Under the pieces are notes generated by a model. The model was not told the DNA's origin and searched no databases. It saw only the letters and a program-made list of their open reading frames with translations. DNA of 64,000 nt from positions 18,990 to 82,989 of the forward strand of contig CAVVII010000028.1 in assembly GCA_963748055.1 (NCBI GenBank), in the 5' to 3' direction. The translations under genes and the position numbers were made by a program. Shown one piece after another: positions 1-64,000 of the stretch (the first letter of the stretch is position 1; each line of letters opens with the position of its first letter). This stretch comes from an uncultured Verrucomicrobiae bacterium (GTDB lineage: Bacteria; Verrucomicrobiota; Verrucomicrobiia; Chthoniobacterales; JAFAMB01).

Positions 1-945
1 GCCGCCGAGCTTCCAGAGGGCGGGCCGAGCAAAAAGCAAAAAGGTCACAAATGCGGAAACCGGATTTCCAGGCAACCCGAAAACGAGCGTGCTTCCCAAT
101 CGCCCAAACATGAAGGGCTTGCCGGGCTTCACCGCAACCCTCCAGAGATCCAACTCGGCACCGAGCTTTTGCAAGACAGGTTTGACCAAATCCTTTTCGC
201 CAACTGAGACGCCGCCGGCAACCACCATCACGTCGCAGGTTCGCGCCTGTTCGAAGCTCTTTAAGTGAGCTTCCTCCGTATCCGGCACAATATCGAAAAT
301 CCGAATGTCAGATCCGGAGCCGGCCACAAGATCCGCGAGCATGATCCGATTTGTTTCGTATATTTCTCCCGCACCGATTGGATCGCCTTGCGACCGCAGT
401 TCGCTCCCGGTCGCGAGAATGGCAACACGCGGACGCCGAAAGACCAGCAATTCGTCCATGCCCTGCGAGGCGATCGCGGCTAGTTGCGGCCCCCGGAGAA
501 CACTCCCTACGCACACTATCTTTTGGCCTTCGCAAAGGTCGCCACCTCGTACCCGGATGTTCTCCCCGACGGTTACGCTCTCACGCACCAGGATAGCTCC
601 ATCCCGGAGATCCGCGTCCTCCTGCATGAGCACAGCATTGGCACGTCGAGGTATGGGTGCGCCAGTATAGATGCGAGTCGCCCGGCCCGACGCGACGTCC
701 AGCCCAAGATCCGGGCCGGCAGCTTGCTCTCCGGCGACTATCAGCCGTGCGCCTCGAACCGCTTCCTCAGCCCGAACCGCATAGCCGTCCATGGTAGAGT
801 TGTCGAACCGAGGCAGGGCCACAGTAGCAACAACGTCCTGCGCAAGAACCCTGTCTCGACATTCCCAAATCGGTACACTTTCGAAAGCCGGTGATGGCAC
901 CGACTCTAACACCCGTTTCAAAGTCTCTCGTTCGCTCAGGAGCAT
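1..945 (-). CDS. moeA: Molybdopterin molybdenumtransferase MoeA, 5' part only (3' end lies off the window)
   Basis: The minus-strand frame is open from the ATG (cat at 943-945; alternative TTG at 949-951) to the window edge. It is absent from the ORF track because there is no stop inside the window. It mirrors 51499-52444. The N-terminus MLLSERETLKRVLESV...PRFDNSTMDGYAVRAEE is MoeA-like. Unlike the right copy it lacks the extra base, so ...GARLIVAGEQAAGPDLG...IYTGAPIP reads in one frame. Confidence 0.75.
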   Translation of the reverse strand, partial: MLLSERETLKRVLESVPSPAFESVPIWECRDRVLAQDVVATVALPRFDNSTMDGYAVRAEEAVRGARLIVAGEQAAGPDLGLDVASGRATRIYTGAPIPRRANAVLMQEDADLRDGAILVRESVTVGENIRVRGGDLCEGQKIVCVGSVLRGPQLAAIASQGMDELLVFRRPRVAILATGSELRSQGDPIGAGEIYETNRIMLADLVAGSGSDIRIFDIVPDTEEAHLKSFEQARTCDVMVVAGGVSVGEKDLVKPVLQKLGAELDLWRVAVKPGKPFMFGRLGSTLVFGLPGNPVSAFVTFLLFARPALWKLGG

Positions 946-1129
946 AGCCAACCAAAACGCAGTCCTGCAGAAGAAGCAAAGCCTTAGCCCGTCCCACCCC
1001 GGTTTGACGGCTCGCCGAGCAAACCAGTTCGCTACTACAAACGTCAAACTGGTGCTGGAAGCTCCCACCTCGCGCCTTGCCGGCGGCCCATTTTGTCCGC
1101 AACACTATACCTGCTATTTCGGCAGGACA

Positions 1130-3631
1130 CTAAGGCGAAAGCTTCAGAACTTGCTTGATTCGCAGATCCCTGGAGGACGCTCCGACGGCGATCCCGTATT
1201 CTCCCGGATCGGTCCTCCAGTGACCGGATGCAGAGTCGAAGCAGGCAAAGGATAGTCGATTGAGCCTGACGGTTATCTCTTTGGACTCGCCAGGCGATAG
1301 AAATACCTTCTCAAATCCCTTCAGCTCTCTGAGGGGCCTCGCAACCGTCGACTGCTTCGCCTCGACATAGAGTTGCGCGACTTCCGCTCCCGCTCGATCC
1401 CCGATATTTCGGACCTCGAATGAGACGTTGACTTCGTCGCGATCGGCAGACCCACTCTGGTCAATTTTAAGATTGGAGTACTCAAATTGGGTGTACGAGA
1501 GCCCAAACCCGAACGGAAACAACGGGTCGATCTCGAAATGATCATATCCCCGGTAGCCGACAAAAATCCCTTCCTCGTACCGGACATTTTCGCCGTCAGT
1601 GTCGGACGGATAAGACTTAAACGCCGGATTGTCGGTTTCTCTGGCTTCAAAAGTCACCGGAAGCTTGGCGGACGGGTTTACGTCGCCAAAGAGGATTTTA
1701 GCGATCGCATTCCCTCCCTCCTGACCCGGATACCAGGCGTGCAGGAGAGCGGGCACCTTGTTCAGCCACCGGTGCATATCGATGTTCCCGCCCGAATTCA
1801 GGATAACGATGGTATTCGGATTTTTCTCCGCGACGCCATTGACAAGATCATCCTGTCCATCCGGGAGTTGGAAGGTGCGATCAAAACCCTCACCTTCGGT
1901 CCCGTTGTCGAATCCAACACAGACAATCGCAGCATCGTATTCTCGAATGGCGTCGGGAACTCTGAGTGACGCCCAACCGAACTGTGCAACGGCACCTCCC
2001 CCACCGCTATTCTTATATTCCACTCGCAACCGATAGATTCGGCTCGCCTCCAGGGACTTTGTGGCGACGACAGGCCGCGCCGCGTGATCGGCCCAATCAT
2101 CAATGATCAATTCGTCGTCGAGAAAAACTCGAATTCCAGCGTCCGCTCGCGCGCGAAAAACGTATGGGGATGAGTCGTTCGCCCGTATCACTCCAGTCCA
2201 GCGGGCGGTGAATTGCGTCGGTAAACTACCGAGCGGAGGGTTCGCGGAACCCCAATCGAAGTTAATTCGTTGATCAACCCGATCGAGGATCGCGGCGCCT
2301 GATAGCGTCAGGTTGGAAAAATATTCTGCTCGCAACCCGTCAGATAATTTTCCGGTCTGATCTTCGTGTTCATACTGCGAAGTCCCGAAATTGCCGACGC
2401 CGACATCGAAATAATCTACGGCCGTATCCGGCCTCTTGTTGTTGGTCAAGCCATCAAGCACACTCACTGCGTAAAACGGCGTGACATAGGAACTTCCCCA
2501 GCCGGTAGGCACGCCAGGTTGCGCGTCAGGTCCGAGCACGGCGATTTTCTTGATCCTGGTCTGATCAAAAGGCAAAGTCTTTTTCTCGTTCTTCAGCAGC
2601 ACGATACCCTCCTCAGCGACCGCCAACGCCGTCTGGCCGCTTTCCGGATCATTTTCCGGAATCGATGGATCCTTCTGCGGACGATCGAGAAATCCCATTC
2701 TGACGATCATTCGCAAAATTCGACGCACTTTGTCGTTGATCTGTTCTTCTGTGATCTCGGCGGATCGCAAAGCTCGGAGCAATTTTTGCGGGTTCATCCA
2801 CTCGCCGGTCGGCATTTCCAGGTCTAAACCGTTACGAACCGGCCCCAACGTGTTGTGAGTGGCACCCCAATCCGACATCAGAACGCCGTCGAATCCCCAT
2901 TCCGCTTTCAGCACCAGATCATTCAGAAACTCGTTCTCCGTACAGTACTGACCATTCACTTTGTTATACGCATCCATCACGGCGCCGACCTTCGCTATTC
3001 GAACTGCCGCATCGAATGCGGGCAGATAGATCTCCCGCAAGGCTCGCTCGCTGACAATGACGTTGATAATCTGGCGATTAATCTCCTGGTTGTTAGCGGC
3101 GAAATGTTTCGCCGTCGCGACCACTCCCTGACTTTGGACTCCCTGAATAAAGGGAACGACCAGCTGCGCTGCTAAATATGGATCTTCCCCTGCGATATAT
3201 TCAAAATTCCTCCCGCAGATCGGGATGCGGTTGATATTTACGCCGGGAGCTAGCAAGACATGAATGCCACGTGCACGACAGTCCCGGCCCATCGATTCAC
3301 CCTCCCTGGCAGCAAGAGCCCGATTCCAGCTCGCTGCCAGCGCGATCCCGCCTGGGTAACGAGTGCTCGGCGTATCCCGCCGGACTCCGATCGGCCCGTC
3401 CGACATGCGAATCTCCGGCACGCCGAGCCTGGGAATCGGTCGAATTGACATCGCGTTGACCCCGCCGATGTAATCGAGCTTCTCTTCCAGGGTCATTCCG
3501 AGCAAAATCTTTTCTACACGTGTTTCGCCGAATTCTGCCGGTGATCCGTGAGTTGGGACGGAACAGTTAATCAACAGCCCGGTGAACAGGCATAACGTGC
3601 GAATCGATATCGCATGTATTTCCGCTATCAT
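1130..3631 (-). CDS. GH3 beta-glucosidase with inserted PA14 domain, secreted
   Basis: The ORF is 852 aa. The likely start is the internal MIAEIHAISIRTLCLF... (signal-like) at 3631 rather than 3688. GH3 blocks are KHFAANNQE, GFDGVLMSDWGA and a C-terminal FGFGLSY. The PA14-like segment is LRAEYFSN...FTARWTG...IRVFLDDELIIDDW. Confidence 0.9.
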   Translation of the reverse strand: MIAEIHAISIRTLCLFTGLLINCSVPTHGSPAEFGETRVEKILLGMTLEEKLDYIGGVNAMSIRPIPRLGVPEIRMSDGPIGVRRDTPSTRYPGGIALAASWNRALAAREGESMGRDCRARGIHVLLAPGVNINRIPICGRNFEYIAGEDPYLAAQLVVPFIQGVQSQGVVATAKHFAANNQEINRQIINVIVSERALREIYLPAFDAAVRIAKVGAVMDAYNKVNGQYCTENEFLNDLVLKAEWGFDGVLMSDWGATHNTLGPVRNGLDLEMPTGEWMNPQKLLRALRSAEITEEQINDKVRRILRMIVRMGFLDRPQKDPSIPENDPESGQTALAVAEEGIVLLKNEKKTLPFDQTRIKKIAVLGPDAQPGVPTGWGSSYVTPFYAVSVLDGLTNNKRPDTAVDYFDVGVGNFGTSQYEHEDQTGKLSDGLRAEYFSNLTLSGAAILDRVDQRINFDWGSANPPLGSLPTQFTARWTGVIRANDSSPYVFRARADAGIRVFLDDELIIDDWADHAARPVVATKSLEASRIYRLRVEYKNSGGGGAVAQFGWASLRVPDAIREYDAAIVCVGFDNGTEGEGFDRTFQLPDGQDDLVNGVAEKNPNTIVILNSGGNIDMHRWLNKVPALLHAWYPGQEGGNAIAKILFGDVNPSAKLPVTFEARETDNPAFKSYPSDTDGENVRYEEGIFVGYRGYDHFEIDPLFPFGFGLSYTQFEYSNLKIDQSGSADRDEVNVSFEVRNIGDRAGAEVAQLYVEAKQSTVARPLRELKGFEKVFLSPGESKEITVRLNRLSFACFDSASGHWRTDPGEYGIAVGASSRDLRIKQVLKLSP

Positions 3632-3800
3632 CGTTCTTCGCCCAGGCTGTTCATGCAGCGAGTCTAGCCACGCAACCGCAGCAAGCAAACGATCGCTCTC
3701 TCCAGACGGCCGAGTACGCGCTCTAAAGCGACTTTGGGAGCTTCCGATCTTTTGCCTTTTTTCGAACGTTACGTTAAACGTGGAGACTCAGGTAACTTCA

Positions 3801-5195
3801 ATGAGCATCTGTCCAACCAAAGTCAGTGATAATGGCCGTTTCCTGGTCAAAGCCGATGGCCAGCCCTTTCTCTGGTTTGCGGATACCGCCTGGGAACTTT
3901 TCCATCGTCTGAATCGTGAGGATGCCGCCCACTATCTTCAGAGGCGGGCCGAACAGAAATTCACCCTCGTCCAAGCGGTTATCCTCGGAGAGTTTAATGG
4001 AGTCCTGGAACCGAACGCCTATGGAGATCCAGCCCTCCTGGATGCCGATCCGACGCGTCCAAACGAGCCATATTTCCAACATGTGGACTGGATTCTAGCG
4101 AGCGCAAACCGGCTGGGTTTGACGCTCGGAGTATTGCCAACCTGGGGAGATAAAGTGGGTAACACCCACGGAGACGGTCCCCGCATCTTCAACGCAAAGA
4201 ATGCGCGGACCTACGGCGAATTCCTGGGGAGAAGATACAAGAACAGCGATCTCGTCTGGATCATCGGCGGAGATCGATTGGTCGACGACGAGGAGAAGTT
4301 CAGGATTTGGCGAGCGATGGCTGAAGGGTTGCGAACCGGCGATGAGGGACTCCACCTGATTACGTTTCACCCGCGCGGCGGCGACGATTCAATCTCAAGC
4401 TCCTCCCATATATTTTCGAATTCAGACCCGGTGCTCGATTTCAACATGAGGCAAAACGGCCATGGCGATCGCGCTAACACCTGGTCAAGAATTTTCAGCG
4501 ATTACTCGCTGCAACCCGTGAAACCAGTCCTGGATGGGGAACCGCTCTACGAAGACCATCCAATCAGCTTCAACGCTGCAGAGCACGGCTATTCAAACGC
4601 GCACGATATCCGCCGTTTCCTTTACCTTGATTTGTTCGCCGGGGCTTTCGGCCACACCTACGGTCACCACTCGGTATGGCAATTCCATACTCCGGAACGA
4701 GGCGAAGGTGTTAATAAACCCGTCAGCTACTGGCGAGAAGCTTTGAACAGTCCCGGTGCAAACGACATTCGGCATGCTCGCGCACTGCTCGAAAGCCGCC
4801 CATTTCTATCTCGGATACCTGATCACTCGCTCATTCACGCGTTTGCGGTTCCCTACGCAATCCCGGGATCCGGAACCAAGCTTATGGCCTCGACACGAGG
4901 CGAGGACGGTTCTTTCGGCATGATCTATCTATCCTGTGCGCGCGCATTCACAGTGAACCCACGAGCGATTTCCGGCGAAAACCTCCGGCTCTGGTGGTTC
5001 AACCCACGTGACGGCACCAACTTTGACCTTGGCGCGGTCGAAAAGCCGAGACTTATTGAAATCATCCCACCCTTCCAGGGGGAAGATATCGACTGGGTAT
5101 TGGTTATTGATGACGCCGCTCGGCGATATCCGCAGCCGGGCGAGGAACCCTCTGTCGAGCAAGGCGGTGATCACGCTTTTCGTTTGAAATCATAG
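3801..5195 (+). CDS. DUF4038 / GH140-like glycoside hydrolase with C-terminal collagen-binding-like domain
   Basis: The start is ATG at 3801 (MSICPTKVSDNGRFLVKADGQPFLWFADTAWELFHRL...). The GxPFxWxxDTAWxLF block with RAEQKFTLVQAVIL is typical of DUF4038. The 537-aa track ORF (from 3582) overlaps the divergent GH3 start, so its extension is not credible. Confidence 0.7.
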   Translation: MSICPTKVSDNGRFLVKADGQPFLWFADTAWELFHRLNREDAAHYLQRRAEQKFTLVQAVILGEFNGVLEPNAYGDPALLDADPTRPNEPYFQHVDWILASANRLGLTLGVLPTWGDKVGNTHGDGPRIFNAKNARTYGEFLGRRYKNSDLVWIIGGDRLVDDEEKFRIWRAMAEGLRTGDEGLHLITFHPRGGDDSISSSSHIFSNSDPVLDFNMRQNGHGDRANTWSRIFSDYSLQPVKPVLDGEPLYEDHPISFNAAEHGYSNAHDIRRFLYLDLFAGAFGHTYGHHSVWQFHTPERGEGVNKPVSYWREALNSPGANDIRHARALLESRPFLSRIPDHSLIHAFAVPYAIPGSGTKLMASTRGEDGSFGMIYLSCARAFTVNPRAISGENLRLWWFNPRDGTNFDLGAVEKPRLIEIIPPFQGEDIDWVLVIDDAARRYPQPGEEPSVEQGGDHAFRLKS

Positions 5196-5197
5196 GG

Positions 5198-5293
5198 AGC
5201 TTTCTAGCCCGCAAAAATGACGCAAAGGTCGAAGCGATGAGCTCATTGCGGGCTAGGAAGCTCTTAAACAGACGCTGGGCGTCTGTTTAAGAG
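5198..5293 (+). terminator. Two adjacent strong hairpins downstream of the GH140-like gene
   Basis: The first hairpin pairs 5198-5214 agctttctagcccgcaa with 5246-5262 ttgcgggctaggaagct (17 bp, 1 mismatch, about 31-nt loop). The second pairs 5261-5275 ctcttaaacagacgc with 5279-5293 gcgtctgtttaagag (perfect 15 bp, 3-nt loop). The U-tract is weak (agcctgttt). Confidence 0.45.
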
Positions 5294-5398
5294 CCTGTTT
5301 AATATAAATGAATTAAGACAAACTGTTACAGAACTCCTCTCTAAAAGGCAGTCGAATTTTCCGGCGTAGCCGGAGAATTCTGCTGCCTGAGCCCAAGG

Positions 5399-5668
5399 CT
5401 AGCCCGGCTTGACCACCAACGGTACCTTGTCACCGGGCCCCGCCATCGGGTCACCGTTGCAGACGACGTCCAGGCGCGAACCGGTACGCGCTTTACTGCG
5501 TTCGAGATTAAGACCTGTCGAAACAATCTCGGCGACATTCTCCAATGCGTCACTCTGAAGACGCACCAAAACCGAATCTATTGATTGCTTTTCGACGCTA
5601 ACAACTGTTGCGAGAATCGCCTGCTTCACATTGCCTGTTCGGTGCACGTGCCGGAACCGGTCGTACAA
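5399..5668 (-). CDS. Hypothetical protein (weak call, TTG start)
   Basis: The ORF is 89 aa with protein-like composition but no ATG start, no recognisable motif and no clear RBS. Confidence 0.25.
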   Translation of the reverse strand: MYDRFRHVHRTGNVKQAILATVVSVEKQSIDSVLVRLQSDALENVAEIVSTGLNLERSKARTGSRLDVVCNGDPMAGPGDKVPLVVKPG

Positions 5669-5706
5669 TCGGGTTATTCCGGTTGCGATTTTCAGGCCCT
5701 CTGGAG

Positions 5707-5910
5707 ATAAGGAATGCGTCTCGCATTATTTCTTACCGTGAGTAAGGCGTCTCGCCTTACCGCCCCCGCACGTACCCCCCGGAATACTCCGGTTTGAGTA
5801 GGAAACGAGATGCGTTCAATTACGGAAGAGGTAAGGCGGGACGCCTTACTCACTTTGAGAGGTAAGGGGAGATGCACTTACTTACTGCGGAGGTAAAGGC
5901 AAGTCGCTCT
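5707..5910. repeat. Array of 4-5 short palindromes with consensus GAG-GTAAGGCG-N3-CGCCTTAC
   Basis: Perfect copies are 5742-5760 gtaaggcg tct cgccttac and 5831-5849 gtaaggcg gga cgccttac. Degenerate copies lie at 5707-5736, 5862-5881 (gtaag...cttac) and 5893-5912 (taaag...cttta). The array sits immediately 3' of the GH36 gene. Confidence 0.6.
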
Positions 5911-5920
5911 TTAGTTTTAG

Positions 5921-8050
5921 TTAGCCGCCGGAGTTGCCCTCCAGGACTACTGCGGAATCGGGAAAGCCGACGGGAAGGGCGACACCAACTCGCTCCAGGA
6001 ATGCACCAGTAACGGCCACCCGTGTTTCCGACATCAGGGGCGAATTGAACTCTTGCATGGCGGGACTTGGAATCTCGGGTTTATCCCAAAGCGAGAGCCG
6101 ATACGATCGGTCAGGATCGAGACCGATGATCCTCATCGGACCTTGTACGCTGTTCAGAGTTGTATCCGTAAAAAAGACGAAGAGAATGAATTGCCGGCGA
6201 TCTTCGCTAACGACTACGTGGGCGTAAATCGCCGGGTCCTCCGTTTGGAGTCGTCGCGTGGCGCCGCTATGAATCAGGCTTCGATATTGTTTGTAGCGCG
6301 CCGTCCAGCACTTCAAGGTCGAGAGTTCTTCAGATGACAAGTCGCGAAGATCAATCTCCATCCCCATGTGACCTGTCAAAGCCACCGCACATCGGAACGG
6401 CAGGGATAATTTCCGCTTTGTTTGATGACCGGTGGACGGCCCAACATGCGAACCCATGACAATCGAAGGGAAAAAATAACTGAACCCACGCTGGATCCGG
6501 ACTCTCTCGTGAGCGTCGTTGCTATCGGATGCCCAGACCCTGCAAGTTCGCTCAAGAATCCCGAAATCCGCACGCGCTCCGCCGGAGGAGCAGGATTCGA
6601 TCTCCACGAAGGGATGACGCTCGCGAAGCCGGCGAAGGAGATCGTATAATGCCAGCGTTTGGTCGTGAACGGAAGGTTGGCCGTCCTTTCCGCCAGGGAG
6701 CGTGAGGTCGCGGTTCATGTCCCATTTCAAGTATTTTATCCCTGGATATTGGGTAATTAGTTTGGATAGAGCATTGAACAAGTACTCGCTCACCTCAGTG
6801 CGCGCCAGGTTCAGGACATATTGGTAGCGGCCGACCGGCTGGTGGTAAGGCGGTACGTGCAGAATCCAGTCCGGATGCGACCTGAACAGGTCTGAATTCT
6901 CATTGATCATTTCGGGTTCGACCCAAATGCCAAACTCCATGCCGGCCGCCTCGACGCGGCCCACCAACGGTTGGAGTCCCTCCGGATATTTGGCCTCGTC
7001 CACTTCCCAATCTCCAAGCGCAGCCCGATCATCCTTTCGGCCTCGAAACCAGCCATCATCCAGAACAAATCGTTCGGCTCCGACTTTCGCCGCCAGCTCG
7101 ACAAGCCCGAAAAGCGTTTCGTAGTCGTGATTGAAGTAAACAGCTTCCCAGCTATTGAAATGCACGAGACGCGGTTTTGCGGGATCCGGGAACTGTACCA
7201 ATCGATCGCGAACGAACCGATGAAATTGTTGGGACAGGTTGTTCAGACCCGTCGCGCTCGCGAGATACAAAGGGGGCGATTCGTAATATTGGCCGGGCTC
7301 GAGCACCATTTCCCCCGGAAGGAAAAGTTCGCCGGCCTGGACGAGGAAGTCGCCGTGCGGCGACCGGTCAATGACCCAACTCCAGTTACCGCTCCAGCCG
7401 AGATGGAAACCGAAGACAGCTCCTTGCTCTTGACCGAAACCCCGATCGCCCATGATCAACCCTGGAAAGTATTCATGCGATGTCCGTCCATAACGATTCT
7501 CGAACCTGTACTGGCCGATCGGGAGGATCAGACGTTGTTCCTGAAACTCGCGGTTCCATCGACCGGCGAGCGTCAGCACCTCATTGCAGTTGTTGGGCAA
7601 CGGCCAGCAACCCGCCGTCAACCATTCAAGTTCATAAGGCGATTGACCGACATTCTGAATCGCGGAACGGACGCGAAAAAGGCCGGAATGAGCGCTCGAG
7701 AAGATCGAGATCTTCAACTCCAGTTGAGCGACCGGATCTTGCCCGAACAGTACCAGAAGCTCCTCCGTTAGCTCCGCATTTCGCAGTTGGAACTGGGTTG
7801 CCCATCCAGCCCGGCCTCGATGACCCTCCAGACCGGGACGTCCGAAAAACCCGCGTCCGTATTCCGGGATCACCGAGACCGGCGTGTATTCGACCAGCTT
7901 CGATGGCGGAAGCGGCTTGCGAGTGAGGCTTAAGTCGCCCGTTATCTTGCCGGAAAGCTTCGGGCCCCAGTAAATGACCTCGGGCAACCCCTGTTCAAGT
8001 ACATCTAACGCCAGGCTCTGAGTGAGCGAGTCGAGTTGGAGTATATTCAT
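5921..8050 (-). CDS. Alpha-galactosidase, GH36 family
   Basis: 709 aa. It carries the GH36 signatures KYLKWDMNRD and ESCSSGGARADFG, and the length and architecture are typical of AgaA/RafA-type enzymes. Confidence 0.9.
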   Translation of the reverse strand: MNILQLDSLTQSLALDVLEQGLPEVIYWGPKLSGKITGDLSLTRKPLPPSKLVEYTPVSVIPEYGRGFFGRPGLEGHRGRAGWATQFQLRNAELTEELLVLFGQDPVAQLELKISIFSSAHSGLFRVRSAIQNVGQSPYELEWLTAGCWPLPNNCNEVLTLAGRWNREFQEQRLILPIGQYRFENRYGRTSHEYFPGLIMGDRGFGQEQGAVFGFHLGWSGNWSWVIDRSPHGDFLVQAGELFLPGEMVLEPGQYYESPPLYLASATGLNNLSQQFHRFVRDRLVQFPDPAKPRLVHFNSWEAVYFNHDYETLFGLVELAAKVGAERFVLDDGWFRGRKDDRAALGDWEVDEAKYPEGLQPLVGRVEAAGMEFGIWVEPEMINENSDLFRSHPDWILHVPPYHQPVGRYQYVLNLARTEVSEYLFNALSKLITQYPGIKYLKWDMNRDLTLPGGKDGQPSVHDQTLALYDLLRRLRERHPFVEIESCSSGGARADFGILERTCRVWASDSNDAHERVRIQRGFSYFFPSIVMGSHVGPSTGHQTKRKLSLPFRCAVALTGHMGMEIDLRDLSSEELSTLKCWTARYKQYRSLIHSGATRRLQTEDPAIYAHVVVSEDRRQFILFVFFTDTTLNSVQGPMRIIGLDPDRSYRLSLWDKPEIPSPAMQEFNSPLMSETRVAVTGAFLERVGVALPVGFPDSAVVLEGNSGG

Positions 8051-8075
8051 TTGTATCGAGACTGGAATTTAAGTT

Positions 8076-8113
8076 AGCCGGCCCGCACAAAGAACTGCGG
8101 GCCGGCTTTTTTT
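8076..8113 (+). terminator. GC-rich hairpin plus T7 run (intrinsic-terminator shape, plus-strand polarity)
   Basis: The sequence is agccggcccgca-caaagaac-tgcgggccggct followed by ttttttt. It lies between galE and the GH36 gene, both of which are on the minus strand. Confidence 0.45.
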
Positions 8114-8165
8114 GTCCCCCAAACTTTCGGCGCAGCGAACCGCTGCAGAATTCCTTCGACTCCTA

Positions 8166-9143
8166 TTAATCCGGGTAACCGTCAGGATTTGCTTTGTGCC
8201 AGCGCCACGCGCTTTCGATGATTTCGCGCACGCGCGGGAATTGCGGCACCCACCCAAGTTCCTCGCGAATCTTGTCGCTGGCTGCAACCAGCACCGCGGG
8301 ATCGCCGGCACGACGCGGCCCGCTGTCCGCGCAGATCGATAAACCCGTTATATCGCTGGCCGTGTCGATGACCTCTTTGACGGTGAAGCCTTCACCGTTA
8401 CCAAGATTGTAATAGCGGCTGCCACGATCGAGAGCGCGCAGCGCCAGAATGTGAGCCTGCGCGAGGTCAATAACATGGATGTAGTCCCGCAGGCAGGTCC
8501 CGTCGCGTGTCGGGTAGTCATCGCCGAAAATGGTGACTTTCTCGCGCTGGCCGAGCGCGACTTGGAGCACGAGCGGGATCAGGTGAAGTTCCGGGTCGTG
8601 ATCCTCGCCCCGCGTGGCCGTTGCTCCGGCGGCATTAAAATAGCGCAGACATGCGAAGCGGACCCCATGGATCCGGTCTAGCCAATGCAACATGCGCTCA
8701 AGAATAAATTTCGATTCACCGTACGGGCTGCCTGGAATGATATGCTCGGACTCGTCAATTGGCATTCGCTGCGGCTGGTCGAATAGATTTGCCGTAGAGG
8801 ACAGGATGACCCGCTTAACTTCGTGCTCGACTATGCTCTCGAGCAGATTCAGGCCGTTCCTGACGTTGTCGCCAAGATACAGAAACGGTTTCGCCATCGA
8901 TTCGCCAACCAGTGTTTTAGAGGCGAAGTGCATCACGGCATCGGGACGATGATCGCTGAGAGCCCCATCAATCTCTGCTCGATTCGAAAGATCGCCTTTC
9001 ACAAAAGCGGCTGCAGGATGCACTGCCGTTCGGTGCCCCTGGGATAGATTGTCGAAAACAACGACCGATTCACCGGCGGCGATCAATTGTTCGACGGCCA
9101 CGCTGCCGATGTAACCTGCTCCTCCAGTGACCAGGATTTTCAT
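8166..9143 (-). CDS. galE: UDP-glucose 4-epimerase
   Basis: 325 aa. It has the [14 protein letters not shown] Rossmann N-terminus and the SPYGESK catalytic motif. The start overlaps the galT stop (ATGA). Confidence 0.92.
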
Positions 9144-10174
9144 GAATTCCTTTCTTTGAAATGAATTTCGGGCTGGTCGCGAAGCGTCTGTGCAGCCTGT
9201 TCGGCGGTTAAATCACGTTGGGCTTCGCCGAGCATCTCATAACCGACCATGAATTTCTTCACGGTCGCCGAGCGAAGCAGCGGTGGATAGAAATGCGCGT
9301 GCAATTGCCAGTGCGCGAAATCACCCATACCACTCGGCGCCCCATGCCAACCCATTGAGTAAGGAAAGGATATTTCAAAGAGGTTGTCGTAGCGTATCAA
9401 GAGACGCTTGAGAATCTCTGCCAGGCTCGTTCGTTCGGAGTGACCCAAGTCGGGTAGTCGCGACACTTGTTTACGAGGCAGAAGCAGGGTCTCATAAGGC
9501 CACGTGGCCCAGTAGGGCAGCAGCACGACCCAATCCTCATTCTGAACCACGATGCGCTCTTTTTGCTCTTCTTCATGCTTCAGATAGTCGATGAGCAGGA
9601 GTGATCCACGCTCGCGCCAGTGCGCGAGCTGCTGGCGATCTTCTTTGGCCGGCTCATTGGGAATAAAATCACTGGCCCAGATCTGACCGTGCGGGTGCGG
9701 ATTTGAGCACCCCATGATATCGCCCTTATTTTCGAAAACCTGGATCCAGCGATAGTCACGGGACAATTCTTCGGTTTGTTCAGCCCATACGTCTACGACG
9801 CCCCGAATCGCTTCCACCGGCATTTCCGGCAGCGTCAAATCGTGGCGCGGAGAGAAGCAGATTACACGGCAGGTTCCAGAGACGGGTTGACGCCGCAAAA
9901 GGTCGCCACTAGGAACCGACTCCTGTCCATTGGGCAGGACGGCAGCGAAATCGTTCGTGAAGACGTAGGTCGAATTGTATTCAGGATTTTTCGCCCCGCC
10001 GGCGCGCTCATTGCCGGGGCAGAGATAGCACTTCGGGTCGTGGGCCGGACGCGCGTCCCGTGACGCGCTCTCTTGCTTGCCTTGCCAAGGACGCTGGGTG
10101 CGATGCGGAGAAACGAGGATCCAGTCGCCGGTTAGAATGTTAAAGCGACGGTGGGGATGTTGGTTTGGGTCCAT
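9140..10174 (-). CDS. galT: Galactose-1-phosphate uridylyltransferase
   Basis: 344 aa. It has the [12 protein letters not shown] zinc-site region and the HPHGQIWA (HxHxQ) active site. Confidence 0.92.
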
Positions 10175-10195
10175 GATTACAGGCCTTTCCGAGTT

Positions 10196-11308
10196 CTAAC
10201 TGTAGCGATGAGGCCGATCTTCTTCTATCAATCGGGCACCTTGCGAAGCCTTCGTGATGATCGCTTTGCAGGTTGCCCCGGTTTTTCGTCGATAGGCTTC
10301 CGAGACCTTGCTCAAGATGGCCTGGGCTTTGCCACTTTCGACCAACCAGACTGTCGAACCCCCAAAACCGCCACCGGTAAGGCGAGCTCCAAGAACACCC
10401 TCGATGTTAGCGGCGATCTCTACCAGGGCATCCAGAAACGCAGTGCTGTTATTGAAATTCCGCCTCGAACTTTCGTGCGATTGAAACATGAGTTGGCCGA
10501 ACTTCTGCATCTGACCATGCGCCAGCGCCTCTACACCGGCCAGTACGCGCTCGTTCTCGCCGGTTATGTGCAAGGCGCGAGCACGAATCAACGGATCCAG
10601 CGACGCAGAGGATACTACTTCTGAGCTGACGTCTCGCAGGGCCTTAACGCCCAGTGCCGCAGCGGCAGCCTGACATTGACTTCGGCGCTCGTTGTATTCT
10701 CCTCCGATCAATTCATGTGGAACACCCGAATCCACCAAAAGCAGTGCAACATCAGGGGAAAGCGGCACCGTTCGGGCGGTCGTTGCGCGAAAATCCAACA
10801 AGATGACTTCGTCGTCCTTGCCAAACACCGAGGAGGCTTGGTCCAAGAGACCACAGCGAACGCCCACAAATTCGTTCTCGGCCTTCTGACAGAGTTTCGC
10901 CAGAGTCATCGGTTCAATGCTAAAATCGAAAAGTTCCAGCGCCGCCACTGCCGTAGCGACCTCAAAGGCGGCGGAACTTGAGAGGCCAGATCCGGGCGGC
11001 AGGTTGCTGCCGACCTTGAGCCGAAGGCCGCCAATTTCGAATCCGGCCTCGCGAAGAATACTAATCACTCCGACGGGATAGTCAGCCCATGACTCATCTT
11101 CGAGTCGTTGCAAATTCTTCAAAGGGATGCTGACCTCCCGCCCGTTGGTTTCCGAACTCACCTCGATCAGGTCACCGTTGAGCTTTTCCGCGTGGATAGT
11201 AACCCCAAGGTCAATTGCGGCTGCCAACGCCAGCCCTTCGTTGTAATCTGTATGATTCCCCAATAACTCAACGCGGCCTGGAGCGAAAGCAACGACACCT
11301 TTTTCCAT
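10196..11308 (-). CDS. galK: Galactokinase
   Basis: 370 aa. It has the galactokinase signature GRVELLGNHTDYNEG and the GHMP motif PPGSGLSSSAA. Confidence 0.92.
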   Translation of the reverse strand: MEKGVVAFAPGRVELLGNHTDYNEGLALAAAIDLGVTIHAEKLNGDLIEVSSETNGREVSIPLKNLQRLEDESWADYPVGVISILREAGFEIGGLRLKVGSNLPPGSGLSSSAAFEVATAVAALELFDFSIEPMTLAKLCQKAENEFVGVRCGLLDQASSVFGKDDEVILLDFRATTARTVPLSPDVALLLVDSGVPHELIGGEYNERRSQCQAAAAALGVKALRDVSSEVVSSASLDPLIRARALHITGENERVLAGVEALAHGQMQKFGQLMFQSHESSRRNFNNSTAFLDALVEIAANIEGVLGARLTGGGFGGSTVWLVESGKAQAILSKVSEAYRRKTGATCKAIITKASQGARLIEEDRPHRYS

Positions 11309-11635
11309 CCTCTTCTACCTTTCTGTTTCAGCGCCTAACCCGCAAAAACACACGTTAAAAGAATCGACGCGCACATTGCCGGTTAGCCAAAAACGCGCGC
11401 ACGCTGCGAAGCTTTCAGCAATCAGGTAGGGCGTTTCATTTACGACTTTGCTAACAATGTCCCCGAACCTCGCGTCCTTGAAATCAAATTTCATCTATTT
11501 GACGGCGCCTAACATCAGTTGCAAGACGGATGGGGCGCTGAAGTATAAAGTACGTTGCCACAGGCGGGAATAATGGCGCGCTTGATCATAGGGGGAAGGG
11601 TTGAATTTGTTTAAAAACAAATGAACGCGCTCGAA

Positions 11636-11664
11636 GCTTGCAACACGTGCTAGTTTGCTGTCAA
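11636..11664 (-). promoter_or_regulatory. Copy 1 of a shared motif: TTGACA + 4 nt + ACTAGCACGTGTT (read on the minus strand)
   Basis: aacacgtgctagt at 11642-11654 and tgtcaa at 11659-11664 have the same sequence and spacing as 16346-16368. The predicted -10 position here is poor (gcaagc). The site lies 330 nt upstream of galK. Confidence 0.35.
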
Positions 11665-11826
11665 ACATTTTCTGGAAGACCTGCAACCCGGAGCCAAAAC
11701 AGCAGTTACACCAGCCTCGCATCCCCGAAGGTAAAACATCGCAGGGTCCAAGAAAGTTGAGCTACCAGCGCACACGAAATAATTCCCGACACCGTCTGTT
11801 TCAATGGGCACGGAGGCGTCTGTGCA

Positions 11827-12888
11827 TTAACGGCGCCTTCTCGGGCCGGGCTTTAAATTCGCTTTCGACTTTGCACCGCATGACTCACGCACCACTAATT
11901 CAAGCGGCACCACCGCGGGTTGACGCCCGATTCCTTTGCCGTTGACCAAGGCAATGGCAGCCTGTCCGGCAATTTTTCCCTGTTCAAACGCGTGCGACCG
12001 GACGGTGGTTAGCGGTGGCCACGTAAACGCAGCCGCAGGAATATCGTCGTAGCCCACAATGGCGAATTCTTGTGGAATGGAAAACCCGGCTTCGCGCACA
12101 GCGACCATCGCTCCGACCGCCAGCGTATCATTGCCGGCAACAACTGCGGTGGGCCGAGACTTTGCCGCCAATATTCGTTGCATCGCTACGTAGCCGCTTT
12201 CACAGGTAAAATCCCCTTCCGCGAAGAGCCTTTGATCAAACGGAACCTTTGCCGTCCGCAATGCCTTACGATATCCTTCGAACCGTTTTTTGGCCGGAAG
12301 GTAGACCAACGGAGCATAGCTGATATGTGCGACGTGCCGATGCCCCATGGACAGGAGGTGCGCGGTGGCCTGGCAACTTGCCCGTGCATCCTCGGTGGCG
12401 ACCGAATTTTCCTGCGGATGGCCTGAAGACCCGAAAACCAGAATTGGAAATTTCGATTCGATGACTCTTCCGAGTGCCGCATCTCCCTTGCGCGGATTGA
12501 TTACAATCAGGCCATCAATCCGCCTACTCTTTGCCAAATCCAGATAAGCATCGACATTTTCCGGATCATCAATTGTTTCCATCAATAATCGATAGCCATG
12601 GACGCGACAGGCTTCGTTAATGCCGTAGATCATCGGCGGCACAAATGCATCCACGGAAACCAGGTCAGGACGTGACAAGACCAGGCCGAGGATTTGGCTT
12701 CGGCCTGTGACGAGCGATTGAGCCGCTGAGTTCGGTACATAGCCCAGTTTGCGCGCGGTCGCCAAGACGCGTTCCCGGGTTTTGGAACTTAGCGTGACTC
12801 CGGGATGATTGTTCAGAACGTGCGATACGGTCGTGCGTGAAACGCCAGCTTCTCGAGCAATGTCATGAGTCGTAACGCGTCGCGTCAT
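11827..12888 (-). CDS. LacI-family transcriptional regulator
   Basis: 353 aa. It has the N-terminal HTH TTHDIAREAGVSRTTVSHVLNN and a sugar-binding-like C-terminal domain. Confidence 0.9.
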   Translation of the reverse strand: MTRRVTTHDIAREAGVSRTTVSHVLNNHPGVTLSSKTRERVLATARKLGYVPNSAAQSLVTGRSQILGLVLSRPDLVSVDAFVPPMIYGINEACRVHGYRLLMETIDDPENVDAYLDLAKSRRIDGLIVINPRKGDAALGRVIESKFPILVFGSSGHPQENSVATEDARASCQATAHLLSMGHRHVAHISYAPLVYLPAKKRFEGYRKALRTAKVPFDQRLFAEGDFTCESGYVAMQRILAAKSRPTAVVAGNDTLAVGAMVAVREAGFSIPQEFAIVGYDDIPAAAFTWPPLTTVRSHAFEQGKIAGQAAIALVNGKGIGRQPAVVPLELVVRESCGAKSKANLKPGPRRRR

Positions 12889-13050
12889 GAGCAGCTATCG
12901 TAATTTTGAAGTCGCAATGCCTTCTCGGATCCAGGCACCCGGCACCGCTCTCCAACCGCCGATGTGTGAAACGACGGCGGGAGAAGCCCAAGGTCTTCTC
13001 CCGCCGGTTCCCCTTTTCGGAACAATGATGAAGGCCTAGTCCACCCCAAT

Positions 13051-14361
13051 TCAATCAAACAAGGCGTTTACCTCCGTGTTGACTTTTTTGAACGTCGACG
13101 CCGCGTCCGATCCATTCAAGAGGATGGCATCAAGCCCGATTTTTGTAATGCGCAGCACATCCGCCGCATGGTCCGCAATCGGAAAAAGAAACGTCCCTTT
13201 CGGATCAGTTGCCTCCAGAAGGAAGGCCGACACGTCCACGCCCTTTTTGCTCATGACCTGCTCTGCGAGTTCGGCGCAGCTTCGGATCGCCGGAAAGACA
13301 ACTCCATAACTGGCAATAATTTTCTGCCCATCTTCGGACCCCAGAAACTTCACCCATTTCCAGGATTCGTCTTTGTGTTTGCTGCCCACCCAGATCGAAT
13401 CTGCCAAGCCATTGAACATTGACTTGCGACCATCCGGGCCCTTGGGTAATGGAGCGAAACCCTTCTCGAATTTTGCGTTGTCGACATACCAATTGATCAT
13501 CCAAGATCCGGTGAGTGCCATCGCACCCTTTTGGGCCGCAAAGAAGCTGTTGGCGCCGAGTTGACGAGCATCTTTTGCCGGAACGATAAGTCCCTTTTTC
13601 AAGCTGGTATCGGCAATCCACTGCAAGGTCTCAGCCAGTTTGGGATCGTCGTAATGAAATCCCTTCGCCCATGGTCCGTCGTGAAATTTAAAGCCGTTGG
13701 AAACCGCAAAGTGACTCCATTCAACTTGTCCGAACCCGTCCGGTGAGCCATCGATTAAAAGGCCGTATTGCTTAACCTTTTTAGGGTTAAATTGCGGGGA
13801 CAATCCATTGTTGCCCGCTTCGTCAATCGAAAGCTTGGCAATCAGTTGGCCGAAAGTCCCTCCATCCTTGGGATTCCAAGTCAGATCATTGAACTCCTTC
13901 GGATCTACGCCGGCCTTCTCAAGCATCGCCTTGTTGTAAATGATCCCTATCGTATCCCAATCTTTCGGCAAACCGTATTGCTTGCCGTCTTTCCCCCACA
14001 GTTCGTACAACCCACCCAGATAGATATCAGTAGGTACTTTGTCTCGCTTGATTAACGGTCCGATGTCGACTAACAGTTCGTTGGCAACGAATTCGGGGTA
14101 ACGTGCAAGGTGGTCCGTAAATACGTCCGGGGCTGTACCGGAGACGAAACCGGTACTAAGGGTCGTCCAATAGTCGCCCCATGAAGTTTGCGTGATTTTA
14201 ACCTTGATATCGGGATTCGCTTTTTCGAATGCAGCAGCGGCGGCCTGATAGGCGGGCAGCTGCAAGACATCCCATAACCAATAGTTGATCTCCGTCGCCG
14301 CGCGCGCCGAAACGGCTGCTAACGACAGGCTCGCGAATAGTAAGTTTCTGAGGAGATACAT
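13051..14361 (-). CDS. Sugar ABC transporter substrate-binding protein (family 1 extracellular solute-binding protein)
   Basis: 436 aa with the signal peptide MYLLRNLLFASLSLAAVSARA. It sits next to two CUT1-type permeases. Confidence 0.85.
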   Translation of the reverse strand: MYLLRNLLFASLSLAAVSARAATEINYWLWDVLQLPAYQAAAAAFEKANPDIKVKITQTSWGDYWTTLSTGFVSGTAPDVFTDHLARYPEFVANELLVDIGPLIKRDKVPTDIYLGGLYELWGKDGKQYGLPKDWDTIGIIYNKAMLEKAGVDPKEFNDLTWNPKDGGTFGQLIAKLSIDEAGNNGLSPQFNPKKVKQYGLLIDGSPDGFGQVEWSHFAVSNGFKFHDGPWAKGFHYDDPKLAETLQWIADTSLKKGLIVPAKDARQLGANSFFAAQKGAMALTGSWMINWYVDNAKFEKGFAPLPKGPDGRKSMFNGLADSIWVGSKHKDESWKWVKFLGSEDGQKIIASYGVVFPAIRSCAELAEQVMSKKGVDVSAFLLEATDPKGTFLFPIADHAADVLRITKIGLDAILLNGSDAASTFKKVNTEVNALFD

Positions 14362-14382
14362 AGTTGAATTTGCAATTGGGGG

Positions 14383-15273
14383 TTATTTCATTCCGCTGAA
14401 TTGGAAGGATTCGACCACTTTGCGGCCGAAGAAGACAAGGAGCGCGACCATCGGGATAGCTCCGAGGACCGTACAAGCCATCAAGCCTGTCCAATCAGGA
14501 ACACCAGATTGTTGTTGCGTCCGAAACGCATTGATCGCTACCGCTATTACGCGAACAGATTCCTCTCGACCGATAAGAAATGGCCAGAAGAATTCGTTCC
14601 ATGTCGATACAGTCGTCAAAATGGCCAGGGTAGCCAGGGAGGAACTATGTATCGGCAAGATCATACGAAAGAAAATTGAAAAATAGGATGCGCCATCAAT
14701 GCGCGCCGCTTCCTCCACGTCTTTCGGGGTTGCGAGAAACATCTGTCGAAGGAAGAAGACGGCAAACGGCGTCATCAACGCATAAGGTGCCGCCATCCCT
14801 TGAAAGGTGTTTAGCCAGCCAAGATCATGAATAAGGATGAAATTCGGAATGAACAGCACGGCGGTAGGGATCATTGTCGCCGCGATAAAGAGGAAGAAAA
14901 GCAGATCACGCCCCGGAAAGCGCAAACGAGCGAAGGCATAGGCGGCCGTGGCGCTAAAAAATATTTGTGGAATCACAGCCATGGCGGTGAAGATCGCGCT
15001 GTTCAAGAGCGCCCGGAAGAAAGTGATTTTTGCAAGGCCAGTCTGCGCAAGATGCGGATCGTTTGGATCAATAAAGCCAAGGACCCGTTGAAAGTTAAAC
15101 AAAGTCGGATCCTGCGGCAGAAGTGAACCCCCGCTTCCGAACAATGCATTTGGTCCGGTCAATGCCGTCTTGAATGCGATCCAGAGCGGTCCCAGGGAAA
15201 CGATTGCGAAAAGAATGAGCGCCGCGTAACCGAACCAGCGGCCGAACGGGAGTGGTGATGCCGGTCTTTCCAT
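14383..15273 (-). CDS. Carbohydrate ABC transporter permease (MalG-like)
   Basis: The preferred start is MERPASPLPFGRW... at 15273, just after the upstream stop at 15278. The EAA-loop region is EEAARIDGASYFSIFFRMILP. Confidence 0.85.
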   Translation of the reverse strand: MERPASPLPFGRWFGYAALILFAIVSLGPLWIAFKTALTGPNALFGSGGSLLPQDPTLFNFQRVLGFIDPNDPHLAQTGLAKITFFRALLNSAIFTAMAVIPQIFFSATAAYAFARLRFPGRDLLFFLFIAATMIPTAVLFIPNFILIHDLGWLNTFQGMAAPYALMTPFAVFFLRQMFLATPKDVEEAARIDGASYFSIFFRMILPIHSSSLATLAILTTVSTWNEFFWPFLIGREESVRVIAVAINAFRTQQQSGVPDWTGLMACTVLGAIPMVALLVFFGRKVVESFQFSGMK

Positions 15274-15277
15274 AAAA

Positions 15278-16219
15278 TTAGCCAAGGTCTGATTCTCCTG
15301 AGCGCAGCACACGCATCTGAACCAGGGTGACAATCACCAACCCCAGGAACAGAACCGTCGACATCGCCGAGGCGTATCCCATGCGCATGCTGCTGAACGC
15401 CTCCTGATAAATATACCAGACAATCGTTCGTGTCGCCGTCCCTGGGCCCCCCTGCGTAGTCACCGCGATCGTATCAAATATTTGAAATGAACCAATGACG
15501 CTTGTCACCAGCACGAAAACGACTGTCGGCCGCAGAAGCGGAAGAGTGATGGAAGAGAACATTTTCCACTGAGACGCTCCCTCGATGCGAGCCGCTTCAT
15601 AAAGATGCTCCGGAATCGACTGCAGACCGGTGTAAAAAAGCAGCGCTGCATACCCCATATGCCGCCAGACATTGATGGCCGCGATGGTGGGCAGCGCAAG
15701 ATGCTCATCGCTAAAGAAGGCGTGTGTTCCCAGCCCGACACTCTGCAGCAGAAAATTCACAAATCCCAACACGGGATCGAGCATCCAGAACCAGATCATC
15801 GCCGCGATGACATTCGAGATCAAAAAAGGGGCTAACATGATCGAACGGATTAATACCGAACCAGTGAGACGCTTGAGAAGAACCGCGATTAACAGTCCGA
15901 TTATAGTCTGAATCGGGATGTTGTAGATCACGTAGAGAACGGTGACCCAGATTGAACTCCAAAACTTTTGATCGCCGATAAGCCGCACGTAGTTATCGAA
16001 ACCAAGAAACTTTGGCGCGCGCAGAAGATTCCAATTTGTCAGACCGATATAAAAAGCGCGTATCGTGGGTAACAAATAAAACAGGGTAAACCCGATCAGC
16101 GCGGGAGCGACAAACAGCCAACCGCAGAACGCTTCACTTTCGGTAGGGCGTTTGCGCAAGCGCGAACCGCGGACAGGCAGGGCGGACTGCTCCGATTGGA
16201 TGGACGTCGTGGTCGGCAT
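15278..16219 (-). CDS. Carbohydrate ABC transporter permease (MalF-like)
   Basis: The preferred start is MPTTTSIQSEQ... at 16219 (the track ORF starts at 16309). The EAA-loop region is YEAARIEGASQWKMFSSITLP. Confidence 0.85.
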   Translation of the reverse strand: MPTTTSIQSEQSALPVRGSRLRKRPTESEAFCGWLFVAPALIGFTLFYLLPTIRAFYIGLTNWNLLRAPKFLGFDNYVRLIGDQKFWSSIWVTVLYVIYNIPIQTIIGLLIAVLLKRLTGSVLIRSIMLAPFLISNVIAAMIWFWMLDPVLGFVNFLLQSVGLGTHAFFSDEHLALPTIAAINVWRHMGYAALLFYTGLQSIPEHLYEAARIEGASQWKMFSSITLPLLRPTVVFVLVTSVIGSFQIFDTIAVTTQGGPGTATRTIVWYIYQEAFSSMRMGYASAMSTVLFLGLVIVTLVQMRVLRSGESDLG

Positions 16220-16339
16220 CTTACGATTTTTGGGGGTTCGAATTGACCTGCGAAGTGTAAGCGGCCTTAAATCGAGCCAAGGCAAAAAATAACAGCCGTG
16301 GGGAAACAAACCGCTTACAAATTGCTCCTCTTAGCGATT

Positions 16340-16368
16340 TTTTTAAACACGTGCTAGTAAGATGTCAA
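16340..16368 (-). promoter_or_regulatory. Putative sigma70-type promoter with an embedded operator-like ACTAGCACGTGTT (copy 2)
   Basis: Read on the minus strand: TTGACA (16368-16363), a 17-nt spacer tcttactagcacgtgtt, then TAAAAA (16345-16340). It lies about 120 nt upstream of the first permease gene. Confidence 0.5.
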
Positions 16369-16495
16369 AACAATTCTTACTCGCCAGCGGTAAGCTTCAA
16401 CGCGATTGTCCGCCGGCAGGGCGAAACTCACGCCCGATCTGCCCTGCTTGCCAAAGGTGATTCTTCAACAAAGTCATTCAAAAGCGGGCTACCTG

Positions 16496-19766
<3,271 letters not shown>

Positions 19767-19804
19767 CTACGCAATAGCGCGGTTCAGGCGTAAAGATTCC
19801 TCGT

Positions 19805-20686
19805 ATGCAACCCCATCTCACATTTCGATTCAACGATGGCACGGAGGTACGGCGACTCGGTTATGGCGCCATGCGTTTGACTGGCCAACCCGGTAATTTT
19901 GGGCCTTATGCCGCTTGGGAGGCCGGGAAAAAAGTATTGCAACGCGCTCTTGAGCTTGGGATTAATTTTATTGACACGGCCAGAGCTTACGGACCCGGTT
20001 GGAACGAGAGACTCGTTGCGGACGCTCTCCACCCTTACCCCCAAGGACTCTTCATTGCGACGAAGGGTGGTGTCGTAAAAAAATCGGCTACGGAGCGGTA
20101 CTTGGACGGAAGTCCGGACGGCCTGCGACGCGATTGCGAAGAAAGCCTCAAAAACTTACGCGTGGAGTGCATCGACCTGTACCAGCTTCATTGGGTTGAC
20201 CCGAACGTGCCGTTGAATGAATCCGTGCTGGGTCTGGCCCGCCTCCAGCAGGAAGGGAAAATTCGACTGATAGGCCTTTCCAACATCACGGTCAAACAGC
20301 TTGAAGACGCGCGGGCGATTGCCCGGATCGCTTCGGTGCAGAATCGGTACGGCGTCGGCGAGAGGGAGGGAGATCCGATGGTAGATTTTTGCGCGCGCGA
20401 AGGGATTTCGTTTGTGCCATACGGTCCTCTGGGAGCCGACCCAATGAAGCCAGGAGCGCCTCTTGCTTCCGCTAAAGGAGTAATTGCCGATATCGGCAAA
20501 GACCTTGGAGCGACGACGACACAAGTGGCCTTGAGTTGGCTGCTCCACCGCGCTCCCAACATCCTTCCGATCCCGGGGACAACCTCGATTGCTCACCTGG
20601 AGGAAAATGAGGCGGCGGCCGGATTGAGTCTTACCGAGGAACAAATGAAACAGCTTTCAAGCGTGGCCGGACGCGTCGATGACTGA
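19805..20686 (+). CDS. Aldo/keto reductase
   Basis: 293 aa with AKR blocks GYGAMRLTG, INFIDTARAYG, IDLYQLH and IPGTTSIAHLEEN. Confidence 0.88.
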   Translation: MQPHLTFRFNDGTEVRRLGYGAMRLTGQPGNFGPYAAWEAGKKVLQRALELGINFIDTARAYGPGWNERLVADALHPYPQGLFIATKGGVVKKSATERYLDGSPDGLRRDCEESLKNLRVECIDLYQLHWVDPNVPLNESVLGLARLQQEGKIRLIGLSNITVKQLEDARAIARIASVQNRYGVGEREGDPMVDFCAREGISFVPYGPLGADPMKPGAPLASAKGVIADIGKDLGATTTQVALSWLLHRAPNILPIPGTTSIAHLEENEAAAGLSLTEEQMKQLSSVAGRVDD

Positions 20687-20778
20687 ACTTGTGCGTACGG
20701 CAGGCCGCCTTTCAAAACGGTCCTGCCTGCCGCGGTCAAGGTATCACGCGACGACGCTCGAGTTGCTTCTGCGATGCC

Positions 20779-21387
20779 CTACCCTCCGGCAGATTTCGCT
20801 GGAAAGGATTCCATTATCCGGTCGACAGCGGCTTTGATGATTCCGCTTAAGTGATTCGGGTCCTGGGCACCCGTCAGACCGACTTTGGCCCAACCTCGCC
20901 ACAGGAGTTGACGATGCGACGGATCGAGGATGTCAATGATTACGAAAGCAACGGGCGCTTCTCCCGGTTTTTTCGGAACGGTGAATTTGGATAAATTCGT
21001 TTTCGCGCTTTCGGACGGGGAAAGGCTGTACCCGGAATAATTGCTTATGATGGTGACGAGCTCGGTCCTTTTCAGCACTGCATGACGAGCAACCAGAAAA
21101 TCCGATCTGCCATTTTTCACTTGGCGATAGCCTTTCGCCGAGAGGCTTTCAGCAACGGCTTTTCCGATCTGGCTGTACCAATAGGGAGTATTCGACAATG
21201 CTTCGGCCTCTGCCATGACCCGGTTTGGCAAGAAGCCAAAGGTGGTCAGCCCGGTCAATTTTGAGCCTTTGCTAAGCTCGCTACCGGATTCGATTTTTTG
21301 AGGTAAAGCGGCGCAGCCCGCGAAGAAACTGAGGCAGACGAACGAAAAAACCCAGAGGTACCGGGAGTTGATGCGGAGATATTTCAT
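20779..21387 (-). CDS. Putative lipoprotein (DUF4136-like C-terminal region)
   Basis: The start MKYLRINSRYLWVFSFVCLSFFAGC carries a lipobox. The C-terminal FVIIDILDPSHRQLLWRGWA resembles DUF4136 proteins. Confidence 0.55.
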   Translation of the reverse strand: MKYLRINSRYLWVFSFVCLSFFAGCAALPQKIESGSELSKGSKLTGLTTFGFLPNRVMAEAEALSNTPYWYSQIGKAVAESLSAKGYRQVKNGRSDFLVARHAVLKRTELVTIISNYSGYSLSPSESAKTNLSKFTVPKKPGEAPVAFVIIDILDPSHRQLLWRGWAKVGLTGAQDPNHLSGIIKAAVDRIMESFPAKSAGG

Positions 21388-21624
21388 AACAGAACGATCA
21401 GACATGGTTGTGACAGGCATTCGTCGTTTGATATGGGCGACATTTCAACCCGGTGATGGTTCCTTCTGTCAAGAAGCAAGAATTGTCCATTCAAGAACGA
21501 TTTGGGGGGAAACGAAATTGCGTTGATCAGAGAAACCCCAGAAATTCCAAGCCTTCCAATCATTCGAGCATCCAAGAGAAATTCTGGTGCTTGCTCCGGA
21601 TACCAGAAACTGGACTTGGGAATG

Positions 21625-21850
21625 CGTCGGCGTGATCGAAGGTACTCCGCCGTCTGATCGCATTTTCAGTCCCGCGCAAAGTCTCTTCCTATCTTTGCTA
21701 ACTTTGCTGCCTTCTGTTCAAAATCTCTTCGGTTCCTTTTGTGGTGTCGACGTGATGCCTACATTTTGCAAGTCTACGAACGCCAGATCGAGTAACCTTC
21801 GATCACGCCGACACGCCGATCCGCCGAACCGCCGACACGTTCCCCCACGA
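21625..21850. repeat. Composite dispersed repeat, locus 1 (reverse-oriented modules A+B at 21625-21745; forward modules B'+C at 21793-21850)
   Basis: The revcomp of 21625-21745 aligns at about 80% identity with 27560-27680 (ccacaaaaggaa.cgaaga..tttgaacagaa.gcagcaaag...tcagacggcggagtacc.tcgatcacgcc). Positions 21797-21845 align with 27663-27715 (cgatcacgcc.acacgccgatccgc...gccgacacgtt). The internal 19-bp inverted repeat gtcggcgtgatcgaaggta (21626-21644) pairs with 21794-21812. Confidence 0.75.
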
Positions 21851-22063
21851 ACGCTGATCCTGAATTGAGTCCGGAACGGGAGAAAATAGAACAACGAGCG
21901 GACGGCGAGTGGGGATTCGGAGCCGGATCTAAAGAGTTCGCTCGCAGCGCCCGGCTTCCAACGACCGCCGCGCATCGCTACAGGGCGGCACCGGTCCAAG
22001 CGAAGATCGCCAGGATCGTGCCGGCACACGCGGCTGCAGCGACAGCAACTTGCAGGGCGAACA

Positions 22064-22470
22064 CTAACACTCGGTTCGTTTCGCTCCGTTCGCGCCCCGT
22101 CCCTTCCGCACGCCCATGGCGACTTTCACTGGCCGTTGCCAAGGAAAGTCCGGTGGCTCCGCGAAACTCCGCAGAGTTGTTCGGGGAGAGGTGTTCCAAG
22201 GATTGCCGATGTGGACGGACGCCGCCCACCAATCGAGTAGACCGCCGCATGGAGCGACCGTAGTCGAGGGAACACTGCAGAAGCAAGCGATATTCTTCGG
22301 TTTGAACCGAATGAATCCGTCGAAGCAGACCTTCGCAGCATCAGGTGCCTGAATGCACTGATTTTGGCCGCTTCCCGGACGAAATCTCGGGTCATCGGGA
22401 AAGACGTCCTGCGCGATTTCCAAAGGCTTCGACCGTTTCGTGCGATAGATCGGGAGGACTTTAGCCGAAT
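22064..22470 (-). pseudogene. Possible remnant of an IS200-like / REP-associated tyrosine transposase (multiply frameshifted)
   Basis: Minus-strand fragments in different frames resemble RAYT blocks: AQDVFPDDPRFRP (cf. IFxDDxDRxxF), AFRHLML (cf. AYCLMSNH), and SVHIGNP...EPPDFPW (cf. YIHLNPV...PxDYPWSS). There is no intact ORF. The identification is by memory only. Confidence 0.25.
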
Positions 22471-22625
22471 ATGCCGGAATGAGCGCGAGCTATCCCGCAA
22501 AAATCACGCGACAATCGGATCGGCGAGGTTGCGGGTTTCAAGGTAAATGAATCGAAGCAAACTGCTTTTATACTTTTCTCTTCAAAAAGCAGAGTTAGCC
22601 TTGGGTGAGCTCAAAAGGAACCCCC

Positions 22626-23303
22626 ATGTCTCGTATCGAAACCGTTTTCCTCTTCGACCTGGATGGTACGCTGGTCGACAGCGTCTATCAACACGTGCTG
22701 GCCTGGAGGGAAGCCCTGGATCGGGAGGGGATAGACTTGTCGGTCTGGCGCATCCATCGCAGGATCGGCATGAGCGGCGGCTTATTCACCAACATGCTTC
22801 TTAGGGAAACTGGTCTTGAGATCAGTCCGGAACGCGTCGAGCGGCTTCGCCAACGGCACGCCGAGGCTTATCTGCGGCACCGGCACCAGGTCCGTCCTCT
22901 GCCCGGCGCACGCGAACTTCTTGACTACTTGACCGCCAATGAAAGTCCCTGGGCAGTCGCAACCAGCGGTAGAATGGAGACGGCAAAGTTTAATTTGGAC
23001 GCGCTGGGCATCGATCCTGCAGTAATTCCTGTCGTGACTCGCGATCAGGTCAAGTATGCAAAGCCTGATCCCGACCTTTTCCTGGCGGCGGCCGATCGTC
23101 TCGGCGCCAAAATCGAGCACTCCGTGGTGATCGGTGATGCAATTTGGGATATGCTGGCCGCAAGGCGGGCAAGGGCGCTTGGCGTTGGCCTGCTGTCTGG
23201 CGGATATGGACAAGAGGAACTCGAACGCGCCGGAGCCGCACGGGTTTACGAAGATCCCGCCGATCTGCTCAGGCATATTGATGAAATTGGTACTCGCCGC
23301 TGA
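22626..23303 (+). CDS. HAD-superfamily hydrolase (phosphoglycolate phosphatase / beta-phosphoglucomutase-like)
   Basis: The ATG at 22626 gives MSRIETVFLFDLDGTLVDS (HAD motif I). A later block is VVIGDAIWDMLAARRAG-like. The protein is 225 aa. Confidence 0.85.
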   Translation: MSRIETVFLFDLDGTLVDSVYQHVLAWREALDREGIDLSVWRIHRRIGMSGGLFTNMLLRETGLEISPERVERLRQRHAEAYLRHRHQVRPLPGARELLDYLTANESPWAVATSGRMETAKFNLDALGIDPAVIPVVTRDQVKYAKPDPDLFLAAADRLGAKIEHSVVIGDAIWDMLAARRARALGVGLLSGGYGQEELERAGAARVYEDPADLLRHIDEIGTRR

Positions 23304-23627
23304 CACCGTCTTTACGGATACCATCTGGTCCGGATTCCCGGTTATCTAAATAGGTCAAGATAAGTTGTCTCCCCGGTTGCGAGGCAACACGTGCCTGTCA
23401 TTCGCGCACCAAACTCAGGAAACCCAACGGGTAATGAAGAACTTCAGCCTTTAGCGAGATCTTTTCGAACCAATTGATTTGGCAATCTTTCCGCCATCCC
23501 CGGGGAGGGTACTGCGTGGCAAGCCCAGTAAGGTGGGATTGACTGGAAGTCTATGGGATGTCGCCCGTTAGGAGGCTTGCAACGCTACAACAACTCTCTC
23601 CACCTTTAAATATGCTCCAGTCAAGGA

Positions 23628-23882
23628 CTAAATCTGTTCCTGCGGCCCAGTCCTCTTCCGGGTTAGACCGTTTTTTTCTGAGGCGAGCTCGCTCGTGGAA
23701 ACATCGTCGCCCTTGGACGAGACCATGGGCGTGATGGGCGACTTCCCTGGTTCTGCCGCCTCCTTCTTGCCTCCACTCGGGCCCATAAGAAAGGTTGACC
23801 GGACAACCAGGAACACGATGATAACCAAAGCCGTTAACAGTGCGGCAAAATCTCCCATACCGGGCCAATTCATATCGACCAT
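23628..23882 (-). CDS. Hypothetical small membrane-anchored protein
   Basis: 84 aa with one N-terminal hydrophobic helix (FAALLTALVIIVFLVV) followed by a low-complexity tail. No motif was recognised. Confidence 0.3.
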   Translation of the reverse strand: MVDMNWPGMGDFAALLTALVIIVFLVVRSTFLMGPSGGKKEAAEPGKSPITPMVSSKGDDVSTSELASEKNGLTRKRTGPQEQI

Positions 23883-23994
23883 AAGTTGTTTGGTCCTCGG
23901 GTCCTCCTTGCTTCATTTCCCTGTTTGGCCCGGTCCATCTCTCGCAGATACCGATCTGCGCGTTCCACCTTACGGCGATGAGGCAAGAGCAACA

Positions 23995-24180
23995 CTATGA
24001 TTGAAAAGACAACCAGGTGAAGAATAACCACCCAATCGATACCAGCAGGCCCATCGCAGCGACCAAAATAACGCCCAGATTGAATCTCCGCATCCGTCTC
24101 TCGTACCGCTGTGCCCAATTGGTCTCTCCGGCCCTTTCCGGGGGCCGTCTCGTCGTAGAGACCAATCCGCTGGCTTTCAC
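23995..24180 (-). CDS. Hypothetical small protein with C-terminal transmembrane helix
   Basis: 61 aa with a basic N-terminus followed by LGVILVAAMGLLVSIGWLFF. No motif was recognised. Confidence 0.3.
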   Translation of the reverse strand: MKASGLVSTTRRPPERAGETNWAQRYERRMRRFNLGVILVAAMGLLVSIGWLFFTWLSFQS

Positions 24181-24339
24181 ACGCTGTTTCTATCAGGTTG
24201 CAAACCCGGGACACAGCAGCAATGTTTCTTATCTGAAAACAAATTTATTGCCTGTCATGAAAACGCTCAAAAATGCGGCCCTTTCGCGTATTTCGCAGGC
24301 ATAAACTCTTTGATCGAGATCCGGGAATAAGCCGGTGCG

Positions 24340-25182
24340 TTGCTGCCCGGCCTGACCCGCGCCGCAACCTTTGGCTTTCCTGACCCGCTGGATGCGGCAT
24401 ACGGGTTGCCCGGAGCTAAACTCACGCCGTACGACGACATCACCGGCTACAACAATTTTTACGAATGGGGGCTTGAAAAGGGCGATCCCAAGATCAACGC
24501 GAACCGAGGCTGGAAAACCGAGCCCTGGACGATCGAAATCGGCGGTTTATGTGCAAAGCCCGGCAAATACGACGTTAACGATCTGGTCAAAGCCGTCGGT
24601 GGGATCGAGCAGCGCAACTACCGGCATCGTTGCGTGGAGGCCTGGTCGATGATCATCCCTTGGGACGGGTTCGCCCTCGCCAAACTCGTAGCCATGGCTG
24701 AACCAAAGAGCGAAGCAAAATACCTGCAATTCACTTCCTTCCTTGACCCGAAAGAGTGTCCGGGCCAGCGCTCACACGACTTTACCTGGCCATACACCGA
24801 GGGCCTGACGCTGCCCGAAGCGACCAATGATTTGGCTTTTCTGGCGACTGGCATCTACGGCAAGCCGTTGCTGAACCAGAACGGGGCGCCCATCCGTTTG
24901 GTTGCTCCCTGGAAGTATGGGTTCAAAGGAGCTAAATCGCTGGTGCGAATCGACTTTGTCGCCGTTGAGCCGAAGACTCTATGGAACCAGATGGCGCCAA
25001 ATGAATATGGGTTCTACGCGAACGTTAACCCTGAAGTGAGTCATCCCCGCTGGAGCCAGAAAACGGAACGCGTCATCGGGGCGGGCTTCTTTGGGGGGAG
25101 ACAACCAACCCTGAAATTTAACGGGTATGAAAAGGAAGTAGCCGGGCTTTATGCCGGATTGGATTTGCGGAAAAATTTCTGA
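24340..25182 (+). CDS. msrP: Protein-methionine-sulfoxide reductase catalytic subunit MsrP (YedY), N-terminal signal region missing or out of frame
   Basis: 280 aa with GYNNFYEWG, RCVEAWSM, APWKYGFKGAKS, HPRWSQ and a C-terminal LYAGLDLRKNF, matching the MsrP layout from about residue 55 onward. It has a TTG start and an in-frame TAA at 24328. Confidence 0.85.
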   Translation: MLPGLTRAATFGFPDPLDAAYGLPGAKLTPYDDITGYNNFYEWGLEKGDPKINANRGWKTEPWTIEIGGLCAKPGKYDVNDLVKAVGGIEQRNYRHRCVEAWSMIIPWDGFALAKLVAMAEPKSEAKYLQFTSFLDPKECPGQRSHDFTWPYTEGLTLPEATNDLAFLATGIYGKPLLNQNGAPIRLVAPWKYGFKGAKSLVRIDFVAVEPKTLWNQMAPNEYGFYANVNPEVSHPRWSQKTERVIGAGFFGGRQPTLKFNGYEKEVAGLYAGLDLRKNF

Positions 25183-25190
25183 TCCTCGGC

Positions 25191-25838
25191 ATGAACCTTG
25201 TCGGCAGGATTCTCGCCAATAAGATCGTCGCGCTCGCTATTCTCTCCGGGGTCGGCATCTTTCTGCTGATTGTTCCGGGATTCACAAACCAACTCGGCGC
25301 AAACCCGGTCGAGCGCCTGCTGCATGTGTCGGGCGAGATTGCCATCTGGACCTTGGGAGGTGTCTTGAGCCTGACTCCGTTGCGGGTACTGTTTCCGCGT
25401 TCGGCGATCGTCAACGCGCTGAACCGGCATCGCCGCTACATCGGGGTGTCGGCCTGCATTTACGGACTCATCCATTTCTCTTGTCATGTGCTTTACCAAG
25501 GCGATTGGGATGATCTCCTTCAGAGCTTTACGAAGCCGTTTATCTGGTTCGGCTTAGCCGGGCTCAGTATCCTGGTGTTGCTGGCTTCGACCAGCAACAA
25601 CTGGTCGGTTCGGAAGCTGGGCGGGAAGAGATGGAAACGGCTTCATCGGCTGGCTTACTTGGCCGCAATTGTCCTGATCTATCACCAATCAATCGCCGGC
25701 AAGGGACACTGGTACATCGCCCGATGGTTGCTTCTGCTTCTCGTGGCTTTGGAAGGCGCTCGAATCGCAAAAAAGTATTGGCACAACAAGCCGAATGCGG
25801 AACAGGCTCCGGCCAAGACCAAGGACCTTTCGGACTGA
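25191..25838 (+). CDS. msrQ: Protein-methionine-sulfoxide reductase heme-binding membrane subunit MsrQ (YedZ)
   Basis: 215 aa and polytopic, with conserved His residues in the helices (HVSGE, IHFSCH, LIYH). It lies directly downstream of msrP. Confidence 0.85.
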   Translation: MNLVGRILANKIVALAILSGVGIFLLIVPGFTNQLGANPVERLLHVSGEIAIWTLGGVLSLTPLRVLFPRSAIVNALNRHRRYIGVSACIYGLIHFSCHVLYQGDWDDLLQSFTKPFIWFGLAGLSILVLLASTSNNWSVRKLGGKRWKRLHRLAYLAAIVLIYHQSIAGKGHWYIARWLLLLLVALEGARIAKKYWHNKPNAEQAPAKTKDLSD

Positions 25839-25872
25839 CTGACAGATAGGTGTGATAAAGTGGAGCTTCGGA

Positions 25873-27555
25873 ATGCGAGAACTACCTGTCAACCCGTTGG
25901 CCCTCCTGTCCCTTCTCTGTTTCGCGATTGAAACTTTGCCGACAATCCGCGCGGAAGTTCCTCCCGGGCCGAATTGGCTGCGATCTGCCGTGTTTTATCA
26001 AATCTATCCTCAAAGCTATTTCGACTCGAACGGCGACGGAATAGGAGATTTGCGCGGCATTACCGCGAAGCTCAATTACATCCAATCAGTCGGCTGCAAC
26101 GCGATATGGATTAATCCTATCTATGAGTCGCCTTTTGGCGATGCCGGCTATGACGTGGCGGATTTTTATAAAGTCGCGCCCCGCTACGGCACGAACGAAG
26201 ATTTAAGGAACCTTTGCGCCGAGGCCCACCAGCGTGGAATGCACGTATGCCTGGACCTGGTGGCCGGACATACCTCGGTCGCGCATCCATGGTTTCAACA
26301 GTCTGCTCTGCAAGTGCCCAATCGCTACTCGAATTGGTTTATCTGGACGCCGGCAAGCGAGAACGTTCCGGGTTCGCAGCCATTTCCCGGCGAGCACAAT
26401 CGAGCGGACCGATTCTTACCTAATTTCTTTCCGTTCCAACCCGCATTGAACTACGGTTACGCCCGGCCGGATCCGAAAGAGCCATGGCAACTTCCAACCA
26501 CGGATCCCGCCTGTGTCGCAGTGCGCGAGGAGCTTAAGAGGGTAATGAAATTCTGGTTGGATCTCGGCGCTGACGGTTTCCGCGTCGATATGGCATATTC
26601 GCTCATCCGCAACGATCCTGATCATAAAGCGATCAGCGCTTTATGGAGATACTATCGGTCCTGGCTCGATAAAGAATATCCAGACGCGGTGCTCGTCTCA
26701 GAATGGAGCGATCCTCCGGTAGCTATTCCCGCCGGTTTTCATATCGATTTCATGCTCCAAAATGGCCAACCGGCCTACAGAACGTTGCTCGGTCCACTCT
26801 CGATGCCCAATGGTCCCGTCCGGATGCCGCACGCTTTTTTTGAACGCGCAGGCAGCGGTGACATCAAGGCCTTCGTCGACAACTATCTCCAGAACTTCAT
26901 GGCGACGAAGTCTCAAGGCTATATTTCATTGCCAACGGCCAATCATGATATCCCCCGCCCGACCTTCGGACGGGACGAGCAAGAGGTTCGTACCATCTTT
27001 GCCATGTTGCTGACAATGCCTGGCGTTCCTTTCATTTATTATGGCGACGAGATCGGAATGAACTTTATTTATCCAGCGTCCGACAAGGAAGGCGGCACCA
27101 TCGGAAAACTGCCGCGGAGCGGTTCGCGAACTCCGATGCAATGGTCCAAGGAGAAGAATGCAGGATTTTCAACCGCACCGACCGAGGATCTCTATCTTCC
27201 GCTCGATTCCTCTATGTCGCGGCCGGATGTCGCCAGCGAGGAGAAGGACCCGGCGTCGATGCTAAACTTTACCCGCGAATTGCTGAAATTGCGTCATAAC
27301 CATCCTGCTCTGGGCAATACCGCAGATTTTCAGCCGCTCTATGCAGAAAAAAATAAGCTTCCATTCGTTTACCTTCGCACGGCAGGAACCGAGGAAATCA
27401 TCATTTCCATCAATCCCGCTGAACGCCCCTGCTCAGTCGCGCTGAACGAGTTGAGCGATGCTACCCCATTGCTTGTACAAGGCGCCGCACTCCGCAACGG
27501 CCGCCTGGAGATGGATCCAGTCTCGTTTGGTATTTTCGCAGTGCACGGCCGGTGA
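25873..27555 (+). CDS. GH13 alpha-amylase-family enzyme (alpha-glucosidase / oligo-1,6-glucosidase-like), secreted
   Basis: FYQIYPQSYFDSNGDGIGDLRGI, NAIWINPIYESP and GADGFRVDMAY (nucleophile region). The probable start is MRELPVNPLALLSLLCF at 25873. Confidence 0.88.
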   Translation: MRELPVNPLALLSLLCFAIETLPTIRAEVPPGPNWLRSAVFYQIYPQSYFDSNGDGIGDLRGITAKLNYIQSVGCNAIWINPIYESPFGDAGYDVADFYKVAPRYGTNEDLRNLCAEAHQRGMHVCLDLVAGHTSVAHPWFQQSALQVPNRYSNWFIWTPASENVPGSQPFPGEHNRADRFLPNFFPFQPALNYGYARPDPKEPWQLPTTDPACVAVREELKRVMKFWLDLGADGFRVDMAYSLIRNDPDHKAISALWRYYRSWLDKEYPDAVLVSEWSDPPVAIPAGFHIDFMLQNGQPAYRTLLGPLSMPNGPVRMPHAFFERAGSGDIKAFVDNYLQNFMATKSQGYISLPTANHDIPRPTFGRDEQEVRTIFAMLLTMPGVPFIYYGDEIGMNFIYPASDKEGGTIGKLPRSGSRTPMQWSKEKNAGFSTAPTEDLYLPLDSSMSRPDVASEEKDPASMLNFTRELLKLRHNHPALGNTADFQPLYAEKNKLPFVYLRTAGTEEIIISINPAERPCSVALNELSDATPLLVQGAALRNGRLEMDPVSFGIFAVHGR

Positions 27556-27559
27556 GGAA

Positions 27560-27720
27560 CCCACAAAAGGAAGCGAAGACATTTGAACAGAAAGCAGCAA
27601 AGATCACAAAGATTGGAACAGAATTTTGGGCGAACCAAAAGTGCGGTCAGACGGCGGAGTACCTCCGATCACGCCCACACGCCGATCCGCAGACACGCCG
27701 ACAGGCCGACACGTTTCTCC
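27560..27720 (+). repeat. Composite dispersed repeat, locus 2 (modules A-B-C in one orientation)
   Basis: See 21625-21850. This copy lies immediately after the GH13 stop codon and marks the left edge of the decayed island. Confidence 0.75.
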
Positions 27721-27911
27721 CTTTGGCCATATAAAAGCTAGTTATTATGCTAATCATGGAAAACATGTTATGGGTAGATTGTCAGTGGCCGGCCGTGGTG
27801 ACGACGCTTTGGTCATGAAACTGAGTAGCTCCTACGAAAAACGTGACCCGCCTGGATTATCTCGATGAAGCAGAAACCGTTTGTTGAAGACATCGAAACG
27901 TACGCCCAGAC

Positions 27912-28100
27912 ATCGTAGACACGGTTCGTGAGCCGCTCTTGATGCTCGACACCACCTTGCGGGTGCGATCGGGCAATCGCGCCTTCTATTAAACTTTTCG
28001 AGGTAAAAACGAGACGGTGCACCAGGAAGGACGTCGGGACTTGTCCAGCAACGACCCGCATTTTGGTTGCTGAGATCAATCACGAACCATACCCTGTTCA
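27912..28100 (+). pseudogene. Remnant of a PAS-domain sensor protein
   Basis: IVDTVREPLLMLDTTLRVRSGNRAFY is followed by an in-frame TAA (27990), then TFRGKNETV... and further stops and shifts. It resembles the PAS block xVxTVREPLLVLDxxLRVxSANxAFYxxF. Confidence 0.3.
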
Positions 28101-28529
28101 ATGGAGCACGAAATCGAGATCCGCCGTGAAGTCGCCCATCGCCTCGATGCGACACTCAGAGTCCTAAGTGCCAAAATCGGGAAGCATGGAAGCGCCACTC
28201 ATCACCTTGCCAACGTTATCGGCGCCATGGCGCTCGCCTTTGTCGGATCCGTATCTCATTGGCCTGAGGTCGTCGAATCCGCCGGGAAGTTAGCGGCCGC
28301 GTTGCGCGACGAAGACCTGAATGAATGGAGAAATCTCGTCGGTGACGCGAAGCCGTTTCTGGAAGAAGCGACTCACCTGGCGAGTCGCATTGGTGTATTG
28401 AAGCATCACATTCTTGAGCACACGCTGGGGGTCACTCAAGCCGACAGCGCGGAACACGTTGCTCAAATCGCCCAATACGCTTGCCTGCTCGCGCACACCG
28501 ATGCCGCACCGAGGGACGAGGCGAGTTGA
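28101..28529 (+). CDS. Hypothetical protein
   Basis: 142-aa ORF that looks helical, with no motif recognised. Its first residues may still belong to the PAS remnant. Confidence 0.35.
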   Translation: MEHEIEIRREVAHRLDATLRVLSAKIGKHGSATHHLANVIGAMALAFVGSVSHWPEVVESAGKLAAALRDEDLNEWRNLVGDAKPFLEEATHLASRIGVLKHHILEHTLGVTQADSAEHVAQIAQYACLLAHTDAAPRDEAS

Positions 28530-28554
28530 TGATCTGCGAAGGCGCCGAACTAGG

Positions 28555-28686
28555 ATGGCAAAGAAAATTCGCCCTATGAACAAAGCCCTGGTGGCAGGAG
28601 CGCTCGGTGTCACCAGGCGAGCGCTGATTAACTATCTCACTTCGCTCGACAATTGGGAAGTGATCGGGCCGCGCTCGGACGTGTGA
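28555..28686 (+). pseudogene. N-terminal stub of an extended-SDR (NAD-dependent epimerase/dehydratase-like) gene
   Basis: MAKKIRPMNKALVAGALGVTRRALINYLTSLDNWEVIGPRSDV then stop. It resembles KALVxGAxGxxGxxLxxxL...WEVxGxxR, but the third Rossmann Gly is replaced. Only 43 codons remain. Confidence 0.35.
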
Positions 28687-28711
28687 CACGTCGCTAGATG
28701 ACCGACCTTGC

Positions 28712-28927
28712 CTATTCCAATATTTGGGTAACACCTTCTATGTGCGTGACCAACATTTGCCGGAAGTAGCTTCCGTCTGATTGACGCTCTAGAACTAGTT
28801 CCACGAAGCCACCGCTGACCGGCGTCCTTATGACCTTGTGTCGGCTGTCGTAGTAGACCGTGACGTTCCCTGCGTGCCAGGAAATAAATCGTCCGCCGTT
28901 AAGCTTCTCGATTTTTTTCGCTATCAT
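28712..28927 (-). CDS. Hypothetical small protein
   Basis: 71-aa ORF with an ATG start. The AT-rich upstream region is 28928-29100. No motif was recognised. Confidence 0.35.
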   Translation of the reverse strand: MIAKKIEKLNGGRFISWHAGNVTVYYDSRHKVIRTPVSGGFVELVLERQSDGSYFRQMLVTHIEGVTQILE

Positions 28928-29127
28928 AAATAAATAAGATCGGTCGGTTTGGTTATTGCTTTAGTGAAGTTGTGTTAATGGATGTATTGCTTTGTGATTC
29001 GGGTTGTGTCCGACGAGTGCTTAAGCGCCCTACAATGTTATTTGAGAGCGTTATCCTTATTTGCTGCGACTTGTAGTGGCTCTAACACTACAGCCCGTGA
29101 ACCATTCAGCGCCAGAGCGCCACTGTG

Positions 29128-32100
29128 TCAGTAGAACCTAGCTTCAATGATGGAGAAATCGTCGTCCAGGCGGGGCGATCCGCGAAGGTGATAAACATGA
29201 TCCAAAAGTTCATCCAAAAAGCTCCCCTGCCTTTCGGCCAGGGCTGCCATATGCGCGATGCAGGCATCCAGATTCCATACGGCACCTTCATCGCGGAAGA
29301 TTTCAAAAACGCCGTCGCTGAAGATCAGCAGACGGGCACCGGCCGGGATCCGGCACGACTGAGCTGGGAAATCGACACCCCGAAGGGCACCCATTATCAA
29401 ACCGGTGGAAGGAAGAAGAAGCGGATTCGGCTCGCCCCGAAGCAGCACGATGGAGGGCGGATGACCGCCGCCGGACCAAGTCAGTATGCGGCTCACGCAG
29501 TGGTAAACGCCGTACCAGATCGTGAAGAATCTTTCGCCGTGGTGTTCGCCTTGGAAGACGTCATTGAGTTTGGACAGCACCTGATCGGGCCGCTTCATGT
29601 CCGCCCCGGACAATGCGCCCCCGCGGATGACGTTGGCCACGCTGACAGCTAACAGAGCAGCATCGAGCCCATGTCCGGTGACGTCGATGAGGTAAAGCGC
29701 GAGATGATCCTCATCGACCCAATGGTAACCGATAGTATCGCCGCCGAGGGTGGAGGCGGGGAGGTAGCGCCAATCAACCGAGACCAACCCGTCCATCGGC
29801 GGTGGGATGCAGTCGCGCACGTATTTGATGCCGGCCGCGAACTCCGCGCGCATGCGCTCGTCCCCGAGATTTTCGAGTACGGCTGCGGCGTCAGCCAGAT
29901 CGGGCATCGTAAAGCCGTCAGTGAAGGACGCCATGCACCGTACTGAGCGCCCTGAATGCTTCTTCACGCCGACCTTGCTTTTGCCAAATTCGGGCGAGGC
30001 TCGTCGTGGCGCGCAGTTCCCACGCTTTGCTCTGCTGGCGATGGGCTATCTCGACGGCCCGACGAAAGGATTGTTCAGCCGCGGTTTGATCATCCGACTC
30101 CGCCAGCAGCAATTCGCCGTTGAGCCGATGCAGTTCCGCTTCCTGAAACCGCTCGTCGTTTTTCTCCACGAGTGTGAGCGCCTCGTTCAGGGCTACGCGC
30201 GCTTCAGCGAATCTACCCGTGTGCGTGCAGCCATCCGCCAGCATGCTCAAGTAATAGGGAAGCGCCAGTTCGGCGCCTGTGCCTCGGTAGGCTTCCAGCC
30301 CCTTATGCAGCAACGCCAGCCCTTGCTCGAGTCGGCCCTGTAGCAGCAGGCCGCCAGCGGCGTAGAGCGTGCCCGATGCGTGCCAGAAAAGAAAACCTTG
30401 CTCCGTCGCGATTCGAATTTGCTCGTCGCCGGCCGTCTGCGTCTGCAACCCCAGCCGGCAATGCTGGTAGAGCCAAGCCGTGTGATGCAACGCGTACTCA
30501 AGGCTGAAGGGGTGGTTGATGGCGCGTGCGAGACCGAGCATCTCGTCGCCGAGTTGCAACGCCTGGTCCGGAAAACCAAGGTACCACAAGGCCAGCGCCA
30601 GATAACAGCGGTGCGTAACTCCGGCGTCCTCGCCCACGAGTCGCGGCCCAGTACGCCGTACGCTCGCGGTCGTCGAACTCGTCGATCGCGCGCGCACAAC
30701 AGTCGCGCGCCCCGGCAAAATCGCCGCGATAGAGCCGTGTCAGACCCTTCAGAAACAGAGCCTCCATGAGGATACCGGGATCGTTGAGCCGTTCGCCAAA
30801 CGCCATCGCTTCGTCCGCCAGTTCCGTGCAGACCCGAAAATCCCCCCGGACGATATGGAACGCGAAATTTCCCCACATCATCGCGAAGAGCTGCGGCGTT
30901 TGTCCCACCCGTTCACACAGCAAGCGGGCGCGCTGGAAAACCGGACCTACTTCAGGCGCTGCATACCCGCGTGAGGCGATGTAAGAGGTGCCTAGCGGGC
31001 CGAGCAATTCCAATTCGCGGGCATCCCGCTCGGGCGATGCCTCCGTCGTTTCTAGAAGCTGCAGGCCCTTGCTAAGGTGGCTGATCGCCTCGACATGGGC
31101 AAACCGGTCTCGCGACCGCAGCCCCGCCGTCAAGTGATACCCAATCGCCTTCTCGATGACCCCTGCTTCGGTGAAATGCTCCGCCAGCAGTTCCGGTTGC
31201 GTCTCCACCAAGTGCGTAAACCGCGTTTCCATCACCTCGGCCACCTGCTGATGAAATCGCCGGCGCTTCGGCAAGTCGATCGCACCGTGCAACGCTTCCT
31301 CGAGCAGCGCATGCTTAAAGAGGTAAGTGCATGCCGGGGGCTGACCTTTGACGAAGAGGATACCGGCGGATACCAGCTTTGCTAACTCGGCTCGCAGCGT
31401 CTGTTCGTTGATGGTCACGACGGCAGCGAGCAACTCGTAGTCAAACTCCCGCCCCAGCGTGGCTGCGAGTTGGGCCACCTCGCGATCGCATCGACATACG
31501 ATCGAGCCGGACCATCACAAGCTCCTGCAGCGTCTGGGGCAGTTCTCTCGTGCTCGCCCGCCGAGACTCCGGGCGACGCGACGACAGCGGATTCGAAGAC
31601 CGCAGACTCGCGTGCCATGCGGGTGAACTCTTCGACCAGCAGCGGCACGCCGCTGGTGCGATGATAGATTTGCGCGACCAACGAGTCCGGCAACGTTCCG
31701 CCCGCATCCCTTCGCATCCACTCGGCCATTTGCCGCCGCGTCAGCGGATTGAGCGCCAGAGTCGTTTGATGGGCCGGTGCCGGCCAAGGGGTTTTGAATT
31801 CGGGACGGAAAGTGAGCACCGTCAGGATTCGGTCGTGAGGGCCTTCTCCGACGAAATGCCCAAGGAACTCCAGGGTCGATGCGTCGATCCAGTGCAGATC
31901 CTCGACCACTAACAGGATCGGCCGCTTATAGGAGTACGCGCGCAACCATTGACCCAGCGCGCGAAAGGTCTCTTCCCGCTCTCGGGCGGGGTGAGACCGG
32001 TCCCCGAATAGCGCTCGTCCGGCGGCAGAAATAGCAGCTTCGCAAAGAGCGCCAGGAGCTCCGGCTTGCACAGATCGTAATCCTCCAGATGCCGCGCCAA

Positions 32101-32685
32101 TCGGTCGAAGCAAGCCGTCGGTGATGGATCGCGCCCGCCCCTTAGGAAGCGCTCCAGATAGTCCGACACGGGATGAAGCTCCGAGTTTTGGAAATGTTGT
32201 GAGCAGTGCCATTCGATAACCTGAGAATCCTGGTCAACTGACGCGCTCGCGGATTCGCCGGCCGCCGTCAAGGAAGCGTCACTCGCCTGTGCCTGCACAC
32301 GCTGCGTGAGTGTCTGCACGAGGCGCGACTTGCCCAAGCCAGGCTGCCCCACGACGAGGAGGACTTGGCCCATCCCCTCTTGAGCCTGCTCCCACCGATC
32401 TTTCAGCAAACTGAATTCGGTATCGCGGCCCGTCAGCGGCGTGAGCGCGAACGGTGGGTGGGCTTCGGATTCGCCTCGACCACCGGAAACAGACTTCGTT
32501 CGTTGCTCCCTGACGCATTCGTGCGGATTTGATCGGACGAGTTTGAAAGGGTTCACAAGTCCCTCCTTACCGCCCGGCATAACCCGTAACGACACTCGCG
32601 CACCGGGCTTATCACAAATCCACCCGATGGTGTCGAGATGACGCTGATACTCATTGGAACGTGAAGTGTAAATCGATTCCCGCAT
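29128..32685 (-). pseudogene. STAND-type P-loop NTPase (AAA_16) + TPR array + C-terminal PP2C/SpoIIE phosphatase domain, broken by at least 5 frameshifts
   Basis: Consecutive ORF pieces in different frames are 31909-32685 (Walker A GQPGLGKSRL), 31415-32212 (LLVVEDLHWIDASTLEFL), 31441-31707 (LPQTLQELVMVRLDRM), 30498-31478 (AQLAATLGREFDYELL plus the helical region), 29918-30718 (TPR-like) and 29128-29967. The last piece begins SFTDGFTMPDLADAAAVLENL and then carries a full SpoIIE domain: LGGDTIGYH, LIDVTGHGLDAALL, SGGHPP, LLIFSDGVFE. Shifts lie near 31990, 31540-31600, 31487, 30633 (G-run) and 29930. Confidence 0.8.
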
Positions 32686-33018
32686 CGTGGCGCCATGGCC
32701 GCCGCTCTGTCTAGCCCGAAAAGATAGTAGACGACTCTGATCAAAAACGCGCTACCTTGCTCTTTCGTTGAATCTCGATTCAACGCAGTTGCTGAATTGC
32801 CCCGGCGTTAAATCCACGCCGATCGAAGTCCTGGTCTAGGCGCTCAATTTCCGCTAGGCCCTCATCCCGATCAGCGGGAGAGTGATCCTCTAGCCAATCC
32901 CAGCGCTGCCGCCATTTGCGCGTAACGCTTATCCGGCTGTTGTTTTATTGGACTTCAAGATCATTAGGGTTCGAGCTATCACCCAAGGGCAAGGATAAGA
33001 AGCGCTCTTGCGCGCGGT

Positions 33019-33408
33019 TCACACGTCGAGCAAACCATCGATCACGCGCAGCAGGGCCTCCGGGGTGAAGGGCTTGAGCAAAACGGCGTCAAATCCAGCA
33101 GTGGGTACCCACATCTTATCCAGCGGCCTGCTCAAACCGGTGATCGCGACGACCGGTACTTCGCCGCCGCTAGAGGAATCTAAAGAGCGTATTTCTCGCA
33201 ACAATTCAAACCCATCTTTACCAGGCATGGCAATATCAGAAAGTACGAGATCAGGTCGAAGACGAGGGACGAGCCTCAGGGCATCGTCCGCATTCTCACA
33301 CTCTCCTACGATTGCACCCAAGCCGGACAGGAAACGAGCTAAGACAGATCGCACTTCCTTGTGATCATCCACCACTACAATTCGAAGGTTATCCAACCGC
33401 TGAATCAA
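33019..33408 (-). CDS. Stand-alone response-regulator receiver domain (CheY-like)
   Basis: 129 aa with VVVDDH, DLVLSDIAMPGKDG and LLKPF. There is no output domain. Confidence 0.85.
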   Translation of the reverse strand: MIQRLDNLRIVVVDDHKEVRSVLARFLSGLGAIVGECENADDALRLVPRLRPDLVLSDIAMPGKDGFELLREIRSLDSSSGGEVPVVAITGLSRPLDKMWVPTAGFDAVLLKPFTPEALLRVIDGLLDV

Positions 33409-33558
33409 AACTCCTCCTCATAACCGGTGTTTCTAGTTCGCACAGTAAGGACAAGATGGACTGGTGAAGATACTAATCGGGCGATTAGTGACAGGCGTTT
33501 AGTCAACCTCTCGGATAGGATGCCTGCCTGCAAACGCAGAAATTCCACCGCCCAATGC

Positions 33559-33837
33559 TGTGTAGACGGAGAATGCGTCCACCAGGCCTCAACCAAAAGC
33601 GGCCATGGTCAGCCTCAATTGCTCGCTTGCCTTGCGATGAAGAAAGGCGTTAGAGTCAATGCCGTAGAGCCGGGGTCCCGTCTGGACTCCACTGATTCCT
33701 TCCACGATGCTCACCGGGGAAGTTTACGGGGCTGCTGGCGGCCAGATTCCGATATGACAGGGAGATTGCGCGAGCCAGTTCTTCGTTTCATGGCGTCCGC
33801 AAAAGTTGGAGTTGGATTTTGCCGGTCCGGGAAAGAC
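33559..33837 (+). pseudogene. C-terminal half of a classical short-chain dehydrogenase (remnant)
   Basis: Within ORF 33427-33933: ASTKSGHG...GVRVNAVEPG...GRLREPVLRFMASAKVGVGFCRSGKDV, compared with YxASKxAV...GIRVNAVAPG...GRxGxPEEIAxxVxFLASDxAS. The Rossmann N-terminal half is absent and the catalytic Tyr is replaced. Confidence 0.4.
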
Positions 33838-33840
33838 GTA

Positions 33841-34062
33841 TCAAACTGTGTGATTCGTTGTGTGGTGCCTTTCCAAGTCGTTTTTCGCCGAATCAACCGC
33901 TTCGTCAATGGTGGTGGATTTCCTGCCGCTTGAGCCCCCAACGCCACAGTCGCGGCAATTCCATGTGCCCCACATTGCCGAGCCTTCGACTTCTTCGACG
34001 TGGATCGTATAGCTTACACCCTCTTTCACGTAATCCAGTTTTTGAATCTCTTTGGTTGTCAT
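33841..34062 (-). CDS. Hypothetical small protein
   Basis: 73 aa with an ATG preceded by AGAGG 8 nt upstream. The sequence is MTTKEIQKLDYVKEGVSYTIHVEEVEGSAMWGTWNCRDCG... and no family was recognised. Confidence 0.45.
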   Translation of the reverse strand: MTTKEIQKLDYVKEGVSYTIHVEEVEGSAMWGTWNCRDCGVGGSSGRKSTTIDEAVDSAKNDLERHHTTNHTV

Positions 34063-34356
34063 TGCACGTACCTCTTGAGGTTGGTTTGGAAATTTCGGAC
34101 TAAAAGGCGGCAGTGTCCAGTAACTAAACGAGCGCTGAAGCAGTTCTCCAGCGCATGGAGAAACTGGGCGATCTCTTCACTCCCGTCCTGAATTTAAAAC
34201 CGCAGATCCATTCGCGCCTCGGATTCCGAGGTTTTCATGAAACGGTGACCAATGAGGGATCTGAGAATCGCGTCTGTCTACGCTGCGAAAGACAAAACCA
34301 TCCGGCCACCTGCCGCGAACAAATGGGAACACAAATGTTGTAACGTTTAAAACATT

Positions 34357-35215
34357 ATGGGATCAACTACGCATTCAATCGATGTCAACGCCTCGCTGAG
34401 AACTGTTTACAATCAATGGACACAATTTGAAGAATTTCCGCGTTTCATGGAAGGAGTAGTAGAAATTTCGACAACAGGGTCCCAGGACTCTTTTTTGGAA
34501 AGTCAACGTGGGAGGGAAAGACAAACAATGGGAAGCAGAAATCCTGGAACAGGTTCCGGATACCCGAATTGTTTGGGAGAGCGTAGACGGAACGCAGAAC
34601 CGGGGAATGATTGCTTTTGAGCCTGTGGATCAGGAGCGAACCCGCATCACTCTGACGATGGAATACGAGCCGGAAGGCTTTCTCGAAAGAGCTGGAGATG
34701 CCTTGGGCATCCCGTCAAGTCAGGTGGAAGGAGACTTGAATCGGTTCAGGGATTTCATCGAGAAAAGGGAAACGGAAACCGGGGCCTGGCGCGGCCAGAT
34801 CGAAAACGGGGAAAGCATCCATTCCACCGCCGCAATCAGTCGATCGGAAGGTCCTTTGGACGTGAAAAACGGTGACGAGCTATTCGAGATCGAAAGTCGG
34901 GAAGCTCCGTCTTTACGCCCCGGGACAAGAGAAACCGTGTTCAGCACAGGTGAAAAAGAGACCAAGGGAATGGAAACTGAAGAAAATCTGCCTCTCCAGG
35001 TTGGGTCCGCCGCGGAACTTCCGCCCATAGCCGGCGAGCAAGCGGGAGTAGAGAAAAACTCAGAATTTTATCGCGAAGCCGGAGTTCTCGCCCCTACGTA
35101 TGAGCAAATCGCACAACGGGCTTACGAGCTTTATATGGCCCGAGGCCGCACCGAAGGTTATGCGCGAGAGGATTGGCTGGAAGCGGAAAAACAGCTCTCC
35201 CAGGAAATACGGTAA
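34357..35215 (+). pseudogene. SRPBCC (polyketide cyclase/dehydrase-like) protein with C-terminal DUF2934, frameshifted near the 5' end
   Basis: ORF 34357-34620 gives HSIDVNASLRTVYNQWTQFEEFPRFMEGVVEI. The sequence continues in another frame (ORF 34508-35215) as RQQGPRTLFWKVNVGGKDKQWEAEILEQVPDTRIVWES. The shift is at the T-run 34466-34468. The C-terminus EQIAQRAYELYMARGRTEGYAREDWLEAEKQL is a DUF2934 motif. Confidence 0.7.
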
Positions 35216-35253
35216 TTCATCCATCTAAAGAACAAATAGCCCGGCTTTCAGAG

Positions 35254-35634
35254 GTGCAGACGACGGCGATCCAGATCAAACGAGTGTATGACCTGTCCGC
35301 AAAAGAGGATGGCGCGCGATTCCTGGTTGAACGCCTGTGGCCGCGCGGGATGAAAAAGGAGGCGTTGGACATGGCAGCCTGGTGTAAGAACGCGGCGCCC
35401 AGCGATGAGCTGCGTCGCTGGTTCGGCCACGACCCGGCCAAATGGAAAGAATTCCAACGACGATACCGGGCCGAGTTGAACGATAATCTTGCCTCCTGCC
35501 AACCGCTGTTGGATGCGGCCAAGCAGGGCAACGTTACGCTCCTGTACAGTGCCCATGACACGGAACATAATAGTGCCGTGGTGCTGAAGTCCTACCTCGA
35601 GGAAGGGCTGACTGGAAAGAAAAGTCAACGATAG
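35254..35634 (+). CDS. DUF488 (YeaO-like) protein
   Basis: IQIKRVYD...DGARFLVERLWPRGMKKE...SDELRRWFGHDP...VTLLYSAHDTEHNSAVVL matches the YeaO/DUF488 layout. The start is uncertain: GTG at 35254 is preferred over the track start at 35173. Confidence 0.7.
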   Translation: MQTTAIQIKRVYDLSAKEDGARFLVERLWPRGMKKEALDMAAWCKNAAPSDELRRWFGHDPAKWKEFQRRYRAELNDNLASCQPLLDAAKQGNVTLLYSAHDTEHNSAVVLKSYLEEGLTGKKSQR

Positions 35635-35773
35635 CAAGATGGTTCAAAGCGGCACAATTTCGCGCGCGTGGCAGTTTCACGCATAGCTCTCCACGGTTTG
35701 TTTCTTAGCATGCTATCTAGCCTTTATCCAGCCTGCAACGCTCACAAATCCTTAGAGGTTTGTGAGCGATGCA

Positions 35774-36646
35774 CTAGGGCGTGTTTGTAAATCATCTATG
35801 TGAGGCGAAAGGTGAGGAAGCGATGGCAAGGCAAACAAAGCCCAGGAAAGTTTCGGCAAGTTTGTCATAGCGAGTGGCGACTCGGCGGTAGCGCTTGATT
35901 CTTTGGAAGAAGTTTTCTACCCGATGACGACGCCGGTAGAGCTTTGCGGAGAATGGTACAGCCGTAGTGCGGTTAGCACGCCAGGAATGCAGGTTTTAAC
36001 TCCGTTGGCGGCCGCTGTCTGTCTGAGGGTGGAGCTATCATAGGCTTTGTCGCCAATAAGGGTAGAATTCTCTGGCAGGCAGTCCGTAAGCTTTCCTGCC
36101 AAACAGATGTCGGCTTCGTTCCCACTGGACAAGGCAACGATAATGGGTTGCGAGCGGGCATTGACGACAACATGAATCTTGGTGTTTAAGCCCTCCCTTG
36201 GTGCGTCCCATGGCTTGTGGAGCTTGGCCGCCGGCCGGATTGGACCCGTCAGCATGAACCTTGACGTGGGTACTGTCGACAAAAAACCACCCCGGAGCGA
36301 GCTCCGGCCCGAATTGCGTCAGCACTTTCTGTAGAGTGCCGCGATGACACCAACGACGGAAATACTGGTACACAGAGTTCCAGCGGGCCTGTGGCCGATC
36401 GATAGCTCTCCAACTGCATCCCTCTGTTAGTACAAAAAGAATACTTTCAAGCACGACGTACATTGACAAAGAAGGCCGACCAGCTTTATTATCTTTACTG
36501 CCGTTCCAGGGAGTCGCTTTCTATGGAAATTATAGCTTCCGCTATCTTCGGCAGAAGCGCCTTCACTTTTGGTCGTATTCGCATCATCCGTTTTATCTCC
36601 AGCTAGGCGCATTGTCCATAAAGGAAGATTTACAAACACGCCCTAG
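35774..36646 (-). mobile_element. IS5-family insertion sequence (two-ORF IS427/IS1031-like type), 873 bp, perfect 20-bp terminal inverted repeats
   Basis: 35774-35793 ctagggcgtgtttgtaaatc is the revcomp of 36627-36646. The outer CTAG is palindromic, so it may be part of the inverted repeat or a 4-bp target duplication. The interior encodes DUF4096 + DDE_Tnp_1-like transposase pieces. Confidence 0.85.
35800..36575 (-). pseudogene. IS5-family transposase, reading frame broken in at least 3 places
   Basis: The frames run in order MMRIRPKVKALLPK..., then KAGRPSLSMYVVLESILFVLTEGCSWRAI...GRTKGGL, then NTKIHVVVNARSQPIIVALSSGNEAD...LIGDKAYDS, then AVPFSAKLYRRRHRVENFFQRIKRYRRVATRYDKLAETFLGF. The GGL/NTKIH switch may be a programmed frameshift site. 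The other switches are disruptive. Confidence 0.75.
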
Positions 36647-36891
36647 GAGGGGAACTCCGTCGCTGTAGTTTTCAATGACTCCTCCACAGGAGCGGAACTT
36701 ATCTTCGGGTGTGCGCGGGCATCCCGAATACAAGTGCTATAGGTCTCAAGGTTAGCTTCATTCGGAAGAGCAGGGACCAGCCACAGGCGATCGGAAATCT
36801 CACCAACCCGAGGCTGTAACAAAAATCCAATTTTATGCCTTGAAAATAAGAACGCATTATGTATCGTATAGCGATGTATTAAGGAGGTTAT

Positions 36892-37089
36892 ATGAACGTG
36901 CCACAGAACGAAACAAGTACCGGAGTTCGTAATTTATATGACGAGAAAGCCGCAAATCCGTCGAATGAGTTACTGAAGAATGCTGTGCCCGTAGGAACAT
37001 TTGCGGGTCCCCAGGATTTCGTCTTGAGATTTCATGACGGAAAGCTGGTGGCCGCCAACAGCGGAAAACAAGGAGGAGGACAGAACTAA
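36892..37089 (+). CDS. Hypothetical small protein
   Basis: 65 aa with a strong SD (AAGGAGG) 5 nt upstream of the ATG. No motif was recognised. Confidence 0.45.
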   Translation: MNVPQNETSTGVRNLYDEKAANPSNELLKNAVPVGTFAGPQDFVLRFHDGKLVAANSGKQGGGQN

Positions 37090-37287
37090 AAGGGCTTTCC
37101 CGACAGGAAAGGGGTTATCACCGTGCCACTTGCGGAGCAGCTGCAAGTGGCCACCACACGGCAGTCGAGTTGGCAGATCGTTTGATTTGACGCTTCAGAA
37201 TCTCGTCTTGCGCGAAGCCAGCACATTGGGTCGATCGTCATTTTGCCCGATCGGAAGCGGATAAATCGTGCCGCGATGATTACGCTT

Positions 37288-37788
37288 TCAATGCGCAGAA
37301 CCGTCGTTCTTCGAAGGAGCGTTCCCCCGCAGAGTCCTGACATAATTCGACAAATCCCAGATGTGCTGGTCAGACTCGACTCTTCCAAAAGCTGGCATCC
37401 CGCTCAAACAAATGCCGTTTTTTACGATCCAAAACAATTCCCGATCGGAATATTGTTGCACCTCAGACGATGTGAGATCCGTGACGCGCGGATACATCCA
37501 GCGACCGGCCTCAGTGGGTGTGTGGCCGTCGAGACCATGACACATTGCACATTCGGTGCCGAAGAGTTTGTCTCCTTCTTCGATGCTCGCCGGTAGATCC
37601 GTTGGTGCTGGGGGAATGCCGTCGCGACTGCTACGCTGAACCAGGATGTGCTTTGCTCGGGTCGCAAGAACGGTTTCGAGATGCCCGGGTTCACGGAGCG
37701 CGTCAATGTTGATTTGATAGAATCCTAAGATCACCAACACGGCACCCAGGCCGAGGACCAGAAGTACAATGAGAACTCGGCGCTTCAT
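37288..37788 (-). CDS. Membrane-anchored c-type cytochrome
   Basis: 166 aa with an N-terminal TM helix, the heme-binding site CAMCHG, and a distal GMPAF Met ligand region. Confidence 0.8.
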   Translation of the reverse strand: MKRRVLIVLLVLGLGAVLVILGFYQINIDALREPGHLETVLATRAKHILVQRSSRDGIPPAPTDLPASIEEGDKLFGTECAMCHGLDGHTPTEAGRWMYPRVTDLTSSEVQQYSDRELFWIVKNGICLSGMPAFGRVESDQHIWDLSNYVRTLRGNAPSKNDGSAH

Positions 37789-37892
37789 CTGCGTGCGTTT
37801 CTTTGCAGTCGCTTTCCATTAAAAAGTCTTGATCGAAAGTCTTCTAGAAAACAAGAAACGGCCGGTTACGTACTCGGCCCTCTATGAAAGAC

Positions 37893-38243
37893 CTAGGATG
37901 CCGCTTTGATGTCCGTGACGTGGATCGTCTTGGTAGCTTTATCCAAGGTTCCCGTTACCTGCACCTTCTGTCCGGCGAATGCTTTGGGTTTCGCCTGGTC
38001 GTCCAGCTCGTAGAAAGATTTCGACGCTCCGTTGAACAGAACGTATTTACCTCCCATTTTCACGCAGGCTTCAGTACATGCCTTAGCGTCGTTGGTTCCC
38101 ATCTTTTTGAACATCGATTCATGTCCTCCTCCCTTGGCGCATGGACTGTCCATAATCTCGCCGCTGAAGGTCTTGTCCTTCGCTCCGGCTAAACCGGGCA
38201 CCAGGAACATACAGGCAGTGATACTCAATATTAGCTTCTTCAT
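37893..38243 (-). CDS. Secreted Cys-containing small protein (DUF5818-like)
   Basis: 116 aa with the signal peptide MKKLILSITACMFLVPGLAGA. The C-terminal QKVQVTGTLDKATKTIHVTDI resembles DUF5818. Confidence 0.55.
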   Translation of the reverse strand: MKKLILSITACMFLVPGLAGAKDKTFSGEIMDSPCAKGGGHESMFKKMGTNDAKACTEACVKMGGKYVLFNGASKSFYELDDQAKPKAFAGQKVQVTGTLDKATKTIHVTDIKAAS

Positions 38244-38492
38244 TTTTTCTTTTTTGATTTAGGGTTGAACTACTCCTAAAAAATTTTCTTTCGGTGCTTG
38301 TCGCCGCCAAGGACTGATCGCATTTCGAAAATCGCGGCAAGAATCTAGCCCCTTGCTCCCTCCATCATTCATCATTACCTTGAAACACAGTTTGTCAATA
38401 AATATATGCGTAAAGTAACTCGATGTTCGCCTTGTGCTAGGTATCACGACTCGATTCGCATGATCACTCTATTTGGACTCCGATAGCAGCAG

Positions 38493-38612
38493 TTGCTCAC
38501 TTTACTCCTGCAAAACAAGGAGGGTCTAACCGTCGAAGACTTGTCGAAAGCACTCGGAATCACTGACAATGCCGTTCGGTAACACCTCACGGCGCTTGAG
38601 GCCACAAACGGA
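38493..38612 (+). pseudogene. ArsR-type HTH fragment with an in-frame stop
   Basis: LLTLLLQNKEGLTVEDLSKALGITDNAVR-TAA(38580)-HLTALEA. The winged-helix recognition segment is interrupted by a nonsense codon, and no start or remainder of the gene is present. Confidence 0.35.
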
Positions 38613-38670
38613 GGTAACTTGGACCAATTTTTCGCTTTTCTTTCTACTTTTACGTCACCAATACTGAAAC

Positions 38671-39808
38671 ATGCCCTTCTTTAGACTCAGCCAGGCGATG
38701 GTGCTAAGTGTCGTGCTCTTTACCGTGGGTTGCAATAAACCCGAGGCAGGGTCTACTGTGCACGGAGGGAATCCCACGAAAATCCGTGTCGGATACATCG
38801 GGATCACATGCGAAGCGCCGATTTTCTGCGCAGTCGAGAATGGTTTCTTCAAGGATGAAGGACTCGATGTCGAATTGGTCAAATGCGAATGGTCGAAATA
38901 CAAGGATGTGCTCGCGCTCGGCGGTTTCGACATAACCCATCATCTGATTATGTATTTGCTCAAGCCGATTGAACAGGGCCTGGACGTAAGATTTACTGCT
39001 GGAATCCATCGAGGCTGTCTTCGGATCCAGGCGGCAGATCGATGGCAACATCAAGACCGCGCAGGATCTGCGCGGAAAACGGATCGGCGTGCCGGGGATG
39101 GGAACCCCACCTTTCATCTTTGCCAATCGAGTTCTGAATGCAAATGGTATGGACGCCAGCCGAGACGTTACCTGGAGTGTATTCCCGGCAGGGGAGCTTG
39201 GATTGGCGCTGGAAAAAGGCGAGGTCGATGCGGTGGCTGACTCCGAGCCAATTGGCACTTTGCTGTCTGGCTAACGGCAAAGTTCGCAACGTCGTCGACC
39301 AAGCAACGACTCTCCCTATAAGGACGAATACTGTTGCGCGGTGGTGGTGAACGGAAAGTTCCTGGCCGATAATCCGAAGGCCGCCGCCGCCGCGACGCGA
39401 GCGCTGCTGAAGGGCGCCAAATGGGTTGAAACAAATCCGGCTGCTGCGGCGAGGCTTTCCGTAGAGAAAAAGTATCTCGCCTCAAACCCAGAGCTTGAAC
39501 ACACTTGCGATCTCTCATCTACGTTACATCCCGAGCGTTTCCGGAGGTGAGGCGGCAGTGAATTCGGCGGCTGCAGAAATGAAGAACACGGGAATGCTCA
39601 ATTCCACGACAGACGTTTCTGGCTTCGCAAAGAGCGCCTTTGTCCACCTGGAAGGAGTTTCAGATGAATGGCTCCAGACTCGTGCACAGTAGATAAGGTG
39701 GCCGGCGGGCAGTTGCCTGCGGATGAAAATTTCCGGGTGGCCGCTGAATGTCGCAGCGAGCGGGGGCACATGAATGTGGCGTCGTGCTGTTCTCCAGGGA
39801 AAAAGTGA
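38671..39808 (+). pseudogene. NMT1/THI5-like (nitrate/sulfonate/taurine-type) ABC substrate-binding lipoprotein, at least 4 frameshifts
   Basis: The N-terminal ORF 38671-39240 has the lipobox LFTVGC and then IRVGYIGITCEAPIF. The continuation jumps between frames: GNIKTAQDLRGKRIGVPGMGTPPFIFAN (39089 frame), LANGKVRNVVDQATTLP, YKDEYCCAVVVNGKFLADNPKAAAAATRALLKGAKWVETNP, then NTLAISHLRYIPSVSGGEAAV...GVSDEWLQ. Shifts lie near 39035, 39262, 39318 and 39490, and possibly 39675. Confidence 0.75.
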
Positions 39809-39908
39809 AGGAATTGGCAGATGTTAGCGAACGCACCTCAAGCGAGCGGTGTGATTAAGCGATCAGAGGCGTCAGTGAAGGGAATAAGCCGTTCGCAGCG
39901 AAAACGCG

Positions 39909-40844
39909 GTGGCAAACTCTGTCTGCGGTTCTGCTCGCAGTGGCGATTGCGCTCGCGCTCCACTGGTTCGCGGCAAAGAAAGAACCGCCAGGCGAAACAC
40001 TTTTATACACTTGCTTCTTGGCGGCCTGCTCGTTGCGGCCGTCCTTGCGGCGATCCTGCAACGGCTCTGGCCCGGAATGCGCGACTGGATGCGGACCGAC
40101 TGCCCCCTCATCGCCGTCGCAGTTTTGTTCCTGACAGGATGGGAATTGACGACTGCCGGCTTTCGCCTGCTTCCTTTGCCTTACTTCCCGAGCCCTGCAG
40201 GCGTGTTGCAGAGCCTGGTGAATGATCGGGCGGTTCTTTTTGATAGCACATGGCATTCGTTGATCCTGCTACTTAGCGGCTATGCGCTGGGCGTTGCGGC
40301 CGGCTTGTTCAGTGGGATTTGCATCGGCTGGTTTCCCCAGGCCCGCTACTGGGGAATGCCGGTGTTGAAGGTCGTCGGTCCGATTCCAGCGACGGCCTGG
40401 ATTCCTCTCGCGATGGTTCTCTCGCCATCCGCAATGTTTTCGGCAGTTGCGCTGATCGCGCTGGCGGTCTGGTTTCCAGTGACAATGCTGACTGCATCCG
40501 GTCTCTCCAACACCCGTGCCTCCTACCTCGATGTCGCCCGTACGCTCGGCGCCGGTCGGGCCTATCTCATCTTTCGTGTTGCCATCCCGGCAGCGATGCC
40601 GAGCATCTTCCTCGGCCTGTTCATGGGACTTGGCGCCTCGTTTCTGACACTCGTAGTCGCCGAAACCGTCGGCGTGAAATCGGGCCTTGGCTGGTATTTA
40701 AGCTGGGCACAGGGCTGGGCGGAATATGGGAAAGTCTACGCTGCACTCGTCATCATGGCCGCATTTTTCTCGACCATCATGACAGCCCTGTTCAAGGCCC
40801 GCGACCGCGTGCTCGTCTGGCAAAAAGGGGTCATAAAATGGTAG
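39909..40844 (+). CDS. ABC transporter permease (SsuC/TauC-like), apparently intact
   Basis: 311-aa ORF from a GTG; the true start may be internal. It reads continuously through all TM segments, with the EAA-like region YLDVARTLGAGRAYLIFRVAIPAA. Confidence 0.75.
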   Translation: MANSVCGSARSGDCARAPLVRGKERTARRNTFIHLLLGGLLVAAVLAAILQRLWPGMRDWMRTDCPLIAVAVLFLTGWELTTAGFRLLPLPYFPSPAGVLQSLVNDRAVLFDSTWHSLILLLSGYALGVAAGLFSGICIGWFPQARYWGMPVLKVVGPIPATAWIPLAMVLSPSAMFSAVALIALAVWFPVTMLTASGLSNTRASYLDVARTLGAGRAYLIFRVAIPAAMPSIFLGLFMGLGASFLTLVVAETVGVKSGLGWYLSWAQGWAEYGKVYAALVIMAAFFSTIMTALFKARDRVLVWQKGVIKW

Positions 40845-41656
40845 CCGCATCCGTCGAACGGGTGGCAACAGAAGGCTCTTCCTTGAGTGTGGAAAACGTA
40901 ACGAAAGATTTCCCCGCGAGTGACCGCGCAACCACTCTGACACTTGCGCTGGATGCCGTTTCCTTTTCGATCATGGCGGGAGAATTCGTTTCCATCGTCG
41001 GCCCAAGCGCATGCGGAAAGTCGACCCTCCTTCGCCTCATCGCCGGACTCGATTTCCCAAGCTCCGGCGAACTCCGGGTTGGAGAAGAGGTGATCACCCG
41101 TGCCAATGCGCGAGCGAGGCTTGGTATTCCAAGATCCCAACTTGTTTCCGTGGCTCACCGTCCGCCGCAACATTCAGGCCGGTCTGGTGGCGCTGGGCGA
41201 TGCTACGTGAGAAACGTCACGAAGTTGACGAATTTATACGCCTTGTCGGACTTGAAGGGTTCGCCGATGTCTTTCCTCACCATCCTTTCTGGCGGCATGG
41301 CCCAACGTGTTGCATTGGCGCGTGCGCTAATTACTCATCCCAAAGTTCTCCTGCTGGACGAGCCTCTCGGTGCTCTCGATGCCTTCACGCGCATGCGAAT
41401 GCAGGATGAAGTGCTGCGCCTGTGGCAAACCCGTCTCACCACAATACTCCTGGTCACTCATGACATCGATGAAGCGATCTACATGAGCGACCGCATACTC
41501 ATCATGACCTCCCGCCCTGGCCGAATCGATCGAAGCATCTCGGTGGATATTCACCACCCTCGAGATCGCAGCAGCACGGAATTCCTTCGTCTTCGCAGCG
41601 AAATCCTTCAACTGCTTCACTTGGCCGGCCATGCGAGCGCGATGGAAACCGTGTAA
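40838..41656 (+). pseudogene. ABC transporter ATP-binding protein with three frameshifts in the core
   Basis: The ATG at 40838 overlaps the permease stop. The Walker A motif is GPSACGKST. The segment between about 41112 and 41281 reads correctly only in the other two frames (ERGLVFQDPNLFPWLTVRRNIQAGLVALG, then MLREKRHEVDEFIRLVGLEGFADVFPHH). It then returns to LSGGMAQRVALARAL, LLLDEP and VTHDIDEA. Confidence 0.75.
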
Positions 41657-41828
41657 TTTGCAGTGCCGCACCGCGGCCGAAGAGTTACGGTTTAAGCTGC
41701 ATCGCTGACAAATCTCCAGAGATTTGCGAGCGATGCAGGCAGAACTCAGGAGTCAGGAGTTACTGGAGTTGCAGAATGGATAAGCGAGGAATGAAATTCA
41801 AGGACCACCGGGGGCATTGGCCTGACGG

Positions 41829-42107
41829 TTACGGAGTAACGGCGTTATGTTGAAGCGCCGGACCAGAGGTTCCGCTTGAGAAATTCGGTACTTGGACCTG
41901 CCTGTTTCCTGCCGTGTAATTGGCCCAAGCATTGTTTCTCTCCCAAGCTTGGTTCGCCGGCGTTGGTGCCAGGCGATAGACTGACGCTGCTCGCAGTCCG
42001 CCGGGGTTCCCGGCCGAGAAGTGACCGCCTGCGAAACCGCTATCTGCGCCGATCGTCAGAAGGCCAATCGAAACCAGACCCGCAAGTAAAACACTGTTTA
42101 ATTTCAT
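41829..42107 (-). CDS. Hypothetical secreted small protein
   Basis: The start MKLNSVLLAGLVSIGLLTIGADS looks like a signal peptide. The mature part is Gly/Asn/Ala-rich. No motif was recognised. Confidence 0.4.
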   Translation of the reverse strand: MKLNSVLLAGLVSIGLLTIGADSGFAGGHFSAGNPGGLRAASVYRLAPTPANQAWERNNAWANYTAGNRQVQVPNFSSGTSGPALQHNAVTP

Positions 42108-42220
42108 AACTATCATCTTCCTTTCGATTGACACCATCGGTCGTCGGGCGGCTAAGAAATAATCGCGTTTTTTGATCCCCTATCAGTTTCACTGATGGGG
42201 GAAGAATGAAGTTTTTTTCT

Positions 42221-42340
42221 TTACGAAACGCACCCTCCCAGATCGTGACGATTGGCCAGCTGCAAGATGTCGCCTTTGTTTTTCCCAAGATTTTGATCGG
42301 CCGTGGAGACGCGCAAATACGGTGAGGATTCGCCAATATC
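42221..42340 (-). pseudogene. N-terminal stub of a serine recombinase (resolvase/invertase)
   Basis: SPYLRVSTADQNLGKNKGDILQLANRHDLG then stop. The Y-x-R-V-S-T-x-x-Q block carries the catalytic Ser motif, and the rest of the gene is absent. Confidence 0.3.
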
Positions 42341-42675
42341 TGTGGGGTGCCGAGCGCACTCCGACCGATTTAACGTAATATGCGCCCTTTTCGCATTAAA
42401 CGTCTTTTCATGGGCAAGGCACAATGACTAAGAGAAACACTACTATTCCTGACGGCCCTCGCAATAATCGCCAACTATTCGGCGCCAAGCCCAGATTTAC
42501 ATAACGGCCACGCACAACGGAAAGGAATCGGCAACCATGGGAAATATGACGCCAATACAGGTGTTCTAATGGCGATTAGCTTTATCTTTGTCATTCCTCA
42601 CTTGACTCAAAATGGAAACGTGCCGAGCTAAATCTAGCCTTAGCCTCCTTTTCCAGCACCGCAGACGCGTCTAAG

Positions 42676-42783
42676 TTAGTAGGATACACGGAAGGTCGGG
42701 CTGTCTTCGGGGCGGGAGCGGCGGCGGTCGTAGAGGCGGGTGATCGAAACCTTGGCGTGACCGAGCCACTCCCGGACTTTGGT
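42676..42783 (-). pseudogene. 3'-terminal stub of a tyrosine recombinase / phage-type integrase
   Basis: KVREWLGHAKVSITRLYDRRRSRPEDSPTFRVSY-stop. This is the LGHxxxxxTxxY catalytic-Tyr box at the C-terminus, and it is preceded directly by a stop codon (42784-42786). Confidence 0.45.
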
Positions 42784-42994
42784 TACAATCCAACAAAGAT
42801 ACCAAACGCGACATAAGAAAGCCAAGCCGGTAGGCCGGACTGTGGAGGCCAGCGACGAATCGGCGTAATTTGGAGATTGCTAGATTGAGCGTGCCAACAA
42901 AAATATGTAGGTGATCGGCAAGCTCTCTCGATCTCTCGCCCCTTCAGGGCGAAACATTTCATTGGATAGTTCCCAGGGTTGGGATTACAACATA

Positions 42995-43468
42995 TTAGAA
43001 TGGCCACCAGCTTCCGGTCCCAATATATCTTGCCATATAGTCATCGAAGCGAGCCATTCTACCCAATGGTGGAGTATCAACGCACACGTAACCCTGGTTA
43101 CTAACGAAATGTCCGGCCTTGACATCATAAATCATAACAACGCTGAATTCCATGTCACTGTAACTGCCTCCCCCTTGACCGAAGAAACTGGCAGTCGTCT
43201 CAGAATTTATCAGTTTTGGATAAAGCTCTTGAATATTAGCCGGAAACAACTTAGATGCCTCAACTGCCAAGTACCGGGTTTCCGGTCCAAGATGCGACGC
43301 ATTTCGCTTCCAGTAATTTGTCGCGCGCCCCTTGGCTAGTTGAATTTCATTTGGCGTTGGGGATGAGGTATCAATGGCGAAGTTCCGGTGATCCACACTG
43401 TCATTTTCAGCGCAGCCCAACATTATCGTACAGAGACAGGCGATAAAACTCCACTTCATAGTCGTCAT
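42995..43468 (-). CDS. Hypothetical lipoprotein in a low-GC block
   Basis: The start MTTMKWSFIACLCTIMLGC at 43468 carries a lipobox. Local GC is about 43-48% by spot counts, against about 55% elsewhere. Confidence 0.5.
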   Translation of the reverse strand: MTTMKWSFIACLCTIMLGCAENDSVDHRNFAIDTSSPTPNEIQLAKGRATNYWKRNASHLGPETRYLAVEASKLFPANIQELYPKLINSETTASFFGQGGGSYSDMEFSVVMIYDVKAGHFVSNQGYVCVDTPPLGRMARFDDYMARYIGTGSWWPF

Positions 43469-44059
43469 TTTGGTGTCAGTATTGAAGTTTTGCAGCACGC
43501 TAAATGCACCGAGCCAAGGATCGTTCCATGATTCGCAGGAAGGGTTCTTATTCACTCGATTGAGGTAGTGTCCCGTCCTCTCCCTCTCCGCGGTAAGAGG
43601 CTCTGCTGGACGAATTTACCCGCGGCAGCGGGCTCTTACTCACGTCGTATCCCTCGGATTCGATCTTTCGTGGAGAGGATTAATGGGGTGCAGTGTCTCG
43701 GTGGACGGTAAAACGCGCGGGGGGGAAGACGAGGAGTCAAAGCGCGTGCCGTCGGGCGCGGTAATTAGCACCGCCAGACGATCCGAGCCAGGATACGAAA
43801 GTTCCACCTCGGACGAGCTGAGTGTCTGCCGTTCGCCGCTATTGCCGCCAGTCTTCACCAGCATGGTCAGCGCTTCGACTTGGTTCGTCGCGCAGACACA
43901 CGCCCCAGAGACCTGTTGGTAGCCGCAGGAAGGTAAGATGACCGACTTCGCCGGGGATGTCCGGCGCGAAAACGCTATTGAAGTCGGTGAATTTCTTTGG
44001 ATATTAAAATTAGTGGCTTTTGACGCCCCCTTGTAACCCCTCCCCCCAAGGTAACTCTC

Positions 44060-45385
44060 ATGACTACTACCCGTAACGGCCTTGCCGTTCTAGGCCCTGC
44101 GTTAGCGTTCGCTCTTTTAATGAGCAATTACGTCTGCAATTCGAAGGCGCAAATCAAACCGGAAGCGTTCCCACTCGCCGCTTTGGCGGCCGGCCCGGCA
44201 ACCTATGGCGTCGATGACGGCACGCACATCACGCTGTGGTCACGGGCCGCCACACAAGCCCGAGCAGATGCCCTGGTCAAAGCTTACAATGCGACGCACA
44301 AGAACCACATCGACGCCACGTACGTCCCCACCGACGACTACCAGACCAAGGTCGGCGCTGCGGCGGCCGCTGGAGGGCTGCCGGACCTGTTCTCGGCCGA
44401 CGTCGTGTTCATGCCGAACTGGACCTCGGCGGGGCTCTTCACTGACCTGACGGACAAGATCGCAACGCTGCCATTTGCTGCAAACATCGCCCAGGGTGCG
44501 ATCAATGTGTCGACCTGGAAGGGCAAGAAATACGGTCTACCATTCGTCGTCGATCTTTCCGTTTGGATGTACAACAAAAAGCTGTTTAAGGCAGCCGGCC
44601 TCGACCCCAACAAGCCGCCGACTACTTTGGTTGAGTTCGCGGCTGACGCCCGTGCCGTCCAGAAGCTTGGAGGAAATGTCCACGGCACCTTCTTCGGCGG
44701 CGACTGCGGTGGCTGCGAAGTCTTCACCTGGTTCCCGATCGCATGGGCCGATGGCGAAACGGTGATGAACCCTGAAGGGACCGAATCGCACCTCAACAGC
44801 GCAGAAAACAAAGCCATCTATGCGACCTTCCGCACCCTTGTTGAGGATGGCACCGCGCTGATGCCCGATACCAAGACCGAGACCGGACCTACATGGACCG
44901 GTTATTTCCCAAAGGGCAATATCGGCATCATGCCGATGCCAGCCAGTCTTCAGGGCATGGCTAACTCCTCGCTTGCGGATGCAGATATCGGGGTTACCCC
45001 CATTGCCGGCCTTAAGGGTGGGCAAGCCACACTAGTCGGAGGCGACGCCATCGGGATTTCCAGGGATAGCAAGGCGGCCAACGCGGCCTGGAACTTCCTG
45101 GCCTGGATGGTCGGTGACGAGGCGCAGATCGAGGTTGTGGCCAAGGGCGGCAACGTCCTTGCGCGTCCGGACCTCGCCAACAACAAGTACAGCGCGGCTG
45201 ACCCGCGCCTCGTGACCTTCAACACGATCGCGGCAAAGGGTCAGACGCCCTTCGCCAAGGCCTTTGGGGCGACGTTTAACGATCCTCAGGGGCCATGGCT
45301 CGTGCTGCTCCGTGATGCGGTGTTCGGCGACGCGAGCAAAATCGACGCGGACAACGCAGCCGTGAACACCTCTCTCAATCCGTAG
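44060..45385 (+). CDS. Sugar ABC transporter substrate-binding protein (family 1), high-GC block
   Basis: 441 aa with a signal-like N-terminus and blocks typical of CUT1 binding proteins (GLPDLFSADVVFMPNW, WKGKKYGLPF). Confidence 0.8.
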   Translation: MTTTRNGLAVLGPALAFALLMSNYVCNSKAQIKPEAFPLAALAAGPATYGVDDGTHITLWSRAATQARADALVKAYNATHKNHIDATYVPTDDYQTKVGAAAAAGGLPDLFSADVVFMPNWTSAGLFTDLTDKIATLPFAANIAQGAINVSTWKGKKYGLPFVVDLSVWMYNKKLFKAAGLDPNKPPTTLVEFAADARAVQKLGGNVHGTFFGGDCGGCEVFTWFPIAWADGETVMNPEGTESHLNSAENKAIYATFRTLVEDGTALMPDTKTETGPTWTGYFPKGNIGIMPMPASLQGMANSSLADADIGVTPIAGLKGGQATLVGGDAIGISRDSKAANAAWNFLAWMVGDEAQIEVVAKGGNVLARPDLANNKYSAADPRLVTFNTIAAKGQTPFAKAFGATFNDPQGPWLVLLRDAVFGDASKIDADNAAVNTSLNP

Positions 45386-45469
45386 CTGATCCGCGGCGCA
45401 GTGCGGTTCCTTCCTCGCGACCCCTCACCAAGTTGACGACCCTCGAAAGAAAGGGCGCCTTCAGTGGCC

Positions 45470-46411
45470 ATGACTCCGGCGACACCTGAACACCGAACGG
45501 CGCCGGCCGCTCGGTGGCGGCTTAACCGATGGCGATACCGTCAGCTGATGGGCGTCGCCTATGCGGCGCCGACCGTCGTTTTCGTGGCCGTCTTTTTCAT
45601 AACGCCCCTGCTGCTCGTCGCCCGGATGTCCCTGAGCAGCTGGCCCCTTTTGACGGGAAACGGCGGTCTGAATTTCCCCAAGAACTACCTCTCCATCTGT
45701 AAGAACGCTCTGTTCGGGCCGGCGGTCGTCTTCACAATCAAATATACGCTCATCGTCACGGTCCTGCTTATCGGACTGGGCCTCGGTCTGGCCCTTCTGG
45801 TCCAGGAGCGCGGGCGATGGGTGGACATGCTGCGCACCGTAATCCTGCTGCCCGTTTCACTTGGTCTGGCTGCGGCATCGCTGCTGTTCTGGGGTTTCTA
45901 TTCGCCCTCAATTGGGCCGATCAGTCCAATTCTCGAACAGCTGGGACTGATCCACGACCCAATCTCATTTCTTGGAACGTCCCTGAGCGCGCTGCTGTCC
46001 ACGAGCTTCTTGATCGTCTGGAAATACACTGGCCTGTACATGCTTATCCTCCTTGTCGGGCTGCAGGCCATTCCGGATGATCTCTTTGAGGCGGCCGCCC
46101 TTGACGGCGCCAGCCGTATTCAAGTCTTCCGACACATAACGTTGCCGCTGCTCCGGCCGTCGCTTGCGCTGGCCCTCATCCTTTGCGTGACCGGTTCTCT
46201 CCTCGCGTTTGACCAGTTCTACATCTTGACCAAGGGCGCGCCGGACAACAGCACAGTCACGGTCGTCCAACTGATCTACCGCGAGGCGTTCCAAAAACAG
46301 AACCTGGGCACTTCCGCGGCCATCTCGATCATGGTCCTGGTGGCGCTCCTTGTGCTTAACGCGGTCCAGTTCCGCTACCTCCGCAGCTCAGAACCGGGTC
46401 GGAAGCGATGA
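45470..46411 (+). CDS. Carbohydrate ABC transporter permease (MalF-like)
   Basis: The ATG is at 45470 (the track has GTG at 45464). The EAA loop is FEAAALDGASRIQVFRHITLP. Confidence 0.85.
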   Translation: MTPATPEHRTAPAARWRLNRWRYRQLMGVAYAAPTVVFVAVFFITPLLLVARMSLSSWPLLTGNGGLNFPKNYLSICKNALFGPAVVFTIKYTLIVTVLLIGLGLGLALLVQERGRWVDMLRTVILLPVSLGLAAASLLFWGFYSPSIGPISPILEQLGLIHDPISFLGTSLSALLSTSFLIVWKYTGLYMLILLVGLQAIPDDLFEAAALDGASRIQVFRHITLPLLRPSLALALILCVTGSLLAFDQFYILTKGAPDNSTVTVVQLIYREAFQKQNLGTSAAISIMVLVALLVLNAVQFRYLRSSEPGRKR

Positions 46412-47241
46412 CCACGACGCGCACGGGAACGCTAGGCCGCCGCACCCCGTACTATGTATTGACGGGGGGGTTGGCGATCATCTTCCTGTTCCCCCTGCTG
46501 TGGAGTCTGGCGGCCTCCGTAAGCCCGCAGGCCTCCACCGGACAGGTGAACGGCTTCGGTCTGGGGAACTACACGACGCTCTTCAACTACGGTGCAGGGC
46601 TGGTCCAGTTTCTGCTAAACAGCGCGTACGTAGCGCTCCTCACGGTCGCGATCACCCTGGCGGTGTCGACCCTTGGCGGGTACGCTTTCGCCAGGTTCAG
46701 GTTTCCGGGTCGAGACGCGTTGTTCCTGTTGACGCTGTCGATCTTGATGGTCCCGTACGCGACGCTGCTCATCCCGCTATATGTGCTCCTCAATGGCCTT
46801 GGGCTGCAGAATTCCCTGATTGGCCTCAGCTTGGTGCTGGCGATGTTCCAGCTCCCGTTTGCCACGTACATGATGCGTATCTCGTTCGAAGCGGTGCCGC
46901 GCGAGCTGGAGGAATCCGCACTGGTGGACGGCTGCGGCACGTTCAGCGTCCTGTGGCGAATCCTCCTTCCCTCGGTGCGCCCCGGGCTCATCACAGTGGG
47001 TCTGTTCGCCTTCCTGGCGGCATGGAGCGACTTCTTCGCTCCCCTCATCCTGCTAACCGACAGCGCAAAGCAGACCCTGCCGCTCGCGGTGGCCAACCTG
47101 CGGCAGCAAACGATGGGCGCCATCGACTACGGTGCCACGGAGGCTGGCGTCGTGGTGATGGCCGTTCCTTGCCTGATCCTGTTCCTGCTCCTGCAACGTT
47201 ACTACGTGCGGGGTTTCATGTCCGGAGCCGTCAAGGGTTAA
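46408..47241 (+). CDS. Carbohydrate ABC transporter permease (MalG-like)
   Basis: 277 aa. The start overlaps the upstream stop (ATGA). The EAA loop is EESALVDGCGTFSVLWRILLP. Confidence 0.85.
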   Translation: MTTTRTGTLGRRTPYYVLTGGLAIIFLFPLLWSLAASVSPQASTGQVNGFGLGNYTTLFNYGAGLVQFLLNSAYVALLTVAITLAVSTLGGYAFARFRFPGRDALFLLTLSILMVPYATLLIPLYVLLNGLGLQNSLIGLSLVLAMFQLPFATYMMRISFEAVPRELEESALVDGCGTFSVLWRILLPSVRPGLITVGLFAFLAAWSDFFAPLILLTDSAKQTLPLAVANLRQQTMGAIDYGATEAGVVVMAVPCLILFLLLQRYYVRGFMSGAVKG

Positions 47242-47462
47242 CCCCGCGCCGGGGCTGAGGCGTGCGAAAATCCGAGATTTCGGTCCTCGCTCGCATCATC
47301 GGGACAAGATTCATTATGCCCCTCTCTACCGGCGAGATTCTCGTGACGCAACCACTGCAAGGAAGCATTCTACTGGTTCGGCCTCAGGCCGAAGGATTGG
47401 TGTAGAGGACATCTTGATTTCCGTTCCAGCCGTGCAATGGATGAGGAGACAAGGAAAAGGAC

Positions 47463-48314
47463 ATGATCACACCAGCAAGGACATTCAAAATTGGCGGCGA
47501 TCTGGAAGTAAATCGCCTTGGATTTGGAGCAATGCGACTGACGGGCAAAGGCATTTGGGGCGAACCGAAGGATGTCGACGAAGCAAAGCGAGTTCTGAAG
47601 CGTGCAGTCGAACTGGGAGTGAATTTCATCGACACTGCCGATAGTTACGGACCCGCAGTCAGTGAGCGGTTGATCGGCGAGGCACTTTCTCCCTTCCCAA
47701 AAGGCCTCGTGGTCGCGACCAAGGCAGGGTTGACCCGACAAGGACCCGACCAGTGGCTGCCTGTTGGCCGACCGGAGTACCTGGCGCAGCAGGTCGAAAT
47801 GAGTCTGCGTTTTCTGAAGACGGAAGTGATCGACCTCTGGCAATTGCACCGCATCGATCCTCAGGTGCCCGTAGAAGAGTCGTTGGGAGTGATTGGCAGA
47901 CTGCGTCAGCAGGGCAAAATCCGCCATGTTGGTCTCAGTGAGGTGAAACCCGCTGAGATCGAGCAGGCTCGCAAGGTCATAGACATCGTCAGTGTGCAGA
48001 ACCTCTACAACGTAGGCGACCGGCAGCATGAGGACGTGCTGGAGTATTGCGAGAAACATGAGCTCGCTTTCATACCCTGGTTCCCGGTGGCAGCCGGCAA
48101 ACTGGCCCAGTCCGGCGGAAAGCTGGACACGATTGCAAAACGCCACGGCGCCACCGTGGCACAGCTTTCGATCGCATGGCTGTTGCACCGCAGCCCTGTC
48201 ATGCTGCCAATAGCGGGGACCTCGTCGGTTGCTCATCTCGAGGAGAACCTCAAGGCTGCGGCGATCTCCATGTCGGATGCTGAACTAAAAGAGATCGAAA
48301 GCGCCGCTGCATAA
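47463..48314 (+). CDS. Aldo/keto reductase (paralogue of 19805-20686)
   Basis: 283 aa with GFGAMRLTG, VNFIDTADSYG, IDLWQLH and IAGTSSVAHLEEN. Confidence 0.88.
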   Translation: MITPARTFKIGGDLEVNRLGFGAMRLTGKGIWGEPKDVDEAKRVLKRAVELGVNFIDTADSYGPAVSERLIGEALSPFPKGLVVATKAGLTRQGPDQWLPVGRPEYLAQQVEMSLRFLKTEVIDLWQLHRIDPQVPVEESLGVIGRLRQQGKIRHVGLSEVKPAEIEQARKVIDIVSVQNLYNVGDRQHEDVLEYCEKHELAFIPWFPVAAGKLAQSGGKLDTIAKRHGATVAQLSIAWLLHRSPVMLPIAGTSSVAHLEENLKAAAISMSDAELKEIESAAA

Positions 48315-48385
48315 GCGTCTTGCCGATCGCGATACGATCTCGCTGGAGGTGAGCTGGCCGGGCCTCTTTGACAGATGTCTCAGCT

Positions 48386-48643
48386 TCACGGGCCCTTATT
48401 CTCTACAAACGGAAGTTGCCCTGCCCGATCAACACGGAGCAGGTAATAAAACTCTCCGAGGATAACCGCTTGGACGAGGGTGAATTTCTGTTCGGCCCGC
48501 CTCTGAAGATAATGGGCGGCATCCTCACGATTCAGACGATGGAAAAGTTCCCAGGCGGTATCCGCAAACCAGAGAAATGGCTGGCCATCGGCTTTGACCA
48601 GGAAACGGCCATTATCACTGACTCTGGTTGGACAGATGCTCAT
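48386..48643 (-). pseudogene. 5' fragment of the DUF4038/GH140-like gene, truncated at the repeat junction
   Basis: It mirrors 3801-3995 (65 codons from the ATG at 48643). After ...AVILGEF the sequence becomes unrelated (YYLLRVDRAGQLPFVENKGP) and stops at 48386. Confidence 0.85.
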
Positions 48644-51600
48644 TGAAGTTACCTGAGTCTCCACGTTTAACGTAACGTTCGAAAAAAGGCAAAAGATCGG
48701 AAGCTCCCAAAGTCGCTTTAGAGCGCGTACTCGGCCGTCTGGAGAGAGCGATCGTTTGCTTGCTACGGTTGCGTGGCTAGACTCGCTGCATGAACAGCCT
48801 GGGCGAAGAACGATGATAGCGGAAATACATGCGATATCGATTCGCACGTTATGCCTGTTCACCGGGCTGTTGATTAACTGTTCCGTCCCAACTCACGGAT
48901 CACCGGCAGAATTCGGCGAAACACGTGTAGAAAAGATTTTGCTCGGAATGACCCTGGAAGAGAAGCTCGATTACATCGGCGGGGTCAACGCGATGTCAAT
49001 TCGACCGATTCCCAGGCTCGGCGTGCCGGAGATTCGCATGTCGGACGGGCCGATCGGAGTCCGGCGGGATACGCCGAGCACTCGTTACCCAGGCGGGATC
49101 GCGCTGGCAGCGAGCTGGAATCGGGCTCTTGCTGCCAGGGAGGGTGAATCGATGGGCCGGGACTGTCGTGCACGTGGCATTCATGTCTTGCTAGCTCCCG
49201 GCGTAAATATCAACCGCATCCCGATCTGCGGGAGGAATTTTGAATATATCGCAGGGGAAGATCCATATTTAGCAGCGCAGCTGGTCGTTCCCTTTATTCA
49301 GGGAGTCCAAAGTCAGGGAGTGGTCGCGACGGCGAAACATTTCGCCGCTAACAACCAGGAGATTAATCGCCAGATTATCAACGTCATTGTCAGCGAGCGG
49401 GCCTTGCGGGAGATCTATCTGCCCGCATTCGATGCGGCAGTTCGAATAGCGAAGGTCGGCGCCGTGATGGATGCGTATAACAAAGTGAATGGTCAGTACT
49501 GTACGGAGAACGAGTTTCTGAATGATCTGGTGCTGAAAGCGGAATGGGGATTCGACGGCGTTCTGATGTCGGATTGGGGTGCCACTCACAACACGTTGGG
49601 GCCGGTTCGTAACGGTTTAGACCTGGAAATGCCGACCGGCGAGTGGATGAACCCGCAAAAATTGCTCCGAGCTTTGCGATTCGCCGAGATCACAGAAGAA
49701 CAGATCAACGACAAAGTGCGTCGAATTTTGCGAATGATCGTCAGAATGGGATTTCTCGATCGTCCGCAGAAGGATCCATCGATTCCGGAAAATGATCCGG
49801 AAAGCGGCCAAACGGCGTTGGCGGTCGCTGAGGAGGGTATCGTGCTGCTGAAGAACGAGAAAAAGACTTTGCCTTTTGATCAGACCAGGATCAAGAAAAT
49901 CGCCGTGCTCGGACCTAACGCGCAACCTGGCGTGCCTACCGGCTGGGGAAGTTCCTATGTCACGCCGTTTTACGCAGTGAGTGTGCTTGATGGCTTGACC
50001 AACAACAAGAGGCCGGATACGGCCGTAGATTATTTCGATGTCGGCGTCGGCAATTTCGGGACTTCGCAGTATGAACACGAAGATCAGACCGGAAAATTAT
50101 CTGACGGGTTGCGAGCAGAATATTTTTCCAACCTGACGCTATCAGGCGCCGCGATCCTCGATCGGGTTGATCAACGAATTAACTTCGATTGGGGTTCCGC
50201 GAACCCTCCGCTCGGTAGTTTACCGACGCAATTCACCGCCCGCTGGACTGGAGTGATACGGGCGAACGACTCTTCCCCACACGTTTTTCGCGCGCGAGCG
50301 GACGCTGGAATTCGAGTTTTTCTCGACGACGAATTGATCATTGATGATTGGGCCGATCACGCGGCGCGGCCTGTCGTCGCCACAAAGTCCCTGGAGGCGA
50401 GCCGAATCTATCGGTTGCGAGTGGAATATAAGAATAGCGGTGGGGGAGGTGCCGTTGCACAGTTCGGTTGGGCGTCACTCAGAGTTCCCGACGCCATTCG
50501 AGAATACGATGCTGCGATTGTCTGTGTTGGATTCGACAACGGGACCGAAGGTGAGGGTTTTGATCGCACCTTCCAACTCCCGGACGGACAGGATGATCTT
50601 GTCAATGGCGTCGCGGAGAAAAATCCGAATACCATCGTTATCCTGAATTCGGGCGGGAACATCGATATGCACCGGTGGCTGAACAAGGTGCCCGCTCTCC
50701 TGCACGCCTGGTATCCGGGTCAGGAGGGAGGGAATGCGATCGCTAAAATCCTCTTTGGCGACGTAAACCCGTCCGCCAAGCTTCCGGTGACTTTTGAAGC
50801 CAGAGAAACCGACAATCCGGCGTTCAAGTCTTATCCGTCCGACATTGACGGCGAGAATGTCCGGTACGAGGAAGGGATTTTTGTCGGCTACCGGGGATAT
50901 GATCATTTCGAGATCGACCCGTTGTTTCCGTTCGGGTTTGGGCTCTCGTACACCCAATTTGAGTACTCCAATCTTAAAATTGACCAGAGTGGGTCTGCCG
51001 ATCGCGACGAAGTCAACGTCTCATTCCAGGTCCGAAATATCGGGGATCGAGCGGGAGCGGAAGTCGCGCAACTCTATGTCGAGGCGAAGCAGTCGACAGT
51101 TGCGAGGCCCCCCAGAGAGCTGAAGGGATTTGAGAAGGTATTTCTATCGCCTGGCGAGTCCAAAGAGATAACCGTCAGGCTCAATCGACTATCCTTTGCC
51201 TGCTTCGACTCTGCATCCGGTCACTGGAGGACCGATCCGGGAGAATACGGGATCGCCGTCGGAGCGTCCTCCAGGGATCTGCGAATCAAGCAAGTTCTGA
51301 AACTTTCGCCTTAGTGTCCTGTCGAAATAGCAGGTATAGTGTTGCGGACAAAATGGGCCGCCGGCAAGGCGCGAGGTGGGAGCTTCCAGCACCAGTTTGA
51401 CGTTTGTAGTAGCGAACTGGTTCGCTCGGTGAGCCGTCAAACCGGGGTGGGACGGGCTAAGGCTTTGCTTCTTCTGCAGGACTGCGTTTTGGTTGGCTAT
51501 GCTCCTGAGCGAACGAGAGACTTTGAAACGGGTGTTAGAGTCGGTGCCATCACCGGCTTTCGAAAGTGTACCGATTTGGGAATGTCGAGACAGGGTTCTT

Positions 51601-52444
51601 GCGCAGGACGTTGTTGCTACTGTGGCCCTGCCTCGGTTCGACAACTCCACCATGGACGGCTATGCGGTTCGGGCTGAGGAAGCGGTTCGAGGCGCACGGC
51701 TCGATAGTCGCCGGAGAGCAAGCTGCCGGCCCGGATCTTGGGTTGGACGTCGCGTCGGGCCGGGCGATTCGCATCTATACTGGCGCACCCATACCTCGAC
51801 GTGCCAATGCTGTGCTCATGCAGGAGGACGCGGATATCCGGGATGGAGCTATCCTGGTGCGTGAGAGCGTAACCGTCGGGGAGAACATCCGGGTACGAGG
51901 TGGCGACCTTTGCGAAGGCCAAAAGATAGTGTGCGTAGGGAGTGTTCTCCGGGGGCCGCAACTAGCCGCGATCGCCTCGCAGGGCATGGACGAATTGCTG
52001 GTCTTTCGGCGTCCGCGTGTTGCCATTCTCGCGACCGGGAGCGAACTGCGGTCGCAAGGCGATCCAATCGGTGCGGGAGAAATATACGAAACAAATCGGA
52101 TCATGCTCGCGGATCTTGTGGCCGGCTCCGGATCTGACATTCGGATTTTCGATATTGTGCCGGATACGGAGGAAGCTCACTTAAAGAGCTTCGAACAGGC
52201 GCGAACCTGCGACGTGATGGTGGTTGCCGGTGGCGTCTCAGTTGGCGAAAAGGATTTGGTCAAACCTGTCTTGCAAAAGCTCGGTGCCGAGTTGGATCTC
52301 TGGAGGGTTGCGGTGAAGCCCGGCAAGCCCTTCATGTTTGGGCGGTTGGGAAGCACGCTCGTTTTCGGGTTGCCTGGAAATCCGGTTTCCGCATTTGTGA
52401 CCTTTTTGCTTTTTGCTCGGCCCGCCCTCTGGAAGCTCGGCGGC
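48449..52444. repeat. Right arm of the inverted repeat (reverse complement of 1-3995)
   Basis: See the left arm. It differs from the left arm by scattered substitutions (6 amino-acid changes inside GH3, 2 in the GH140 fragment, at least 2 in moeA) and one extra base at 51702. Confidence 0.93.
48813..51314 (+). CDS. GH3 beta-glucosidase with PA14 insertion (second, intact copy)
   Basis: 852-aa track ORF 48756-51314. It is identical to 1130-3688 except S/F, D/N, Y/H, T/I, E/Q and L/P replacements, plus A/T in the probable non-coding extension. Confidence 0.9.
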   Translation: MIAEIHAISIRTLCLFTGLLINCSVPTHGSPAEFGETRVEKILLGMTLEEKLDYIGGVNAMSIRPIPRLGVPEIRMSDGPIGVRRDTPSTRYPGGIALAASWNRALAAREGESMGRDCRARGIHVLLAPGVNINRIPICGRNFEYIAGEDPYLAAQLVVPFIQGVQSQGVVATAKHFAANNQEINRQIINVIVSERALREIYLPAFDAAVRIAKVGAVMDAYNKVNGQYCTENEFLNDLVLKAEWGFDGVLMSDWGATHNTLGPVRNGLDLEMPTGEWMNPQKLLRALRFAEITEEQINDKVRRILRMIVRMGFLDRPQKDPSIPENDPESGQTALAVAEEGIVLLKNEKKTLPFDQTRIKKIAVLGPNAQPGVPTGWGSSYVTPFYAVSVLDGLTNNKRPDTAVDYFDVGVGNFGTSQYEHEDQTGKLSDGLRAEYFSNLTLSGAAILDRVDQRINFDWGSANPPLGSLPTQFTARWTGVIRANDSSPHVFRARADAGIRVFLDDELIIDDWADHAARPVVATKSLEASRIYRLRVEYKNSGGGGAVAQFGWASLRVPDAIREYDAAIVCVGFDNGTEGEGFDRTFQLPDGQDDLVNGVAEKNPNTIVILNSGGNIDMHRWLNKVPALLHAWYPGQEGGNAIAKILFGDVNPSAKLPVTFEARETDNPAFKSYPSDIDGENVRYEEGIFVGYRGYDHFEIDPLFPFGFGLSYTQFEYSNLKIDQSGSADRDEVNVSFQVRNIGDRAGAEVAQLYVEAKQSTVARPPRELKGFEKVFLSPGESKEITVRLNRLSFACFDSASGHWRTDPGEYGIAVGASSRDLRIKQVLKLSP

Positions 52445-52678
52445 CGTTCCTCGCTGGATCTGCCCCAAGCGCGTGCACGCCTGGCGGAGGACCTTGTGAA
52501 CCGCGGCGAGCGGCCTCACTATTTGAGAGGTATTTATAAGGAGGGGATCTTCAAGCCTGTCGGCAGACAAGAATCACACGCGTTGTTTGCCTTGTCTCAG
52601 GCAAATGCCCTTTGCCGGCTGGAACCGGATCAGATCATTGCCGCAGGCTCGATTGTTGGAGTGATTCCACTTTTCTAA
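51499..52678 (+). pseudogene. moeA: MoeA molybdopterin molybdenumtransferase, frameshifted by a 1-bp insertion
   Basis: The N-terminus is in ORF 51493-51864 (…PRFDNSTMDGYAVRAEEAVRGARL) and the rest is in ORF 51566-52678 (IVAGEQAAGPDLG…TGAPIP…GGVSVGEKD…PGNPVSAFV). The extra c at 51702 (ggctCgatag vs ggctgatag in the left copy) causes the shift. Confidence 0.8.
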
Positions 52679-52767
52679 CTCTAGGACGCCCCTATGGCTT
52701 GCCGAAAAGCCGCCGCGCTAAAACGTATTTGCTAAGAGCACGGGGCGGAATGATATTTTACTAGAAA

Positions 52768-53712
52768 ATGGTTGCGTTAAAAGAGGGATACGATTTGGCT
52801 GCGGAGGTTTTACGCCTGAAGCGACAGCGTAACGCAGTTATCCTGGCTCATAACTATCAAGTGCCGGAGATCCAGGATGTAGCCGACTTCGTCGGCGACT
52901 CACTAGGCCTCAGTTTCAAGGCCAAAGAAACGGATGCGGATGTCATTGTTTTCTGTGGCGTGCACTTCATGGCAGAGACTGCGAAAATCGTCAATCCGTC
53001 AAAGACGGTGATATTGCCGGATTTGGAAGCAGGCTGCTCACTTTCAGAGTCTTGCCCGGCCGAAAGTCTTGCCGAGTTCCTGCAACTGCACGCTGACAAG
53101 AATTATTACGTGATTGCCTACATCAATTGCAGCGCCGGAGTGAAAGCGCTCTCCGATATTATCTGCACGAGCGGGAATGCGGTGCAGGTGGTCGAGAATG
53201 CCCCTGCGGACAGGAATATTCTGTTCGTCCCGGATCAAAACCTGGGAGCCTGGGTGATGGAAAAGACAGGCCGGAAAATGGACCTTTGGCGAGGGGCCTG
53301 TTATGTCCACGTGGAATTTACACGCGATAGCATCAGCGCGATCCATGAGCGATATCCGGCGGCGCCGGTTGTCGCTCATCCGGAGTGCACCTTTGCGGTG
53401 AGAATGTTAGCGGACGAGGTCTGTTCAACGGAGAAGATGGTTAAGTATTGCCGGGAGTCGCATGCCGAAGCGTTCATTATCGTGACCGAATCGGGTATGC
53501 TCCATCGTTTAAAGAAGGAACTCCCTGGGAAAATTTTTATTCCGGGGCCGACGGACAGGTGTTCATGCGCCGATTGTCGATTCATGAAGAAAAACACATT
53601 GGAAAAGCTGCGAGACGCGCTGGCAAATCTTTCGCCAGAGATTCGGATGACCGAGGCGTTGCGAAAACGGGCAGAGTTGCCTATCAGGCGAATGCTAGAA
53701 CTTAGCCGTTGA
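52768..53712 (+). CDS. nadA: Quinolinate synthase
   Basis: 314 aa with ILAHNYQVPEIQDVADFVGDSL, VFCGVHFMAETAK and AHPEC. The length and layout are typical of NadA. Confidence 0.9.
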   Translation: MVALKEGYDLAAEVLRLKRQRNAVILAHNYQVPEIQDVADFVGDSLGLSFKAKETDADVIVFCGVHFMAETAKIVNPSKTVILPDLEAGCSLSESCPAESLAEFLQLHADKNYYVIAYINCSAGVKALSDIICTSGNAVQVVENAPADRNILFVPDQNLGAWVMEKTGRKMDLWRGACYVHVEFTRDSISAIHERYPAAPVVAHPECTFAVRMLADEVCSTEKMVKYCRESHAEAFIIVTESGMLHRLKKELPGKIFIPGPTDRCSCADCRFMKKNTLEKLRDALANLSPEIRMTEALRKRAELPIRRMLELSR

Positions 53713-54894
53713 ACAAAGTCTCTGCCGTTGTCATTGGTGCTGGGCCGGCCGGATTGCGAGCCGCGGAAGTAATTGCCCGGCATGGGATTCGCACGACCAT
53801 TTTTGATCAAAAGGCTTCGCCAGGGCGAAAATTTCTCGTTGCCGGTAGAGGCGGCTTGAACATCACCCATTCGGAGCCGGTCGACGATTTTGCCAACCGG
53901 TATGATCTTCCGGTGCGATGGCAAGAGTTGCTTAAGCGATTCTCGCCGGAGGATCTTCGCGACTGGTTCGAAAAGCTTGGCGTGGAAACGTTTGTCGGAA
54001 CCAGCGGACGGGTATTCCCCCGCAATTTTCGTACCCCGATGATTCTCGAGCTTTGGCTGGAGCGGCTCGATGGGCTAGGGGTTGATTTCCAGGTCGGTCG
54101 CCGCTTTCATCAAATGCTCGGCAGCGGTCCCTACGATCTGGTGTTTCAGCGTGGTTCCAAATATCACTTGGTGAGCGCAGACGCCGTAGTCTTTGCGCTT
54201 GGCGGCGCTTCGTGGCCTCAGACGGGATCGGACGCCCTCTGGGTCGAGGAGTTTCGCCGGCTAGGAGTGCCGGTGAATGGGTTTGTTCCTGCCAACGTTG
54301 GTTGGGAGCGAGTATGGTCAGACTCGTTTCTGCGGTGTCGCGGACGGAAAGCCGCTCAAGAATCTCGAGGTCACTTGTTCAGGCAGGACCGTCAAAGGCG
54401 AGCTGATGGTCACCGAATATGGGCTGGAGGGGGGCGCGCTTTACCAGTTAACCCGTGAACTACGAAAGTGTTCGCAGATAGATATCGATTTTCGACCGGG
54501 TCTCAGCCGAGCGCAGTTGGCAGAACGTTGGCGTGACGGAATTGATCTGAAAGAAGGGGCAATAAAACTTTGGCGGCTGAGTGCCGCGGCTGCCGCCCTG
54601 ATCGAGGAAGCAACCCAGCCGCAATCTCTGAATCAATGGATGGACGCTGTGAAGCAATGCAGGGTTGTCTTGGAGCGTCCCAGGCCCATTGAAGAGGCAA
54701 TATCGAGTGCGGGCGGTGTACCATGGGATCAACTCACCGAAGACCTGATGCTCCGCTCCGTTCCCGGTGTGTTCTGTGCCGGTGAAATGATTGATTGGGA
54801 GGCTCCGACCGGCGGATATCTTCTGCAAGGCTGCTTTGTGACGGCTACGATTGCCGGCGAGGGTGCGGCGAAGTGGATTGCGAAGGTCCGTTAG
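53709..54894 (+). pseudogene. HI0933-like NAD(P)/FAD-dependent flavoprotein (BaiN/TIGR03862-like), one frameshift
   Basis: ORF 53709-54458 starts (TTG) NKVSAVVIGAGPAGLRAAE and includes KFLVAGRGGLNITH. The sequence continues in ORF 54277-54894 as ADGKPLKNLEV...GELMVTEYGLEGGALY...FCAGEMIDWEAPTGGYLLQ. The shift lies near 54333-54338. Confidence 0.75.
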
Positions 54895-54924
54895 ACGTGA
54901 CAGTTTGTCGGCGCGAACATTATT

Positions 54925-55401
54925 ATGATGGAACTTAATATTGGTGATCGGGCTCCTGATTTCAAAGCAACCGCGGTCGGTGGTATCTACGGAGGCGGCC
55001 AGGAGGTCAAGCTCGCTGACTTTGCGGGCTCGACACTGGCTTTGTATTTCTACCCGAAGGATGATACACCGGGCTGCACAGCTCAAGCCTGCGACCTGCG
55101 CGATTCCTGGCGTGAACTTCAATCTAAGTTGGAGCTTTTCGGCGTCAGCACCGATAGCGTCGAAAGTCACCAGAAATTCATCAAGAAGCATGGTCTTCCC
55201 TTTCCACTGTTGAGTGATCCGGATGAGGCAATGGTGAAAGCGTATCAGGTCTGGGTTGAGAAGAGCATGTACGGGAAGAAATACATGGGCACTGAGAGGA
55301 CCACCTACATCATCGGCCCCGAACAGAGGATAAAGACCATCCTGAAGAAGGTGAAGCCTGCCGAACATGTAACGTTACTGCTGAAGGCACTCGCTTCGTA
55401 G
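54925..55401 (+). CDS. bcp: Thioredoxin-dependent thiol peroxidase (peroxiredoxin Bcp)
   Basis: 158 aa with FYPKDDTPGCTAQAC carrying the peroxidatic Cys. Confidence 0.9.
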   Translation: MMELNIGDRAPDFKATAVGGIYGGGQEVKLADFAGSTLALYFYPKDDTPGCTAQACDLRDSWRELQSKLELFGVSTDSVESHQKFIKKHGLPFPLLSDPDEAMVKAYQVWVEKSMYGKKYMGTERTTYIIGPEQRIKTILKKVKPAEHVTLLLKALAS

Positions 55402-55484
55402 ACCGGAAGACACACGTGACCGGGACACGGAGATTCCGGCTTTTGTTGCACCCCAGCGGGATTTTCTCCCCGGCTACCCTCCCG

Positions 55485-56633
55485 ATGAATCATCAAACTC
55501 TTCTCGCCATTTACGAAAAACTCGAGGCTATAATCTCCAAGCTGCCCGGCCCGTTACAGAATGCCGTTTTAACGGAATTGAGGCCGATCAAGCAGATTTT
55601 TCTTTCGCAGAGGCTCGCTCGTATCGTTTTGGTGGGTAGTCCCGGTGCTGACGCTTCTGCCCTGTTTTCGGGGCTGGTTGGCAACGATCTGCAAATGATC
55701 GAGCCGTCACAAACCGCAGGTTGGGTTACCTATGAGCTGCGTGGCAGGGGTGGATTTCGCGTTTTGGATGCGCGCCGGCTGAATGAGGCGAGCCTGAGCT
55801 GGAGTGCCTTGGCGGGTGCCATTTCCGAAGAAAGCCCTGACCTGTTTGTCTTTCTCGTCGATGGGAGCAAGCCGCTCGATTTGAACCTTGAGTGCGAGCA
55901 AGCAATCCGCTTGCTCGAGCTGGCCAAAGACCGTCATCAGTCCAAGGCCGGCCTTATCGGGGTCATTGATTTTCCGAGCGGCACCGCACCGAGTGAAGTT
56001 GAAGCCCGACGCCTCGAACTGCAGGCCTGGTTAAGCCGTACCGACAAACTGGCGGGACATTTCGTCAAAAGTTTGGCGGTTTGTTCTTTTGTTCGATTCA
56101 GGGTGGACGGATCGATCGATCCTGAACGCGACGAGCGGCGTAACTTCGATGTATTAGGCGAGTTGCTCGCCCGCGAACTTCCCGGGGAGGCGCAGGTTGA
56201 AATGGCGCGACTGGTCTCTGCGAAAAACATTCAAATGGAAATCGCGCAGCGGTTGGTCCGCTCGATGACAGCCATATGCACTGCAATCGGCGTGCAACCT
56301 ATCCCATTTGCCGACCTTCCGGTCCTTACCGCCCTTCAATTTGCGATGGTCTCAGGAATTATGCAGGTCAGTGGCCGCGAGCTGGGCTTGCGGGCTGCAG
56401 CGGAGTTCTTCGGAGCCTTGGGACTAAACATCGGGGCCGGCATGGTCTTTCGGGAGGGTGCGCGCGCCGCGGTTAAATTGCTGCCGGGGTGGGGTAACGC
56501 GATCTCCGGCGGGGTGGCGGCGGCGGGAACCTATGCGATCGGTCGAACCGCAATCGGCTATTTCATCGAGGGGATCTCAATGGCAGAGGCACGGAAGCTT
56601 TTCCGTCGCAAGAATTTGCCAAAAGACTCCTAG
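55485..56633 (+). CDS. DUF697-domain membrane protein with a GTPase-like N-domain and degenerate P-loop
   Basis: The probable start is MNHQTLLAIYEKL at 55485. LVGSPGADASALF occupies the position of GxxGxGKS but lacks the Lys. The C-terminal IPFADLPVLTALQFAMV...GGVAAAGTYAIGRTAIGYF is typical of DUF697. Confidence 0.6.
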   Translation: MNHQTLLAIYEKLEAIISKLPGPLQNAVLTELRPIKQIFLSQRLARIVLVGSPGADASALFSGLVGNDLQMIEPSQTAGWVTYELRGRGGFRVLDARRLNEASLSWSALAGAISEESPDLFVFLVDGSKPLDLNLECEQAIRLLELAKDRHQSKAGLIGVIDFPSGTAPSEVEARRLELQAWLSRTDKLAGHFVKSLAVCSFVRFRVDGSIDPERDERRNFDVLGELLARELPGEAQVEMARLVSAKNIQMEIAQRLVRSMTAICTAIGVQPIPFADLPVLTALQFAMVSGIMQVSGRELGLRAAAEFFGALGLNIGAGMVFREGARAAVKLLPGWGNAISGGVAAAGTYAIGRTAIGYFIEGISMAEARKLFRRKNLPKDS

Positions 56634-56781
56634 TCAAAACTCAATTGCAATGGGGAATGTCGACTCGTGAGCAAGGGAATCCCGCTTGTGAATAACGTGT
56701 CAAGAACTCTCGCATTCCCGAGAAAAGGTTGGGTGTAACCTCCCGGAACCGAAAATTCGTCGGGTGAAAATCTCTGAAATC

Positions 56782-58142
56782 ATGTCAACACTGGATACGC
56801 TAGGGGCTTCTCCGCGTAAGTCTTTGGGGCAAAACTTTTTACATGATAAGAACCTGGCTTCGTGGATCGTTGAGAGACTGGAGCTGGAGGTGGGCGATCG
56901 CGTCGTGGAGATAGGTCCGGGCCTTGGTGCTTTGAGCGAAGAAATAATGCGTTGTGGGGTGTCGGCAACTTTGCTTGAAAAGGATCGGGCGTTCGCGAAA
57001 TACCTTCGCGAAAGGTTTGCCAACGCGAATGTCGAAGTGATCGAAGGGGACGCCTTAAAGTACGACACCCGGATCGAGTTTCTACGTCAACCGGTCAAAG
57101 TCATCGGAAATCTGCCCTATTACTTGTCATCTCCACTTCTGTTTCACTTCAGCGCGGATCCTTGTCCCTTCAAGCGGATGGTTCTTACCGTGCAAAAGGA
57201 GATGGCCGACCGACTGAGTGCAGGGCCAGGGAACAAAACCTACGGTAGTCTCAGTGTCGTCATGCAAAGAAATTGGCAGATAAGCAAGTTGAAGACGCTG
57301 GCTCCTTCAGTCTTTCTTCCCCAGCCGCAAGTAGATTCAGTTGTTGTTTTGCTGATGCGTCGGGAGCCTGGTGAGATGGAAGAACTGATCCAATCCTGTT
57401 TTCCGAATTGGTGAAAGCGGGATTCTCCGAACGCAGAAAACAAATGAGAAAGTTACTCGGTCGATTCGGCGATCCTGAGAGGATCGGAGCGGCTCTTCGC
57501 GCAGTTGATCTGCCATTAACAGCCAGGGCCGAGGACGTTTCACTTAACCAGTGGCTCAGGATCGTCAACATCTTGGAGCCAGCCAGCGTCTATCCATGCG
57601 ATCCCCTGGAACTCCTGGCCGCGGTGGATCAAAATGATCAACCCCTCCGCCCTCTCGATCGAGCGACGATTCATCGCGAGAATCTGCTCCACCGCGCGGT
57701 ACATATTTTTATCCTGAACCGGCGCGGGGAGCTGCTTTTGCAGAAACGCTCCTATCGGAAGGACAAATTCCCGCGATGTTGGGATTCGAGTGCTGCTGGT
57801 CACGTGAATACCGGCGAAGCGTATCGGGACTGCGCGATACGTGAATTGAAGGAAGAACTCGGCGTAACAATTGCGCTAGCAGATTTGGGCAGGATTCCAG
57901 CCTCCGAGGTGACTGGCAATGAATTTATCGAGATCTTTTTCGGAATTCATGATGGTCCCTTCTCGTGGAACCAGCACGAAATCGAAACCGGTGGATTTTT
58001 TGAGCTCGAAATGATCGATGTGTGGATCGAGCGACGCCCGAACGATTTCGCCTCCGGATTTATCGAGTGCTATCGGTTCGTGAGGGAGCAACTCGCGAAC
58101 GCCGCCGATACTTTCTTCCGCCTCCCGTTCACAGCGCAATAG
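56782..58142 (+). pseudogene. rsmA: 16S rRNA (adenine1518/1519-N6)-dimethyltransferase RsmA fused to a Nudix hydrolase; one frameshift inside the RsmA part
   Basis: ORF 56764-57414 has SLGQNFL, VVEIGPGLGALS and IGNLPYYLSSPL. After the shift near 57370-57388, ORF 57408-58142 continues with the RsmA C-terminus (LVKAGFSERRKQMRKLL...ARAEDVSLNQW). It then runs without a stop into a Nudix domain (LLHRAVHIFILN..., Nudix box GHVNTGEAYRDCAIRELKEELGV). Confidence 0.7.
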
Positions 58143-60069
58143 GCGCGGCCAGGCAGGTATCCGGAATCCCAAACGAATCGACCAGTTGCACTGCTTCTTG
58201 CCGGACCTCCAGGCATAGCTTATCGACCAGTCGGCTAATAGCCTTTGATTTCAAAGCCGTGAGCGAGCCGTGTTCGAGATACCAGCCCTTATGCAGCTCG
58301 ATTCGCGATAAAGCGAACAGGTCGCAAAGCAGCTGGAGCGTCTGTTTGACAGATTGCGCCTGAACCGTACCAATCGTCTGGGCGAAGCGCTCGAGGATAA
58401 CCCGTTCGACATGAGCGCCCGCGAGTTCGAGGAGTTCGCGTTGCATGTGGGTGAAGGCGGCATAGGAGTCCAATTTCTTCCTCACGGTCAAACGCCGGAA
58501 TTCCTGAGCCGCAGAGAACAGAGTAGCCGATTCCCGGAGGCGGAGCATCATGAGATGAAAACCGGTATCACGAAGATGGCGCTTCCAGAGGTTCAAAGTG
58601 ATCGCCGGACTGCGTTTGGCGATCGCGGTGAGGCTTTCTGCGACAAAAAACCTCGCCATCTGTGCGGGTCGCATGCCTTCAAGCTTTTCCTTGAACCCGC
58701 TAAGCAGGTTCTTCGCAGCCAATTGCATCAGGACTGTGTTGTCCCCCTCGAACGTCGTGTAAATATCCGTGTCAGCTTTCAATGCGCTGATCCTGTTCAC
58801 AGCCAGGTATCCCTCGCCGCCGCAGGCTTCACGACAAGTCTGAATCGTCTGAGTGGTATTCCATGTCGTGAAAGCCTTCAGTCCCGCCGCCAATGTCTCT
58901 AGCGGACGCGAAGTGCCGGCGTGAACTGTTTCATTCTGCTCGATCAATTGCTTCAGGGCGAAATCGAGCGCAAAGGCGTTCGCGAGAAGTGGGCAGAGCC
59001 GGCGCTGGTGTGCGGGATAATCCAGGAGCAGGGTCTCCTGGCTCGCCTTCGGCGGACCGAACTGCCGCCGCCGGGCGGAATAGCGGATTGCGATCGTTAG
59101 CGCACTCTTTGCCGCGCTGTTGGCGGTGACCGCGATGGTGATCCGACCGCTGACGAGCGTTCCAATCATCGTAAAAAAGCGCGCACCCTGGTTTTGAATA
59201 TCGCTCCGATATTGACCGTCGGCGGTTACGCTCGCGAATCGATTCAGCATTTCGACTCGCGGAACTCGAACGTGGTCGAACCAGATCCGGCCGTTATCCA
59301 CGCCGTTTAGTCCCATTTTTAGTCCGTTATCTTCAACCACAATTCCCGGGAGCAGATTTCCATTTTCGTCTCGAATCGGGACGACAAAGGCGTGCACACC
59401 GTGTTTGTGACCACTTACCTCCAGTTGAGCGAACACCGTCGCAAACCGCCCGTCTTCGGCGGCGTTTCCGATGTAATTCTTACCCGCGGAGCGGGTTGGG
59501 CTATTGATGACGAAACAATCACCATCGGTATCAAAAACGGCAGTCGTTTCCAGCCCATACACATTGGACCCATGACCGATCTCGGTCATCGCGAAACACC
59601 CCATCAATCTAGCTGCGCCGGCGTCCGGCAGATATTTCCGGCGATGGTATTCGGTGCCAAGCCGTTGAATGCTTCCGACGAACAAGCCAAACTGGACGCC
59701 CAGCTTGATGACCAGATTGATATCGTGAAAAGCGAGCGTTTCGAACGCCGCAATGAATTTTGGAAGGTCCTCTTCGCCACCGACGGAACGGGGCATAACA
59801 ATTCGACCGATGCCGGCGTCGGCAATTTGCCTGGTCCATGCTAAAACTTGTCTCCGCTGCACCGCCACGTCGCTCCCGTCGTAGTACCGGAACTCAGGTC
59901 GAGTGATGAGTTCCTTGACCGCATTTCGGATTTCGGCATTGTCGCCGTCCAAAAGGCGCTGCAAAGCCTTGGAATCGAATGTCGCAGCCCGTCTTTCGAT
60001 AGGCGGATACGCCGGCTCAGCGACCGTCTGGGGAGTTATCTTATTGGCCGGCTTGGGCTTCTCGAGCAT
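58129..60069 (-). CDS. Acyl-CoA oxidase-like / long acyl-CoA dehydrogenase family protein
   Basis: 646 aa with MTEIGHGSNVYGLETTA and NGLKMGLNGVDNGRIWFDHVRVPR, plus the extended C-terminal helical domain typical of ACX-type enzymes. Confidence 0.8.
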   Translation of the reverse strand: MLEKPKPANKITPQTVAEPAYPPIERRAATFDSKALQRLLDGDNAEIRNAVKELITRPEFRYYDGSDVAVQRRQVLAWTRQIADAGIGRIVMPRSVGGEEDLPKFIAAFETLAFHDINLVIKLGVQFGLFVGSIQRLGTEYHRRKYLPDAGAARLMGCFAMTEIGHGSNVYGLETTAVFDTDGDCFVINSPTRSAGKNYIGNAAEDGRFATVFAQLEVSGHKHGVHAFVVPIRDENGNLLPGIVVEDNGLKMGLNGVDNGRIWFDHVRVPRVEMLNRFASVTADGQYRSDIQNQGARFFTMIGTLVSGRITIAVTANSAAKSALTIAIRYSARRRQFGPPKASQETLLLDYPAHQRRLCPLLANAFALDFALKQLIEQNETVHAGTSRPLETLAAGLKAFTTWNTTQTIQTCREACGGEGYLAVNRISALKADTDIYTTFEGDNTVLMQLAAKNLLSGFKEKLEGMRPAQMARFFVAESLTAIAKRSPAITLNLWKRHLRDTGFHLMMLRLRESATLFSAAQEFRRLTVRKKLDSYAAFTHMQRELLELAGAHVERVILERFAQTIGTVQAQSVKQTLQLLCDLFALSRIELHKGWYLEHGSLTALKSKAISRLVDKLCLEVRQEAVQLVDSFGIPDTCLAAPIAL

Positions 60070-62248
60070 CTGGTTCCTCTTCGCCCTTTGGAGTTTGTGT
60101 TTCGGATTGGGCCGGAAAAGCCGGTTTCCTTCGCGGATAAAAACTTCCGCCGCCGGTCGCCTTGTCGGAGAGAAGCGAACAAGGTTGGAAATAATCTCCT
60201 ACGCGTTCTCGAAGATTATTTAGCCGGCTCAGCACCGTCGGAAGGCCGAGATGATCTGCAAATCGAAGGGGACCTCCACGGAAAGGCGCCCAGCCGGTTC
60301 CCATGATCATACCAAAATCCACGTCCTCGGGAGCGTCAACCACTCCCTCTTCGAGCGTGCGCGCCGCCTCGTTGACCATTAGGAGAACCAACCGGTCCCG
60401 CAGATCACCCTCATTCACCGTCGTCGGTTCGGCGGGCTGAAAACCGCCCAATTGGGGGTTAGTCTTCTCGTCGCCGCCGGTTCCATACTCGTAGAAGCCC
60501 TTCCCGGATTTTCGCCCGAGCCATCCTTTCTGCATCATCTTGCCGAGAGTGTCTTTAAGCGGTGCCAGATGCTTAACGCGCTGCTCGAGATCCTTGGCCA
60601 CGTGCTCGGAGACGTCTAAACCGACCTCGTCAGCCAGGCGCAACGGGCCCATGGGCATTCCGAAATCGAGCATCACCCGGTCGACTGTTTCAACTCGATG
60701 GCCTTCACTGAATAAACGCACCGCCTCCACCATGTATGGTAACAGAATCCGGTTGACGAGGAAACCTGGACTGTCCTTGACCAGAACCGGTAGTTTGCCG
60801 ATTTCCCTTACGAACCTTATCGCGATATTGAGAGTCGCCGCGTCTGTCTTTTTGCCCCGAACGAGCTCGACGAGCTGCATCCGGTGAACCGGGTTAAAAA
60901 AATGGATCCCGACCACCCGTTCAGGATGTTCGAGGGGGCCGGCGATTGCATCGATCGAGAGAGCCGAAGTGTTCGTGGCCAGCACGGTTCCGGATGAAAC
61001 TCGCGGCTCCAGATCGGCGAATATCTCTTGTTTGAGCTCGAGTTTTTCCATCGCGGCCTCAATCACGACATCCACCTCTCGGAGCGGAATCTCCTCAAAA
61101 AACGGAAGGATCCGGTCGTAGGCATTTCGAGCCTCTGTTTCCGAAAACCGATGGCGTTTAACCGCGTCCCGGTAGATTTTTGCTATGGCCTGCATTCCCT
61201 TGCCTAGTGGAGCCGGCCCGACATCCTTAAGCAGCACGCGAATGCCGCGACTGCTGAGCCACTGGGCGATGCCGGCGCCCATCAGTCCGGCACCGATGAC
61301 CAAACCTTTCCTTATCGCTTTGGCCGGCGCCGCTGCTGGTAGAAGGTCAGCCGGGGGCCTCAGCTTCTTGGCTCGCTCCTGAAGGAAAAAGACCCCGATT
61401 AGATTTTGGGCGGTCTCGGTGCGAGCTAATTCAATAAGGCAGTTCTTCTCATTGGCTAGCGATTGCTCGTGAGAGACGCTCATGCTGGCGCACACCACCT
61501 CAAGAGCCTTGAGCGGTGCCGGGTAATGGCCTCGCGTCCTCGCTAAAGTCTTTTTCTCTACCTGAGATTTGATTAATTGGGACACGGGCGGTCGATTTGC
61601 GATATGCAATTTATGAGGCCTCTTTTTGCCGTCGCTTTCCTGAATCATCCTGTTGGCAACGCCCGGTAACTGTTCCAGGAGGACGACCGAATCCACCATC
61701 CCAAGTTCAAGGGCTTGTTGCGCGGCGTACTGACGACCGGTCAGAATCGCTTCCAGCGCATTCGGCAAACCGATCAGTTTCGGCAGCCGCGTTGAGCCTC
61801 CCCATGCCGGCAAAATCCCAAGGTTCGTTTCTGGCAGCCCGACTTTCGTCACCGAATCGGACGAGGCGACGCGGTAATCGCACGCTAACGCGACCTCAAA
61901 CCCGCCTCCCAGAGCGACGCCGTGAATCGTGGCAACCGTCGGGTAGGGGAGACCCGCGATTCGGTCAAAGGTCTTTTGACCTCGTTCGACTAGTACCGCG
62001 ATTCGCTCCGCACTGATGTCCTGGGTAAAGCCTTTGAGATCTGCGCCTGCGATGAAAATCTTCGGCTTTGCGCTTCGAATGATCAGACCTTTCAAGCCTT
62101 TTTCCGACTCAAGAAAATTTAAGTGTTCATTCAGTTCGTCGAAGGTCCGTTCGTCGAAGATATTGGCGGTTGAGTCGGTTCGATCGAAAGTGAGGATCGC
62201 AGTCCGGGAGCCCGAGACTTCGCATTGAATATTTTGATTCACGACCAC
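60041..62248 (-). CDS. Fatty-acid oxidation multifunctional protein (enoyl-CoA hydratase + 3-hydroxyacyl-CoA dehydrogenase), FadB/FadJ-like
   Basis: 735 aa with an N-terminal crotonase fold (FIAGADLKGF, GGGFEVALACD) and the NAD-binding motif VIGAGLMGAGIAQ. Confidence 0.88.
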   Translation of the reverse strand: MVVNQNIQCEVSGSRTAILTFDRTDSTANIFDERTFDELNEHLNFLESEKGLKGLIIRSAKPKIFIAGADLKGFTQDISAERIAVLVERGQKTFDRIAGLPYPTVATIHGVALGGGFEVALACDYRVASSDSVTKVGLPETNLGILPAWGGSTRLPKLIGLPNALEAILTGRQYAAQQALELGMVDSVVLLEQLPGVANRMIQESDGKKRPHKLHIANRPPVSQLIKSQVEKKTLARTRGHYPAPLKALEVVCASMSVSHEQSLANEKNCLIELARTETAQNLIGVFFLQERAKKLRPPADLLPAAAPAKAIRKGLVIGAGLMGAGIAQWLSSRGIRVLLKDVGPAPLGKGMQAIAKIYRDAVKRHRFSETEARNAYDRILPFFEEIPLREVDVVIEAAMEKLELKQEIFADLEPRVSSGTVLATNTSALSIDAIAGPLEHPERVVGIHFFNPVHRMQLVELVRGKKTDAATLNIAIRFVREIGKLPVLVKDSPGFLVNRILLPYMVEAVRLFSEGHRVETVDRVMLDFGMPMGPLRLADEVGLDVSEHVAKDLEQRVKHLAPLKDTLGKMMQKGWLGRKSGKGFYEYGTGGDEKTNPQLGGFQPAEPTTVNEGDLRDRLVLLMVNEAARTLEEGVVDAPEDVDFGMIMGTGWAPFRGGPLRFADHLGLPTVLSRLNNLRERVGDYFQPCSLLSDKATGGGSFYPRRKPAFPAQSETQTPKGEEEPDAREAQAGQ

Positions 62249-62257
62249 AACTTCCTC

Positions 62258-63553
62258 TCAATTCCGATTTAGCCAGAGCGCGCCGCCTTGCCCGCCTCCG
62301 ACGCATAGCGAGACCAGCGCCCGACCGGCATTTCGTCGCTGGAGTTCTTTGAGCGCGGTTAATACCAAACGGGCTCCGGTCGCTCCAACCGGGTGTCCGA
62401 GCGCTATTGCGCCTCCGTTGACATTCAGGATTTCATCCGGAATTTCACCGAGCGCCGTTTCGCGTTGCAGATGCACCCGTGAATAGTCTTCCAATTTAGC
62501 CGCCTTCTGACAGGCAATCACCTGGGCAGCAAAGGCCTCATTGATTTCGATGATTTCCGCATCTTTGAGGCTAAGGCCGGTCTTCTGTTCCGCGCGATGA
62601 ATTGCGTAGACCGGGCCGAGCCCCATGCGTGACGGGTCCAGTCCGGCATAGGCGTAACCCTCCAACCGACCGAGAGGTGTTAGTCCGAATTCCTGGAGTG
62701 CACGTTCCGTCATTAAGAGCAAAGCCGCGGCACCATCCGTGACCTGGGAGGAATTACCAGCTGTTACCGTTCCGGTATTTGGTTCAAAGTACGGTTTCAG
62801 TTTAGCCAAAGCCTCCATGGTCTGGTTTTCGCGTGGACCATTGTCCTGTTCCATGAACGTCCGGTCATTTTTCGCTTTCGGCAAATAGACGGGCGTAATC
62901 TCCTCTTTCAGCTTTTCCCGGGCTGCGACCGCCTTGTGATGGGACTTCATTGCGAAAGCGTCCTGCTCTTCCCGCGATATGCTAAAGTCTCGGCTAAGAT
63001 TTTCCGCTGTTTGACCCATATTGCACCCGCAAACCGGGTCGGAGAGTCCAAGCTGAAGACCAATCCGCGGTTGGAAATCAGTCGGGCGAAAACTGCTCAG
63101 AACGCTTAGCTTCTGGGAAAGGTTCTTGGCTCGTGCGAACGCCCCGAACTTCTTGGCGGCTTCGTAGGAATAGAACAAGGGAATCTGGGACATGCTCTCG
63201 ACCCCGCCGGCGACAAAAATGTCGCCGCGTCCTACGAGCATCTTTTCCGCGGCTTGAGTAATCGCTTCGAAGCCAGATGCGCAATTGCGATGGACAGTAA
63301 TAGCCGGGACAGACTCCGGCATACCGGCTCGAAGCGCGATCACTCGACTGATGTTTGCCGCGTCGGCCGGCTGGCCCACACATCCAAATATGACCTCTTC
63401 AATTCTTGACGGATCGATCCCGCTGCGGGCTACCAGGAGCCTGACCGCAGTCTTACCCAGCTCCACCGCCTCGGTATCCGCCAAAATGGTACCTGCTTTG
63501 GCGAACGGGGTTCGGACACCATCAACGATGTAAATCGGTTCTTTCATAAACAC
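62258..63553 (-). CDS. Acetyl-CoA C-acyltransferase (thiolase), FadA-like
   Basis: 431 aa with VHRNCASGFEAI (active Cys), NVNGGAIALGHPVGATG and CVGGGQG. The alternative start is at 63547. Confidence 0.9.
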   Translation of the reverse strand: MFMKEPIYIVDGVRTPFAKAGTILADTEAVELGKTAVRLLVARSGIDPSRIEEVIFGCVGQPADAANISRVIALRAGMPESVPAITVHRNCASGFEAITQAAEKMLVGRGDIFVAGGVESMSQIPLFYSYEAAKKFGAFARAKNLSQKLSVLSSFRPTDFQPRIGLQLGLSDPVCGCNMGQTAENLSRDFSISREEQDAFAMKSHHKAVAAREKLKEEITPVYLPKAKNDRTFMEQDNGPRENQTMEALAKLKPYFEPNTGTVTAGNSSQVTDGAAALLLMTERALQEFGLTPLGRLEGYAYAGLDPSRMGLGPVYAIHRAEQKTGLSLKDAEIIEINEAFAAQVIACQKAAKLEDYSRVHLQRETALGEIPDEILNVNGGAIALGHPVGATGARLVLTALKELQRRNAGRALVSLCVGGGQGGALWLNRN

Positions 63554-63728
63554 CCGCTCAAAATAAATATCGCTTCATTCGCTGCGCGAATCCGAGCAGG
63601 AGAAAAGTTGACGATACCATTCGTGTGCCGAACCATGGAGTCTTTTCGGTTCTGATTCAAATGACGTCGCGCGTCGCACTGGTGCGAAGAAAACCGCGCC
63701 CTGAACGATATTGGGATTCCTGTGCTTA

Positions 63729-64000
63729 TCAGTCGGGTTGCAGCCTTTTTGCGCCGCTGGCGTTCTCAATCTGTGCCTCTCCGCTGTAGAGGGATTCAAT
63801 TTCTCTGGCATACTTTTCAAGCAGTTGTCTTCGCTTCAGCTTGAGAGTTGGTGTCAGCTCGCCACCGGCGATAGACCATTCTTCCGGGAGAAGGGCGAAT
63901 TTCTTGATCTGCGAAAATCGGCCAAAATTTTGATTCAACCGCTGGATATCGGTTTCGATCAGGGCGTTCACTTCGAGGGTGAGAAACGACCTCGCTATTC
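63729..64000 (-). CDS. Long-chain-fatty-acid--CoA ligase, 3' end only (5' part off the window)
   Basis: The C-terminal AMP-binding motif is ...FALLPEEWSIAGGELTPTLKLKRRQLLEKY. The frame stays open to the window edge. Confidence 0.75.
   Translation of the reverse strand, partial: IARSFLTLEVNALIETDIQRLNQNFGRFSQIKKFALLPEEWSIAGGELTPTLKLKRRQLLEKYAREIESLYSGEAQIENASGAKRLQPD

Follow-up and report, generated by a model that had tools for sequence, protein, structure and literature searches.

Large inverted repeats whose unique segment isomerises by homologous recombination are well known, from the flip-flop of the plastid IR to the bacterial inversions mediated by rrn operons, IS elements and prophages. 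A different kind of event is the DNA duplication that is associated with inversion (DDAI), described for Helicobacter pylori by Furuta et al. (2011), for which Ranz et al. (2007) gave an equivalent staggered-break model in Drosophila inversions, as later papers summarise them (10.1101/2025.09.20.677491, PMC8963470, PMC4671568). Inverted duplications, including those of the fold-back type, can also originate from double-strand breaks or from template switching (PMC10622511, PMC7467729, PMC3907307). Mirror-image duplication of a block around a flipped segment is a known kind of rearrangement. Here we analyse a stretch of 64,000 nt (the window) within a 106,197-nt contig of an uncultured soil Verrucomicrobium, in which two inverted arms flank a long spacer; on balance we favour the reading that they are a genuine inverted segmental duplication of ~8.2 kb in one Chthoniobacterales strain, with the two copies bracketing 44.4 kb.

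The inverted repeat and its extent

A repeat search returned two arm pairs, 743-3998/48446-51701 (3256 nt, 99%) and 1-742/51703-52444 (742 nt, 99%), and window positions 48446-52444 are the reverse complement of 1-3998. The coordinate sums (52445 as far as position 742, then 52444) agree with the original prediction, as does the single 1-bp indel, which base-by-base alignment places as an extra C in the right arm at ~51702; the predicted arm genes (moeA, GH3/PA14 and 65 GH140-like codons) and the break after ...AVILGEF are likewise correct. The predicted substitution level of 0.4-0.5% was somewhat low, the alignment giving 27 substitutions, all up to position 3932 (0.68%). One more mismatch lies at 3996, and there is no similarity at all past 3998/48446. 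The visible 4 kb are thus long inverted arms of 99.3% identity, and a match of this length and identity cannot be due to chance. The differences consist of 23 transitions and 4 transversions, with ~9 nonsynonymous to 14 synonymous changes, and have the appearance of differences between alleles that are subject to purifying selection. At the protein level they are unevenly spread, with 0/527 residues differing in the outer 1.7 kb versus 11/1619 further in, and derived amino-acid changes are found in both the left and the right arm. The GC skew of the arms is also mirrored, a trivial feature that follows gene strand.

The visible part of the left arm (1..3998, minus strand) contains moeA, a GH3/PA14 glycosidase gene and the divergent first 65 codons of a GH140-like gene. 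Here moeA starts at ~951 and runs off the window at 1 with an intact frame, and the GH3/PA14/Fn3-like glycosidase of 833 aa is encoded at 1130-3631 (minus strand). The GH140-like gene (DUF4038/Apiosidase; 3801..5195, plus strand) is intact, its 464-aa product matching Pfam PF13204 over positions 1-319 of 320 as well as PF12904. Because this intact gene crosses it, the left inner boundary (3998/3999) is an ancestral junction; the GH140-like gene adjoins GH3 in the relative L070 as well, and an independent Logan contig, L026, covers 728-5249 with 3 mismatches.

The part of the right arm that is mirrored in the window (48446..52444, plus strand) carries a truncated GH140, a GH3 (48813-51314, plus strand) with 6 amino-acid differences from the left copy, and a moeA that is frameshifted by the extra C at ~51702, its left counterpart being intact. 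The truncated GH140-like ORF (48386..48643, minus strand) consists of 65 native codons and 20 novel codons followed by a stop; it is the sole member of its 90% protein cluster and is present on the source contig alone. The remainder of the arm (52445..56633, plus strand), whose partner lies off-window, begins with the 3' end of moeA and continues, all on the plus strand, with nadA (52768-53712), an HI0933-like flavoprotein gene (53709-54891) with a frameshift close to 54330, an AhpC/Bcp peroxiredoxin gene (54925-55401) and a DUF697 gene (55416/55485-56633). The contig does contain the predicted repeat of at least 4.0 kb; its length was put too low. Second copies of MoeA, the HI0933-like protein and DUF697 are all encoded on the 106,197-nt source contig, to which both GH3 copies and the truncated GH140 ORF also map, and the arms therefore measure at least 8.2 kb, the left one extending at least 4.2 kb leftward past the window edge. 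The full-length left MoeA (P0089, 433 aa, with the left-arm alleles T92/L115) and the second HI0933-like protein (P0085, 394 aa) are intact, and the second DUF697 copy (P0049, 382 aa) has a compensated double frameshift.

The next gene, an rsmA(KsgA)-NUDIX fusion (56764..58142, plus strand, frameshifted at ~57384), is the first without a second copy on the contig. In the protein cluster listings, rsmA-NUDIX, ACOX and FadB are each without a second copy on the source contig, placing an outer boundary near 56.7 kb, and the rsmA-NUDIX gene marks the right arm's outer limit as well as the outer junction of the ancestral order. These single copies already contradict a plain inverted duplication without inversion, in which the left copy would be the original and the right copy new through the window end; a repeat of that kind, of at least 15 kb, is ruled out. 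Such an event would account for the intact left GH140, moeA and HI0933 beside a truncated and frameshifted right copy, but the damaged DUF697 is the left one, and the right arm joins conserved downstream synteny, so that each arm has one ancestral junction; we regard it as very improbable. The notion that the right arm is a decaying new copy was discarded as well, given derived changes in both arms, the damage to the left DUF697 and the signs of purifying selection. Decay is split over the two arms, the right moeA, the right HI0933 and the left DUF697 each being broken with an intact partner. The contig as a whole is rich in frameshifts, some of them in single-copy genes of which near-identical strains have intact versions, and this suggests a noisy long-read consensus. 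Genome-contig and metagenome-contig scans returned best matches of 80-83% amino-acid identity.

Ancestral gene order and the right inner junction

Relatives share one collinear order, gal cluster-GH36-GH140-GH3-moeA-nadA-...-DUF697-rsmA/NUDIX-fadB. In L046 the genes lacZ'-galK-galT-GH3-moeA-nadA are all on one strand; L070 and L071, which belong to one assembly and abut to the base at window-equivalent 3084/3083, jointly give SBP-lacI-galK-galT-galE-GH36-GH140-GH3-moeA-nadA-...-DUF697-rsmA/NUDIX-ACOX-fadB-thiolase. The series GH3-moeA-nadA-...-ACOX is kept in more than 10 further relatives, and the synteny from DUF697 through rsmA/NUDIX and ACOX to fadB in more than 10. The window has the gal cluster, GH36 and GH140 joined to the left arm and turned round with respect to nadA...fadB. 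The left inner and right outer junctions are ancestral, the right inner one is novel and the left outer one, off-window, is presumably novel; with an ancestral junction on the inner side of the left arm and on the outer side of the right arm, the 44.4-kb spacer is therefore inverted with respect to the ancestral order. The original prediction of a flippable spacer gains indirect support from this inversion relative to relatives, but the inversion may date from the duplication itself, as in DDAI, and not from later recombination.

The spacer (3999..48445, 44,447 bp), whose gal end, in comparison with relatives, has the reverse orientation with respect to the nadA...fadB side, encodes in order a GH36 alpha-galactosidase, galE, galT, galK, lacI, a sugar ABC transporter, a split lacZ with a frameshift at 17345, an aldo/keto reductase (AKR), HAD, msrPQ, an amylase, a fragmented AAA-TPR-SpoIIE gene, an IS remnant, ABC cassettes and a further AKR (47463..48314, plus strand), the last gene ahead of the right inner junction. 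At this novel junction stands a filler of 5 nt, AGGTA (48441..48445). In another strain, L027, the 3' flank of AKR is collinear to 48440 and then leads into a 176-aa ORF with a DDE_Tnp_1_6 domain, with no arm; by this collinearity L027 is the un-rearranged sequence at exactly this breakpoint. The string CGGAGC+AGGT at the junction is the reverse complement of the sequence 24-33 nt past the breakpoint in the un-rearranged strain, a match assessed post hoc for which ~0.04 such 10-mers are expected by chance, and the filler may be a templated insertion.

Mobile elements are not seen at the visible breakpoints. The right inner junction has the 5-nt filler only, although the neighbouring ORF in L027 bears a transposase-type domain and an IS may yet have taken part; no IS lies at 3999 or 48445, and the sole IS remnant in the window (36038-36469) has a DUF4096 domain, so that IS copies do not flank the inverted segment in the manner of a composite-transposon-like inversion. 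A model of IS excision, which took the L027 sequence past 48440 for an IS end, was dropped on the finding that the 176-aa DDE_Tnp_1_6 ORF belongs to a large family of small proteins; this ORF may be no more than the neighbour in the ancestral order. The junctions have no tRNA, no Rfam family and no notable hairpin. The geometry of the repeat would suit a programmed invertible element, with a site-specific recombinase driving phase variation, and nothing further speaks for one: a Pfam scan of 60 window ORFs, comprising most of the larger ones, showed no recombinase, invertase or integrase, the arms consist of housekeeping genes over 8 kb and not of short recombination sites, and flipping would leave promoter-gene linkage unchanged. 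We find such an element scarcely credible.

The same junction bears on the possibility that a chimeric or fold-back read made the 48445/48446 join and that it exists in no cell. The junction is supported by the source contig alone, the assembly is noisy and long-read-like, and L027 differs beyond 48440, all of which speaks for this explanation. However, the join brings together, in inverted orientation, the two ends (48445 and 3998) of one 44-kb segment of one genome, as expected of an intrachromosomal rearrangement; a ligation chimera would be expected to join unrelated DNA, and it would be very unlikely for a random chimeric read from a soil metagenome to join just these two ends. Fold-back artefacts would come without a 44-kb spacer, the filler looks templated from local ancestral sequence, and the right arm, by the ratios of its substitutions given above, is a coherent haplotype and not error noise. 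A pure misassembly is therefore quite improbable in our view.

Strain comparison and the origin of the two arms

The rival that deserves most attention, raised already in the original prediction as a chimeric assembly of two haplotypes, posits two co-occurring strains ~0.7% apart, each with the block once. One would retain the ancestral order and the other would carry a simple 44-kb inversion that breaks the DNA downstream of AKR and within GH140; the assembly would run from the block of the first strain through the shared spacer into the block of the second, with polishing sorting the reads by haplotype, and the inverted repeat would exist in no single genome, the left arm being a mere contig end. 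The strain comparison has strengthened this alternative. L026 has the left allele at 20/22 left/right differences and L072 at 17/19, and by this allele sharing the two independent strains group with the left arm, with the right arm as the outgroup; the left-right divergence therefore predates the split of the three strains. L026 is also continuous across the left inner boundary (3998) with no graph break, indicating that, at comparable depth at least, the nearest strain is without the right junction. Neither right-arm alleles nor the right junction were found in any independent contig or protein by cluster and contig look-ups, and no copy of P0109, the ancestral neighbour of the AKR gene, was found from the deposited MAG.

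These observations count against a genuine duplication, as do the frameshift load, the allelic type of the arm differences, rich in transitions and shaped by purifying selection, and the position of the left outer junction off-window. The disappearance of amino-acid differences in the outer 1.7 kb points the same way, being the pattern expected if dominant-strain reads that reach into single-copy DNA had polished the right arm, and the compensated double frameshift of P0049, the outermost left-arm gene, suggests a poor consensus near the contig end.

Two joined strains, on the other hand, would require a rare two-break inversion without repeats plus an assembly error, and a contig end that lands in an interval of ~200 nt just past DUF697. 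The inverted strain would be left with a split GH140 and with frameshifted single-copy moeA and HI0933, yet frameshifts are common in this contig. The reciprocal-junction product, a 5'-truncated GH140 protein, was not found in the 90% cluster. Moreover, a strain in ERR11523661 that differs by 0.07% from the left arm and spacer taken together is only 0.20% from the single-copy DNA past the outer end of the right arm (rsmA/NUDIX onward), so that the unique DNA to either side of the right arm looks like one background, close to the left-type strain, although dominant-strain polishing could also explain this closeness. Weighing both sides, we hold an assembly of two strains to be a serious rival, though less likely than a genuine duplication.

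For the favoured inverted duplication, we propose an ancestor with the block present once, in the order Q-(AKR ... gal cluster, GH36, GH140)-GH3-moeA-...-DUF697-rsmA/NUDIX-ACOX-fadB, where Q is whatever adjoined the AKR gene. An inverted copy of the block [5' end of GH140]-GH3-moeA-nadA-HI0933-ahpC-DUF697 would have been placed immediately downstream of AKR, where the 44-kb segment has its far end, with inversion of the intervening segment. This could have happened in one event of duplication and inversion (DDAI), or by an inverted duplication followed by a single RecA-dependent crossover between the arms; the 4 nt of apparently templated filler would suggest a replicative template switch as the origin. 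We infer that both arms share one genome, that they arose by template switching and that they are still able to recombine. Flipping would alter no gene structure; the rearrangement itself would put six genes at doubled dosage, with redundancy. A more specific reading, namely a breakpoint-resolved DDAI in Verrucomicrobiota whose template-switching scar is the filler, 4 nt of it copied from sequence on the complementary strand at a distance of 24-33 nt, together with a 44-kb segment that still flips between two isomers in the soil population by recombination across the 8-kb arms, we consider unlikely.

If genuine, the locus would be a clean natural case outside Helicobacter of one rearrangement that both inverts a segment and makes gene duplicates, here of GH3, moeA, nadA, the flavoprotein, the peroxiredoxin and DUF697, with complementary decay already visible; it would also have created a long recombination substrate that could go on reshuffling the region. 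For users of MAGs it is a caution, since two strains that differ by an inversion can give the same picture, and gene-copy counts and pseudogene calls in this region are untrustworthy without read-level checks.

Comparison with described rearrangements

Among the described systems, the structure matches DDAI as defined in three papers that all cite Furuta et al. (2011) (10.1101/2025.09.20.677491, PMC8963470, PMC4671568). A breakpoint segment is repeated, inverted, at the other breakpoint; the intervening DNA is inverted versus the ancestral order; one of the copies is incomplete where it meets the junction, here the truncated GH140 gene; the duplicated copies are in decay; and the visible novel junction is without a mobile element. 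It differs in the size of the block (~8.2 kb, six genes) and in its host, an uncultured Verrucomicrobium represented by a MAG only, as well as in arms that are 0.7% diverged, the right one predating the strain split in the phylogeny; the second of the novel junctions lies off-window here, and the two copies only presumably share a genome.

The fold-back duplications share with this locus the inverted orientation and a junction without long homology, with a short filler seemingly templated nearby, but theirs are head-to-head with short spacers, whereas the spacer here is 44 kb long and itself inverted. With the flip-flop repeats the locus has in common a unique segment between long, near-identical inverted arms, which a RecA-type crossover would invert with the junction sequences unchanged. 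In contrast to those repeats, the arms are ordinary metabolic genes and not rRNA, IS or prophage, and their 0.7% divergence implies that most of the arm has undergone little concerted evolution.

Geometry, gene content and extent of the inverted repeat

A repeat search of the window returned two adjoining inverted pairs with a one-base offset, 743-3998/48446-51701 and 1-742/51703-52444, in agreement with the original prediction of a near-identical inverted repeat of at least 4.0 kb, which could then be extended past 4 kb. In a global alignment the left and right arms differ by 27 substitutions (23 transitions and 4 transversions) and one indel, a divergence of 0.68% rather than the 0.4-0.5% first estimated; position 3996 is mismatched, and beyond 3998/48446 the match breaks off abruptly. 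The single-base indel, an additional C at about 51702, lies in the right arm and frameshifts its moeA; the left moeA is intact, in an open frame. Gene content had been predicted correctly for both arms, each of which carries moeA, a gene for an 833-aa GH3/PA14/Fn3-like glycosidase and the opening 65 codons of a DUF4038/Apiosidase (GH140-like) gene. In the left arm this gene is whole, and its 464-aa product matches Pfam over the full length; the right copy runs from its 65 codons into 20 foreign codons.

According to the protein-cluster member listings, the source contig, which is 106,197 nt long and deposited in NCBI and ENA, carries GH3 twice and the truncated GH140 ORF, together with a full-length 433-aa MoeA with left-arm alleles (P0089), an intact 394-aa HI0933-like protein (P0085), whose right-arm copy in the window is frameshifted near 54330, and a second DUF697 protein (P0049), which differs from the window copy only where two compensating indels put the 13 residues between them out of frame. 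The same listings hold no second copy on that contig of the rsmA-NUDIX fusion (56764-58142), ACOX (58129-60069) or FadB (60041-62242). Because MoeA, HI0933 and DUF697 are thus present twice and rsmA-NUDIX, ACOX and FadB once, the arms span 48446 to at least 56633 (at least 8.2 kb), probably ending within a few hundred bases past 56633, and the left arm reaches at least 4.2 kb past the left window edge.

Ancestral gene order and orientation of the spacer

The nearest genomes in the genome-contig scan are Chthoniobacterales (Verrucomicrobiota) MAGs with at most 80% GH3 identity, and the best match in the metagenome-contig scan reaches 83%. The closest GTDB species representative to the source MAG shows about 80% GH3 amino-acid identity, although the MAG's proteins are in NCBI and ENA; this gap in GTDB reflects either a recent deposit or quality filters not passed. 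The order GH3-moeA-nadA-HI0933-(ahpC)-DUF697-rsmA/NUDIX-ACOX-fadB is kept in more than 10 relatives. On L046, a relative's contig (MoeA 87%, NadA 95%), lacZ'-galK-galT lies upstream of GH3 on the strand shared with GH3-moeA-nadA. L070 and L071, a pair of contigs from a single ENA assembly with 86-94% nucleotide identity to the window, end at window-equivalent 3084 and 3083 in opposite directions and, when joined, read SBP-lacI-galK-galT-galE-GH36-GH140-GH3-moeA-nadA-HI0933-DUF697-rsmA/NUDIX-ACOX-fadB-thiolase. Judged from these gene orders, the block was present once in the ancestral state, and the gal/GH36/GH140 genes on one side were collinear with nadA...fadB on the other.

Position 1 of L070 and position 1 of L071 (ERZ25039520, contig_134393 and contig_181426) are adjacent bases inside GH3 of a related strain, and the break looks like one molecule cut during assembly or post-processing; frameshifted gene fragments abound on both contigs. 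The rsmA-NUDIX fusion protein, about 453-455 aa with RrnaAD/KsgA (rRNA adenine dimethylase) and NUDIX hydrolase domains, is conserved in Chthoniobacterales relatives (L001 9658-11025; L030 13140-14501; P0058).

Two junctions of the window are ancestral: the left arm's inner junction, where the intact GH140 gene is followed by GH36 and the gal cluster, and the right arm's outer junction, where DUF697 is followed by rsmA/NUDIX. At the right inner junction, which is novel, the 3' flank of the AKR gene (47463-48314, + strand) is joined through AGGTA to GH140 codon 65. An independent contig, L027, 99.5% identical over the AKR gene, tracks the window up to 48440 and then continues into a 176-aa ORF with a DDE_Tnp_1_6 domain, the un-rearranged state. 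The window order is therefore ?-arm(rc)-S-arm-rest against Q-S(rc)-arm-rest in the ancestor (S, spacer, 3999-48445; Q, ancestral neighbour of the AKR gene), and the spacer is inverted relative to the ancestor, with a second, inverted arm copy at its far end. An inverted duplication without inversion would leave both ancestral junctions on one copy, which is not seen, and rsmA/NUDIX, ACOX and fadB are single-copy; we regard it as very improbable. Pure misassembly is improbable too, a random chimeric read being unlikely since the join connects opposite ends of a single 44-kb segment within one genome and the right arm forms a coherent biological haplotype. Some lineage very probably carries a genuine inversion of this segment.

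The ORF adjoining the AKR gene on L027 (1088-1566; P0109) carries a partial DDE_Tnp_1_6 domain and belongs to a large family (725 matches) whose members are small, about 170-190 aa, and lie mostly on very short contigs from soil metagenomes; these are either IS1182/IS5-like elements, truncated or with two ORFs, or a domesticated fragment. Within the spacer, an inverted repeated element of about 100-150 nt at 21626-21770 and 27560-27711 (97 nt at 81%), adjoined by CGCCGA/CCGACACG-rich short tandem repeats, brackets a 5.9-kb block of HAD, msrPQ and an alpha-amylase-family gene, and could be MITE-like or REP-like. The stretch separating the GH140-like gene from GH36 holds, at 5698-5896, an imperfect 71-nt inverted repeat (72%) and about two copies of a 31-nt tandem unit. 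G+C rises to 60-62% at 29000-32700 (a fragmented AAA-TPR-SpoIIE gene) and 44000-47300 (a sugar ABC cassette, SBP and two permeases) against about 54-55% elsewhere, with an IS4/5-type remnant (DUF4096, 36038-36469) between the two stretches.

Arm haplotypes and the case for duplication

The duplication of the block is less certain than the inversion. A simple inversion stitched by the assembler to another strain's block is a doubtful but substantive alternative, and several observations favour it. L026 (Logan, ERR11523661) matches window 728-5249 with 3 mismatches; of 22 positions where left and right differ it has the left allele at 20, and L072 (ENA ERZ14705953; GH3'-moeA-nadA) has it at 17 of 19, so the right arm is an outgroup, its divergence older than the split of these strains. 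L026 is unbroken across 3998, so this near-identical strain lacks the right junction at comparable depth. Neither right-arm alleles nor the right junction were found off the source contig, and P0109 has no MAG-derived relative at 90% identity or more. The arm differences, about 9 nonsynonymous to 14 synonymous with derived residues in both arms, are suggestive of alleles kept under purifying selection rather than of decay. Amino-acid differences number 6/833 in GH3, 2/392 in MoeA and 3/394 in HI0933, and their lack in AhpC (0/158) and DUF697 (0/369) indicates that the outer end of the arms is homogenised.

Frameshifts also occur in single-copy genes of the source contig that near-identical strains have intact (P0058 against rsmA-NUDIX, for instance). 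Single-base frameshifts relative to relatives split lacZ (GH2 + Bgal_small_N; 16496-19748) into two overlapping ORFs at about 17345, the AAA_16-TPR-SpoIIE signalling gene (29128-32685) into at least four pieces, the HI0933-like gene (53709-54891) at about 54330 and rsmA-NUDIX at about 57384; no homopolymer occurs at the inspected sites. They reflect either indel errors in the consensus of a long-read MAG or pseudogenes of very recent origin, and their presence in single-copy genes, including the split lacZ and fragmented AAA-TPR-SpoIIE gene, points to a noisy long-read consensus, as the stitched assembly would also have it. The data fit a mixture of a dominant strain of ancestral order and a rarer rearranged strain, in which the 0.7% arm difference may for the most part come from reads of different strains having polished the two arms.

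On balance we lean slightly towards a genuine duplication of the block in the inverted lineage, because it explains the source contig directly, simple inversions without repeats are rare in bacteria, the outer boundary is defined just past DUF697 and every broken gene has an intact twin. Moreover, past the outer end of the right arm, the single-copy DNA from rsmA/NUDIX onward is 0.20% from the ERR11523661 strain, close to the 0.07% between that strain and the left arm plus spacer.

Routes to the rearrangement and comparison with known systems

There is no long homology at the right inner junction, and no tRNA, Rfam family or notable hairpin was found there. The reverse complement of the 10-mer CGGAGCAGGT (six flank and four filler bases) occurs at L027 1111-1120, 24-33 nt past the breakpoint, a post hoc observation for which about 0.04 such matches are expected by chance; this suggests that the filler may be a short templated insertion through strand switching. 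A programmed, recombinase-driven invertible element is extremely unlikely: no recombinase is encoded among the 60 ORFs examined, which are most of the larger ones in the window, and a flip between the arms would alter no gene structure, giving no reason to suppose a switch.

In inversion-associated DNA duplication (DDAI; Furuta et al. 2011), as outlined in 10.1101/2025.09.20.677491 and cited in PMC8963470 and PMC4671568, a segment is copied and placed inverted at a distant locus and the intervening region is inverted; the staggered-break model from Drosophila is described there as its equivalent. Duplication and inversion could have arisen here in one such event, or an inverted duplication could have been followed by a single RecA crossover between the arms, with the same end state; the two are indistinguishable here. 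The original interpretation, that recombination could flip everything between the arms, is partly supported: the spacer is inverted relative to relatives, but a recombinational flip is not separable from DDAI. The window arrangement shares the DDAI geometry, an inverted second copy with an inverted intervening region, and represents a known type of feature, an inversion that has an inverted duplication at its ends, for which this host is new.

Follow-up and report, generated by a model that had tools for sequence, protein, structure and literature searches.

The dense frameshifts in a 16-kb stretch of a MAG from an uncultured Verrucomicrobiae bacterium are very probably, in the main, residual consensus errors of a noisy assembly rather than the result of gene decay. 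The stretch lies within a 64,000-nucleotide segment of one contig, which we analysed as a whole and refer to as the window. The original prediction described the stretch as a gene graveyard, an accessory island in which most genes are fragments or multiply frameshifted, and the frame disruptions that it claimed are present in the sequence as stated. The contrast that it drew with the flanks held as well: alignment to intact homologues from congeners placed 22 small indels private to the window across some 8.3 kb of coding sequence, versus approximately three Pfam-visible split genes in the other 47.5 kb of the window (53 ORFs scanned). The stretch is mainly an ordinary mosaic accessory region, and its graveyard look is mostly artefactual. 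A PAS-kinase remnant, the 5' stubs of an epimerase gene and an HTH gene, a diverged insertion sequence (IS) and hairpin repeats at the module junctions are real features within it.

Gene content of the stretch and placement of the indels

The features of the stretch, with window coordinates and strand, are as follows.

27561..27678, no strand: dispersed-repeat copy at the left edge, right after the GH13 stop codon (repeat search)
27865..28004, plus: remnant of a multi-PAS histidine kinase, about 47 codons, 80-84% nucleotide identity to 381-nt PAS repeats in G004, matched also in G013
28101..28529, plus: intact 142-aa ORF, 84% nucleotide identity to a 151-aa open frame in G005
28575..28668, plus: extended-SDR/epimerase 5' stub, about 31 codons, matching the start of the coding sequence of a 350-aa Epimerase/PRISE protein in G006
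29131..32751, minus: STAND NTPase (AAA_16)-TPR-PP2C (SpoIIE) gene, about 1170 codons in 5 frame pieces (Pfam)
33022..33417, minus: intact stand-alone receiver domain (Response_reg 1-110/111, E 4e-24)
33424..33930, plus: open frame with a short SDR-like motif only, a small remnant at best
34351..35212, plus: SRPBCC-DUF2934 gene, split into two pieces (34351-34617 and 34463-35212) by a single inserted nucleotide at 34466
35173..35634, plus: intact DUF488 gene (DUF488 1-121/121), identical in run contig 35156-35669
35733..35773, no strand: 41-nt hairpin (REP-like) dispersed repeat directly adjoining the IS, with dozens of genome copies
35774..36646, minus: IS with a DUF4096 + DDE_Tnp_1 transposase and 23-nt terminal inverted repeats (Pfam, repeat search)
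37288-37788, minus: intact cytochrome c gene (Pfam)
37893-38243, minus: intact DUF5818 gene (Pfam)
38459..38596, plus: winged-helix regulator 5' stub, about 46 codons (HTH_11, E 1.5e-5; full-length genes 223-231 aa)
38640..41653, plus: NMT1-type ABC cassette of binding protein, permease and ATPase genes, 13 one-base indels (10 insertions, 3 deletions)
42434..42537, no strand: non-coding, 7 extra window letters at 42434, 42485, 42520 (2 letters), 42528, 42535 and 42537 (X3 contig comparison)
42995..43555, minus: intact conserved 186-aa ORF, with a 169-aa homologue in G017 and DNA matches in several relatives

Four genes were found broken when Pfam was run on stop-to-stop ORFs, namely those of the STAND-TPR-PP2C regulator, the SRPBCC protein, the IS transposase and the NMT1 binding protein, and the 22 indels were distributed over the STAND-TPR-PP2C gene (5), the SRPBCC gene (1), the IS (3) and the NMT1-type ABC cassette (13). 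The AAA_16 domain, the TPR array and the C-terminal SpoIIE/PP2C domain are all present in a 1169-aa homologue in G016, and the window pieces are collinear with it at 87% nucleotide identity. Where at least five shifts had been claimed for this gene, alignment of the homologues resolved five one-base indels, insertions at 29927, 30643, 31489 and 31559 and a deletion at 31990. Of the 28 metagenome loci whose upstream DNA extended far enough, 26 carried the STAND-PP2C gene as a single ORF (1119-1262 aa). A single indel accounts for the frameshifted SRPBCC gene of the original prediction, and its homologues (292-330 aa) are intact in three congeners (G010, G006 and G011). For the cassette, at least four shifts in the binding protein and three in the ATPase had been counted, and we found nine and three, respectively, with one more in the permease; the sites are 39037, 39265, 39307, 39495, 39682, 39687, 39750, 39770, 39835 and 40021, followed by 41110, 41198 and 41284 in the ATPase gene. 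The binding protein was recovered in at least three Pfam pieces (38668-39547), and the cassette is intact in G016, G010 and G005 at 88% nucleotide identity. Open frames in the relatives measure about 400 aa for the binding protein, 360 aa for the permease and 370 aa for the ATPase.

The stretch ranked about 31st lowest for ORF length among 2018 genome-wide 12-kb intervals, a scan that is confounded by naturally small genes and serves as a rough check only.

Indel spectrum, selection and the same lesions elsewhere in the MAG

The 22 private events comprised 17 insertions and 5 deletions, and almost all insertions were of one base. Outside the IS, 15 of the insertions in genes were of a single base; 12 of these added a G or C, and only 5 duplicated a neighbouring base. 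Descriptions of nanopore consensus errors mostly concern deletions in homopolymers. Small indels were the only kind of damage: once they were skipped no private in-frame stop was present, and no in-frame stops were found in 1168 codons of the STAND gene, 370 of the ATPase frame and 357 of the permease frame. Window genes showed dN/dS values of 0.176 (the STAND gene), 0.202, 0.299 and 0.131, versus 0.126-0.249 between intact homologues; in the ABC cassette dN/dS was 0.13-0.30, with no private in-frame stop. The third codon position took 52% of the window-private substitutions versus 46-65% in intact lineages. In the STAND alignment the window carried 5 private frameshifting indels per 64 private substitutions, and G016, G009 and G008 together, with intact ORFs, showed 0 frameshifts per 524. 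The broken genes thus displayed none of the signs of neutral decay, that is nonsense codons, larger deletions or a terminal-branch dN/dS nearing 1.

Lesions of the same kind were observed in essential genes of the same MAG (G000), where rpoB lies in three frame pieces and rpoC in six. Compared with the intact genes of G010, G005 and G008, rpoBC of this MAG contains six private one-base insertions, five of them G or C, and no deletions in the coding sequence. Since no living cell could have rpoB and rpoC as pseudogenes, the presence of the same insertion-biased spectrum in the stretch counts against true decay. Genome-wide, 42 of 149 ABC_tran matches were partial, and 30 of these formed 15 adjacent pairs in different frames, which puts the number of split ABC ATPase domains at 15 or more. 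The two copies of an 8.3-kb inverted repeat differ by six one-base gaps; MoeA and an HI0933-like gene carry private extra bases that disrupt their frames in just one of the two. Two congeners with likewise broken rpoBC (G016 and G007) apparently also carry insertion-type consensus errors. The MAG consists of 32 contigs with an estimated completeness of 75%, and its underlying data were presumably long reads, because identical 870-bp IS copies, as well as the 8.3-kb inverted repeat, lie resolved within contigs.

A different reading takes the stretch as a genuine decaying island, an old element losing its function by real frameshifts in the MAG strain, with the intact versions in the runs coming from co-occurring strains. 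The indel density far above that of the flanks, the presence of true truncated stubs and an IS in the same stretch, and the non-syntenic modules with a GC content from 0.47 to 0.62 would agree with it, and the real gene remnants mean that some true decay does occur in the region. We nevertheless consider this a very unlikely account of the frameshifts, which come with no nonsense codon, no rise in dN/dS and no loss of third-position bias, and whose one-base, insertion-biased spectrum is identical to that in rpoB/rpoC. The idea of decay by frameshift found support neither in relaxed selection nor in an indel signature of its own, and an island boundary was likewise not found (see below).

Under the preferred reading of consensus error, the MAG consensus would carry leftover single-base errors, chiefly inserted G or C, throughout the genome, at a density in the 16-kb stretch several-fold above that elsewhere. 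Genes that are truly intact would be split by such errors, namely those for the STAND-TPR-PP2C regulator, SRPBCC protein and NMT1-type ABC transporter and probably also the transposase gene of the IS; beneath the noise would lie a strain-variable mosaic of modules with a few truncation remnants, one IS insertion and junction hairpins. The density of about 2.6 indels per kb of coding DNA in the stretch is 3.5-7 times that of rpoBC (0.75 per kb) or of the inverted-repeat pair (0.36 per kb), and this local excess may stem from low read depth or from a consensus muddled by reads of co-occurring variants. Indel errors that fragment genes in long-read (meta)genome assemblies, and tools for correcting them, are described in proovframe (10.1101/2021.08.23.457338), PMC9262707 and PMC12007338. 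The present case resembles them in that single-base indels split conserved and essential genes, completeness is lowered and accurate contigs, as far as they could be read, seem free of the indels; it differs in that the errors are insertion-biased, fall mostly outside homopolymers and cluster in one 16-kb patch. Insertion-type consensus errors look like pseudogenes, bring down completeness estimates and may simulate a decaying island where there is none, and pseudogene counts, inferences of gene loss and island calls on these genomes need read-level checking first. The value of the case lies in quality control, the leftover real biology (a mosaic region, a few stubs and an IS beside a hairpin) being ordinary.

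Contigs from public runs, the insertion sequence and hairpin repeats

Contigs from public runs were free of the window indels wherever they could be read, which speaks against the indels as true lesions and is the kind of outcome that the original prediction had itself named as counting against it, though several of these contigs are only 91-98% identical to the window. The X3 contig over 42377-42839 showed no substitutions, yet lacked seven window letters. Such a contig, with 0 substitutions but seven indels in about 100 nt, counts against a decaying island. The X2 contig over 29309-30033 had two substitutions and one gap and was 1 nt shorter than the window, which fits an inserted base at 29927. 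A second X2 contig (31124-31910) had two gaps and was 2 nt shorter, fitting the insertions at 31489 and 31559, and an X5 contig (31671-32039) with one gap was 1 nt longer, fitting the deletion at 31990. The absence of indels is explicit for the seven letters at 42434-42537 and the three IS events, among the 12 of 48 indel entries listed; for four of the five STAND sites (all but 30643) and about 11 of the 13 ABC sites it was deduced from gap counts and length differences. Contigs of the ABC region were 91-96% identical and those at 31124-32039 were 97-98% identical; these could derive from different strains, as a decaying island would have it, in which the genes would be intact anyway. A near-identical independent assembly was not found, the best of 80 loci in a scan of metagenome contigs with the PP2C piece reaching 92% protein identity.

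The IS is of the IS4/IS5 kind, as named from Pfam descriptions, with a length of about 870 bp, 23-nt terminal inverted repeats and a 240-aa ORF in five other genome copies, which are mutually identical and intact. The window copy differs from these by 17 substitutions and by three unsupported indel events (35819-20, 35980 and 36188), which break the 240-aa ORF and leave the transposase in three Pfam pieces (35795-36520, minus strand), and the broken transposase of the original prediction was thus recovered. A programmed frameshift was rejected because the ORF is uninterrupted in the five other copies. The substitutions of the window IS were also present in a minor variant in the runs at a depth of about 30, and an empty site was detected in an X3 contig joining 35773 to 36643. 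Among the matches listed, all run contigs over the three IS indel sites were without those indels.

These observations bear on an intermediate explanation, in which most indels are consensus errors and a minority are real in a strain-variable hotspot, the likeliest real ones being those of the diverged IS and of one or two genes beside truncation junctions. The true divergence of the IS, with its 17 substitutions common to the minor run variant, the existence of an empty-site allele, the real stubs showing that recombination has cut genes in the stretch, and the local excess over the genome baseline error rate all favour such a mixture. We regard it as quite improbable, given that no listed run contig over the IS sites carries the three indels and that the excess indels match the proven errors in type and base composition.

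A second copy of the hairpin repeat is located at 41697-41738 and forms an inverted pair with the copy at 35733-35773. The hairpins and the adjoining IS might mark a genuine recombination hotspot, with junctions where the ABC, STAND and cytochrome c modules swap between strains, leaving real 5' stubs and a minority of real frameshifts; we judge this unlikely.

Edges of the stretch, remnants and intact genes

A dispersed repeat had been noted at the left edge, and its copy there matches C6:488472-488589 (87%), C28:40615-40733 (82%) and several C24 sites. Neither the serine-recombinase stub nor the integrase stub claimed for the right edge was recovered: there was no recombinase match in Pfam at E<=0.5 among 139 small ORFs (stop-to-stop, at least 28 aa), and a whole-genome HMM search gave no match to PF00239 (Resolvase) or PF00589 (Phage_integrase) on contig C28 at E<=1. 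The window contains no tRNA genes and no direct-repeat pair spanning both edges. Across 18 congeners the flank modules were placed on separate contigs or at a large distance from one another, which means that no empty site can be defined, and the island could not be shown to be an insertion between syntenic flanks. Among the matches listed no run contig joined across the whole island, as an island-less allele would. The lack of a recombinase, a tRNA and a flanking direct repeat argues further against a decaying island. With pseudogene-rich degraded islands and integrative elements the stretch shares the accessory mosaic, the IS, the truncated stubs and the heterogeneous GC; it differs from them in having no integrase or recombinase, no tRNA/att-like boundary, no definable empty-site synteny in relatives, and no relaxed selection or nonsense codons in its broken genes. 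Of the accessory island proposed originally there remains a mosaic with remnants, an IS, hairpins and modules that occur in different contexts in congeners, and the idea of an old integrated element decaying by frameshifts was not supported.

The real remnants were traced to full-length genes in relatives. The PAS remnant corresponds to a 908-aa PAS/HisKA/HATPase_c gene in G004, which upholds the earlier assignment, and since an X1 contig (27711-28268) is identical to the window, the remnant is not an assembly error. The extended-SDR stub is similarly accounted for by the 350-aa gene, and the run contig over it (28302-28695) is identical to the window; this and the X1 contig, both identical, cover the 142-aa ORF as well. 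The ArsR-type HTH gene said to carry a nonsense codon is indeed damaged, but it is the truncated 5' part of a 223-aa regulator rather than a gene with a nonsense codon, and the homology of the stub ends where the ABC module starts. A classical-SDR half-gene was also proposed; the frame at 33424..33930 had no Pfam match and was not matched by BLASTP to the SDR adjoining the DNA match in G004, so that a short remnant of a motif is the most it can be.

Pfam confirmed that the cytochrome c and the receiver domain are intact. A conserved operon of the receiver with the STAND gene was rejected, as no neighbour in the STAND loci of relatives and metagenomes matched the window receiver beyond three distant matches of 34% identity, and the pairing is local. 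The cytochrome c and DUF5818 module beside an HTH regulator is also found in G016:C53 and G005:C40. A run contig over the 186-aa ORF (42886-43306) is identical to the window.

Broken reading frames in the island

The island at 27560-43600 had been described as a stretch of mostly fragmented or frameshifted genes, and as a description of the letters this was largely correct. An ORF scan found short open frames throughout 27.5-43.6 kb, and when the genome was ranked by the longest ORF covering each base, the island came about 31st lowest of 2018 overlapping 12-kb windows. Pfam searches of 150 stop-to-stop ORFs identified four broken genes:

29131-32751, minus strand, STAND (AAA_16)-TPR-PP2C (SpoIIE) regulator gene, in five frame pieces
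SRPBCC-DUF2934 gene, in two pieces
35774-36646, insertion sequence (IS) with its transposase (DUF4096 + DDE_Tnp_1) in three pieces
ABC cassette, NMT1-type binding protein in three or more pieces, then permease, then ABC ATPase

The receiver domain and the cytochrome c, predicted to be intact, were complete by Pfam, as were DUF488 and DUF5818.

Window-private events were placed by multiple alignment with intact homologues from congener genomes. The STAND gene is a single intact ORF in G016 (1169 aa), G009 (1160 aa) and G008 (1199 aa), and all three genes of the ABC cassette are intact in G016, G010 and G005 (∼88% nucleotide identity). The reference for the IS was the five other copies in the source MAG, G000, which are mutually identical and each carry one 240-aa ORF. 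The private events were:

STAND gene, five one-base indels, the same against all four references: insertions at 29927, 30643, 31489 and 31559; deletion at 31990
ABC cassette, thirteen one-base indels: insertions at 39037, 39265, 39495, 39682, 39687, 39750, 39835, 41110, 41198 and 41284; deletions at 39307, 39770 and 40021
SRPBCC gene, one insertion at 34466
IS, 2-nt insertion at 35819-20, 1-nt deletion after 35980, 1-nt insertion at 36188

In sum, 22 private events (17 insertions and 5 deletions) fell within ∼8.3 kb, and the alignment upheld the shift counts of the original prediction (at least five in the STAND gene, at least four in the binding protein and three in the ATPase).

Frameshifts without other marks of decay

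The damage to the island genes consisted of indels only. Read in the reference frame, the STAND gene contained no in-frame stop in 1168 codons, and the permease and ATPase had none either; the binding-protein frame contained one stop, which is not private to the window since it is present in every sequence compared. The window copies gave dN/dS values of 0.176 (STAND) and 0.202, 0.299 and 0.131 (ABC genes), compared with 0.126-0.249 among intact homologues. Third codon positions held 52% of window-private substitutions, similar to the intact lineages. Given mutation spectra in general, drift long enough to yield 18 frameshifts across two loci would be expected to bring nonsense codons as well and to flatten the codon-position bias.

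Lesions of the same type occur elsewhere in G000, whose 32 contigs total 4.38 Mb (estimated completeness 75.1%, contamination 4.81%) and to which the window (C28:18990-82989) belongs. We infer that this assembly was built on long reads, because an inverted repeat of 8.3 kb and five identical copies of the 870-bp IS are resolved within contigs. Its rpoB lies in three frame pieces and its rpoC in six (G000:C5:73002-80968), with six private one-base insertions and no coding deletion relative to the intact genes of G010, G005 and G008. G or C accounted for 5 of the 6 inserted bases in rpoBC and for 12 of the 15 single-base insertions of the non-IS island genes; in both sets only about one third duplicated a neighbouring base (contexts read by eye). 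These splits are clear evidence of consensus errors in G000, since rpoB and rpoC cannot be pseudogenes. The rpoBC genes were also broken in G016 and G007, MAGs with few contigs and 72-75% completeness. Genome-wide, 42 of 149 ABC_tran matches were partial, and 30 of the 42 formed 15 adjacent pairs in different frames (frames assigned from coordinates); this figure is a lower bound, as the window ATPase with three insertions still scored as full. Broken ABC_tran loci were clustered (∼5-6 of 19 on contig C3, 5 of 10 on C29), which suggests that consensus quality varies from contig to contig. Six one-base gaps distinguish the two arms of the 8.3-kb inverted repeat, and in just one arm MoeA (51702) and an HI0933-like gene (54335) are interrupted by private extra bases. 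The beta-galactosidase at 16499-19766 (minus strand) lies in two overlapping frames, with GH2 domains 1-4 in 846 aa and Bgal_small_N in 340 aa, and represents either a further erroneous frameshift or a LacLM-type organization into two subunits.

Contigs from public runs, which may represent the sample of origin, lacked the indels at every site readable; 12 of 48 indel rows were listed, and most STAND and ABC sites were judged from contig gap counts. All contigs covering the three IS sites were without the indels, and a minor IS variant (depth ∼30) carried the substitutions of the window copy. In the STAND gene, X2 record 10 (29309-30033; 2 substitutions, 1 gap, 1 nt shorter) was consistent with the insertion at 29927, X2 record 12 (31124-31910; 2 gaps, 2 nt shorter) with those at 31489 and 31559, and X5 record 27 (31671-32039; 1 gap, 1 nt longer) with the deletion at 31990; site 30643 lay outside all listed contigs. 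The alignment-derived sites in the ABC genes likewise agreed with the gap counts and length differences of the contigs there, which are only 91-96% identical and may come from other strains. X3 record 23 (42377-42839) had no substitutions, yet 7 window letters were missing within ∼100 nt. The metagenome collection contained no near-identical independent assembly (best, 92% at the protein level); in 26 of 28 metagenome loci with enough upstream DNA the STAND-PP2C gene was one ORF of 1119-1262 aa, the two exceptions having ORFs of 536 and 262 aa. One X3 contig omitted 274 nt (34465-34738) within the SRPBCC gene; should the extra base at 34466 be erroneous, only 273 nt are skipped, and the population would contain a variant lacking 91 codons in frame.

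Four lines of evidence, the indel-only damage, the rpoBC lesions, the genome-wide splits and the run contigs without the indels, speak against a biological origin for most of the island frameshifts. Consensus error quite probably explains the decayed look of the island, and the earlier picture of an element decaying in place gives way to one that is mostly artefact.

The enrichment of indels in the island is nevertheless real, as had been claimed for it relative to the rest of the window:

Density of events by region
Island coding DNA: ∼2.6 per kb
rpoBC: 0.75 per kb
Inverted-repeat pair: 0.36 per kb
ABC_tran domains genome-wide: at least 0.27 per kb
Rest of the window (47.5 kb): ∼3 genes visibly split (LacZ-like 16499-19766, MoeA, HI0933-like)

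Such a local excess of errors may reflect low depth over a segment that only some members of the population carry; alternatively, reads of co-occurring variants may have been drawn into the consensus. Variants of the STAND, ABC and IS sequences at 91-99.7% identity are present in the runs, and rpoBC, too, is conserved among community members.

Gene stubs and mosaic make-up

The remaining biology of the stretch is ordinary. Comparison with full-length genes in relatives showed that three of the predicted stubs are real. The sequence at 27865-28004 matches PAS repeat units of 381 nt in a 908-aa PAS/HisKA/HATPase_c kinase. Codons 1-31 of an epimerase (extended SDR) gene, 350 aa long in full, lie at 28575-28668, and 38459-38596 holds codons 1-46 of a winged-helix (HTH) regulator of 223-231 aa. 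The latter adjoins the same cytochrome c/DUF5818 module in G016 and G005; in the window its homology ends at the start of the ABC module. The PAS and epimerase stubs are not assembly errors, since they were letter-identical in public-run contigs (records 1 and 2). The tandem 381-nt PAS repeats in the histidine kinases of G004 (G004:C59:2945-5667; L021:445-3168) and G013 (contig C8) showed 80-84% nucleotide identity to the window remnant, and their units were unusually alike at the DNA level. The supposed classical-SDR half-gene proved to be a short motif without Pfam support.

An integrated element was not supported, as the window contains no tRNA gene, no direct repeats spanning the island edges were found, and the predicted serine-recombinase and integrase stubs were missing both from 139 small ORFs (no Pfam match at E ≤ 0.5) and from a profile search of contig C28 with PF00239 and PF00589 (E ≤ 1). 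The stretch is built as a mosaic, its modules occurring in other contexts in congeners. The flanks, too, were non-syntenic across 18 congeners, and GC ranged from 0.47 to 0.62. Repeats lie at its junctions:

27561-27678, dispersed repeat
35733-35773 and 41697-41738, 41-nt hairpin repeat

The IS, with 23-nt terminal inverted repeats, abuts one of the hairpins, and an IS-free allele was present in run X3. Its ∼870-bp family comprises five identical intact copies (C6:2-872, C6:867-1740, C4:116031-116894, C11:7289-8161 and C24:253808-254630) and the 2% diverged window copy (35774-36646), with a depth in public runs of ∼100-300 vs 2-7 for surrounding DNA.

The arms of the 8.3-kb inverted repeat (window 1-3998 and 48449-56767; C28:14668-22987 and C28:67435-75756) are 99.24% identical, with 57 mismatches besides the one-base gaps, and enclose a 44.4-kb segment including the island. 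An apiosidase gene is cut at the inner end of the right arm, and its 5' part persists as a remnant at 48389-48892 (Apiosidase 1-72/320). At G005:C19:142949-143479, two pieces of the sugar ABC cassette abut (window 44727-44983, 97%; 46989-47264, 95%), in what looks like an internal-deletion remnant of the cassette.
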